Of a stretch of DNA of 64,000 nt, positions 1-64,000 are shown piece by piece. The stretch is taken from the NCBI GenBank assembly GCA_964057225.1, contig OZ059900.1, forward strand, positions 10,478,001 to 10,542,000. Reading direction: 5' to 3'. The notes beneath the pieces are model-generated. The model was given only the letters and a program-made list of their open reading frames with translations, was not told the DNA's origin and did not search any database. Within the stretch, counting starts at the first letter, position 1, and each line of letters begins with the position of its first letter. Made by a program: the position numbers and the translations under genes. The DNA comes from Auanema rhodensis (taxonomy: Eukaryota; Animalia; Nematoda).

Positions 1-104
1 TTGCAATATTCCGTGAAAATCTTTCGCCTTTTACTAAAGATTTCCGTGCATAGGGACGCATATGAGTATCTTTCTTTTTGGAATCCCCTCGAAAGAGCGG
101 GACA
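1..104 (+). ncRNA. U5: U5 snRNA copy, 5'-truncated by the window edge
   Basis: Contains aaatctttCGCCTTTTACTaaagattt (stem Ic/loop I) and the 3' hairpin; the first ~15 nt lie outside the window. Confidence 0.93.
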
Positions 105-291
105 TCAGCATATCAAAGCTTCAGATATAACAGGGTTGTAATATCTACAGCCTTCTTTAAAGAAAACAGCGGATTCAAAAGAAATAAAATAAACTGTAGT
201 TTGCTTTCATCTACAGTATGTATAGTTACATATATACATATAATTAACTTCCATATGATTACGTACATTTCGGGAGAGTGAGATATGGTTA

Positions 292-314
292 CCGAAAACT
301 CGAATGATATACGG
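292..314 (+). promoter_or_regulatory. Proximal sequence element (PSE, SNAPc site) of the U5 gene; repeated in every unit
   Basis: ccgaaaactcg-aatga-tatacgg lies at about -65..-43 from the inferred U5 +1 (357). Position and bipartite form resemble the C. elegans snRNA PSE as I recall it (GCGGAACCCG-N5-TGTCGG). It stays near-invariant even in the diverged edge copies. Confidence 0.7.
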
Positions 315-356
315 ATATCACCATCATAGGCCATGTTGCATGATGTTATACAGTCA

Positions 357-475
357 ACTTCTCTGGTTCCTTTGCAATATTCCGTGAAAATCTTTCGCCT
401 TTTACTAAAGATTTCCGTGCATAGGGACGCATATGAGTATCTTTCTTTTTGGAATCCCCTCGAAAGAGCGGGACA
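357..475 (+). ncRNA. U5: U5 spliceosomal snRNA, first complete copy (representative; recurs every ~371 bp to 53181)
   Basis: Universally conserved loop I CGCCUUUUAC(U) at 396-406 is closed by aaatcttt/aaagattt (388-395/407-414). It is followed by CCGUG, lower stem gttcct.tgca/tgca.agggac and ctc/gag, a U-rich Sm-position segment (441-452) and 3' hairpin tccc-ctc-GAAA-gag-c-ggga. Colinear with metazoan/nematode U5 as recalled (CUCUGGUUCC...CCGUGAAAAUCUUUCGCCUUUUACUAAAGAUUUCCGUGCA...GAGUAU...UUUUUGGA...GCGGG). Ends uncertain by a few nt. Confidence 0.96.
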
Positions 476-727
476 TCAGCATATCAAAGCTTCAGATATA
501 ACAGGGTTGTAATATCTACAGCCTTCTTTAAAGAAAACAGCGGATTCAAAAGAAATAAAATAAACTGTAGTTTGCTTTCATCTACAGTATGTATAGTTAC
601 ATATATACATATAATTAACTTCCATATGATTACGTACATTTCGGGAGAGTGAGATATGGTTACCGAAAACTCGAATGATATACGGATATCACCATCATAG
701 GCCATGTTGCATGATGTTATACAGTCA

Positions 728-3700
728 ACTTCTCTGGTTCCTTTGCAATATTCCGTGAAAATCTTTCGCCTTTTACTAAAGATTTCCGTGCATAGGGACG
801 CATATGAGTATCTTTCTTTTTGGAATCCCCTCGAAAGAGCGGGACATCAGCATATCAAAGCTTCAGATATAACAGGGTTGTAATATCTACAGCCTTCTTT
901 AAAGAAAACAGCGGATTCAAAAGAAATAAAATAAACTGTAGTTTGCTTTCATCTACAGTATGTATAGTTACATATATACATATAATTAACTTCCATATGA
1001 TTACGTACATTTCGGGAGAGTGAGATATGGTTACCGAAAACTCGAATGATATACGGATATCACCATCATAGGACATGTTGCATGATGTTATACAGTCAAC
1101 TTCTCTGGTTCCTTTGCAATATTCCGTGAAAATCTTTCGCCTTTTACTAAAGATTTCCGTGCATAGGGACGCATATGAGTATCTTTCTTTTTGGAATCCC
1201 CTCGAAAGAGCGGGACATCAGCATATCAAAGCTTCAGATATAACAGGGTTGTAATATCTACAGCCTTCTTTAAAGAAAACAGCGGATTCAAAAGAAATAA
1301 AATAAACTGTAGTTTGCTTTCATCTACAGTATGTATAGTTACATATATACATATAATTAACTTCCATATGATTACGTACATTTCGGGAGAGTGAGATATG
1401 GTTACCGAAAACTCGAATGATATACGGATATCACCATCATAGGCCATGTTGCATGATGTTATACAGTCAACTTCTCTGGTTCCTTTGCAATATTCCGTGA
1501 AAATCTTTCGCCTTTTACTAAAGATTTCCGTGCATAGGGACGCATATGAGTATCTTTCTTTTTGGAATCCCCTCGAAAGAGCGGGACATCAGCATATCAA
1601 AGCTTCAGATATAACAGGGTTGTAATCAGCCTTCTTTAAAGAAAACAGCGGATTCAAAAGAAATAAAATAAACTGTAGTTTGCTTTCATCTACAGTATGT
1701 ATAGTTACATATATACATATAATTAACTTCCATATGATTACGTACATTTCGGGAGAGTGAGATATGGTTACCGAAAACTCGAATGATATACGGATATCAC
1801 CATCATAGGCCATGTTGCATGATGTTCTACAGTCAACTTCTCTGGTTCCTTTGCAATATTCCGTGAAAATCTTTCGCCTTTTACTAAAGATTTCCGTGCA
1901 TAGGGACGCATATGAGTATCTTTCTTTTTGGAATCCCCTCGAAAGAGCGGGACATCAGCATATCAAAGCTTCAGATATAACAGGGTTGTAATATCTACAG
2001 CCTTCTTTAAAGAAAACAGCGGATTCAAAAGAAATAAAATAAACTGTAGTTTGCTTTCATCTACAGTATGTATAGTTACATATATACATATAATTAACTT
2101 CCATATGATTACGTACATTTCGGGAGAGTGAGATATGGTTACCGAAAACTCGAATGATATACGGATATCACCATCATAGGCCATGTTGCATGATGTTATA
2201 CAGTCAACTTCTCTGGTTCCTTTGCAATATTCCGTGAAAATCTTTCGCCTTTTACTAAAGATTTCCGTGCATAGGAACGCATATGAGTATCTTTCTTTTT
2301 GGAATCCCCTCGAAAGAGCGGGACATCAGCATATCAAAGCTTCAGATATAACAGGGTTGTAATATCTACAGCCTTCTTTAAAGAAAACAGCGGATTCAAA
2401 AGAAATAAAATAAACTGTACTTTGCTTTCATCTACAGTATGTATAGTTACATATATACATATAATTAACTTCCATATGATTACGTACATTTCGGGAGAGT
2501 GAGATATGGTTACCGAAAACTCGAATGATATACGGATATCACCATCATAGGCCATGTTGCATGATGTTATACAGTCAACTTCTCTGGTTCCTTTGCAATA
2601 TTCCGTGAAAATCTTTCGCCTTTTACTAAAGATTTCCGTGCATAGGAACGCATATGAGTATCTTTCTTTTTGGAATCCCCTCGAAAGAGCGGGACATCAG
2701 CATATCAAAGCTTCAGATATAACAGGGTTGTAATATCTACAGCCTTCTTTAAAGAAAACAGCGGATTCAAAAGAAATAAAATAAACTGTAGTTTGCTTTC
2801 ATCTACAGTATGTATAGTTACATATATACATATAATTAACTTCCATATGATTACGTACATTTCGGGAGAGTGAGATATGGTTACCGAAAACTCGAATGAT
2901 ATACGGATATCACCATCATAGGCCATGTTGCATGATGTTATACAGTCAACTTCTCTGGTTCCTTTGCAATATTCCGTGAAAATCTTTCGCCTTTTACTAA
3001 AGATTTCCGTGCATAGGAACGCATATGAGTATCTTTCTTTTTGGAATCCCCTCGAAAGAGCGGGACATCAGCATATCAAAGCTTCAGATATAACAGGGTT
3101 GTAATATCTACAGCCTTCTTTAAAGAAAACAGCGGATTCAAAAGAAATAAAATAAACTGTAGTTTGCTTTCATCTACAGTATGTATAGTTACATATATAC
3201 ATATAATTAACTTCCATATGATTACGTACATTTCGGGAGAGTGAGATATGGTTACCGAAAACTCGAATGATATACGGATATCACCATCATAGGCCATGTT
3301 GCATGATGTTATACAGTCAACTTCTCTGGTTCCTTTGCAATATTCCGTGAAAATCTTTCGCCTTTTACTAAAGATTTCCGTGCATAGGAACGCATATGAG
3401 TATCTTTCTTTTTGGAATCCCCTCGAAAGAGCGGGACATCAGCATATCAAAGCTTCAGATATAACAGGGTTGTAATCAGCCTTCTTTAAAGAAAACAGCG
3501 GATTCAAAAGAAATAAAATAAACTGTAGTTTGCTTTCATCTACAGTATGTATAGTTACATATATACATATAATTAACTTCCATATGATTACGTACATTTC
3601 GGGAGAGTGAGATATGGTTACCGAAAACTCGAATGATATACGGATATCACCATCATAGGCCATGTTGCATGATGTTATACAGTCAACTTCTCTGGTTCCT

Positions 3701-6700
3701 TTGCAATATTCCGTGAAAATCTTTCGCCTTTTACTAAAGATTTCCGTGCATAGGAACGCATATGAGTATCTTTCTTTTTGGAATCCCCTCGAAAGAGCGG
3801 GACATCAGCATATCAAAGCTTCAGATATAACAGGGTTGTAATATCTACAGCCTTCTTTAAAGAAAACAGCGGATTCAAAAGAAATAAAATAAACTGTAGT
3901 TTGCTTTCATCTACAGTATGTATAGTTACATATATACATATAATTAAGTTCCATGTCATTACGTACATTTCGGGAGAGTGAGATATGGTTACCGAAAACT
4001 CGAATGATATACGGATATCACCATCATAGGCCATGTTGCATGATGTTATACAGTCAACTTCTCTGGTTCCTTTGCAATATTCCGTGAAAATCTTTCGCCT
4101 TTTACTAAAGATTTCCGTGCATAGGAACGCATATGAGTATCTTTCTTTTTGGAATCCCCTCGAAAGAGCGGGACATCAGCATATCAAAGCTTCAGATATA
4201 ACAGGGTTGTAATATCTACAGCCTTCTTTAAAGAAAACAGCGGATTCAAAAGAAATAAAATAAACTGTAGTTTGCTTTCATCTACAGTATGTATAGTTAC
4301 ATATATACATATAATTAACTTCCATATGATTACGTACATTTCGGGAGAGTGAGATATGGTTACCGAAAACTCGAATGATATACGGATATCACCATCATAG
4401 GCCATGTTGCATGATGTTATACAGTCAACTTCTCTGGTTCCTTTGCAATATTCCGTGAAAATCTTTCGCCTTTTACTAAAGATTTCCGTGCATAGGAACG
4501 CATATGAGTATCTTTCTTTTTGGAATCCCCTCGAAAGAGCGGGACATCAGCATATCAAAGCTTCAGATATAACAGGGTTGTAATCAGCCTTCTTTAAAGA
4601 AAACAGCGGATTCAAAAGAAATAAAATAAACTGTAGTTTGCTTTCATCTACAGTATGTATAGTTACATATATACATATAATTAACTTCCATATGATTACG
4701 TACATTTCGGGAGAGTGAGATATGGTTACCGAAAACTCGAATGATATACGGATATCACCATCATAGGCCATGTTGCATGATGTTATACAGTCAACTTCTC
4801 TGGTTCCTTTGCAATATTCCGTGAAAATCTTTCGCCTTTTACTAAAGATTTCCGTGCATAGGAACGCATATGAGTATCTTTCTTTTTGGAATCCCCTCGA
4901 AAGAGCGGGACATCAGCATATCAAAGCTTCAGATATAACAGGGTTGTAATATCTACAGCCTTCTTTAAAGAAAACAGCGGATTCAAAAGAAATAAAATAA
5001 ACTGTAGTTTGCTTTCATCTACAGTATGTATAGTTACATATATACATATAATTAACTTCCATATGATTACGTACATTTCGGGAGAGTGAGATATGGTTAC
5101 CGAAAACTCGAATGATATACGGATATCACCATCATAGGCCATGTTGCATGATGTTATACAGTCAACTTCTCTGGTTCCTTTGCAATATTCCGTGAAAATC
5201 TTTCGCCTTTTACTAAAGATTTCCGTGCATAGGAACGCATATGAGTATCTTTCTTTTTGGAATCCCCTCGAAAGAGCGGGACATCAGCATATCAAAGCTT
5301 CAGATATAACAGGGTTGTAATATCTACAGCCTTCTTTAAAGAAAACAGCGGATTCAAAAGAAATAAAATAAACTGTAGTTTGCTTTCATCTACAGTATGT
5401 ATAGTTACATATATACATATAATTAACTTCCATATGATTACGTACATTTCGGGAGAGTGAGATATGGTTACCGAAAACTCGAATGATATACGGATATCAC
5501 CATCATAGGCCATGTTGCATGATGTTATACCGTCAACTTCTCTGGTTCCTTTGCAATATTCCGTGAAAATCTTTCGCCTTTTACTAAAGATTTCCGTGCA
5601 TAGGGACGCATATGAGTATCTTTCTTTTTGGAATCCCCTCGAAAGAGCGGGACATCAGCATATCAAAGCTTCAGATATAACAGGGTTGTAATATCTACAG
5701 CCTTCTTTGAAGAAAACAGCGGATTCAAAAGAAATAAAATAAACTGTAGTTTGCTTTCATCTACAGTATGTATAGTTACATATATACATATAATTAACTT
5801 CCATATGATTACGTACATTTCGGGAGAGTGAGATATGGTTACCGAAAACTCGAATGATATACGGATATCACCATCATAGGCCATGTTGCATGATGTTATA
5901 CAGTCAACTTCTCTGGTTCCTTTGCAATATTCCGTGAAAATCTTTCGCCTTTTACTAAAGATTTCCGTGCATAGGGACGCATATGAGTATCTTTCTTTTT
6001 GGAATCCCCTCGAAAGAGCGGGACATCAGCATATCAAAGCTTCAGATATAACAGGGTTGTAATATCTAGAGCCTTCTTTAAAGAAAACAGCGGACTCAAA
6101 AGAAATAAAATAAACTGTAGTTTGCTTTCATCTACAGTATGTATAGTTACATATATACATATAATTAACTTCCATATGATTACGTACATTTCGGGAGAGT
6201 GAGATATGGTTACCGAAAACTCGAATGATATACGGATATCACCATCATAGGCCATGTTGCATGATGTTATACAGTCAACTTCTCTGGTTCCTTTGCAATA
6301 TTCCGTGAAAATCTTTCGCCTTTTACTAAAGATTTCCGTGCATAGGGACGCATATGAGTATCTTTCTTTTTGGAATCCCCTCGAAAGAGCGGGACATCAG
6401 CATATCAAAGCTTCAGATATAACAGGGTTGTAATATCTACAGCCTTCTTTAAAGAAAACAGCGGATTCAAAAGAAATAAAATAAACTGTAGTTTGCTTTC
6501 ATCTACAGTATGTATAGTTACATATATACATATAATTAACTTCCATATGATTACGTACATTTCGGGAGAGTGAGATATGGTTACCGAAAACTCGAATGAT
6601 ATACGGATATCACCATCATAGGCCATGTTGCATGATATTATACAGTCAACTTCTCTGGTTCCTTTGCAATATTCCGTGAAAATCTTTCGCCTTTTACTAA

Positions 6701-9700
6701 AGATTTCCGTGCATAGGGACGCATATGAGTATCTTTCTTTTTGGAATCCCCTCGAAAGAGCGGGACATCAGCATATCAAAGCTTCAGATATAACAGGGTT
6801 GTAATATCTACAGCCTTCTTTAAAGAAAACAGCGGATTCAAAAGAAATAAAATAAACTGTAGTTTGCTTTCATCTACAGTATGTATAGTTACATATATAC
6901 ATATAATTAACTTCCATATGATTACGTACATTTCGGGAGAGTGAGATATGGTTACCGAAAACTCGAATGATATACGGATATCACCATCATAGGCCATGTT
7001 GCATGATGTTCTACAGTCAACTTCTCTGGTTCCTTTGCAATATTCCGTGAAAATCTTTCGCCTTTTACTAAAGATTTCCGTGCATAGGGACGCATATGAG
7101 TATCTTTCTTTTTGGAATCCCCTCGAAAGAGCGGGACATCAGCATATCAAAGCTTCAGATATAACAGGGTTGTAATATCTACAGCCTTCTTTAAAGAAAA
7201 CAGCGGATTCAAAAGAAATAAAATAAACTGTAGTTTGCTTTCATCTACAGTATGTATAGTTACATATATACATATAATTAACTTCCATATGATTACGTAC
7301 ATTTCGGGAGAGTGAGATATGGTTACCGAAAACTCGAATGATATACGGATATCACCATCATAGGCCATGTTGCATGATGTTATACAGTCAACTTCTCTGG
7401 TTCCTTTGCAATATTCCGTGAAAATCTTTCGCCTTTTACTAAAGATTTCCGTGCATAGGGACGCATATGAGTATCTTTCTTTTTGGAATCCCCTTGAAAG
7501 AGCGGGACATCAGCATATCAAAGCTTCAGATATAACAGGGTTGTAATATCTACAGCCTTCTTTAAAGAAAACAGCGGACTCAAAAGAAATAAAATAAACT
7601 GTAGTTTGCTTTCATCTACAGTATGTATAGTTACATATATACATATAATTAACTTCCATATGATTACGTACATTTCGGGAGAGTGAGATATGGTTACCGA
7701 AAACTCGAATGATATACGGATATCACCATCATAGGCCATGTTGCATGATGTTATACAGTCAACTTCTCTGGTTCCTTTGCAATATTCCGTGAAAATCTTT
7801 CGCCTTTTACTAAAGATTTCCGTGCATAGGGACGCATATGAGTATCTTTCTTTTTGGAATCCCCTCGAAAGAGCGGGACATCAGCATATCAAAGCTTCAG
7901 ATATAACAGGGTTGTAATATCTACAGCCTTCTTTAAAGAAAACAGCGGATTCAAAAGAAATAAAATAAACTGTAGTTTGCTTTCATCTACAGTATGTATA
8001 GTTACATATATACATATAATTAACTTCCATATGATTACGTACATTTCGGGAGAGTGAGATATGGTTACCGAAAACTCGAATGATATACGGATATCACCAT
8101 CATAGGCCATGTTGCATGATATTATACAGTCAACTTCTCTGGTTCCTTTGCAATATTCCGTGAAAATCTTTCGCCTTTTACTAAAGATTTCCGTGCATAG
8201 GGACGCATATGAGTATCTTTCTTTTTGGAATCCCCTCGAAAGAGCGGGACATCAGCATATCAAAGCTTCAGATATAACAGGGTTGTAATATCTACAGCCT
8301 TCTTTAAAGAAAACAGCGGATTCAAAAGAAATAAAATAAACTGTAGTTTGCTTTCATCTACAGTATGTATAGTTACATATATACATATAATTAACTTCCA
8401 TATGATTACGTACATTTCGGGAGAGTGAGATATGGTTACCGAAAACTCGAATGATATACGGATATCACCATCATAGGCCATGTTGCATGATGTTCTACAG
8501 TCAACTTCTCTGGTTCCTTTGCAATATTCCGTGAAAATCTTTCGCCTTTTACTAAAGATTTCCGTGCATAGGGACGCATATGAGTATCTTTCTTTTTGGA
8601 ATCCCCTCGAAAGAGCGGGACATCAGCATATCAAAGCTTCAGATATAACAGGGTTGTAATATCTACAGCCTTCTTTAAAGAAAACAGCGGATTCAAAAGA
8701 AATAAAATAAACTGTAGTTTGCTTTCATCTACAGTATGTATAGTTACATATATACATATAATTAACTTCCATATGATTACGTACATTTCGGGAGAGTGAG
8801 ATATGGTTACCGAAAACTCGAATGATATACGGATATCACCATCATAGGCCATGTTGCATGATGTTATACAGTCAACTTCTCTGGTTCCTTTGCAATATTC
8901 CGTGAAAATCTTTCGCCTTTTACTAAAGATTTCCGTGCATAGGGACGCATATGAGTATCTTTCTTTTTGGAATCCCCTTGAAAGAGCGGGACATCAGCAT
9001 ATCAAAGCTTCAGATATAACAGGGTTGTAATATCTACAGCCTTCTTTAAAGAAAACAGCGGACTCAAAAGAAATAAAATAAACTGTAGTTTGCTTTCATC
9101 TACAGTATGTATAGTTACATATATACATATAATTAACTTCCATATGATTACGTACATTTCGGGAGAGTGAGATATGGTTACCGAAAACTCGAATGATATA
9201 CGGATATCACCATCATAGGCCATGTTGCATGATGTTATACAGTCAACTTCTCTGGTTCCTTTGCAATATTCCGTGAAAATCTTTCGCCTTTTACTAAAGA
9301 TTTCCGTGCATAGGGACGCATATGAGTATCTTTCTTTTTGGAATCCCCTCGAAAGAGCGGGACATCAGCATATCAAAGCTTCAGATATAACAGGGTTGTA
9401 ATCAGCCTTCTTTAAAGAAAACAGCGGATTCAAAAGAAATAAAATAAACTGTAGTTTGCTTTCATCTACAGTATGTATAGTTACATATATACATATAATT
9501 AACTTCCATATGATTACGTACATTTCGGGAGAGTGAGATATGGTTACCGAAAACTCGAATGATATACGGATATCACCATCATAGGCCATGTTGCATGATG
9601 TTATACAGTCAACTTCTCTGGTTCCTTTGCAATATTCCGTGAAAATCTTTCGCCTTTTACTAAAGATTTCCGTGCATAGGGACGCATATGAGTATCTTTC

Positions 9701-12700
9701 TTTTTGGAATCCCCTCGAAAGAGCGGGACATCAGCATATCAAAGCTTCAGATATAACAGGGTTGTAATATCTACAGCCTTCTTTAAAGAAAACAGCGGAT
9801 TCAAAAGAAATAAAATAAACTGTAGTTTGCTTTCATCTACAGTATGTATAGTTACATATATACATATAATTAACTTCCATATGATTACGTACATTTCGGG
9901 AGAGTGAGATATGGTTACCGAAAACTCGAATGATATACGGATATCACCATCATAGGCCATGTTGCATGATGTTATACAGTCAACTTCTCTGGTTCCTTTG
10001 CAATATTCCGTGAAAATCTTTCGCCTTTTACTAAAGATTTCCGTGCATAGGGACGCATATGAGTATCTTTCTTTTTGGAATCCCCTCGAAAGAGCGGGAC
10101 ATCAGCATATCAAAGCTTCAGATATAACAGGGTTGTAATATCTACAGCCTTCTTTAAAGAAAACAGCGGATTCAAAAGAAATAAAATAAACTGTAGTTTG
10201 CTTTCATCTACAGTATGTATAGTTACATATATACATATAATTAACTTCCATATGATTACGTACATTTCGGGAGAGTGAGATATGGTTACCGAAAACTCGA
10301 ATGATATACGGATATCACCATCATAGGCCATGTTGCATGATGTTATACAGTCAACTTCTCTGGTTCCTTTGCAATATTCCGTGAAAATCTTTCGCCTTTT
10401 ACTAAAGATTTCCGTGCATAGGGACGCATATGAGTATCTTTCTTTTTGGAATCCCCTCGAAAGAGCGGGACATCAGCATATCAAAGCTTCAGATATAACA
10501 GGGTTGTAATATCTACAGCCTTCTTTAAAGAAAACAGCGGATTCAAAAGAAATAAAATAAACTGTAGTTTGCTTTCATCTACAGTATGTATAGTTACATA
10601 TATACATATAATTAACTTCCATATGATTACGTACATTTCGGGAGAGTGAGATATGGTTACCGAAAACTCGAATGATATACGGATATCACCATCATAGGCC
10701 ATGTTGCATGATGTTATACAGTCAACTTCTCTGGTTCCTTTGCAATATTCCGTGAAAATCTTTCGCCTTTTACTAAAGATTTCCGTGCATAGGGACGCAT
10801 ATGAGTATCTTTCTTTTTGGAATCCCCTCGAAAGAGCGGGACATCAGCATATCAAAGCTTCAGATATAACAGGGTTGTAATATCTACAGCCTTCTTTAAA
10901 GAAAACAGCGGATTCAAAAGAAATAAAATAAACTGTAGTTTGCTTTCATCTACAGTATGTATAGTTACATATATACATATAATTAACTTCCATATGATTA
11001 CGTACATTTCGGGAGAGTGAGATATGGTTACCGAAAACTCGAATGATATACGGATATCACCATCATAGGCCATGTTGCATGATGTTATACAGTCAACTTC
11101 TCTGGTTCCTTTGCAATATTCCGTGAAAATCTTTCGCCTTTTACTAAAGATTTCCGTGCATAGGGACGCATATGAGTATCTTTCTATTTGGAATCCCCTC
11201 GAAAGAGCGGGACATCAGCATATCAAAGCTTCAGATATAACAGGGTTGTAATATCTACAGCCTTCTTTAAAGAAAACAGCGGATTCAAAAGAAATAAAAT
11301 AAACTGTAGTTTGCTTTCATCTACAGTATGTATAGTTACATATATACATATAATTAACTTCCATATGATTACGTACATTTCGGGAGAGTGAGATATGGTT
11401 ACCGAAAACTCGAATGATATACGGATATCACCATCATAGGCCATGTTGCATGATGTTATACAGTCAACTTCTCTGGTTCCTTTGCAATATTCCGTGAAAA
11501 TCTTTCGCCTTTTACTAAAGATTTCCGTGCATAGGGACGCATATGAGTATCTTTCTTTTTGGAATCCCCTCGAAAGAGCGGGACATCAGCATATCAAAGC
11601 TTCAGATATAACAGGGTTGTAATATCTACAGCCTTCTTTAAAGAAAACAGCGGATTCAAAAGAAATAAAATAAACTGTAGTTTGCTTTCATCTACAGTAT
11701 GTATAGTTACATATATACATATAATTAAGTTCCATGTCATTACGTACATTTCGGGAGAGTGAGATATGGTTACCGAAAACTCGAATGATATACAGATATC
11801 ACCATCATAGGCCATGTTGCATGATGTTATACAGTCAACTTCTCTGGTTCCTTTGCAATATTCCGTGAAAATCTTTCGCCTTTTACTAAAGATTTCCGTG
11901 CATAGGGACGCATATGAGTATCTTTCTTTTTGGAATCCCCTCGAAAGAGCGGGACATCAGCATATCAAAGCTTCAGATATAACAGGGTTGTAATATCTAC
12001 AGCCTTCTTTAAAGAAAACAGCGGATTCAAAAGAAATAAAATAAACTGTAGTTTGCTTTCATCTACAGTATGTATAGTTACATATATACATATAATTAAC
12101 TTCCATATGATTACGTACATTTCGGGAGAGTGAGATATGGTTACCGAAAACTCGAATGATATACGGATATCACCATCATAGGCCATGTTGCATGATGTTA
12201 TACAGTCAACTTCTCTGGTTCCTTTGCAATATTCCGTGAAAATCTTTCGCCTTTTACTAAAGATTTCCGTGCATAGGGACGCATATGAGTATCTTTCTTT
12301 TTGGAATCCCCTTGAAAGAGCGGGACATCAGCATATCAAAGCTTCAGATATAACAGGGTTGTAATATCTACAGCCTTCTTTAAAGAAAACAGCGGATTCA
12401 AAAGAAATAAAATAAACTGTAGTTTGCTTTCATCTACAGTATGTATAGTTACATATATACATATAATTAACTTCCATATGATTACGTACATTTCGGGAGA
12501 GTGAGATATGGTTACCGAAAACTCGAATGATATACGGATATCACCATCATAGGCCATGTTGCATGATGTTATACAGTCAACTTCTCTGGTTCCTTTGCAA
12601 TATTCCGTGAAAATCTTTCGCCTTTTACTAAAGATTTCCGTGCATAGGGACGCATATGAGTATCTTTCTTTTTGGAATCCCCTCGAAAGAGCGGGACATC

Positions 12701-15700
12701 AGCATATCAAAGCTTCAGATATAACAGGGTTGTAATATCTACAGCCTTCTTTAAAGAAAACAGCGGATTCAAAAGAAATAAAATAAACTGTAGTTTGCTT
12801 TCATCTACAGTATGTATAGTTACATATATACATATAATTAACTTCCATATGATTACGTACATTTCGGGAGAGTGAGATATGGTTACCGAAAACTCGAATG
12901 ATATACGGATATCACCATCATAGGCCATGTTGCATGATGTTATACAGTCAACTTCTCTGGTTCCTTTGCAATATTCCGTGAAAATCTTTCGCCTTTTACT
13001 AAAGATTTCCGTGCATAGGGACGCATATGAGTATCTTTCTTTTTGGAATCCCCTCGAAAGAGCGGGACATCAGCATATCAAAGCTTCAGATATAACAGGG
13101 TTGTAATATCTACAGCCTTCTTTAAAGAAAACAGCGGATTCAAAAGAAATAAAATAAACTGTAGTTTGCTTTCATCTACAGTATGTATAGTTACATATAT
13201 ACATATAATTAACTTTCATATGATTACGTACATTTCGGGAGAGTGAGATATGGTTACCGAAAACTCGAATGATATACGGATATCACCATCATAGGCCATG
13301 TTGCATGATGTTATACAGTCAACTTCTCTGGTTCCTTTGCAATATTCCGTGAAAATCTTTCGCCTTTTACTAAAGATTTCCGTGCATAGGGACGCATATG
13401 AGTATCTTTCTTTTTGGAATCCCCTCGAAAGAGCGGGACATCAGCATATCAAAGCTTCAGATATAACAGGGTTGTAATATCTACAGCCTTCTTTAAAGAA
13501 AACAGCGGATTCAAAAGAAATAAAATAAACTGTAGTTTGCTTTCATCTACAGTATGTATAGTTACATATATACATATAATTAACTTCCATATGATTACGT
13601 ACATTTCGGGAGAGTGAGATATGGTTACCGAAAACTCGAATGATATACGGATATCACCATCATAGGCCATGTTGCATGATGTTATACAGTCAACTTCTCT
13701 GGTTCCTTTGCAATATTCCGTGAAAATCTTTCGCCTTTTACTAAAGATTTCCGTGCATAGGGACGCATATGAGTATCTTTCTTTTTGGAATCCCCTCGAA
13801 AGAGCGGGACATCAGCATATCAAAGCTTCAGATATAACAGGGTTGTAATATCTACAGCCTTTTTTAAAGAAAACAGCGGATTCAAAAGAAATAAAATAAA
13901 CTGTAGTTTGCTTTCATCTACAGTATGTATAGTTACATATATACATATAATTAACTTCCATATGATTACGTACATTTCGGGAGAGTGAGATATGGTTACC
14001 GAAAACTCGAATGATATACGGATATCACTATCATAGGCCATGTTGCATGATGTTATACAGTCAACTTCTCTGGTTCCTTTGCAATATTCCGTGAAAATCT
14101 TTCGCCTTTTACTAAAGATTTCCGTGCATAGGGACGCATATGAGTATCTTTCTTTTTGGAATCCCCTCGAAAGAGCGGGACATCAGCATATCAAAGCTTC
14201 AGATATAACAGGGTTGTAATATCTACAGCCTTCTTTAAAGAAAACAGCGGATTCAAAAGAAATAAAATAAACTGTAGTTTGCTTTCATCTACAGTACGTA
14301 TAGTTACATATATACATATAATCAACTTCCATATGATTACGTACATTTCGGGAGAGTGAGATATGGTTACCGACAACTCGAATGATATACGGATATCACC
14401 ATCATAGGCCATGTTGCATGATGTTATACAGTCAACTTCTCTGGTTCCTTTGCAATATTCCGTGAAAATCTTTCGCCTTTTACTAAAGATTTCCGTGCAT
14501 AGGGACGCATATGAGTATCTTTCTTTTTGGAATCCCCTCGAAAGAGCGGGACATCAGCATATCAAAGCTTCAGATATAACAGGGTTGTAATATCTACAGC
14601 CTTCTTTAAAGAAAACAGCGGATTCAAAAGAAATAAAATAAACTGTAGTTTGCTTTCATCTACAGTATGTATAGTTACATATATACATATAATTAACTTC
14701 TATATGATTACGTACGTTTCGGGAGAGTGAGATATGGTTACCGAAAACTCGAATGATATACGGATATCACCATCATAGGCCATGTTGCATGATGTTATAC
14801 AGTCAACTTCTCTGGTTCCTTTGCAATATTCCGTGAAAATCTTTCGCCTTTTACTAAAGATTTCCGTGCATAGGGACGCATATGAGTATCTTTCTTTTTG
14901 GAATCCCCTCGAAAGAGCGGGACATCAGCATATCAAAGCTTCAGATATAACAGGGTTGTAATATCTACAGCCTTCTTTAAAGAAAACAGCGGATTCAAAA
15001 GAAATAAAATAAACTGTAGTTTGCTTTCATCTACAGTATGTATAGTTACATATATACATATAATTAACTTCTATATGATTACGTACGTTTCGGGAGAGTG
15101 AGATATGGTTACCGAAAACTCGAATGATATACGGATATCACCATCATAGGCCATGTTGCATGATGTTATACAGTCAACTTCTCTGGTTCCTTTGCAATAT
15201 TCCGTGAAAATCTTTCGCCTTTTACTAAAGATTTCCGTGCATAGGGACGCATATGAGTATCTTTCTTTTTGGAATCCCCTCGAAAGAGCGGGACATCAGC
15301 ATATCAAAGCTTCAGATATAACAGGGTTGTAATATCTACAGCCTTCTTTAAAGAAAACAGCGGATTCAAAAGAAATAAAATAAACTGTAGTTTGCTTTCA
15401 TCTACAGTATGTATAGTTACATATATACATATAATTAACTTCCATATGATTACGTACATTTCGGGAGAGTGAGATATGGTTACCGAAAACTCGAATGATA
15501 TACGGATATCACTATCATAGGCCATGTTGCATGATGTTATACAGTCAACTTCTCTGGTTCCTTTGCAATATTCCGTGAAAATCTTTCGCCTTTTACTAAA
15601 AATTTCCGTGCATAGGGACGCATATGAGTATCTTTCTTTTTGGAATCCCCTCGAAAGAGCGGGACATCAGCATATCAAAGCTTCAGATATAACAGGGTTG

Positions 15701-18700
15701 TAATATCTACAGCCTTCTTTAAAGAAAACAGCGGATTCAAAAGAAATAAAATAAACTGTAGTTTGCTTTCATCTACAGTATGTATAGTTACATATATACA
15801 TATAATTAACTTCTATATGATTACGTACATTTCGGGAGAGTGAGATATGGTTACCGAAAACTCGAATGATATACGGATATCACCATCATAGGCCATGTTG
15901 CATGATGTTATACAGTCAACTTCTCTGGTTCCTTTGCAATATTCCGTGAAAATCTTTCGCCTTTTACTAAAGATTTCCGTGCATAGGGACGCATATGAGT
16001 ATCTTTCTTTTTGGAATCCCCTCGAAAGAGCGGGACATCAGCATATCAAAGCTTCTGATAAAACAGGGTTGTAATATCTACAGCCTTCTTTAAAGAAAAC
16101 AGCGGATTCAAAAGAAATAAAATAAACTGTAGTTTGCTTTCATCTACAGTATGTATAGTTACATATATACATATAATTAACTTCCATATGATTACGTACA
16201 TTTCGGGAGAGTGAGATATGGTTACCGAAAACTCGAATGATATACAGATATCACCATCATAGGCCATGTTGCATGATGTTATACAGTCAACTTCTCTGGT
16301 TCCTTTGCAATATTCCGTGAAAATCTTTCGCCTTTTACTAAAGATTTCCGTGCATAGGGACGCATATGAGTATCTTTCTTTTTGGAATCCCCTCGAAAGA
16401 GCGGGACATCAGCATATCAAAGCTTCAGATATAACAGGGTTGTAATATCTACAGCCTTCTTTAAAGAAAACAGCGGATTCAAAAGAAATAAAATAAACTG
16501 TAGTTTGCTTTCATCTACAGTATGTATAGTTACATGTATACATATAATTAACTTCCATATGATTACGTACATTTCGGGAGAGTGAGATATGGTTACCGAA
16601 AACTCGAATGATATACGGATATCACCATCATAGGCCATGTTGCATGATGTTATACAGTCAACTTCTCTGGTTCCTTTGCAATATTCCGTGAAAATCTTTC
16701 GCCTTTTACTAAAGATTTCCGTGCATAGGGACGCATATGAGTATCTTTCTTTTTGGAATCCCCTCGAAAGAGCGGGACATCAGCATATCAAAGCTTCAGA
16801 TATAACAGGGTTGTAATATCTACAGCCTTCTTTAAAGAAAACAGCGGATTCAAAAGAAATAAAATAAACTGTAGTTTGCTTTATCTACAGTATGTATAGT
16901 TACATATATACATATAATTAACTTCCATATGATTACGTACATTTCGGGAGAGTGAGATATGGTTACCGAAAACTCGAATGATATACGGATATCACTATTA
17001 TAGGCCATGTTGCATGATGTTATACAGTCAACTTCTCTGGTTCCTTTGCAATATTCCGTGAAAATCTTTCGCCTTTTACTAAAGATTTCCGTGCATAGGG
17101 ACGCATATGAGTATCTTTCTTTTTGGAATCCCCTCGAAAGAGCGGGACATCAGCATATCAAAGCTTCAGATATAACAGGGTTGTAATATCTACAGCCTTC
17201 TTTAAAGAAAACAGCGGATTCAAAAGAAATAAAATAAACTGTAGTTTGCTTTCATCTACAGTATGTATAGTTACATATATACATATAATTAACTTCCATA
17301 TGATTACGTACATTTCGGGAGAGTGAGATATGGTTACCGAAAACTCGAATGATATACGGATATCACCATCATAGGCCATGTTGCATGATGTTATACAGTC
17401 AACTTCTCTGGTTCCTTTGCAATATTCCGTGAAAATCTTTCGCCTTTTACTAAAGATTTCCGTGCATAGGGACGCATATGAGTATCTTTCTTTTTGGAAT
17501 CCCCTCGAGAGAGCGGGACATCAGCATATCAAAGCTTCTGATAAAACAGGGTTGTAATATCTACAGCCTTCTTTAAAGAAAACAGCGGATTCAAAAGAAA
17601 TAAAATAAACTGTAGTTTGCTTTCATCTACAGTATGTATAGTTACTTATATACATATAATTAACTTCTATATGATTACGTACATTTCGGGAGAGTGAGAT
17701 ATGGTTACCGAAAACTCGAATGATATACGGATGTCACCATCATAGGCCATGTTGCATGATGTTATACAGTCAACTTCTCTGGTTCCTTTGCAATATTCCG
17801 TGAAAATCTTTCGCCTTTTACTAAAGATTTCCGTGCAAAGGGACGCATATGAGTATCTTTCTTTTTGGAATCCCCTCGAAAGAGCGGGACATCAGCATAT
17901 CAAAGCTTCAGATATAACAGGGTTGTAATATCTACAGCCTTCTTTAAAGAAAACAGCGGATTCAAAAGAAATAAAATAAACTGTAGTTTGCTTTCATCTA
18001 CAGTATGTATAGTTACTTATATACATATAATTAACTTCTATATGATTACGTACATTTCGGGAGAGTGAGATATGGTTACCGAAAACTCGAATGATATACG
18101 GATGTCACCATCATAGGCCATGTTGCATGATGTTATACAGTCAACTTCTCTGGTTCCTTTGCAATATTCCGTGAAAATCTTTCGCCTTTTACTAAAGATT
18201 TCCGTGCAAAGGGACGCATATGAGTATCTTTCTTTTTGGAATCCCCTCGAAAGAGCGGGACATCAGCATATCAAAACTTCAGATATAACAGGGTTGTAAT
18301 ATCTACAGCCTTCTTTAAAGAAAACAGCGGATTCAAAAGAAATAAAATAAACTGTAGTTTGCTTTCATCTACAGTATGTATAGTTACTTATATACATATA
18401 ATTAACTTCTATATGATTACGTACATTTCGGGAGAGTGAGATATGGTTACCGAAAACTCGAATGATATACGGATATCACCATCATAGGCCATGTTGCATG
18501 ATGTTATACAGTCAACTTCTCTGGTTCCTTTGCAATATTCCGTGAAAATCTTTCGCCTTTTACTAAAGATTTCCGTGCATAGGGACGCATATGAGTATCT
18601 TTTTTTTTTGGAATCCCCTCGAAAGAGCGGGACATCAGCATATCAAAGCTTCAGATATAACAGGGTTGTAATATCTACAGCCTTCTTTAAAGAAAACAGC

Positions 18701-21700
18701 GGATTCAAAAGAAATAAAATAAACTGTAGTTTGCTTTCATCTACAGTATGTATAGTTACATATATACATATAATTAACTTCCATATGATTACGTACATTT
18801 CGGGAGAGTGAGATATGGTTACCGAAAACTCGAATGATATACGGATATCACTATTATAGGCCATGTTGCATGATGTTATACAGTCAACTTCTCTGGTTCC
18901 TTTGCAATATTCCGTGAAAATCTTTCGCCTTTTACTAAAGATTTCCGTGCATAGGGACGCATATGAGTATCTTTCTTTTTGGAATCCCCTCGAAAGAGCG
19001 GGACATCAGCATATCAAAGCTTCAGATATAACAGGGTTGTAATATCTACAGCCTTCTTTAAAGAAAACAGCGGATTCAAAAGAAATAAAATAAACTGTAG
19101 TTTGCTTTCATCTACAGTATGTATAGTTACATATATACATATAATTAACTTCTATATGATTACGTACATTTCGGGAGAGTGAGATATGGTTACCGAAAAC
19201 TCGAATGATATACGGATATCACTATCATAGGCCATGTTGCATGATGTTATACAGTCAACTTCTCTGGTTCCTTTGCGATATTCCGTGAAAATCTTTCGCC
19301 TTTTACTAAAGATTTCCGTGCATAGGGACGCATATGAGTATCTTTCTTTTTGGAATTCCCTCGAAAGAGCGGGACATCAGCATATCAAAGCTTCAGATAT
19401 AACAGGGTTGTAATATCTACAGCCTTCTTTAAAGAAAACAGCGGATTCAAATGAAATAAAATAAACTGTAGTTTGCTTTCATCTACAGTATGTATAGTTA
19501 CATATATACATATAATTAACTTCCATATGATTACGTACATTTCGGGAGAGTGAGATATGGTTACCGAAAACTCGAATGATATACGGATATCACTATTATA
19601 GGCCATGTTGCATGATGTTATACAGTCAACTTCTCTGGTTCCTTTGCAATATTCCGTGAAAATCTTTCGCCTTTTACTAAAGATTTCCGTGCATAGGGAC
19701 GCATATGAGTATCTTTCTTTTTGGAATCCCCTCGAAAGAGCGGGACATCAGCATATCAAAGCTTCAGATATAACAGGGTTGTAATATCTACAGCCTTCTT
19801 TAAAGAAAACAGCGGATTCAAAAGAAATAAAATAAACTGTAGTTTGCTTTCATCTACAGTATGTATAGTTACATATATACATATAATTAACTTCCATATG
19901 ATTACGTACATTTCGGGAGAGTGAGATATGGTTACCGAAAACTCGAATGATATACGGATATCACCATCATAGGCCATGTTGCATGATGTTATACAGTCAA
20001 CTTCTCTGGTTCCTTTGCAATATTCCGTGAAAATCTTTCGCCTTTTACTAAAGATTTCCGTGCATAGGGACGCATATGAGTATCTTTCTTTTTGGAATCC
20101 CCTCGAGAGAGCGGGACATCAGCATATCAAAGCTTCTGATAAAACAGGGTTGTAATATCTACAGCCTTCTTTAAAGAAAACAGCGAATTCAAAAGAAATA
20201 AAATAAACTGTAGTTTGCTTTCATCTACAGTATGTATAGTTACATATATACATATAATTAACTTCTATATGATTACGTACATTTCGGGAGAGTGAGATAT
20301 GGTTACCGAAAACTCGAATGATATACGGATATCACCATCATAGGCCATGTTACATGATGTTATACAGTCAACTTCTCTGGTTCCTTTGCAATATTCCGTG
20401 AAAATCTTTCGCCTTTTACTAAAGATTTCCGTGCATAGGGACGCATATGAGTATCTTTCTTTTTGGAATCCCCTCGAAAGAGCGGGACATCAGCATATCA
20501 AAGCTTCAGATATAACAGGGTTGTAATATCTACAGCCTTCTTTAAAGAAAACAGCGGATTCAAAAGAAATAAAATAAACTGTAGTTTGCTTTCATCTACA
20601 GTATGTATAGTTACATATATACATATAATTAACTTCCATATGATTACGTACATTTCGGGAGAGTGAGATATGGTTACCGAAAACTCGAATGATATACGGA
20701 TATCACTATCATAGGCCATGTTGCATGATGTTATACAGTCAACTTCTCTGGTTCCTTTGCAATATTCCGTGAAAATCTTTCGCCTTTTACTAAAGATTTC
20801 CGTGCATAGGGACGCATATGAGTATCTTTCTTTTTGGAATCCCCTCGAAAGAGCGGGACATCAGCATATCAAAGCTTCAGATATAACAGGGTTGTAATAT
20901 CTACAGCCTTCTTTAAAGAAAACAGCGGATTCAAAAGAAATAAAATAAACTGTAGTTTGCTTTCATCTACAGTACGTATAGTTACATATATACATATAAT
21001 CAACTTCCATATGATTACGTACATTTCGGGAGAGTGAGATATGGTTACCGACAACTCGAATGATATACGGATATCACCATCATAGGCCATGTTGCATGAT
21101 GTTATACAGTCAACTTCTCTGGTTCCTTTGCAATATTCCGTGAAAATCTTTCGCCTTTTACTAAAGATTTCCGTGCATAGGGACGCATATGAGTATCTTT
21201 CTTTTTGGAATCCCCTCGAAAGAGCGGGACATCAGCATATCAAAGCTTCAGATATAACAGGGTTGTAATATCTACAGCCTTCTTTAAAGAAAACAGCGGA
21301 TTCAAATGAAATAAAATAAACTGTAGTTTGCTTTCATCTACAGTATGTATAGTTACATATATACATATAATTAACTTCCATATGATTACGTACATTTCGG
21401 GAGAGTGAGATATGGTTACCGAAAACTCGAATGATATACGGATATCACCATCATAGGCCATGTTGCATGATGTTATACAGTCAACTTCTCTGGTTCCTTT
21501 GCAATATTCCGTGAAAATCTTTCGCCTTTTACTAAAGATTTCCGTGCATAGGGACGCATATGAGTATCTTTCTTTTTGGAATCCCCTCGAAAGAGCGGGA
21601 CATCAGCATATCAAAGCTTCAGATATAACAGGGTTGTAATATCTACAGCCTTCTTTAAAGAAAACAGCGGATTCAAAAGAAATAAAATAAACTGTAGTTT

Positions 21701-24700
21701 GCTTTCATCTACAGTATGTATAGTTACATATATACATATAATTAACTTCCATATGATTACGTACATTTCGGGAGAGTGAGATATGGTTACCGAAAACTCG
21801 AATGATATACGGATATCACTATTATAGGCCATGTTGCATGATGTTATACAGTCAACTTCTCTGGTTCCTTTGCAATATTCCGTGAAAATCTTTCGCCTTT
21901 TACTAAAGATTTCCGTGCATAGGGACGCATATGAGTATCTTTCTTTTTGGAATCCCCTCGAAAGAGCGGGACATCAGCATATCAAAGCTTCAGATATAAC
22001 AGGGTTGTAATATCTACAGCCTTCTTTAAAGAAAACAGCGGATTCAAAAGAAATAAAATAAACTGTAGTTTGCTTTCATCTACAGTATGTATAGTTACAT
22101 ATATACATATAATTAACTTCCATATGATTACGTACATTTCGGGAGAGTGAGATATGGTTACCGAAAACTCGAATGATATACGGATATCACCATCATAGGC
22201 CATGTTACATGATGTTATACAGTCAACTTCTCTGGTTCCTTTGCAATATTCCGTGAAAATCTTTCGCCTTTTACTAAAGATTTCCGTGCATAGGGACGCA
22301 TATGAGTATCTTTCTTTTTGGAATCCCCTCGAAAGAGCGGGACATCAGCATATCAAAGCTTCAGATATAACAGGGTTGTAATATCTACAGCCTTCTTTAA
22401 AGAAAACAGCGGATTCAAAAGAAATAAAATAAACTGTAGTTTGCTTTCATCTACAGTATGTATAGTTACATATATACATATAATTAACTTCCATATGATT
22501 ACGTACATTTCGGGAGAGTGAGATATGGTTACCGAAAACTCGAATGATATACGGATATCACTATCATAGGCCATGTTGCATGATGTTATACAGTCAACTT
22601 CTCTGGTTCCTTTGCAATATTCCGTGAAAATCTTTCGCCTTTTACTAAAGATTTCCGTGCATAGGGACGCATATGAGTATCTTTCTTTTTGGAATCCCCT
22701 CGAAAGAGCGGGACATCAGCATATCAAAGCTTCAGATATAACAGGGTTGTAATATCTACAGCCTTCTTTAAAGAAAACAGCGGATTCAAAAGAAATAAAA
22801 TAAACTGTAGTTTGCTTTCATCTACAGTATGTATAGTTACATATATACATATAATTAACTTCCATATGATTACGTACATTTCGGGAGAGTGAGATATGGT
22901 TACCGAAAACTCGAATGATATACGGATATCACCATCATAGGCCATGTTGCATGATGTTATACAGTCAACTTCTCTGGTTCCTTTGCAATATTCCGTGAAA
23001 ATCTTTCGCCTTTTACTAAAGATTTCCGTGCATAGGGACGCATATGAGTATCTTTCTTTTTGGAATCCCCTCGAGAGAGCGGGACATCAGCATATCAAAG
23101 CTTCTGATAAAACAGGGTTGTAATATCTACAGCCTTCTTTAAAGAAAACAGCGAATTCAAAAGAAATAAAATAAACTGTAGTTTGCTTTCATCTACAGTA
23201 TGTATAGTTACATATATACATATAATTAACTTCCATATGATTACGTACATTTCGGGAGAGTGAGATATGGTTACCGAAAACTCGAATGATATACGGATAT
23301 CACCATCATAGGCCATGTTACATGATGTTATACAGTCAACTTCTCTGGTTCCTTTGCAATATTCCGTGAAAATCTTTCGCCTTTTACTAAAGATTTCCGT
23401 GCATAGGGACGCATATGAGTATCTTTCTTTTTGGAATCCCCTCGAAAGAGCGGGACATCAGCATATCAAAGCTTCAGATATAACAGGGTTGTAATATCTA
23501 CAGCCTTCTTTAAAGAAAACAGCGGATTCAAAAGAAATAAAATAAACTGTAGTTTGCTTTCATCTACAGTATGTATAGTTACATATATACATATAATTAA
23601 CTTCCATATGATTACGTACATTTCGGGAGAGTGAGATATGGTTACCGAAAACTCGAATGATATACGGATATCACTATCATAGGCCATGTTGCATGATGTT
23701 ATACAGTCAACTTCTCTGGTTCCTTTGCAATATTCCGTGAAAATCTTTCGCCTTTTACTAAAGATTTCCGTGCATAGGGACGCATATGAGTATCTTTCTT
23801 TTTGGAATCCCCTCGAGAGAGCGGGACATCAGCATATCAAAGCTTCTGATAAAACAGGGTTGTAATATCTACAGCCTTCTTTAAAGAAAACAGCGAATTC
23901 AAAAGAAATAAAATAAACTGTAGTTTGCTTTCATCTACAGTATGTATAGTTACATATATACATATAATTAAGTTCCATATGATTACGTACATTTCGGGAG
24001 AGTGAGATATGGTTACCGAAAACTCGAATGATATACGGATATCACCATCATAGGCCATGTTACATGATGTTATACAGTCAACTTCTCTGGTTCCTTTGCA
24101 ATATTCCGTGAAAATCTTTCGCCTTTTACTAAAGATTTCCGTGCATAGGGACGCATATGAGTATCTTTCTTTTTGGAATCCCCTCGAAAGAGCGGGACAT
24201 CAGCATATCAAAGCTTCAGATATAACAGGGTTGTAATATCTACAGCCTTCTTTAAAGAAAACAGCGGATTCAAAAGAAATAAAATAAACTGTAGTTTGCT
24301 TTCATCTACAGTATGTATAGTTACATATATACATATAATTAACTTCCATATGATTACGTACATTTCGGGAGAGTGAGATATGGTTACCGAAAACTCGAAT
24401 GATATACGGATATCACTATCATAGGCCATGTTGCATGATGTTATACAGTCAACTTCTCTGGTTCCTTTGCAATATTCCGTGAAAATCTTTCGCCTTTTAC
24501 TAAAGATTTCCGTGCATAGGGACGCATATGAGTATCTTTCTTTTTGGAATCCCCTCGAAAGAGCGGGACATCAGCATATCAAAGCTTCAGATATAACAGG
24601 GTTGTAATATCTACAGCCTTCTTTAAAGAAAACAGCGGATTCAAAAGAAATAAAATAAACTGTAGTTTGCTTTCATCTACAGTACGTATAGTTACATATA

Positions 24701-27700
24701 TACATATAATCAACTTCCATATGATTACGTACATTTCGGGAGAGTGAGATATGGTTACCGACAACTCGAATGATATACGGATATCACCATCATAGGCCAT
24801 GTTGCATGATGTTATACAGTCAACTTCTCTGGTTCCTTTGCAATATTCCGTGAAAATCTTTCGCCTTTTACTAAAGATTTCCGTGCATAGGGACGCATAT
24901 GAGTATCTTTCTTTTTGGAATCCCCTCGAAAGAGCGGGACATCAGCATATCAAAGCTTCAGATATAACAGGGTTGTAATATCTACAGCCTTCTTTAAAGA
25001 AAACAGCGGATTCAAATGAAATAAAATAAACTGTAGTTTGCTTTCATCTACAGTATGTATAGTTACATATATACATATAATTAACTTCCATATGATTACG
25101 TACATTTCGGGAGAGTGAGATATGGTTACCGAAAACTCGAATGATATACGGATATCACCATCATAGGCCATGTTGCATGATGTTATACAGTCAACTTCTC
25201 TGGTTCCTTTGCAATATTCCGTGAAAATCTTTCGCCTTTTACTAAAGATTTCCGTGCATAGGGACGCATATGAGTATCTTTCTTTTTGGAATCCCCTCGA
25301 AAGAGCGGGACATCAGCATATCAAAGCTTCAGATATAACAGGGTTGTAATATCTACAGCCTTCTTTAAAGAAAACAGCGGATTCAAAAGAAATAAAATAA
25401 ACTGTAGTTTGCTTTCATCTACAGTATGTATAGTTACATATATACATATAATTAACTTCCATATGATTACGTACATTTCGGGAGAGTGAGATATGGTTAC
25501 CGAAAACTCGAATGATATACGGATATCACTATTATAGGCCATGTTGCATGATGTTATACAGTCAACTTCTCTGGTTCCTTTGCAATATTCCGTGAAAATC
25601 TTTCGCCTTTTACTAAAGATTTCCGTGCATAGGGACGCATATGAGTATCTTTCTTTTTGGAATCCCCTCGAAAGAGCGGGACATCAGCATATCAAAGCTT
25701 CAGATATAACAGGGTTGTAATATCTACAGCCTTCTTTAAAGAAAACAGCGGATTCAAAAGAAATAAAATAAACTGTAGTTTGCTTTCATCTACAGTATGT
25801 ATAGTTACATATATACATATAATTAACTTCCATATGATTACGTACATTTCGGGAGAGTGAGATATGGTTACCGAAAACTCGAATGATATACGGATATCAC
25901 CATCATAGGCCATGTTACATGATGTTATACAGTCAACTTCTCTGGTTCCTTTGCAATATTCCGTGAAAATCTTTCGCCTTTTACTAAAGATTTCCGTGCA
26001 TAGGGACGCATATGAGTATCTTTCTTTTTGGAATCCCCTCGAAAGAGCGGGACATCAGCATATCAAAGCTTCAGATATAACAGGGTTGTAATATCTACAG
26101 CCTTCTTTAAAGAAAACAGCGGATTCAAAAGAAATAAAATAAACTGTAGTTTGCTTTCATCTACAGTATGTATAGTTACATATATACATATAATTAACTT
26201 CCATATGATTACGTACATTTCGGGAGAGTGAGATATGGTTACCGAAAACTCGAATGATATACGGATATCACTATCATAGGCCATGTTGCATGATGTTATA
26301 CAGTCAACTTCTCTGGTTCCTTTGCAATATTCCGTGAAAATCTTTCGCCTTTTACTAAAGATTTCCGTGCATAGGGACGCATATGAGTATCTTTCTTTTT
26401 GGAATCCCCTCGAAAGAGCGGGACATCAGCATATCAAAGCTTCAGATATAACAGGGTTGTAATATCTACAGCCTTCTTTAAAGAAAACAGCGGATTCAAA
26501 AGAAATAAAATAAACTGTAGTTTGCTTTCATCTACAGTACGTATAGTTACATATATACATATAATCAACTTCCATATGATTACGTACATTTCGGGAGAGT
26601 GAGATATGGTTACCGACAACTCGAATGATATACGGATATCACCATCATAGGCCATGTTGCATGATGTTATACAGTCAACTTCTCTGGTTCCTTTGCAATA
26701 TTCCGTGAAAATCTTTCGCCTTTTACTAAAGATTTCCGTGCATAGGGACGCATATGAGTATCTTTCTTTTTGGAATCCCCTCGAAAGAGCGGGACATCAG
26801 CATATCAAAGCTTCAGATATAACAGGGTTGTAATATCTACAGCCTTCTTTAAAGAAAACAGCGGATTCAAAAGAAATAAAATAAACTGTAGTTTGCTTTC
26901 ATCTACAGTATGTATAGTTACATATATACATATAATTAACTTTCATATGATTACGTACATTTCGGGAGAGTGAGATATGGTTACCGAAAACTCGAATGAT
27001 ATACGGATATCACCATCATAGGCCATGTTGCATGATGTTATACAGTCAACTTCTCTGGTTCCTTTGCAATATTCCGTGAAAATCTTTCGCCTTTTACTAA
27101 AGATTTCCGTGCATAGGGACGCATATGAGTATCTTTCTTTTTGGAATCCCCTCGAAAGAGCGGGACATCAGCATATCAAAGCTTCAGATATAACAGGGTT
27201 GTAATATCTACAGCCTTCTTTAAAGAAAACAGCGGATTCAAAAGAAATAAAATAAACTGTAGTTTGCTTTCATCTACAGTATGTATAGTTACATATATAC
27301 ATATAATTAACTTTCATATGATTACGTACATTTCGGGAGAGTGAGATATGGTTACCGAAAACTCGAATGATATACGGATATCACCATCATAGGCCATGTT
27401 GCATGATGTTATACAGTCAACTTCTCTGGTTCCTTTGCAATATTCCGTGAAAATCTTTCGCCTTTTACTAAAGATTTCCGTGCATAGGGACGCATATGAG
27501 TATCTTTCTTTTTGGAATCGCCTCGAAAGAGCGGGACATCAGCATATCAAAGCTTCAGATATAACAGGGTTGTAATATCTACAGCCTTCTTTAAAGAAAA
27601 CAGCGGATTCAAAAGAAATAAAATAAACTGTAGTTTGCTTTCATCTACAGTATGTATAGTTACATATATACATATAATTAACTTCCATATGATTACGTAC

Positions 27701-30700
27701 ATTTCGGGAGAGTGAGATATGGTTACCGAAAACTCGAATGATATACGGATATCACCATCATAGGCCATGTTGCATGATGTTATACAGTCAACTTCTCTGG
27801 TTCCTTTGCAATATTCCGTGAAAATCTTTCGCCTTTTACTAAAGATTTCCGTGCATAGGGACGCATATGAGTATCTTTCTTTTTGGAATCCCCTCGAAAG
27901 AGCGGGACATCAGCGTATCAAAGCTTCAGATATAACAGGGTTGTAATATCTACAGCCTTCTTTAAAGAAAACAGCGGATTCAAAAGAAATAAAATAAACT
28001 GTAGTTTGCTTTCATCTACAGTATGTATAGTTACATATATACATATAATTAACTTCCATATGATTACGTACATTTCGGGAGAGTGAGATATGGTTACCGA
28101 AAACTCGAATGATATACGGATATCACCATCATAGGCCATGTTGCATGATGTTATACAGTCAACTTCTCTGGTTCCTTTGCAATATTCCGTGAAAATCTTT
28201 CGCCTTTTACTAAAGATTTCCGTGCATAGGGACGCATATGAGTATCTTTCTTTTTGGAATCCCCTCGAGAGAGCGGGACATCAGCATATCAAAGCTTCTG
28301 ATAAAACAGGGTTGTAATATCTACAGCCTTCTTTAAAGAAAACAGCGAATTCAAAAGAAATAAAATAAACTGTAGTTTGCTTTCATCTACAGTATGTATA
28401 GTTACATATATACATATAATTAACTTCTATATGATTACGTACATTTCGGGAGAGTGAGATATGGTTACCGAAAACTCGAATGATATACGGATATCACCAT
28501 CATAGGCCATGTTACATGATGTTATACAGTCAACTTCTCTGGTTCCTTTGCAATATTCCGTGAAAATCTTTCGCCTTTTACTAAAGATTTCCGTGCATAG
28601 GGACGCATATGAGTATCTTTCTTTTTGGAATCCCCTCGAAAGAGCGGGACATCAGCATATCAAAGCTTCAGATATAACAGGGTTGTAATATCTACAGCCT
28701 TCTTTAAAGAAAACAGCGGATTCAAAAGAAATAAAATAAACTGTAGTTTGCTTTCATCTACAGTATGTATAGTTACATATATACATATAATTAACTTCCA
28801 TATGATTACGTACATTTCGGGAGAGTGAGATATGGTTATCGAAAACTCGAATGATATACGGATATCACTATCATAGGCCATGTTGCATGATGTTATACAG
28901 TCAACTTCTCTGGTTCCTTTGCAATATTCCGTGAAAATCTTTCGCCTTTTACTAAAGATTTCCGTGCATAGGGACGCATATGAGTATCTTTCTTTTTGGA
29001 ATCCCCTCGAAAGAGCGGGACATCAGCATATCAAAGCTTCAGATATAACAGGGTTGTAATATCTACAGCCTTCTTTAAAGAAAACAGCGGATTCAAAAGA
29101 AATAAAATAAACTGTAGTTTGCTTTCATCTACAGTACGTATAGTTACATATATACATATAATCAACTTCCATATGATTACGTACATTTCGGGAGAGTGAG
29201 ATATGGTTACCGACAACTCGAATGATATACGGATATCACCATCATAGGCCATGTTGCATGATGTTATACAGTCAACTTCTCTGGTTCCTTTGCAATATTC
29301 CGTGAAAATCTTTCGCCTTTTACTAAAGATTTCCGTGCATAGGGACGCATATGAGTATCTTTCTTTTTGGAATCCCCTCGAAAGAGCGGGACATCAGCAT
29401 ATCAAAGCTTCAGATATAACAGGGTTGTAATATCTACAGCCTTCTTTAAAGAAAACAGCGGATTCAAATGAAATAAAATAAACTGTAGTTTGCTTTCATC
29501 TACAGTATGTATAGTTACATATATACATATAATTAACTTCCATATGATTACGTACATTTCGGGAGAGTGAGATATGGTTACCGAAAACTCGAATGATATA
29601 CGGATATCACCATCATAGGCCATGTTGCATGATGTTATACAGTCAACTTCTCTGGTTCCTTTGCAATATTCCGTGAAAATCTTTCGCCTTTTACTAAAGA
29701 TTTCCGTGCATAGGGACGCATATGAGTATCTTTCTTTTTGGAATCCCCTCGAAAGAGCGGGACATCAGCATATCAAAGCTTCAGATATAACAGGGTTGTA
29801 ATATCTACAGCCTTCTTTAAAGAAAACAGCGGATTCAAAAGAAATAAAATAAACTGTAGTTTGCTTTCATCTACAGTATGTATAGTTACATATATACATA
29901 TAATTAACTTTCATATGATTACGTACATTTCGGGAGAGTGAGATATGGTTACCGAAAACTCGAATGATATACGGATATCACCATCATAGGCCATGTTGCA
30001 TGATGTTATACAGTCAACTTCTCTGGTTCCTTTGCAATATTCCGTGAAAATCTTTCGCCTTTTACTAAAGATTTCCGTGCATAGGGACGCATATGAGTAT
30101 CTTTCTTTTTGGAATCGCCTCGAAAGAGCGGGACATCAGCATATCAAAGCTTCAGATATAACAGGGTTGTAATATCTACAGCCTTCTTTAAAGAAAACAG
30201 CGGATTCAAAAGAAATAAAATAAACTGTAGTTTGCTTTCATCTACAGTATGTATAGTTACATATATACATATAATTAACTTCCATATGATTACGTACATT
30301 TCGGGAGAGTGAGATATGGTTACCGACAACTCGAATGATATACGGATATCACCATCATAGGCCATGTTGCATGATGTTATACAGTCAACTTCTCTGGTTC
30401 CTTTGCAATATTCCGTGAAAATCTTTCGCCTTTTACTAAAGATTTCCGTGCATAGGGACGCATATGAGTATCTTTCTTTTTGGAATCCCCTCGAAAGAGC
30501 GGGACATCAGCATATCAAAGCTTCAGATATAACAGGGTTGTAATATCTACAGCCTTCTTTAAAGAAAACAGCGGATTCAAATGAAATAAAATAAACTGTA
30601 GTTTGCTTTCATCTACAGTATGTATAGTTACATATATACATATAATTAACTTCTATATGATTACGTACATTTCGGGAGAGTGAGATATGGTTACCGAAAA

Positions 30701-33700
30701 CTCGAATGATATACGGATATCACCATCATAGGCCATGTTACATGATGTTATACAGTCAACTTCTCTGGTTCCTTTGCAATATTCCGTGAAAATCTTTCGC
30801 CTTTTACTAAAGATTTCCGTGCATAGGGACGCATATGAGTATCTTTCTTTTTGGAATCCCCTCGAAAGAGCGGGACATCAGCATATCAAAGCTTCAGATA
30901 TAACAGGGTTGTAATATCTACAGCCTTCTTTAAAGAAAACAGCGGATTCAAAAGAAATAAAATAAACTGTAGTTTGCTTTCATCTACAGTATGTATAGTT
31001 ACATATATACATATAATTAACTTCCATATGATTACGTACATTTCGGGAGAGTGAGATATGGTTACCGAAAACTCGAATGATATACGGATATCACTATCAT
31101 AGGCCATGTTGCATGATGTTATACAGTCAACTTCTCTGGTTCCTTTGCAATATTCCGTGAAAATCTTTCGCCTTTTACTAAAGATTTCCGTGCATAGGGA
31201 CGCATATGAGTATCTTTCTTTTTGGAATCCCCTCGAAAGAGCGGGACATCAGCATATCAAAGCTTCAGATATAACAGGGTTGTAATATCTACAGCCTTCT
31301 TTAAAGAAAACAGCGGATTCAAAAGAAATAAAATAAACTGTAGTTTGCTTTCATCTACAGTACGTATAGTTACATATATACATATAATCAACTTCCATAT
31401 GATTACGTACATTTCGGGAGAGTGAGATATGGTTACCGACAACTCGAATGATATACGGATATACACCATCATAGGCCATGTTGCATGATGTTATACAGTC
31501 AACTTCTCTGGTTCCTTTGCAATATTCCGTGAAAATCTTTCGCCTTTTACTAAAGATTTCCGTGCATAGGGACGCATATGAGTATCTTTCTTTTTGGAAT
31601 CCCCTCGAAAGAGCGGGACATCAGCATATCAAAGCTTCAGATATAACAGGGTTGTAATATCTACAGCCTTCTTTAAAGAAAACAGCGGATTCAAATGAAA
31701 TAAAATAAACTGTAGTTTGCTTTCATCTACAGTATGTATAGTTACATATATACATATAATTAACTTCCATATGATTACGTACATTTCGGGAGAGTGAGAT
31801 ATGGTTACCGAAAACTCGAATGATATACGGATATCACCATCATAGGCCATGTTGCATGATGTTATACAGTCAACTTCTCTGGTTCCTTTGCAATATTCCG
31901 TGAAAATCTTTCGCCTTTTACTAAAGATTTCCGTGCATAGGGACGCATATGAGTATCTTTCTTTTTGGAATCCCCTCGAAAGAGCGGGACATCAGCATAT
32001 CAAAGCTTCAGATATAACAGGGTTGTAATATCTACAGCCTTCTTTAAAGAAAACAGCGGATTCAAAAGAAATAAAATAAACTTTAGTTTGCTTTCATCTA
32101 CAGTATGTATAGTTACATATATACATATAATTAACTTCCATATGATTACGTACATTTCGGGAGAGTGAGATATGGTTACCGAAAACTCGAATGATATACG
32201 GATATCACCATCATAGGCCATGTTACATGATGTTATACAGTCAACTTCTCTGGTTCCTTTGCAATATTCCGTGAAAATCTTTCGCCTTTTACTAAAGATT
32301 TCCGTGCATAGGGACGCATATGAGTATCTTTCTTTTTGGAATCCCCTCGAAAGAGCGGGACATCAGCATATCAAAGCTTCAGATATAACAGGGTTGTAAT
32401 ATCTACAGCCTTCTTTAAAGAAAACAGCGGATTCAAAAGAAATAAAATAAACTGTAGTTTGCTTTCATCTACAGTATGTATAGTTACATATATACATATA
32501 ATTAACTTCCATATGATTACGTACATTTCGGGAGAGTGAGATATGGTTACCGAAAACTCGAATGATATACGGATATCACTATCATAGGCCATGTTGCATG
32601 ATGTTATACAGTCAACTTCTCTGGTTCCTTTGCAATATTCCGTGAAAATCTTTCGCCTTTTACTAAAGATTTCCGTGCATAGGGACGCATATGAGTATCT
32701 TTCTTTTTGGAATCCCCTCGAAAGAGCGGGACATCAGCATATCAAAGCTTCAGATATAACAGGGTTGTAATATCTACAGCCTTCTTTAAAGAAAACAGCG
32801 GATTCAAAAGAAATAAAATAAACTGTAGTTTGCTTTCATCTACAGTACGTATAGTTACATATATACATATAATCAACTTCCATATGATTACGTACATTTC
32901 GGGAGAGTGAGATATGGTTACCGACAACTCGAATGATATACGGATATCACCATCATAGGCCATGTTGCATGATGTTATACAGTCAACTTCTCTGGTTCCT
33001 TTGCAATATTCCGTGAAAATCTTTCGCCTTTTACTAAAGATTTCCGTGCATAGGGACGCATATGAGTATCTTTCTTTTTGGAATCCCCTCGAAAGAGCGG
33101 GACATCAGCATATCAAAGCTTCAGATATAACAGGGTTGTAATATCTACAGCCTTCTTTAAAGAAAACAGCGGATTCAAATGAAATAAAATAAACTGTAGT
33201 TTGCTTTCATCTACAGTATGTATAGTTACATATATACATATAATTAACTTCCATATGATTACGTACATTTCGGGAGAGTGAGATATGGTTACCGAAAACT
33301 CGAATGATATACGGATATCACCATCATAGGCCATGTTGCATGATGTTATACAGTCAACTTCTCTGGTTCCTTTGCAATATTCCGTGAAAATCTTTCGCCT
33401 TTTACTAAAGATTTCCGTGCATAGGGACGCATATGAGTATCTTTCTTTTTGGAATCCCCTCGAAAGAGCGGGACATCAGCATATCAAAGCTTCAGATATA
33501 ACAGGGTTGTAATATCTACAGCCTTCTTTAAAGAAAACAGCGGATTCAAAAGAAATAAAATAAACTTTAGTTTGCTTTCATCTACAGTATGTATAGTTAC
33601 ATATATACATATAATTAACTTCCATATGATTACGTACATTTCGGGAGAGTGAGATATGGTTACCGAAAACTCGAATGATATACGGATATCACTATTATAG

Positions 33701-36700
33701 GCCATGTTGCATGATGTTATACAGTCAACTTCTCTGGTTCCTTTGCAATATTCCGTGAAAATCTTTCGCCTTTTACTAAAGATTTCCGTGCATAGGGACG
33801 CATATGAGTATCTTTCTTTTTGGAATCCCCTCGAAAGAGCGGGACATCAGCATATCAAAGCTTCAGATATAACAGGGTTGTAATATCTACAGCCTTCTTT
33901 AAAGAAAACAGCGGATTCAAAAGAAATAAAATAAACTGTAGTTTGCTTTCATCTACAGTATGTATAGTTACATATATACATATAATTAACTTCCATATGA
34001 TTACGTACATTTCGGGAGAGTGAGATATGGTTACCGAAAACTCGAATGATATACGGATATCACCATCATAGGCCATGTTGCATGATGTTATACAGTCAAC
34101 TTCTCTGGTTCCTTTGCAATATTCCGTGAAAATCTTTCGCCTTTTACTAAAGATTTCCGTGCATAGGGACGCATATGAGTATCTTTTTTTTTTGGAATCC
34201 CCTCGAAAGAGCGGGACATCAGCATATCAAAGCTTCAGATATAACAGGGTTGTAATATCTACAGCCTTCTTTAAAGAAAACAGCGGATTCAAAAGAAATA
34301 AAATAAACTGTAGTTTGCTTTCATCTACAGTACGTATAGTTACATATATACATATAATCAACTTCCATATGATTACGTACATTTCGGGAGAGTGAGATAT
34401 GGTTACCGACAACTCGAATGATATACGGATATCACCATCATAGGCCATGTTGCATGATGTTATACAGTCAACTTCTCTGGTTCCTTTGCAATATTCCGTG
34501 AAAATCTTTCGCCTTTTACTAAAGATTTCCGTGCATAGGGACGCATATGAGTATCTTTTTTTTTTGGAATCCCCTCGAAAGAGCGGGACATCAGCATATC
34601 AAAGCTTCAGATATAACAGGGTTGTAATATCTACAGCCTTCTTTAAAGAAAACAGCGGATTCAAAAGAAATAAAATAAACTGTAGTTTGCTTTCATCTAC
34701 AGTACGTATAGTTACATATATACATATAATCAACTTCCATATGATTACGTACATTTCGGGAGAGTGAGATATGGTTACCGACAACTCGAATGATATACGG
34801 ATATCACCATCATAGGCCATGTTGCATGATGTTATACAGTCAACTTCTCTGGTTCCTTTGCAATATTCCGTGAAAATCTTTCGCCTTTTACTAAAGATTT
34901 CCGTGCATAGGGACGCATATGAGTATCTTTTTTTTTTGGAATCCCCTCGAAAGAGCGGGACATCAGCATATCAAAGCTTCAGATATAACAGGGTTGTAAT
35001 ATCTACAGCCTTCTTTAAAGAAAACAGCGGATTCAAAAGAAATAAAATAAACTGTAGTTTGCTTTCATCTACAGTATGTATAGTTACATATATACATATA
35101 ATTAACTTCCATATGATTACGTACATTTCGGGAGAGTGAGATATGGTTACCGAAAACTCGAATGATATACGGATATCACCATCATAGGCCATGTTGCATG
35201 ATGTTATACAGTCAACTTCTCTGGTTCCTTTGCAATATTCCGTGAAAATCTTTCGCCTTTTACTAAAGATTTCCGTGCATGGGGACGCATATGAGTATCT
35301 TTCTTTTCGGAATCCCCTCGAAAGAGCGGGACATCAGCATATCAAAGCTTCAGATATAACAGGGTTGTAATATCTACAGCCTTCTTTAAAGAAAACAGCG
35401 GATTCAAAAGAAATAAAATAAACTGTAGTTTGCTTTCATCTACAGTATGTATAGTTACATATATACATATAATTAACTTCCATATGATTACGTACATTTC
35501 GGGAGAGTGAGATATGGTTACCGAAAACTCGAATGATATACGGATATCACCATCATAGGCCATGTTGCATGATGTTATACAGTCAACTTCTCTGGTTCCT
35601 TTGCAATATTCCGTGAAAATCTTTCGCCTTTTACTAAAGATTTCCGTGCATAGGGACGCATATGAGTATCTTTCTTTTTGGAATCCCCTCGAAAGAGCGG
35701 GACATCAGCATATCAAAGCTTCAGATATAACAGGGTTGTAATATCTACAGCCTTCTTTAAAGAAAACAGCGGATTCAAAAGAAATAAAATAAACTGTAGT
35801 TTGCTTTCATCTACAGTACGTATAGTTACATATATACATATAATCAACTTCCATATGATTACGTACATTTCGGGAGAGTGAGATATGGTTACCGACAACT
35901 CGAATGATATACGGATATCACCATCATAGGCCATGTTGCATGATGTTATACAGTCAACTTCTCTGGTTCCTTTGCAATATTCCGTGAAAATCTTTCGCCT
36001 TTTACTAAAGATTTCCGTGCATAGGGACGCATATGAGTATCTTTCTTTTTGGAATCCCCTCGAAAGAGCGGGACATCAGCATATCAAAGCTTCAGATATA
36101 ACAGGGTTGTAATATCTACAGCCTTCTTTAAAGAAAACAGCGGATTCAAAAGAAATAAAATAAACTGTAGTTTGCTTTCATCTACAGTATGTATAGTTAC
36201 ATATATACATATAATTAACTTCCATATGATTACGTACATTTCGGGAGAGTGAGATATGGTTACCGAAAACTCGAATGATATACGGATATCACCATCATAG
36301 GCCATGTTGCATGATGTTATACAGTCAACTTCTCTGGTTCCTTTGCAATATTCCGTGAAAATCTTTCGCCTTTTACTAAAGATTTCCGTGCATAGGGACG
36401 CATATGAGTATCTTTCTTTTTGGAATCCGCTCGAAAGAGCGGGACATCAGCATATCAAAGCTTCAGATATAGCAGGGTTGTAATATCTACAACCTTCTTT
36501 AAAGAAAACAGCGGATTCAAAAGAAATAAAATAAACTGTAGTTTGCTTTCATCTACAGTATGTATAGTTACATATATACATATAATTAACTTCCATATGA
36601 TTACGTACATTTCGGGAGAGTGAGATATGGTTACCGAAAACTCGAATGATATACGGATATCACTATCATAGGCCATGTTGCATGATGTTATACAGTCAAC

Positions 36701-39700
36701 TTCTCTGGTTCCTTTGCAATATTCCGTGAAAATCTTTCGCCTTTTACTAAAGATTTCCGTGCATAGGGACGCATATGAGTATCTTTTTTTTTTTGGAATC
36801 CCCTCGAAAGAGCGGGACATCAGCATATCAAAGCTTCAGATATAACAGGGTTGTAATATCTACAGCCTTCTTTAAAGAAAACAGCGGATTCAAAAGAAAT
36901 AAAATAAACTGTAGTTTGCTTTCATCTACAGTATGTATAGTTACATATATACATATAATTAACTTCCATATGATTACGTACATTTCGGGAGAGTGAGATA
37001 TGGTTACCGAAAACTCGAATGATATACGGATATCACCATCATAGGCCATGTTGCATGATGTTATACAGTCAACTTCTCTGGTTCCTTTGCAATATTCCGT
37101 GAAAATCTTTCGCCTTTTACTAAAGATTTCCGTGCATAGGGACGCATATGAGTATCTTTCTTTTTGGAATCCCCTCGAAAGAGCGGGACATCAGCATATC
37201 AAAGCTTAAGATATAGCAGGGTTGTAATATCTACAACCTTCTTTAAAGAAAACAGCGGATTCAAAAGAAATAAAATAAACTGTAGTTTGCTTTCATCTAC
37301 AGTATGTATAGTTACATATATACATATAATTAACTTCCATATGATTACGTACATTTCGGGAGAGTGAGATATGGTTACCGAAAACTCGAATGATATACGG
37401 ATATCACCATCATAGGCCATGTTGCATGATGTTATACAGTCAACTTCTCTGGTTCCTTTGCAATATTCCGTGAAAATCTTTCGCCTTTTACTAAAGATTT
37501 CCGTGCATAGGGACGCATATGAGTATCTTTCTTTTTGGAATCCCCTCGAAAGAGCGGGACATCAGCATATCAAAGCTTCAGATATAACAGGGTTGTAATA
37601 TCTACAGCCTTCGTTAAAGAAAACAGCGGATTCATAAGAAATAAAATAAACTGTAGTTTGCTTTCATCTACAGTACGTATAGTTACATATATACATATAA
37701 TCAACTTCCATATGATTACGTACATTTCGGGAGAGTCAGATATGGTTACCGACAACTCGAATGATATACGGATATCACCATCATAGGCCATGTTGCATGA
37801 TGTTATACAGTCAACTTCTCTGGTTCCTTTGCAATATTCCGTGAAAATCTTTCGCCTTTTACTAAAGATTTCCGTGCATAGGGACGCATATGAGTATCTT
37901 TCTTTTTGGAATCCCCTCGAAAGAGCGGGACATCAGCATATCAAAGCTTCAGATATAACAGGGTTGTAATATCTACAGCCTTCTTTAAAGAAAACAGCGG
38001 ATTCAAAAGAAATAAAATAAACTGTAGTTTGCTTTCATCTACAGTACGTATAGTTACATATATACATATAATCAACTTCCATATGATTACGTACATTTCG
38101 GGAGAGTGAGATATGGTTACCGACAACTCGAATGATATACGGATATCACCATCATAGGCCATGTTGCATGATGTTATACAGTCAACTTCTCTGGTTCCTT
38201 TGCAATATTCCGTGAAAATCTTTCGCCTTTTACTAAAGATTTCCGTGCATAGGGACGCATATGAGTATCTTTCTTTTTGGAATCCCCTCGAAAGAGCGGG
38301 ACATCAGCATATCAAAGCTTCAGATATAACAGGGTTGTAATATCTACAGCCTTCTTTAAAGAAAACAGCGGATTCAAAAGAAATAAAATAAACTGTAGTT
38401 TGCTTTCATCTACAGTATGTATAGTTACATATATACATATAATTAACTTCCATATGATTACGTACATTTCGGGAGAGTGAGATATGGTTACCGAAAACTC
38501 GAATGATATACGGATATCACTATTATAGGCCATGTTGCATGATGTTATACAGTCAACTTCTCTGGTTCCTTTGCAATATTCCGTGAAAATCTTTCGCCTT
38601 TTACTAAAGATTTCCGTGCATAGGGACGCATATGAGTATCTTTCTTTTTGGAATCCCCTCGAAAGAGCGGGACATCAGCATATCAAAGCTTCAGATATAG
38701 CAGGGTTGTAATATCTACAACCTTCTTTAAAGAAAACAGCGGATTCAAAAGAAATAAAATAAACTGTAGTTTGCTTTCATCTACAGTATGTATAGTTACA
38801 TATATACATATAATTAACTTCCATATGATTACGTACATTTCGGGAGAGTGAGATATGGTTACCGAAAACTCGAATGATATACGGATATCACTATCATAGG
38901 CCATGTTGCATGATGTTATACAGTCAACTTCTCTGGTTCCTTTGCAATATTCCGTGAAAATCTTTCGCCTTTTACTAAAGATTTCCGTGCATAGGGACGC
39001 ATATGAGTATCTTTTTTTTTTTGGAATCCCCTCGAAAGAGCGGGACATCAGCATATCAAAGCTTCAGATATAACAGGGTTGTAATATCTACAGCCTTCTT
39101 TAAAGAAAACAGCGGATTCAAAAGAAATAAAATAAACTGTAGTTTGCTTTCATCTACAGTATGTATAGTTACATATATACATATAATTAACTTCCATATG
39201 ATTACGTACATTTCGGGAGAGTGAGATATGGTTACCGAAAACTCGAATGATATACGGATATCACCATCATAGGCCATGTTGCATGATGTTATACAGTCAA
39301 CTTCTCTGGTTCCTTTGCAATATTCCGTGAAAATCTTTCGCCTTTTACTAAAGATTTCCGTGCATAGGGACGCATATGAGTATCTTTCTTTTTGGAATCC
39401 CCTCGAAAGAGCGGGACATCAGCATATCAAAGCTTAAGATATAGCAGGGTTGTAATATCTACAACCTTCTTTAAAGAAAACAGCGGATTCAAAAGAAATG
39501 AAATAAACTGTAGTTTGCTTTCATCTACAGTATGTATAGTTACATATATACATATAATTAACTTCCATATGATTACGTACATTTCGGGAGAGTGAGATAT
39601 GGTTACCGAAAACTCGAATGATATACGGATATCACTATCATAGGCCATGTTGCATGATGTTATACAGTCAACTTCTCTGGTTCCTTTGCAATATTCCGTG

Positions 39701-42700
39701 AAAATCTTTCGCCTTTTACTAAAGATTTCCGTGCATAGGGACGCATATGAGTATCTTTCTTTTTGGAATCCCCTCGAAAGAGCGGGACATCAGCATATCA
39801 AAGCTTCAGATATAACAGGGTTGTAATATCTACAGCCTTCTTTAAAGAAAACAGCGGATTCAAAAGAAATAAAATAAACTGTAGTTTGCTTTCATCTACA
39901 GTATGTATAGTTACATATATACATATAATTAACTTCCATATGATTACGTACATTTCGGGAGAGTGAGATATGGTTACCGAAAACTCGAATGATATACGGA
40001 TATCACCATCATAGGCCATGTTGCATGATGTTATACAGTCAACTTCTCTGGTTCCTTTGCAATATTCCGTGAAAATCTTTCGCCTTTTACTAAAGATTTC
40101 CGTGCATAGGGACGCATATGAGTATCTTTCTTTTTGGAATCCCCTCGAAAGAGCGGGACATCAGCATATCAAAGCTTCAGATATAACAGGGTTGTAATAT
40201 CTACAGCCTTCGTTAAAGAAAACAGCGGATTCATAAGAAATAAAATAAACTGTAGTTTGCTTTCATCTACAGTACGTATAGTTACATATATACATATAAT
40301 CAACTTCCATATGATTACGTACATTTCGGGAGAGTCAGATATGGTTACCGACAACTCGAATGATATACGGATATCACCATCATAGGCCATGTTGCATGAT
40401 GTTATACAGTCAACTTCTCTGGTTCCTTTGCAATATTCCGTGAAAATCTTTCGCCTTTTACTAAAGATTTCCGTGCATAGGGACGCATATGAGTATCTTT
40501 CTTTTTGGAATCCCCTCGAAAGAGCGGGACATCAGCATATCAAAGCTTCAGATATAACAGGGTTGTAATATCTACAGCCTTCTTTAAAGAAAACAGCGGA
40601 TTCAAAAGAAATAAAATAAACTGTAGTTTGCTTTCATCTACAGTACGTATAGTTACATATATACATATAATCAACTTCCATATGATTACGTACATTTCGG
40701 GAGAGTGAGATATGGTTACCGACAACTCGAATGATATACGGATATCACCATCATAGGCCATGTTGCATGATGTTATACAGTCAACTTCTCTGGTTCCTTT
40801 GCAATATTCCGTGAAAATCTTTCGCCTTTTACTAAAGATTTCCGTGCATAGGGACGCATATGAGTATCTTTCTTTTTGGAATCCCCTCGAAAGAGCGGGA
40901 CATCAGCATATCAAAGCTTCAGATATAACAGGGTTGTAATATCTACAGCCTTCTTTAAAGAAAACAGCGGATTCAAAAGAAATAAAATAAACTGTAGTTT
41001 GCTTTCATCTACAGTATGTATAGTTACATATATACATATAATTAACTTCCATATGATTACGTACATTTCGGGAGAGTGAGATATGGTTACCGAAAACTCG
41101 AATGATATACGGATATCACTATTATAGGCCATGTTGCATGATGCTATACAGTCAACTTCTCTGGTTCCTTTGCAATATTCCGTGAAAATCTTTCGCCTTT
41201 TACTAAAGATTTCCGTGCATAGGGACGCATATGAGTATCTTTCTTTTTGGAATCCCCTCGAAAGAGCGGGACATCAGCATATCAAAGCTTCAGATATAAC
41301 AGGGTTGTAATATCTACAACCTTCGTTAAAGAAAACAGCGGATTCAAAAGAAATAAAATAAACTGTAGTTTGCTTTCATCTACAGTATGTATAGTTACAT
41401 ATATACATATAATTAACTTTCATATGATTACGTACATTTCGGGAGAGTGAGATATGGTTACCGAAAACTCGAATTATATACGGATATCACCAACATAGGC
41501 CATGTTGCATGATGTTATACAGTCAACTTCTCTGGTTCCTTTGCAATATTCCGTGAAAATCTTTCGCCTTTTACTAAAGATTTCCGTGCATAGGGACGCA
41601 TATGAGTATCTTTTTTTTTTTGGAATCCCCTCGAAAGAGCGGGACATCAGCATATCAAAGCTTCAGATATAACAGGGTTGTAATATCTACAGCCTTCTTT
41701 AAAGAAAACAGCGGATTCAAAAGAAATAAAATAAACTGTAGTTTGCTTTCATCTACAGTATGTATAGTTACATATATACATATAATTAACTTCCATATGA
41801 TTACGTACATTTCGGGAGAGTGAGATATGGTTACCGAAAACTCGAATGATATACGGATATCACCATCATAGGCCATGTTGCATGATGTTATACAGTCAAC
41901 TTCTCTGGTTCCTTTGCAATATTCCGTGAAAATCTTTCGCCTTTTACTAAAGATTTCCGTGCATAGGGACGCATATGAGTATCTTTCTTTTTGGAATCCC
42001 CTCGAAAGAGCGGGACATCAGCATATCAAAGCTTCAGATATAACAGGGTTGTAATATCTACAACCTTCTTTAAAGAAAACAGCGGATTCAAAAGAAATAA
42101 AATAAACTGTAGTTTGCTTTTATCTACAGTATGTATAGTTACATATATACATATAATTAACTTCCATATGATTACGTACATTTCGGGAGAGTGAGATATG
42201 GTTACCGAAAACTCGAATGATATACGGATATCACCATCATAGGCCATGTTGCATGATGTTATACAGTCAACTTCTCTGGTTCCTTTGCAATATTCCGTGA
42301 AAATCTTTCGCCTTTTACTAAAGATTTCCGTGCATAGGGACGCATATGAGTATCTTTCTTTTTGGAATCCCCTCGAAAGAGCGGGACATCAGCATATCAA
42401 AGCTTCAGATATAACAGGGTTGTAATATCTACAGCCTTCTTTAAAGAAAACAGCGGATTCAAAAGAAATAAAATAAACTGTAGTTTGCTTTTATCTACAG
42501 TATGTATAGTTACATATATACATATAATTAACTTCCATATGATTACGTACATTTCGGGAGAGTGAGATATGGTTACCGAAAACTCGAATGATATACGGAT
42601 ATCACTATTATAGGCCATGTTGCATGATGTTATACAGTCAACTTCTCTGGTTCCTTTGCAATATTCCGTGAAAATCTTTCGCCTTTTACTAAAGATTTCC

Positions 42701-45700
42701 GTGCATAGGGACGCATATGAGTATCTTTCTTTTTGGAATCCCCTCGAAAGAGCGGGACATCAGCATATCAAAGCTTCAGATATAACAGGGTTGTAATATC
42801 TACAGCCTTCTTTAAAGAAAACAGCGGATTCAAAAGAAATAAAATAAACTGTAGTTTGCTTTCATCTACAGTATGTATAGTTACATATATACATATAATT
42901 AACTTCCATATGATTACGTACATTTCGGGAGAGTGAGATATGGTTACCGAAAACTCGAATGATATACGGATATCACTATTATAGGCCATGTTGCATGATG
43001 TTATACAGTCAACTTCTCTGGTTCCTTTGCAATATTCCGTGAAAATCTTTCGCCTTTTACTAAAGATTTCCGTGCATAGGGACGCATATGAGTATCTTTC
43101 TTTTTGGAATCCCCTCGAAAGAGCGGGACATCAGCATATCAAAGCTTCTGATATAACAGGGTTGTAATATCTACAGCCTTCTTTAAAGAAAACAGCGGAC
43201 TCAAAAGAAATAAAATAAACTGTAGTTTGCTTTCATCTACAGTATGTATAGTTACATATATACATATAATTAACTTCCATATGATTACGTACATTTCGGG
43301 AGAGTGAGATATGGTTACCGAAAACTCGAATGATATACGGATATCACCATCATAGGCCATGTTGCATGATGTTATACAGTCAACTTCTCTGGTTCCTTTG
43401 CAATATTCCGTGAAAATCTTTCGCCTTTTACTAAAGATTTCCGTGCATAGGGACGCATATGAGTATCTTTCTTTTTGGAATCCCCTCGAAAGAGCGGGAC
43501 ATCAGCATATCAAAGCTTCAGATATAACAGGGTTGTAATATCTACAGCCTTCGTTAAAGAAAACAGCGGATTCAAAAGAAATAAAATAAACTGTAGTTTG
43601 CTTTCATCTACAGTATGTATAGTTACATATATACATATAATTAACTTCCATATGATTACGTACATTTCGGGAGAGTGAGATATGGTTACCGAAAACTCGA
43701 ATGATATACGGATATCACCATCATAGGCCATGTTGCATGATGTTATACAGTCAACTTCTCTGGTTCCTTTGCAATATTCCGTGAAAATCTTTCGCCTTTT
43801 ACTAAAGATTTCCGTGCATAGGGACGCATATGAGTATCTTTCTTTTTGGAATCCCCTCGAAAGAGCGGGACATCAGCATATCAAAGCTTCAGATATAACA
43901 GGGTTGTAATATCTACAGCCTTCGTTAAAGAAAACAGCGGATTCAAAAGAAATAAAATAAACTGTAGTTTACTTTCATCTACAGTATGTATAGTTACATA
44001 TATACATATAATTAACTTTCATATGATTACGTACATTTCGGGAGAGTGAGATATGGTTACCGAAAACTCGAATGATATACGGATATCACTATCATAGGCC
44101 ATGTTGCATGATGTTATACAGTCAACTTCTCTGGTTCCTTTGCAATATTCCGTGAAAATCTTTCGCCTTTTACTAAAGATTTCCGTGCATAGGGACGCAT
44201 ATGAGTATCTTTCTTTTTGGAATCCCCTCGAAAGAGCGGGACATCAGCATATCAAAGCTTCTGATATAACAGGGTTGTAATATCTACAGCCTTCTTTAAA
44301 GAAAACAGCGGATTCAAAAGAAATAAAATAAACTGTAGTTTGCTTTCATCTACACTATGTATAGTTACATATATACATATAATTAACTTCCATATGATTA
44401 CGTACATTTCGGGAGAGTGAGATATGGTTACCGAAAACTCGAATGATATACGGATATCACCATCATAGGCCATGTTGCATGATGTTATACAGTCAACTTC
44501 TCTGGTTCCTTTGCAATATTCCGTGAAAATCTTTCGCCTTTTACTAAAGATTTCCGTGCATAGGGACGCATATGAGTATCTTTCTTTTTGGAATCCCCTC
44601 GAAAGAGCGGGACATCAGCATATCAAAGCTTCAGATATAACAGGGTTGTAATATCTACAGCCTTCGTTAAAGAAAACAGCGGATTCAAAAGAAATAAAAT
44701 AAACTGTAGTTTACTTTCATCTACAGTATGTATAGTTACATATATACATATAATTAACTTTCATATGATTACGTACATTTCGGGAGAGTGAGATATGGTT
44801 ACCGAAAACTCGAATGATATACGGATATCACTATCATAGGCCATGTTGCATGATGTTATACAGTCAACTTCTCTGGTTCCTTTGCAATATTCCGTGAAAA
44901 TCTTTCGCCTTTTACTAAAGATTTCCGTGCATAGGGACGCATATGAGTATCTTTCTTTTTGGAATCCCCTCGAAAGAGCGGGACATCAGCATATCAAAGC
45001 TTCAGATATAACAGGGTTGTAATATCTACAGCCTTCTTTAAAGAAAACAGCGGATTCAAAAGAAATAAAATAAACTGTAGTTTGCTTTCATCTACAGTAT
45101 GTATAGTTACATATATACATATAATTAACTTCCATATGATTACGTACATTTCGGGAGAGTGAGATATGGTTACCGAAAACTCGAATGATATACGGATATC
45201 ACCATCATAGGCCATGTTGCATGATGTTATACAGTCAACTTCTCTGGTTCCTTTGCAATATTCCGTGAAAATCTTTCGCCTTTTACTAAAGATTTCCGTG
45301 CATAGGGACGCATATGAGTATCTTTTTTTTTTGGAATCCCCTCGAAAGAGCGGGACATCAGCATATCAAAGCTTCTGATATAACAGGGTTGTAATATCTA
45401 CAGCCTTCTTTAAAGAAAACAGCGGATTCAAAAGAAATAAAATAAACTGTAGTTTGCTTTCATCTACAGTATGTATAGTTACATATATACATATAATTAA
45501 CTTTCATATGATTACGTACATTTCGGGAGAGTGAGATATGGTTACCGAAAACTCGAATGATATACGGATATCACCATCATAGGCCATGTTGCATGATGTT
45601 ATACAGTCAACTTCTCTGGTTCCTTTGCAATATTCCGTGAAAATCTTTCGCCTTTTACTAAAGATTTCCGTGCATAGGGACGCATATGAGTATCTTTTTT

Positions 45701-48700
45701 TTTTGGAATCCCCTCGAAAGAGCGGGACATCAGCATATCAAAGCTTCAGATATAACAGGGTTGTAATATCTACAGCCTTCTTTAAAGAAAACAGCGGATT
45801 CAAAAGAAATAAAATAAACTGTAGTTTTCTTTCATCTACAGTATGTATAGTTACATATATACATATAATTAACTTTCATATGATTACGTACATTTCGGGA
45901 GAGTGAGATATGGTTACCGAAAACTCGAATGATATACGGATATCACCATCATAGGCCATGTTGCATGATGTTATACAGTCAACTTCTCTGGTTCCTTTGC
46001 AATATTCCGTGAAAATCTTTCGCCTTTTACTAAAGATTTCCGTGCATAGGGACGCATATGAGTATTTTTCTTTTTGGAATCCCCTCGAAAGAGCGGGACA
46101 TCAGCATATCAAAGCTTCAGATATAACAGGGTTGTAATATCTACAGCCTTCTTTAAAGAAAACAGCGGATTCAAAAGAAATAAAATAAACTGTAGTTTGC
46201 TTTCATCTACAGTATGTATAGTTACATATATACATATAATTAACTTCCATATGATTACGTACATTTCGGGAGAGTGAGATATGGTTACCGAAAACTCGAA
46301 TGATATACGGATACCACCATCATAGGCCATGTTGCATGATGTTACACAGTCAACTTCTCTGGTTCCTTTGCAATATTCCGTGAAAATCTTTCGCCTTTTA
46401 CTAAAGATTTCCGTGCATAGGGACGCATATGAGTATCTTTCTTTTTGGAATCCCCTCGAAAGAGCGGGACATCAGAATATCAAAGCTTCTGATATAACAG
46501 GGTTGTAATATCTACAGCCTTCTTTAAAGAAAACAGCGGATTCAAAAGAAATAAAATAAACTGTAGTTTACGTTAATCTACAGTATGTATAGTTACATAT
46601 ATACATATAATTAACTTCCATATGGTTACGAACATTTCGGGAGAGTGAGATATGGTTACCGAAAACTCGAATGATATACGGATATCACCATCATAGACCA
46701 TGTTGCATGATGTTACACAGTCAACTTCTCTGGTTCCTTTGCAATATTCCGTGAAAATCTTTCGCCTTTTACTAAAGATTTCCGTGCATAGGGACGCATA
46801 TGAGTATTTTTCTTTTTGGAATCCCCTCGAAAGAGCGGGACATCAGCATATCAAAGCTTCAGATATAACAGGGTTGTAATATCTACAGCCTTCTTTAAAG
46901 AAAACAGCGGATTCAAAAGAAATAAAATAAACTGTAGTTTGCTTTCATCTACAGTATGTATAGTTACATATATACATATAATTAACTTCCATATGATTAC
47001 GTACATTTCGAGAGAGTGAGATATGGTTACCGAAAACTCGAATGATATACGGATACCACCATCATAGGCCATGTTGCATGATGTTATACAGTCAACTTCT
47101 CTGGTTCCTTTGCAATATTCCGTGAAAATCTTTCGCCTTTTACTAAAGATTTCCGTGCATAGGGACGCATATGAGCATCTTTCTTTTTGGAATCCCCTCG
47201 AAAGAGCGGGACATCAGCATATCAAAACTTCTGATAAAACAGGGTTGTAATATCTACAGCCTTCTTTGAAGAAAACAGCGAATACAAAAGAAATACAATA
47301 AACTGTAGTTTACTTTCATCTACAGTATGAATGGTTGCATATGTATATATGTATATAATTAACTTCCATATGATTACGTACATTTCGGGAGAGTGAGATA
47401 TGGTTACCGAAAACTCGAATGATATACGGATATCACCATCATAGGCCATGTTGCATGATGTTATACAGTCAACTTCTCTGGTTCCTTTGCAATATTCCGT
47501 GAAAATCTTTCGCCTTTTACTAAAGATTTCCGTGCATAGGGACGCATATGAGCATCTTTCTTTTTGGAATCCCCTCGAAAGAGCGGGACATCAGCATATC
47601 AAAGCTTCTGATAAAACAGGGTTGTAATATCTACAGCCTTCTTTAAAGGAATCAGCGGATTCAAGAGAAATAAAATAAACTGTAGTTTACGTTAATCTAC
47701 AGTATGTATAGTTACATATATACATATAATTAACTTCCATATGGTTACGAACATTTCGGGAGAGTGAGATATGGTTACCGAAAACTCGAATGATATACGG
47801 ATATCACCATCATAGGCCATGTTGCATGATGTTATACAGTCAACTTCTCTGGTTCCTTTGCAATATTCCGTGAAAATCTTTCGCCTTTTACTAAAGATTT
47901 CCGTGCATAGGGACGCATATGAGTATCTTTCTTTTTGGAATCCCCTCGAAAGAGCGGGACATCAGAATATCAAAGCTTCTGATATAACAGGGTTGTAATA
48001 TCTACAGCCTTCTTTAAAGAAAACAGCGGATTCAAAAGAAATAAAATAAACTGTAGTTTACTTTCATCTACAGTATGTATAGTTACATATATACATATAA
48101 TTAACTTCCATATGATTACGTATATTTCGGGAGAGTGAGATATGGTTACCGAAAACTCGAATGATATACGGATATCACCATCATAGACCATGTTGCATGA
48201 TGTTACACAGTCAACTTCTCTGGTTCCTTTGCAATATTCCGTGAAAATCTTTCGCCTTTTACTAAAGATTTCCGTGCATAGGGACGCATATGAGTATCTT
48301 TCTTTTTGGAATCCCCTCGAAAGAGCGGGACATCAGCATATCAAAGCTTCTGATATAATAAGGTTGTAATATCTACAGCCTTCTTTAAAGAAAACAGCGG
48401 ATTCAAAAGAAATAAAATAAACTGTAGTTTACTTTCATCTACAGTATGTATAGTTACATATATACATATAATTAACTTCCATGTCATTACGTACATTTCG
48501 GGAGAGTGAGATATGGTTACCGAAAACTCGAATGATATACGGATATCACCATCATAGGCCATGTTGCATGATGTTATACAGTCAACTTCTCTGGTTCCTT
48601 TGCAATATTCCGTGAAAATCTTTCGCCTTTTACTAAAGATTTCCGTGCATAGGGACGCATATGAGTATCTTTCTTTTTGGAATCCCCTCGAAAGAGCGGG

Positions 48701-51700
48701 ACATCAGCATATCAAAGCTTCTGATATAACAGGATTGTAATATCTACAGCCTTCTTTAAAGAAAACAGCGAATACAAAAGAAATACAATAAACTGTAGTT
48801 TACTTTCATCTACAGTATGAATAGTTACATATGTATATATATATATAATTAACTTCCATATGGTTACGTACATTTCGGGACAGTGAGATATGGTTACCGA
48901 AAACTCGAATGATATACGGATATCACCATCATAGGCCATGTTGCATTATGTTATACAGTCAACTTCTCTGGTTCCTTTGCAATATTCCGTGAAAATCTTT
49001 CGCCTTTTACTAAAGATTTCCGTGCATAGGGACGCATATGAGTATTTTTCTTTTTGGAATCCCCTCGAAAGAGCGGGACATCAGCATATCAAAGCTTCTG
49101 ATATAACAGGATTGTAATATCTACAGCCTTCTTTAAAGAAAACAGCGAATACAAAAGAAATACAATAAACTGTAGTTTACTTTCATCTACAGTATGAATG
49201 GTTGCATATGTATATATGTATATAATTAACTTCCATATGATTACGTACATTTCGGGAGAGTGAGATATGGTTACCGAAAACTCGAATGATATACGGATAT
49301 CACCATCATAGGCCATGTTGCATGATGTTATACAGTCAACTTCTCTGGTTCCTTTGCAATATTCCGTGAAAATCTTTCGCCTTTTACTAAAGATTTCCGT
49401 GCATAGGGACGCATATGAGTATTTTTCTTTTTGGAATCCCCTCGAAAGAGCGGGACATCAGCATATCAAAGCTTCTGATATAACAGGATTGTAATATCTA
49501 CAGCCTTCTTTAAAGAAAACAGCAAATACAAAAGAAATACAATAAACTGTAGTTTACTTTCATCTACAGTATGTATAGTTACATATATACATATAATTAA
49601 CTTCCATATGATTACGTATATTTCGGGAGAGTGAGATATGGTTACCGAAAACTCGAATGATATACGGATATCACCATCATAGACCATGTTGCATGATGTT
49701 ACACAGTCAACTTCTCTGGTTCCTTTGCAATATTCCGTGAAAATCTTTCGCCTTTTACTAAAGATTTCCGTGCATAGGGACGCATATGAGTATCTTTCTT
49801 TTTGGAATCCCCTCGAAAGAGCGGGACATCAGAATATCAAAGCTTCTGATATAACAGGGTTGTAATATCTACAGCCTTCTTTAAAGAAAACAGCGGATTC
49901 AAAAGAAATAAAATAAACTGTAGTTTACTTTCATCTACAGTATGTATAGTTACATATATACATATAATTAACTTCCATATGATTACGTATATTTCGGGAG
50001 AGAGATATGGTTACCGAAAACTCGAATGATATACGGATATCACCATCATAGACCATGTTGCATGATGTTACACAGTCAACTTCTCTGGTTCCTTTGCAAT
50101 ATTCCGTGAAAATCTTTCGCCTTTTACTAAAGATTTCCGTGCATAGGGACGCATATGAGTATCTTTCTTTTTGGAATCCCCTCGAAAGAGCGGGACATCA
50201 GAATATCAAAGCTTCTGATATAACAGGGTTGTAATATCTACAGCCTTCTTTAAAGAAAACAGCGGATTCAAAAGAAATAAAATAAACTGTAGTTTACTTT
50301 CATCTACAGTATGTATAGTTACATATATACATATAATTAACTTCCATATGATTACGTATATTTCGGGAGAGTGAGATATGGTTACCGAAAACTCGAATGA
50401 TATACGGATATCACCATCATAGGCCATGTTGCATGATGTTATACAGTCAACTTCTCTGGTTCCTTTGCAATATTCCGTGAAAATCTTTCGCCTTTTACTA
50501 AAGATTTCCGTGCATAGGGACGCATATGAGCATCTTTCTTTTTGGAATCCCCTCGAAAGAGCGGGACATCAGCATATCAAAGCTTCTGATAAAACAGGGT
50601 TGTAATATCTACAGCCTTCTTTAAAGGAATCAGCGGATTCAAAAGAAATAAAATAAACTGTAGTTTACGTTAATCTACAGTATGTATAGTTACATATATA
50701 CATATAATTAACTTCCATATGATTACGTATATTTCGGGAGAGTGAGATATGGTTACCGAAAACTCGAATGATATACGGATATCACCATCATAGACCATGT
50801 TGCATGATGTTACACAGTCAACTTCTCTGGTTCCTTTGCAATATTCCGTGAAAATCTTTCGCCTTTTACTAAAGATTTCCGTGCATAGGGACGCATATGA
50901 GTATTTTTCTTTTTGGAATCCCCTCGAAAGAGCGGGACATCAGCATATCAAAGCTTCTGATATAACAGGATTGTAATATCTACAGCCTTCTTTGAAGAAA
51001 ACAGCGAATACAAAAGAAATACAATAAACTGTAGTTTACTTTCATCTACAGTATGAATGGTTGCATATGTATATATGTATATAATTAACTTCCATATGAT
51101 TACGTACATTTCGGGAGAGTGAGATATGGTTACCGAAAACTCGAATGATATACGGATATCACCATCATAGGCCATGTTGCATGATGTTATACAGTCAACT
51201 TCTCTGGTTCCTTTGCAATATTCCGTGAAAATCTTTCGCCTTTTACTAAAGATTTCCGTGCATAGGGACGCATATGAGCATCTTTCTTTTTGGAATCCCC
51301 TCGAAAGAGCGGGACATCAGCATATCAAAGCTTCTGATAAAACAGGGTTGTAATATCTACAGCCTTCTTTAAAGGAATCAGCGGATTCAAAAGAAATAAA
51401 ATAAACTGTAGTTTACGTTAATCTACAGTATGTATAGTTACATATATACATATAATTAACTTCCATATGATTACGTATATTTCGGGAGAGTGAGATATGG
51501 TTACCGAAAACTCGAATGATATACGGATATCACCATCATAGACCATGTTGCATGATGTTACACAGTCAACTTCTCTGGTTCCTTTGCAATATTCCGTGAA
51601 AATCTTTCGCCTTTTACTAAAGATTTCCGTGCATAGGGACGCATATGAGTATTTTTCTTTTTGGAATCCCCTCGAAAGAGCGGGACATCAGCATATCAAA

Positions 51701-52805
51701 GCTTCTGATATAACAGGATTGTAATATCTACAGCCTTCTTTGAAGAAAACAGCGAATACAAAAGAAATACAATAAACTGTAGTTTACTTTCATCTACAGT
51801 ATGAATGGTTGCATATGTATATATGTATATAATTAACTTCCATATGATTACGTACATTTCGGGAGAGTGAGATATGGTTACCGAAAACTCGAATGATATA
51901 CGGATATCACCATCATAGGCCATGTTGCATGATGTTATACAGTCAACTTCTCTGGTTCCTTTGCAATATTCCGTGAAAATCTTTCGCCTTTTACTAAAGA
52001 TTTCCGTGCATAGGGACGCATATGAGCATCTTTCTTTTTGGAATCCCCTCGAAAGAGCGGGACATCAGCATATCAAAGCTTCTGATAAAACAGGGTTGTA
52101 ATATCTACAGCCTTCTTTAAAGGAATCAGCGGATTCAAAAGAAATAAAATAAACTGTAGTTTACGTTAATCTACAGTATGTATAGTTACATATATACATA
52201 TAATTAACTTCCATATGATTACGTATATTTCGGGAGAGTGAGATATGGTTACCGAAAACTCGAATGATATACGGATATCACCATCATAGACCATGTTGCA
52301 TGATGTTACACAGTCAACTTCTCTGGTTCCTTTGCAATATTCCGTGAAAATCTTTCGCCTTTTACTAAAGATTTCCGTGCATAGGGACGCATATGAGTAT
52401 CTTTCTTTTTGGAATCCCCTCGAAAGAGCGGGACATCAGCATATCAAAGCTTCTGATATAATAAGGTTGTAATATCTACAGCCTTCTTTAAAGAAAACAG
52501 CGGATTCAAAAGAAATAAAATAAACTGTAGTTTACTTTCATCTACAGTATGTATAGTTACATATATACATATAATTAACTTCCATGTCATTACGTACATT
52601 TCGGGAGAGTGAGATATGGTTACCGAAAACTCGAATGATATACGGATATCACCATCATAGGCCATGTTGCATGATGTTATACAGTCAACTTCTCTGGTTC
52701 CTTTGCAATATTCCGTGAAAATCTTTCGCCTTTTACTAAAGATTTCCGTGCATAGGGACGCATATGAGTATCTTTCTTTTTGGAATCCCCTCGAAAGAGC
52801 GGGAC
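728..52805 (+). ncRNA. U5: 141 further tandem U5 snRNA copies (one per repeat unit)
   Basis: Same U5 sequence in each unit; I saw no loop I substitution in any copy I read. Confidence 0.94.
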
Positions 52806-53062
52806 ATCAGCATATCAAAGCTTCTGATATAACAGGATTGTAATATCTACAGCCTTCTTTAAAGAAAACAGCGAATACAAAAGAAATACAATAAACTGTA
52901 GTTTACTTTCATCTACAGTATGAATAGTTACATATGTATATATATATAATTAACTTCCATATGGTTACGTACATTTCGGGACAGTGAGATATGGTTACCG
53001 AAAACTCGAATGATATACGGATATCACCATCATAGGCCATGTTGCATTATGTTATACAGTCA

Positions 53063-53181
53063 ACTTCTCTGGTTCCTTTGCAATATTCCGTGAAAATCTT
53101 TCGCCTTTTACTAAAGATTTCCGTGCATAGGGACGCATATGAGCATCTTTCTTTTTGGAATCCCCTCGAAAGAGCGGGACA
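53063..53181 (+). ncRNA. U5: U5 snRNA, last copy of the array
   Basis: Intact loop I and stems, with gagCat variant upstream of the U-run; followed by 150 bp of spacer and then unique DNA. Confidence 0.94.
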
Positions 53182-53569
53182 TCAGCATATCAAAGCTTCT
53201 GATAAAACAGGGTTGTAATATCTACAGCCTTCTTTAAAGGAATCAGCGGATTCAAAAGAAATAAAATAAACTGTAGTTTACGTTAATCTACAGTATGTAT
53301 AGTTACATATATACATATAATTAACTTCCATCTGAATCTGGTGTTTTCGTTCGAGAAAGTTAGTAAATTGCCGTTGATTTTCACTCAATTTCACAAATTT
53401 TGATTGTGATGTATACTCCTTTGTATTACGAAACTGATTAAGAAATTGTATTAGATGTTAATTTACATGTCATAAAAAATCAAAAAAAATTGAATATGAA
53501 CAGAAATAAAGTTAATAAACTAAAGACTATTATTGACATTTTTTGGTAATTTCTGATTCTGCCGCTGTT

Positions 53570-55477
53570 TTAAGTTACTGGGTTTTTGTGCTAAAAGTGT
53601 TTAAATGAAGTTTCAATTTTAAATTCAAGCAGCATACCAGGAGGTTATTTTCTTGATAATGTCGTCCTGATCCGTGTTGTATCAGATCTACTTTCAACTA
53701 AAGTATTTCATTTTGGAATATGTGATAAGCTAAACTTACAATTTTTTCAACGGGTGCCAATTCGGACGTAGTAAACATGACTTTTCTGGTTTTAATGTAA
53801 GGAAATATACTTTCTGACGTTTTCACCATGAGTGAACGCATTAGGCTACTCAACTGAAAATGATGTTGCATGTTAAGTTTATATTTTTCGTAACTCACAT
53901 GCTCTCTGATGTCAATGATTGTGTTTCTTTTGACTTTCTTCAATATTGCACCAACAACTTCATCCTTAGATTCACTTTCAGGCTGGAAATACAGACAACA
54001 CTGCATAGTGATTGAATTAGATAACTTACAAGAAACACTTCGTCATCTTTTACATAGTAGTCGTTCAGTTTTCCCGAACAAATCTAAACATGATTATTAA
54101 ATTACATAATAAATTTGAGCAAATGCCAGCTTACAAGTTGAAAAATGACTTCTGTCAACTGATCATCGGTGATTAAACTGGAACGATTTTTGGGTCTTAT
54201 CTAAGCAATAATATAGATAATAGTGTTTGAAAGAATAAATATACTCACCATATCATTATCGCGTCGGAAATTTCGATTTCTCCCACTATGTAAAAGCTCA
54301 TATGTTTTTTCTTTGATAAACTTAGTTGTCACTGGATTAACAGTTTGTTCCATTATTGCATTAGTGAGCAAATAATCGAAAATTTCTTCAATTGAGTATA
54401 TCATATTTTCACAGATCCGATTCATTTCTCGCATTGTGTCGTCATTTTTTGTTGAATATATGTTCCTTTTTGTCAGCCTCTGCACATGATCTAATTCTTT
54501 GATGTAAACTGCATATTCTTCCATAGTTCGCACTTCGTCAACACAATATTGTACATATTGATCATAGAGTTGTCTTCTTTCTTCTACAAGCATCCTAATC
54601 TCTTTCTTCATGTGCGTGATTTCTTGTTTAAGGGTATTAGACGCTTGTCTTTGAGAATCTTCTATGTTTTTCAATTGTGAGGTTCTTGTTACTTCCTGAA
54701 AAATTATGTTTCATGTATTCCATAACTTATACTCACATTATGAAGAAATGGCTCCAGTTGAACCATTGAGAGCGAATCATCAGAGTGCAGCGATGTTGTA
54801 GAGAACGACTGCAACTTTGGTGGGGCAAACGACAATTCTGTAGTTTCTGAAACTATAAAAACGTAAAATGTCAGCAGCCAGTTAAATACCAAAGTTATCT
54901 CCTACGACGAATGCTGGTGATGAAAAAGAGAGCTCTGTTATCCCGGAGACTTCTTGCTGAGCATCAATTGTTTCAAGAGATATGTTGCTAGAGACAACAG
55001 AAGGCGTTGAAGTCAAATATGGAGACAATGAAATAAGGGAGGAATTGTCTGATTGAATCAATGCTTGCTCTTTAATTGAGACATTGGTAGTATCAGATAC
55101 TACAATATCTCCACCGATGTGCACAACAGAATACATCATTGAATTATCTTTTCTCTCTTTCGAAAGCGAATGATCTTTGAAGAACAAACGTCTCCTTGCG
55201 AAACAACAAGGAGATTCATAGGAAAACTATAATTACGATTACTTCTAACTTCAGAAAGTATGTTCACCTCAAAATCTAGAGAAATCGATCCAATCTCTCT
55301 TTTTTGGTATCCAGATGCTGGTGTTACAACAAGTCTAGTATCAGGCAACTGAGGAGATGAATCGCATACAGGTAATTCCAAAACAGAAAAAGAATAATCG
55401 GAAAACATCTTTTCATCTTTGGACACTTTCTCTGAGATAAGTAATTGCTCGAAATCTTCTCCAAAGAATTGACTCAT
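53570..55477 (-). CDS. Uncharacterised ~515-aa protein (Ser-rich N-terminal half, central predicted coiled coil), 9 coding exons
   Basis: Manual splicing joins the ORF-track fragments in one frame with GT-AG introns of ~41-51 nt. Exons: 55477-55268, 55226-54890, 54846(or 54852)-54737, 54695-54249, 54200-54135, 54083-54030, 53982-53740, 53697-53638, 53590-53570(TAA). Heptad-like LKQEITHMKKEIRMLVEERRQLY. A probable 5'-UTR intron 55524-55478 ends directly at the ATG. No family recognised. Confidence 0.78.
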
Positions 55478-55778
55478 CTATAGAACTTCGAAGAATTAAA
55501 ATAAAAATGTTAAAACCGACTTACTTTTAGGTTGGGGTTAATTGGAATAAAAATATATAGTTAAGCTATAAAATAAAATAAATTAATAAAGTACAAACAA
55601 ATAATAAAGAAATTACGAATAAAATATAAATAAAATATTAATATATTAAAATATTTAGAGAATTGTCTACCTAAAATAACTTTTGATGACAAATAGATAA
55701 AATTAACAATAGGACGCAAGGATTGTTTGTTTCATAAGCGATTGAGCGCCATAAAAATTAAAATTGTTTTGATTGGAA

Positions 55779-55795
55779 AGAGAGAGAGAGAGAGA
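55779..55795. repeat. (AG)8 microsatellite upstream of the 55477 gene
   Basis: agagagagagagagaga read directly. Confidence 0.85.
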
Positions 55796-56483
55796 TTGAT
55801 TCGCCTAAGAAAACTACAATGTACAATAGTTATATGAACAAGAAGGTTCTGTTATTCTATTATATCACGTAGATATAGAAAGAATTGAATATTATACTAA
55901 AGAAATTCAATAATTCGTTTTGAATGAAGAAGTTTCAATATAGTTTTATACATCAATTATTGATTGGATATCAACATTTTTTCTCAAAAAATTTGATTAT
56001 TAACTCTTGATTTTCACTTCATAATAATATTATTTATTTTATTCTCTGTCTTTTCATCTTTTTTCACTCTCCTACAAGTTTTATTTTATTTAGAAATGTT
56101 TTTTCCTGTTTTTCTAAGCTTAATCAACCATAGTTCAATTGAGCATTTCAAGAACAATATAAAAAAATTTAATACAGTCAGGCTATAAAAATACTAAAAA
56201 CTAAAAAAAAAAGAATATATATATATAAATCATAAAAATGGTACAGATTAAAAAGTAAAGAAAAACGATAAAAGAGTATATGTATATAATACAGGCTAGC
56301 AACATGGTATCCAATCTGAGTTGAAAATTGAAAAAAAAGACTGCTGAAGCGGATGCTATTCAAAACCAGACAAGTTATTTCATATTTGCACTGAGTTTCG
56401 GGCAACATTAGCATTTTTACAATTACAGAACATCAGCTTTAGATCACGGATAAGCAGACAGGTTAGTACCACAGTATCTTTCT

Positions 56484-59400
56484 TCACCAATTGGTCTTAT
56501 CTGTGCATATTGGCTCAGTTAAACCATCATTTACAGCTTTGGAATCTTCTACAACTTCGAGCCGACTCTCATTCAGCTCAGGTTTAATTCCAGAAGTATC
56601 AGCGTCTTTCACAATGGGCAAGTCTTCGAATAGAGAGCTGTCATCCTGATTATAAGTTAATATAGATTTTATAAATGTTTAATAGAAAACTCACCAGTGA
56701 AATACTGAGACTAAATAGCCTATTACACCTTTCTCTTCTAGCAATAACAAAAGCCTGAATTGAAGTTTTTTTGCAAATAAAGTTATTTATCCTACTAACC
56801 TTCATTTCATCATCTAAGTCTTCAAAAGTAATAGTGTTCCTTTCTAAAATGTTATTGGCAGATCCAACATTAGCATTTGCTTCAGAACAATTCTGCGCTT
56901 CAAAATTGTAAGTATCGGCAGAGTTTGCCTGATCCAGCGACCATTCCAATAGAGTGTTTTCATCCTGATTATAAATTATTATAAATTCTATAAATGTTTA
57001 AGAGAAAACTCACATAAGTAATACTGAGTCTGAATAGCCTATTACACCTTTCTCTTCTAGCAATAACAGTAGCCTGAATTGAAACTTTTTTGCAAATAAA
57101 GTTATTTAGCAAACTAACCTTCATTTCATCATCTAAGTCTTCAAAATAGATGGCCCTCCTCTCTGGAATAGCATTAGTAGAATCCTCATCACTTTTCGCT
57201 TCAGCAATTATTTGAACGTTATTATCAGAATTGTCAGCCGCAATATTTTCTCCAAGAGATTTTCGTTTTTTTTCGCATGTTTCAGTATTTGTCATTTCAA
57301 CATCAACAGCTATTTCTTTTTCATAATCTTGGGCAATTCTGGTCTCTAAAGGAAACCCAGGTTCCCTCTTGAGAATATGTTTTTGCAAACATTCTGAGAA
57401 TTTCGTAAAACCAGCAGAAACCGTTTTAGTGCAGTTTTCATTATTAATCTCCTATAATACAGTTTGTAAGTAAATATACAAATATACAGTTGCATCTTAC
57501 GTGTTTGTTGTCGAGTTTTAATTTAAAATTCATAGGTTCTTCAGTGAGCTTAATCTAGAGAATATAAATTTTTAAACAAATATATTTAATATAACTTACT
57601 GCATTATCATATATAGAAATAGATGTGTCGTTTTCAGCACTACTTTTGTTAAATGTCTCAATCCTGCTTTCATTGAAAACTTTCCTATTCTATATATTAT
57701 ATTCATAAAAAAAGAACATTTTTGATTAATATTACAGTATCGAGGTCGATATCCCGTTGTCTGATAAGTCTTGGCACTGGTTTTTCATTTAATTTCACCT
57801 AAACAATGAAACCAACTTGATGAATTACTTGTTTCATTCTCTTAAACCTGTAAGTCATCATCTGCGAGATATCCACTCAATTCCAGGTCAGAGTTAGTAG
57901 TTTCCTTCAAGTTCAAATAAAAGCTTAAAAATAGTATATTCCAACTTACAACTCCTCGATGTTGTTCAACTTTCGAATGAGCTCTCAAAAGCACTTTTTT
58001 GAGTAAAGTCTAACAATGCAAATTGGATTGTAAACATAACAATATGCTCGAACTCACCGTTTTTGTGCTGCTCTTCTGTTGCCTTTTCTGATAAGAAAGT
58101 TTAAAGCTCATGTCAATATCGGATGATGTTTCATTCTGCAAACGCATTGCAGAAAAAATGAAATGAGGGAAGAGAATTTTTTACCAGCTTTTGTGGAGTT
58201 TTCTCATCTTTGCATGAGCGCAACGAGTTTGTGTACATTTCCTTGTTCAGACCATACTGTATATACGTAATTGAAAAAAAAAACTGTTTGAACTAACACT
58301 TTGGAACGGAGAGATATTCCAACTTTGGTTTATATCTTCTGGCAAATCAAGTGAATCTCCTGGATTGAATTCGTTAGAGTCATCATGAGGCGACTCTGTG
58401 CTTTCTTCCTGAATAAATAAAAATAATTTCAAAACGATTGAGCTTAATAATCTAACAAGTTTCTCTGATTGTCTCGTGTTATTGAAACTTCCAAAAGGTG
58501 AATTCTAAAAACATCAATTTATGAAACATTCTAGACCTTCAACTCAACTAATGGTGTTTTGGAAAAGTATTCAGTTCGATCAGGAGAAAATTCATTTTTC
58601 TTTAATCGCTGAAACAGAATGTTTTGAAATCAATAACTGATTAAGGCTAGAATTGGTTTTGGCAGAAATTATGATTAAAAAAAAGTTTCTTCTTCACCAG
58701 ACATTAGTATAAATGTTTGTATCATCTCCAACTTACATTCAAACTTTCGAATGTCTCTAAGTCCATGCTAAGGTCTATGTCAGATAGTGTCTCGTTCTTG
58801 AAAAAAATCGGGTGATTCATTGAATTTTTCGGTACTGTGAACTCACAAAAGATAGTTTCCGCTCCAATTTTTTAGAAGAACGGCTCATATCATATGTAGA
58901 ATTGTTCTTTAAGAAAATTTTGTTTTGTGTTCTGAAAGTGCTCTTACTTCAAATTTACCCGCCTTTCTCCTTGAAGTAATGTAATCATATTTATCCTCTT
59001 CCGCTTCAGACAATTTTCGACTTTCATTGAACAGCACTGATGCTTCATTTATAGTAACGTTCATAGTCGTGTTCATAATCATGTCCATAGTCATGTTCAT
59101 GTTTTCTGGTGTCTCATTCTTTGAAAATTTTTTATAAATTGGGAGATTCATGAAATTTCAACTCACAAGGCCATCTGAAGGTCCGAACATCTGAATAGTG
59201 TCCGTAGTCATGTTCATAGTATTGTTCATAATCATGTCCATAGTCATGTTCATTTTGTCCGGTGTCTCATTCTTTGAAAATTTTTTATAAATTGGGAGAT
59301 TCATGAAATTTCAACTCACAAGCTCATCTTGAGGTCCGAACATCTGAATAGTGTCCGTAGTCATGTTCATAGTAGTGTTCATAATCATGTCCATAGTCAT

Positions 59401-61836
59401 GTTCATGTTTTCTGGTGTCTCATTCTTTGAAATTTTTTTATAAATTTGGAGATTCATGAAATTTCAACTCACAAGGCCATCTGAAGGTCCGAACATCTGA
59501 ATAGTGTCCGTAGTCATGTTCATAGTATTGTTCATAATCATGTCCATAGTCATGTTCATTTTGTCCGGTGTCTCATTCTTTGAAAATTTTTTATAAATTG
59601 GGAGATTCATGAAATTTCAACTCACAAGCTCATCTTGAGGTCCGAACATCTGAATAGTGTCCGTAGTCATGTTCATAGTATTGTTCATAATCATGTCCAT
59701 AGTCATGTTCATTTTGTCCGGTGTCACATTCTTTGAAAATTTTTATAATTTCCGAGGTTCGTGAAATTTCAACTCACAAGCTCATCTTGAGGTCCGAACA
59801 TCTGAATAGTGTCCGTAGTCATGTTCATTTTGTCCGGTGTCACATTCTTTGAAAATTTTTATAATTTCCGAGGTTCGTGAAATTTCAACTCACAAGCTCA
59901 TCTTGAGGTCCGAACATCTGAATAGTGTCCGTAGTCATGTTCATGTTGTCCGGTGTCTCATTCTTTGAATATTTTTATAATTTCGGAGATTCATGCAATT
60001 TCAACTCACAAGCTCATCATGAGTTCCGAACATCTGAATAGTGTCCGTAGTCATGTTCATAGTCGTATTCATACTCGAATTCATAGTCGTGCTCATAATC
60101 ATGTCCATAGTCATGTTCATGTTTTCTGGTGTCTCATTCTTTGAAAATTTTTTATAAATTGGGAGATTCATGAAATTTCAACTCACAAGCTCATCTTGAG
60201 GTCCGAACATCTGAATAGTGTCCGTAGTCATGTTCATAGTATTGTTCATAATCATGTCCATAGTCATGTTCATTTTGTCCGGTGTCACATTCTTTGAAAA
60301 TTTTTATAATTTCCGAGGTTCGTGAAATTTCAACTCACAAGCTCATCTTGAGGTCCGAACATCTGAATAGTGTCCGTAGTCATGTTCATGTTGTCCGGTG
60401 TCTCATTCTTTGAATATTTTTATAATTTCGGAGATTCATGCAATTTCAACTCACAAGCTCATCATGAGTTCCGAACATCTGAATAGTGTCCGTAGTCATG
60501 TTCATAGTCGTATTCATACTCGAATTCATAGTCGTGCTCATAATCATGTCCATAGTCATGTTCATGTTTTCTGGTGTCTCATTCTTTGAAAATTTTTTAT
60601 AAATTGGGAGATTCATGAAATTTCAACTCACAAGCTCATCTTGAGGTCCGAACATCTGAATAGTGTCCGTAGTCATGTTCATAGTATTGTTCATAATCAT
60701 GTCCATAGTCATGTTCATTTTGTCCGGTGTCACATTCTTTGAAAATTTTTATAATTTCCGAGGTTCGTGAAATTTCAACTCACAAGCTCATCTTGAGGTC
60801 CGAACATCTGAATAGTGTCCGTAGTCATGTTCATTTTGTCCGGTGTCACATTCTTTGAAAATTTTTATAATTTCCGAGGTTCGTGAAATTTCAACTCACA
60901 AGCTCATCTTGAGGTCCGAACATCTGAATAGTGTCCGTAGTCATGTTCATGTTGTCCGGTGTCTCATTCTTTGAATATTTTTATAATTTCGGAGATTCAT
61001 GCAATTTCAACTCACAAGCTCATCATGAGTTCCGAACATCTGAATAGTGTCCGTAGTCATGTTCATAGTCGTATTCATACTCGAATTCATAGTCGTGCTC
61101 ATAATCATGTCCATAGTCATGTTCATTTCGTCTACTGTCTCATTCTTTGAATATTTTTATAATTTCGGAGATTCATGCAATTTCGACTCACAAGTCCATC
61201 TTGAAATCCAAATATCTGAATGGTATCCGTAGTCATGTTCATGTTTTCTGGCGTCTCATTCTTTGAATATTTTTATAAATTGGGAGATTCATGAAATTTC
61301 AACTCACAAGCTCATCTTGAGGTTCGAACATCTGAATAGTGTCCGTAGTCATGTTCATAGTCGTATTCATAGTCGAATCCATAGTCGTGCTCAGAATCAT
61401 GTCCATAGTCATGTTGATTTCGCTTAGTGTCTCATTCTTTGAATATTTTTATAATTTCGGAGATTCATGCAAGTTCAACTCACAAACCCATCTTGAGGTC
61501 CAAAAATATCAATGGTATTTGCACTTACGTTCATGTTAGAAGAAGAATTCTTCTAGAAAAAATTGAGTAACATTTAAATATTCTCTAATTTCAAACACAC
61601 AGTTATATATTCAGTATCATGACCGGTCTGTAAACTCTCAACTGCAACTTTAAACTAAATAAGATTAAAAAATATCAATGCTTTACAGTTTTGTTTTCTA
61701 AAGGAAAAAGCACTTGCATGTCTCTTAAGGTAGTTGGACTGAAGGCAGGAGATACAACAGAAAAATCAAAACTGTCGTCAACAGCCTTGGGTGTTGAGAA
61801 TGATAACATAGTAACTTTGGAAGTATGGTTCTCCAT
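56484..61836 (-). CDS. KNL-1/Spc105-like kinetochore-scaffold-like protein, ~1,200 aa, ~37 exons, Met/Thr-rich MELT-like repeats
   Basis: ATG at 61836 (MENHTSKVTMLSFSTPK...) with an in-frame stop upstream. A continuous frame runs through short GT-AG introns to TGA at 56486-56484. Repeat exons encode e.g. NETPDKMNMTMDMIMNNTMNMTTDTIQMFGPQDEL (MxxT/MDM motifs plus DTxxxF). C-terminal DEMKAFVIARRE resembles C. elegans KNL-1 DEREAIMIARKD, and its NDTMAMF-type repeats, as recalled from memory. The gene structure is well supported; the family call is moderate. Confidence 0.6.
56641..57145 (-). repeat. Intragenic direct duplication (~186 bp x2, period 319) covering exon end + intron + 60-nt exon + intron
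   Basis: 56641-56826 vs 56960-57145; both encode FEDLDDEMK|A(F/T)VIARRERCNRLF. Confidence 0.9.
59052..61552 (-). repeat. Coding minisatellite: 17 exon+intron cassettes (units 116-177 bp) with a nested 12-bp ATGAACATGACT-type subrepeat
   Basis: Recurrent 47-48-nt intron gtgagttgaaat...ttcaaag alternating with exons of 69 (x7), 105 (x6) and 129 (x4) nt. Confidence 0.93.
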
Positions 61837-61895
61837 TGCTTTAAAGGTTTTGCAAAAGTGTTAATGACAAGTCTAAAGTAAATATAATCAAATTC

Positions 61896-62195
61896 ATAAT
61901 AATCTTTAACAATATTAAAAACTCAAAGCCTATTGTCTAGTACAACAACAATGCTTCCATTAATTCAAATTATAAACTTTTAGCATAATAGTTAATATAA
62001 GAAAATAGTGGCGTACTTATAGATTGGTATCGTGGATGATACAAATCCTGATAATAATCTTTAACAATATTGAAAACTCAAAGCCTATAGTTTACTACAA
62101 CAAGGATACTTCAGTTAATTTAAATTATAAACTCTTAGCATTATAGTTAATATGAGAAAATAGTGGCGTACTTATAGAATGGTATCGTGGATGAT
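61896..62195. repeat. Diverged direct tandem duplication (145 bp x2, period 155) upstream of the KNL-1-like gene
   Basis: 61896-62040 vs 62051-62195 (ataataatctttaacaatatt...tagtggcgtacttataga.tggtatcgtggatgat). Confidence 0.9.
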
Positions 62196-64000
62196 TCAGA
62201 ATCTTTAGACTATTTGACTACTAGGAATATGAATGAGATAGAAACATTTCGGTTGATGTAGAGCCAAGCACATGTTTAATTTCACATAATATTACATAAG
62301 AAACAAGAATAACGAAATAAATACATGTTGTGATTAAATAAAAGCTATAATATAAATGAAATATTAATAAAGGATGTAAATGTTGCATAAAGTTGTATAA
62401 ATATCTGAATTAGGATAAACAGAATGACAAAGCGAAAGCAATTTGAATGTACAGTATGGCGTAAACATATTGTTTGTATTTTGAACACATTTAAATTATG
62501 TATTTGATCTATATAGTGCTCAATAGTATCCCATAGGCATTTGCTTTCTTTTTTGATTTTTTGAATTGATTTGCTACATAATATTTGGTAAAAAATAAAT
62601 GCTTGTTCTTTGATCATTTGACATAAAAAAAATAATTTATAATAATTAAAATGAGAAATATTAATAATTGCTCAATATAGTATGTATAAGATTTTTCTTC
62701 TGTTTTTCATTGAACTTTATTTTTAAAATCCAATTATTAATTAAATTATTAATTAGTTGAAATTATTAACTATGTAGTTTTTTTAAACAAATTTCCGATT
62801 ATTTGGATTTGCTTCATACTCGTCATTGATATAATATAATTGAATTTTTTGAATTTATGTAATATTAATACTAATTATCAGTCTTTTACGTTTTTTTTTG
62901 ACTATTTTTTACTATTTTATTAGAAAATTATTTGAAAAAATATTTATTAACAAATGCTAATTAACACCGAAACTGAATCAAGCATATAAGTTTCACAACG
63001 TTTTATGAAAAAATAGATAATATAATAAGACAAAACAAATAAAAAGTAAGAAATTATCCTCATTTCTTTATATTTCAAAGATGTACACACAAAAAACAAC
63101 ATCAAAACTAATACTTTAATCTACATGCCCTCTATTTCTAAAATTTGCGGTAAATTCGTGGAAAGCGTGTTAAAATGCGAGTTGTTCACCTTCAGAATCA
63201 AATAATATCGAGGTTGTTTCTAAGATTTTATTAAGGCTGTTTCAAGGATCCCCATATCTTGATAATAATGGATTGTAGTTGTAGAAACCATAGAAAAAGA
63301 GAAAAAAAGAAATGAAAGAATAAAGTTATTTTAGGCAAGAGTTGGTGAGATGGCTGAAATTAGAACGTGGAATATTTGACATTGTTTCATGACAAGCAAA
63401 GATAAATAGTCGTGTACTTTGCCGGACAGTTCTCTACAACCTCACATCTGCGGACTCTCTAGTACAGCGGTAAAGACTATAACCTCCCCCGCTCTTCAGT
63501 GACAAGTCGGTATTTGCTCGCACAAAAGACTACGAGAAGTCAAGTTGATGGACGTTTAATAGACCACCCGTAAACATTAATCAATGACACATCAGTTTTG
63601 CAAGGGCAGAAAGTATAGCTATCAACGTTTCCGAAAAGCGATTAAGAAGAAAACAGAGTATGAAAAGATGAAGAAGAAGATAAAAAAATAGATTTGATGA
63701 CATACAAAGAGAAATTCCGAATTAGTGAACAAACGTGAGATCATACAAAATGAAATTCGAAAATCTATTCGTAATATCTTTCAAAACAATAAAACTTTTA
63801 TATTAGTCTTGAACTTATTATTAATTTAATTGTAAAGACAATTAATTATACTAACTAAAGCTTGTATTTGGCTTTTTTATTCAAACAAATTGATTATTCT
63901 TGAAAAATAGCTCTCAAATGTTTTTCTTCTTTCATAACTTTAAAGTTCCAAAACCTTTTTTATAACCATTACTTCTAAGAAAATGAAAGCTTTCAACATT

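What the first reader, a model, noticed from the sequence alone, without database searches (positions are those of the whole stretch)
1..53331. A >53-kb 'satellite' that is really a >=144-copy tandem array of complete U5 snRNA genes
Seen: each 371-bp unit holds a PSE-like element, an intact U5 fold with invariant loop I, and a short spacer; copies are nearly identical and the array continues off-window. Known: C. elegans spliceosomal snRNA genes are low-copy and mostly dispersed; tandem snRNA arrays are known mainly for U1/U2 (e.g. human RNU2) and nematode 5S/SL1. Inference: a compact U5-only array of this size is far out of stoichiometry with normal snRNP needs. It may be a hyper-expressed U5 variant, a U5-derived satellite, or a sink for Prp8/SNAPc.
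Basis: partly seen in the sequence, partly recalled or inferred. Interest (0 to 1): 0.88.

Follow-up and report, generated by a model that had tools for sequence, protein, structure and literature searches.

The report
Tandem array of variant U5 genes
A roundworm chromosome carries at least 143 head-to-tail copies of a gene for U5, one of the RNAs of the splicing machinery; the copies appear to be kept intact by selection although they lack the usual adenine in their protein-ring docking site, but such gene arrays are a known arrangement and seem common in this genome.

Summary
The array is real: 371-bp unit, window 1-53,331, 143 full U5 copies plus a cut one, Rfam U5 74 bits, loop I invariant. 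It is not neutral satellite. No shared variant falls in U5 nt 1-66 (0/66 against 55/251 outside, P~1e-6), and most stem variants keep pairing. No copy has a canonical Sm site: UCUUUUUGGA replaces AAUUUUUGGA, so this is a U5 variant, not a textbook gene. The genome is probably Auanema rhodense (X chromosome, from scan notes; not tested here). A 2026 preprint reports 5S, tRNA and U2 arrays there, and unchecked scan notes found U1, U2, U4 and U6 arrays on other DNA of this genome. U5 tandem arrays are also known in fish. Best reading (0.6): a transcribed, concertedly evolving U5-variant gene family that still loads an Sm ring. What remains of interest is the A-less Sm site.

The parts
1..53331 (+). 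Head-to-tail array of a 371-bp unit (length variants 366-377), open at the window start; 143 full U5 copies plus one cut copy
356..475 (+). First full U5-variant RNA coding region (about 120 nt; 5' end inferred from the Rfam model and the L001 alignment)
356..421 (+). U5 nt 1-66 (5' part of stem-loop I, including loop I): strongly constrained, 2 singleton variants and no shared variant
397..407 (+). Loop I, invariant in all aligned copies
444..453 (+). Non-canonical Sm site UCUUUUUGGA (AA replaced by UC); no copy has RAU4-6G
   Evidence: C. elegans U5 consensus AAU4-5GGA from PMC2200864
455..473 (+). 3' stem-loop II with GAAA tetraloop; same sequence as in the soil-nematode U5 L001
290..319 (+). 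Candidate PSE at about -65 to -36; identity as a PSE not established
   Evidence: position only; conservation not significant
476..726 (+). Non-coding spacer of 251 nt, variable (71/251 sites), with AT-rich hairpin-forming stretches
45981..53331 (+). Edge zone of about 20 more divergent units (about 10 differences from consensus against about 2 inside), with recombinant haplotypes
53062..53181 (+). Last U5 copy; the array stops in the spacer after it, before the next promoter region

Best explanation
This is a tandem multigene family (snDNA array) of a U5 snRNA variant that evolves in concert. Shown: near-identical head-to-tail units; shared variants clustered locally, as unequal crossing-over or conversion produces; purifying selection on the 5' domain of the RNA; pair-keeping changes in the stems; an Sm site without its adenine. 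Inferred: each unit is a Pol II snRNA transcription unit (promoter in the spacer, RNA of about 120 nt), and the RNA still receives an Sm ring on CUUUUUG and works as U5 in spliceosomes. The amplification is part of a genome-wide tendency in this nematode (probably Auanema rhodense) to build tandem arrays of small-RNA genes, not a U5-specific adaptation. High copy number may offset less efficient Sm loading (speculative). The array probably lies in DNA kept in body cells (weak inference).
For: Rfam 74.4 bits over the full model. Shared minor alleles 0/66 in nt 1-66 against 55/251 outside U5, Fisher P=8e-7; P=7e-4 in the first 120 units alone and in the last 22 alone; singletons are not depleted (2/66 against 16/251), as expected when selection stops variants from spreading. 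Stem variants: 6 of 8 keep pairing (0.31 expected, P=0.013); pair-breaking 2 against 8.5 expected (P=0.009); a loop variant keeps a GNRA tetraloop. No shared variant breaks the U5-GG tract. Shared alleles span 28 units on average against 85 at random; four-gamete pairs 243/2628. Other small-RNA arrays in the genome: preprint and scan notes.
Against: The Sm consensus is not met in any copy. In human Gemin5 binding an A-to-C change is strongly deleterious, and Sm-site variants are degraded in human cells. The 3' half (nt 67-120) is not significantly depleted of variants (13 observed, 16.8 expected). The PSE is not shown. There is no expression evidence: no holder run is on record as RNA, and the guessed RNA runs hold only 5-8% of the words.
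Confidence: 0.6

Rival explanations
1. A recently amplified U5 pseudogene turned satellite: the founder had already lost its Sm adenine, and the unit spreads neutrally.
For: Non-canonical Sm site in every copy; the likely host genome accumulates tandem repeats on a very large scale; PSE unproven; no RNA evidence.
Against: A neutral repeat should vary evenly; nt 1-66 have no shared variant against 22% of spacer sites, and stem changes keep pairing. Conversion from a few dispersed U5 genes would have to outweigh 143 or more local copies.
Confidence: 0.17
2. The array is transcribed but the RNA loads Sm poorly. It is mostly degraded or acts as a decoy for loop-I and stem-I binders (PRP-8, Snu114), with selection only on the 5' domain.
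For: Constraint is concentrated in nt 1-66, while linker, Sm region and 3' stem are near spacer levels by site count; the Sm adenine is missing.
Against: The U5-GG tract and the 3' stem are kept, and their variants mostly keep pairing. U5 3' domains are variable in working variants too (own knowledge). No benefit of such a decoy is known.
Confidence: 0.12
3. The variant is loaded by a specialised Sm or Lsm ring (as for U7, or trypanosome variant Sm cores) and defines a distinct, possibly stage- or sex-biased U5 snRNP encoded on the X.
For: The changed Sm site is fixed across a selected, high-copy family; X location per scan note s1-373167.
Against: No evidence here for Sm paralogues; a tolerant ordinary ring is simpler; X location is untested.
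Confidence: 0.08
4. An assembly artefact (over-expanded repeat).
For: Very high unit identity; read depth could not be checked.
Against: 80 distinct units among 142, with local clustering, a divergence gradient and recombinant edge units; 95% of the unit's words are held in four runs of an independent 2019 study, two of them very small.
Confidence: 0.03

Closest known systems
U5 snRNA (Rfam RF00020), rhabditid type; nearest sequence obtained is a soil-metagenome U5 (L001)
   Same: Full model match, invariant loop I, 105/125 aligned positions identical to L001, same 3' stem-loop.
   Different: Sm site UCUUUUUGGA instead of AAU4-5GGA (C. elegans, PMC2200864) or CAAUUUUUGC (L001); linker 2 nt shorter; 143 or more copies in tandem, whereas C. 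elegans U5 genes are few (9 bound by ATTF-6 in PMC11822377).
Tandem snDNA arrays: primate RNU2; fish U2-U5 and U1-U2-U5 arrays (PMC3464664)
   Same: Head-to-tail units, concerted evolution, coding part less variable than spacer.
   Different: U5 alone in a very compact 371-bp unit (the fish unit is about 1 kb and includes U2), and the amplified gene is an Sm-site variant.
Small-RNA gene arrays of Auanema rhodense (bioRxiv 10.64898/2026.08.27.747507)
   Same: Probably the same genome; arrays of 5S, tRNA and U2 are reported there.
   Different: U5 is not named in the text (Tables S3 and S4 were not readable). The germline-restricted ncRNA arrays are said to cover under 20% per 10 kb, whereas U5 is 32% of this array, and no break motif lies between the array and the neighbouring genes.
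Variant snRNAs with altered Sm sites (human vU1 and vU2 variants; U7; trypanosome variant Sm cores)
   Same: The Sm site departs from RAU4-6G.
   Different: Human variants are low-copy and degraded by quality control (PMC12667742); U7 and trypanosome sites have dedicated rings (own knowledge). No such ring was tested here.

Membership tests
U5 snRNA (RF00020) | Covariance-model hit above the gathering score over the full model | tested here: met
   74.4 bits against 40, positions 1-117/117
U5 snRNA (RF00020) | Invariant loop I on stem-loop I | tested here: met
   No variant in 142 aligned units; fold
U5 snRNA (RF00020) | Canonical Sm site RAU4-6G before the 3' stem-loop | tested here: not met
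   0 of 142 copies; UCUUUUUGGA in most; 6 copies gain an AU5C one register upstream. Filed as a U5 variant, not canonical U5.
U5 snRNA (RF00020) | 3' stem-loop II | tested here: met
U5 snRNA (RF00020) | Proximal sequence element upstream | tested here: inconclusive
   Right distance, conservation not significant; no consensus could be sourced
U5 snRNA (RF00020) | Expressed, TMG-capped, Sm-bound RNA in snRNP | not testable with these tools
Concertedly evolving snRNA gene array (RNU2-like snDNA) | Head-to-tail near-identical units with locally shared variants | tested here: met
Concertedly evolving snRNA gene array (RNU2-like snDNA) | Coding part less variable than spacer | tested here: met
   15/120 against 71/251 sites, P=6e-4; the signal lies in nt 1-66
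Neutral satellite or pseudogene array | Variation spread evenly over the unit | tested here: not met
Germline-restricted tandem block (programmed DNA elimination) | Palindromic break motif or telomere addition between repeat and genes | tested here: inconclusive
   No short-spaced GGC..GCC palindrome or telomere run in the window, but the exact motif matrix was not available and the far end of the array is off-window
Germline-restricted tandem block (programmed DNA elimination) | Low read depth in somatic DNA | not testable with these tools

The most novel reading that the evidence does not exclude
The array supplies most of this worm's U5, so its spliceosomes run largely on a U5 whose Sm site lacks the conserved adenine, loaded either by a relaxed Gemin5-free pathway or by a dedicated variant Sm ring, with X-linked dosage differing between XX and XO animals.
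Probability: 0.12. Interest if true: 0.72.

Novelty: new variant of a known kind. Interest (0 to 1): 0.38.

Why it matters
If the variant is expressed and Sm-bound, it is a natural test of how strict the Sm-site code is in an animal lineage that lacks Gemin5, and it shows that selection can police individual snRNA copies inside an array of more than 140, as in rDNA. The array as such matters less: tandem snRNA arrays, including U5, are known, and this genome appears to array all five spliceosomal snRNAs.

Tried and rejected
The four FISH probes of the preprint do not match the window (9 or more mismatches), so the unit cannot be tied to AT-1, XR-1, XT-1 or XT-2 by those probes. The classic papers on C. 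elegans snRNA genes and yeast Sm-site tolerance were not retrievable with the ids I tried, so the PSE consensus stays untested. The flanking gene was searched exon by exon by reference, without joining: no homologue, so neither gene nor species was identified by protein. A nematode-type U5 pattern in metagenomes gave only 2 contigs; neither looked human. Literature searches found no report of a nematode U5 array; the library is incomplete. A bacterial promoter scan was uninformative. No strict higher-order repeat: shared alleles recur at spacings of 1-5 units. SNAPc sink rejected for lack of constraint on the upstream region.

Full report
Observation. The window holds one tandem array from base 1 to about 53,331, period 371, 143.7 copies, 98% matches. 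I count 143 U5 5' ends (356 to 53,062) and a cut copy at the window start; 120 of 142 spacings are exactly 371 and the rest are 366-377. Each unit scores 74.4 bits on Rfam U5 over the whole model, E 2.8e-12. Loop I does not vary. The array ends in the spacer after the last gene and is followed by unique, intron-rich DNA with no further U5. The core observation stands.

Two parts of the description do not hold as written. First, the Sm site is not canonical. C. elegans U5 has AAU4-5GGA (PMC2200864), and a soil-metagenome nematode U5 that I fetched (L001; 105/125 identical, same 3' hairpin) has CAAUUUUUGC. The array has UCUUUUUGGA, and none of 142 copies matches RAU4-6G. Nine copies extend the U-tract and six gain an AU5C one register upstream, but none restores A-U5-G. 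Second, the PSE is only a guess from position: it is not significantly more conserved than the spacer, and I could not source a consensus.

Is it real DNA? There are 80 distinct units among 142. Shared minor alleles span on average 28 units against 85 at random. Divergence from the consensus rises from about 2 to about 10 differences in the last 20 units, and 243 of 2,628 site pairs show all four gametes. This is the trace of unequal exchange, not of a copied contig. Four DNA runs of an independent 2019 study hold 95% of the unit's sampled words, two of them runs of only 17 and 28 million letters, which suggests high copy number (inference).

Is it under selection? The U5 part has 15 variable sites in 120 against 71 in 251 outside (P=6e-4). 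The signal lies in nt 1-66: no shared variant against 55/251 (P=8e-7), and it holds separately in the first 120 and the last 22 units (P=7e-4 each); singletons are not depleted. Nt 1-27 alone give 1 against 7.3 expected (P=0.0015). In stem Ib and stem-loop II, 6 of 8 variants keep pairing (P=0.013), and pair-breaking alleles number 2 against 8.5 expected (P=0.009). The 3' half as a whole is not depleted by site count (13 against 16.8). Caveats: linked variants are not independent, and gene conversion from other U5 loci could mimic constraint. Even so, a neutral satellite fits badly.

Where is it from? Scan notes (unchecked) place this piece on the X chromosome of Auanema rhodense, about 3.7 Mb from a DNA-elimination break site. 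The run list fits the 2019 data set cited by the preprint, but names are coded and my protein searches on flanking exons found nothing, so the species is likely, not shown. The preprint 10.64898/2026.08.27.747507 reports 19,554 tRNA genes and germline-restricted arrays of 5S, tRNA and U2; it does not name U5 in the text. Scan notes list U1+tRNA-Asp, U2+5S, U4+5S and two U6 arrays of tens to over a hundred copies on other pieces, and dispersed U5 genes. If these are right, all five spliceosomal snRNAs are amplified, and the stoichiometry argument falls. The array may be soma-retained: no break-motif-like palindrome or telomere run separates it from the genes, and its U5 density (32%) exceeds the under-20% given for eliminated ncRNA arrays. 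This is a weak inference. A note placing a U2 gene 293 kb before the window would cap the array at about 900 copies.

How it most likely works. Shown: unit anatomy, homogenisation by local exchange, constraint on the 5' domain, missing Sm adenine. Inferred: Pol II transcription of each unit into an RNA of about 120 nt, Sm loading on CUUUUUG, and use as U5. In humans Gemin5 reads this adenine, and A-to-C sharply lowers binding (PMC5131778); Sm-site variants are degraded (PMC12667742). C. elegans has no Gemin5 homologue (PMC6601512; one abstract, names Gemin5 where its results test Gemin2), so a nematode may tolerate the change. Whether Auanema also lacks Gemin5 was not tested. I give this reading 0.6; amplified pseudogene 0.17; Sm-poor decoy 0.12; specialised ring 0.08; artefact 0.03.

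Comparison with what is known. Tandem snRNA arrays are an established arrangement, and U5 occurs in them in fish (U2-U5, PMC3464664). I found no report of a nematode U5 array, in an incomplete library. The RNA works like U5 but fails one defining feature, so I file it as a U5 variant in a known kind of array. Verdict: new variant of a known kind; interest 0.38. The part worth an experiment is the A-less Sm site kept across a selected, high-copy family.

Noticed in passing
window 53,700-62,200, minus strand: Large multi-exon gene with 26 MNMT motifs in repeated exon cassettes (59,052-61,518) and a coiled-coil-like exon near 54,250-54,700. It resembles KNL-1 by its MELT-like repeats, but no homologue was found exon by exon.
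   Followed up: partly
window 56,650-57,130 and 61,896-62,203: Further internal duplications of exon-intron cassettes (about 300-bp spacing and a 155-bp tandem pair) in the same gene region.
   Followed up: no
window 53,270-53,316 (and the matching part of each unit): Two adjacent AT-rich hairpin-forming inverted repeats in the spacer (fold z -4.15); the ATAT tract expands in the 375-377-bp edge units.
   Followed up: partly
runs X6-X8, X10-X12: Runs labelled as four other organisms hold 68-92% of the unit's words, spacer included: either very close relatives or cross-contamination by a high-copy repeat.
   Followed up: no
L002:1140-1260, minus strand: Another invertebrate-type U5 from a metagenome also lacks a canonical Sm site (AAUAUUUCU) and has a different 3' stem; origin unknown, single copy on its contig.
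   Followed up: no
window 45,981-53,331: Six edge copies carry C86U, which creates AUUUUUC just upstream of the A-less site, a possible alternative Sm register.
   Followed up: partly

Follow-up and report, generated by a model that had tools for sequence, protein, structure and literature searches.

The greater part of the 64-kb stretch of DNA that was analysed (the window) is occupied by a head-to-tail tandem array of U5 snRNA genes. A search of the window with Rfam cmscan located 143 full U5 genes and one further gene truncated at the window start; all of them lie on the forward strand. Each of the full genes covered positions 1-117 of RF00020 and scored between 69 and 77 bits (lowest, 69.3), where membership of the U5 family required full-model coverage and the gathering score of 40 bits. 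The repeat unit was 371 bp long in 120 of the 142 intervals and 366-377 bp long in the remainder. Because the first gene is truncated by the window start, the array extends past the left edge of the window; its right end falls within a spacer, at approximately 53331. The copy number is at least 143 and the span at least 53 kb. The features of the locus are collected in Table 1.

Table 1. Features of the U5 array, of its linker variants and of the related metagenomic locus. Positions are those of the window unless another contig is named.
Feature	Position	Strand	Basis and remarks
Tandem array of U5 snRNA gene units	1..53331	+	Rfam matches, unit spacing, boundary sequence
Representative U5 snRNA gene	358..474	+	RF00020, 74.4 bits, E=9e-11; fold; model positions 1-117
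Loop I, CGCCUUUUACU	396..406	+	Per-column variation; cmscan alignment; invariant in 143/143 copies
Single-stranded linker with deviant Sm region, UAUCUUUCUUUUUGG	438..452	+	Window sequence, variant tally, pattern search
Alternative upstream Sm register, UAUCUUU	438..444	+	Register scoring
Orthologous Sm register, UCUUUUU+GG	444..452	+	Register scoring; alignment to L091
3' terminal hairpin (7 base pairs, one bulged C, GAAA tetraloop)	455..473	+	Fold, pair list, alignment
3'-box-like element, AAAGCUUCAGA (putative)	486..496	+	Sequence; starts 12 nt past the hairpin
Distal subfamily of units	45982..53331	+	Unit alignment, variant tally
T10 linker variant	18515, 34099, 34471, 34843, 45238, 45610		6 units
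T11 linker variant	36699, 38927, 41526		3 units
TATTTTTC linker variant (RNA form UAUUUUUC)	45.9-53.1 kb		6 units
CATC linker variant (RNA form CAUC)	45.9-53.1 kb		6 units
CUAUUUGG linker variant	11186		Single copy
UUUUCGG linker variant	35308		Single copy
Divergent snRNA genes of L091, one U4 and one U5	235-375 and 903-1023 of the L091 contig	- and +	About 530 bp apart
			

The representative gene is built from stems Ia, Ib and Ic, an 11-nt loop I, the linker and a 3' hairpin, and the pairing of its stem Ib/IL2/Ia architecture, taken from the cmscan alignment and the pair list, agrees with the RF00020 model. Variants of stem Ib that improve pairing were common to runs of neighbouring units (2207-5165 and 17773-18144). 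G70A, which turns a U.G pair into U-A, was found in nine consecutive units, and T66A, which mends the U.U mismatch of this stem, was found in two adjacent units that are the best-scoring copies of the array (77 bits).

The array genes are U5 by score, loop I, stems and 3' hairpin, and depart from U5 at the RAU4-6GR Sm site. In the representative gene, stem Ia and the 3' hairpin are separated by TATCTTTCTTTTTGG, and a pattern search of the window for the canonical site RATTTTTGR found it in 0 of the 143 array copies; the only match in the window, at 54185, is a chance one. The cmscan alignment places a 3-nt deletion precisely on the 'uAA' of the RF00020 consensus, AAUUUUUGg. Because the Sm site of Caenorhabditis elegans U5 is reported to be AAU4-5GGA (PMC2200864), the worm-typical U run and GGA have been retained in the array and the adenosines alone are missing. 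Every copy carried a pyrimidine linker, and the main type, UAUCUUUCUUUUUGG, was present in 120 copies, namely 117 listed as such and three that differ in the hairpin only.

A sequence-only reading of the same DNA had proposed that the amplified U5 has a non-canonical Sm site within a short linker, that no part of the RNA is more variable than this linker, and that loop I is invariant. All of these proposals were borne out, as was every variant position that it cited, including the T10 and T11 expansions, the single copies at 11186 and 35308 and the copies at the array edge. Its placement of the deviant segment, at 437-453, was correct to within one extra base on each side.

A relative of the array gene was retrieved by scanning metagenomes with a 5'-stem pattern, which returned 120 loci, of which one was a U5. 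This locus, L091 (soil-metagenome contig Ga0079222_10208520, 1184 nt), carries a U5 that scores 85.7 bits against RF00020. It is approximately 85% identical to the array U5, has the same 3' hairpin sequence, begins its linker with GAGUAU as the array genes do, and places the U run at the same distance from the hairpin. However, its linker consists of UAUAACUC followed by the canonical AAUUUUUG, whereas the array linker has no AA and is shorter by 2 nt. Stem Ib of L091 has a C-G pair where the array has U.U, a compensatory difference. Both genes of the L091 U4-U5 pair have canonical Sm sites (AAUUUUUGA and AAUUUUUGC).

The sequence-only reading had counted, as part of what would refute its interpretation, that the same deviant site is typical of U5 in related species; the one relative that could be retrieved has a canonical site. 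Because L091 has AAUUUUUG, the loss of the adenosines would be derived in the array lineage. The evidence that the deviant site is derived, and not common to the array and L091, is thin, coming from a single metagenomic relative. A second metagenomic locus, L017, appeared Sm-like and was rejected, as it is coding sequence. The search patterns were drawn from 361-376, 423-428 and 447-473 only, with N gaps between them, and neither the hairpin pattern nor the composite U5 pattern matched any further U5 relative in genome contigs or viral contigs. Public sequencing runs shared only 0.06-0.18 of the sampled words of the unit, and none of them contains it. Run X13 (organism F) had 18% of the unit's sampled 31-mers in common with it, which exceeds the expectation from the universally conserved U5 core alone; organism F could be closely related and have a U5 that is nearly identical.

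The regions upstream of the L091 genes were not alignable with those of the array, and no promoter element upstream of the array U5 was found, by alignment or by a search for shared k-mers, in common with the upstream regions of the L091 U5 or U4. A nematode SNAPc motif is presented in figures of PMC6436959. On the downstream side, alignment places AAAACAAGA in L091 at the position equivalent to that of AAAGCUUCAGA in the array. We take the array element to resemble the vertebrate 3' box consensus.

Register scoring of the array linker gave two candidate positions for an Sm ring. In the register orthologous to the L091 site, seven of nine positions agree with AAUUUUUGR, the two adenosines being replaced by U and C, and the register lies 4 nt before the 3' hairpin, a spacing equal to that of the canonical site in L091. 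In the upstream register, five of the seven heptad positions agree, the A at the second (SmE) position is retained, and the C falls where substitution is reported to be tolerated. In the six copies that carry C85T the upstream register becomes UAUUUUU, with agreement at six of the seven positions. The upstream register might be the one used by a ring.

Variation within the array was assessed by aligning the 142 complete units. In the 5' domain of the RNA, five of 80 columns were variable (6%), as against 78 of 253 in the spacer (31%; Fisher p=2.5e-6). The 3' hairpin was variable in 23% of its columns and the linker in 33%, and the linker was more variable than the rest of the RNA (Fisher p=0.024). 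It did not differ in variability from the spacer (p=0.78, with the U5GG block included), and there is therefore no direct sign of constraint on the Sm site itself. Despite this spacer-like variability the linker remains U-rich: all of the linker variants that have spread are changes of C to U or lengthen the U run, and the two variants that interrupt the U run are each limited to a single copy.

The variants at paired positions also departed from random expectation. Six of nine keep or create a pair, compared with 19% expected for random changes (p=0.002, becoming roughly 0.03 with transition bias, a value that was estimated and not computed). All of the variants present in three or more copies preserve pairing or change the GAAA loop to GAGA, which is still a GNRA loop, and the pair-breaking variants are confined to one or two copies. 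In a neutral satellite or an array of pseudogenes the RNA part and the spacer would be equally constrained, and the 6% and 31% found here are not of that kind. A neutral satellite is disfavoured because the 5' domain is constrained, loop I is invariant and the stem variants preserve pairing. The array U5 thus looks to be under purifying selection, and its structured parts matter to the animal; among them is the 3' hairpin, a component of the Sm-assembly signal.

Each of the approximately 20 units of the distal subfamily departs from the array consensus at 8-13 positions in the spacer (3-5% spacer divergence) and at no position of the U5 outside the linker (Poisson p about 0.01). Some units of this subfamily are 377 bp long as the result of a 6-bp insertion. 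The linker variants UAUUUUUC and CAUC alternate along it, which indicates a higher-order repeat structure near the edge of the array.

Published work on Sm assembly allows the array site to be placed between a normal site and none. In the solved U1 and U4 cores the Sm-site adenosines occupy the pockets of SmF and SmE; both pockets prefer purines, and the second A was reported not to be replaceable by G in vitro (PMC4756616). Sm rings nevertheless form on U-tracts without adenosines, at lower stability (PMC4756616; PMC2582628), and the U9 oligonucleotide cores of Raker 1999, as described in PMC4756616, are rings on sites that lack the consensus adenosines. In vitro, nearly any short stretch of U supports an Sm core, with specificity coming from the SMN complex (PMC2582628), and substitutions at U121-U124 barely changed assembly (PMC5131778). 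In yeast U5, 18 of 21 single substitutions in the Sm site were tolerated and deletion of the site was lethal (Jones & Guthrie 1990, as cited in PMC5311505); weakening any two Sm RNA-binding sites together is also lethal in yeast (PMC4986888). Judged by these data, the array genes do have an Sm site, but a weak one.

The explanation that best accommodates these observations, and to which about an even chance is given, is that the array genes are functional U5 genes whose Sm site, though weakened, still loads an ordinary Sm ring. On this view the two 5' adenosines of the Sm site have disappeared in this lineage, only a U-rich tract remains ahead of the usual 3' hairpin, and the ordinary seven-protein ring would still assemble on the linker. 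Two positions would be open to it: the orthologous heptad, UCUUUUU, where pyrimidines would fill the SmF and SmE pockets, or UAUCUUU, 6 nt further upstream, where the SmE pocket would still receive an adenosine. Either should make a weaker site than AAUUUUUGG, and the very large number of genes may offset weak assembly. We infer that the genes are transcribed and that their RNA is loaded with a ring, in one of the two registers, and that dosage may compensate for the site. An ordinary ring on a weak site is favoured because the U5GG lies 4 nt from a hairpin that is identical to that of L091 and whose variants preserve its structure, the linker is U-rich, rings on U-tracts are known and yeast U5 tolerated most single substitutions in the Sm site. 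That the RNA, if it is under selection, does acquire a ring is favoured because snRNAs without one are unstable and are degraded in human cells (PMC7293007). The adenosine pockets of SmF and SmE are both affected at once, and a working site is doubted because double weakening is lethal in yeast and the second A cannot be replaced by G in vitro; a further point against it is that no shared promoter element was recognised upstream in the comparison with L091.

As an alternative, the array may be a crippled U5 variant: one copy would have lost its Sm-site adenosines and been amplified in the manner of a satellite, its transcripts, if any, would fail Sm assembly and be degraded, and the functional U5 would be supplied by canonical genes dispersed elsewhere. 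Both the linker and the Sm region do evolve like spacer, L091 has the canonical site, no promoter motif was recognised upstream, and with both key adenosines gone the in vitro and yeast data predict a weaker core. This explanation is nonetheless considered unlikely, since it leaves unexplained the five-fold deficit of variable columns in the 5' domain relative to the spacer, the invariant loop I, the pair-preserving bias of the stem variants and a distal subfamily in which the spacer has diverged by 3-5% and the structured U5 parts are unchanged. The selection on the structured parts implies that the RNA does something, and could be reconciled with the deviant site in another way, as had been suggested from the sequence alone, if the RNA were packaged with a non-standard Sm/Lsm core into a variant U5 particle, or if it acted, at high dose, as a ring-less loop-I decoy. 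The departure from consensus falls exactly at the two positions read by SmF and SmE, and it is derived relative to L091 and fixed in 143 of 143 copies. However, nothing is conserved in the array segment beyond U-richness, and the segment is variable, unlike the defined and conserved non-canonical motif of U7. Nor does the segment resemble the 3'-terminal U tract of the U6 type that is bound by Lsm2-8 (PMC2582628), as its U run is internal and precedes a 19-nt hairpin. A decoy without a ring would be exposed to the degradation of ring-less snRNAs noted above for human cells. A special core or a decoy is considered very improbable.

A bolder reading is that the bulk U5 snRNP of this worm is assembled on the adenosine-less site. 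In that case the SmE and SmF pockets (or a paralogue) would have co-evolved with the RNA into a variant core specific to the lineage, or the ring would have slid 6 nt upstream, or the hypomorphic site would itself have driven the amplification to more than 140 genes, by way of dosage compensation. This reading is judged to have a slim chance of being correct.

Deviant Sm sites are known from other systems. The U7 Sm motif is conserved and selects Lsm10/Lsm11, and in trypanosomes snRNA-specific Sm variants serve the deviant Sm sites of U2 and U4. U7 snRNA with its Lsm10/Lsm11 core resembles the array in being an Sm-class RNA with a deviant Sm site, but its site is a defined, conserved motif that chooses specific paralogues (PMC12360213), whereas the array segment is variable and U-rich only, with no paralogue known. 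The canonical U5 of RF00020 and C. elegans (PMC2200864) shares with the array genes the full model, stems Ia, Ib and Ic, the 11-nt loop I, a U-rich segment ending in GGA and the 3' hairpin; unlike it, the array genes lack both Sm adenosines, have a linker 2-3 nt shorter and lie in tandem over at least 53 kb. The yeast U5 Sm-site mutants (as described in PMC5311505) and the U9 oligonucleotide cores (as described in PMC4756616) are like the array in that one or more adenosines are missing and a ring or viability is still supported. Those are laboratory-made and mostly single changes, whereas the array is a natural double loss fixed in a whole family. Tandem U5 families are themselves already known: in grasshoppers, families of U1, U2, U5 and U6 are head-to-tail arrays of whole snRNA genes whose copies are homogenised in the manner of concerted evolution (PMC7754599). 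Unlike those families, the gene amplified here has a non-consensus Sm site. What is unusual is a natural U5 family, apparently under selection, in which the loss of both Sm adenosines is fixed, and a limited literature search found no earlier report of a U5 family lacking both.

Few features of Sm-class snRNAs are as strongly conserved as the Sm-site adenosines. A natural family that is maintained by selection without either of them would test, in an animal, what the Sm ring and its assembly machinery require of the sequence. It would likewise show whether a weak assembly signal can be buffered by amplifying the gene. Should the array prove silent, it would be a clear case of an snRNA gene turned satellite, with a bearing on annotation and on counts of functional snRNA genes.

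Past 53331 the window is unique, AT-rich sequence whose minus-strand genes have short introns, and a search of five flanking ORFs for Pfam families gave no match. Flanking genes also had nothing above threshold in a protein atlas, a word search with one exon gave no result, and a 73-aa ORF of the spacer had no exact counterpart in any contig. Two adjoining paralogous ORF segments on the minus strand, at 56650-57390, share the motif '...FEDLDDEMKVS..NNFICKK.SIQA.VIARRERCNRLF', for which there was no Pfam match; the shared motif suggests a local duplication of an exon or gene. At 59052-61518, inside an apparent minus-strand gene, lies a complex tandem repeat whose periods are 116, 153, 177 and 445 bp, with 88-98% matches for most periods and 70% and 83% in two overlapping rows. 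Every unit contains a 12-bp sub-repeat, which would encode a Met/Asn/Thr-rich peptide, and an intron-like part. Further downstream, at 61896-62203, a 155-bp direct repeat is present in two copies (89% matches) within AT-rich intergenic sequence.
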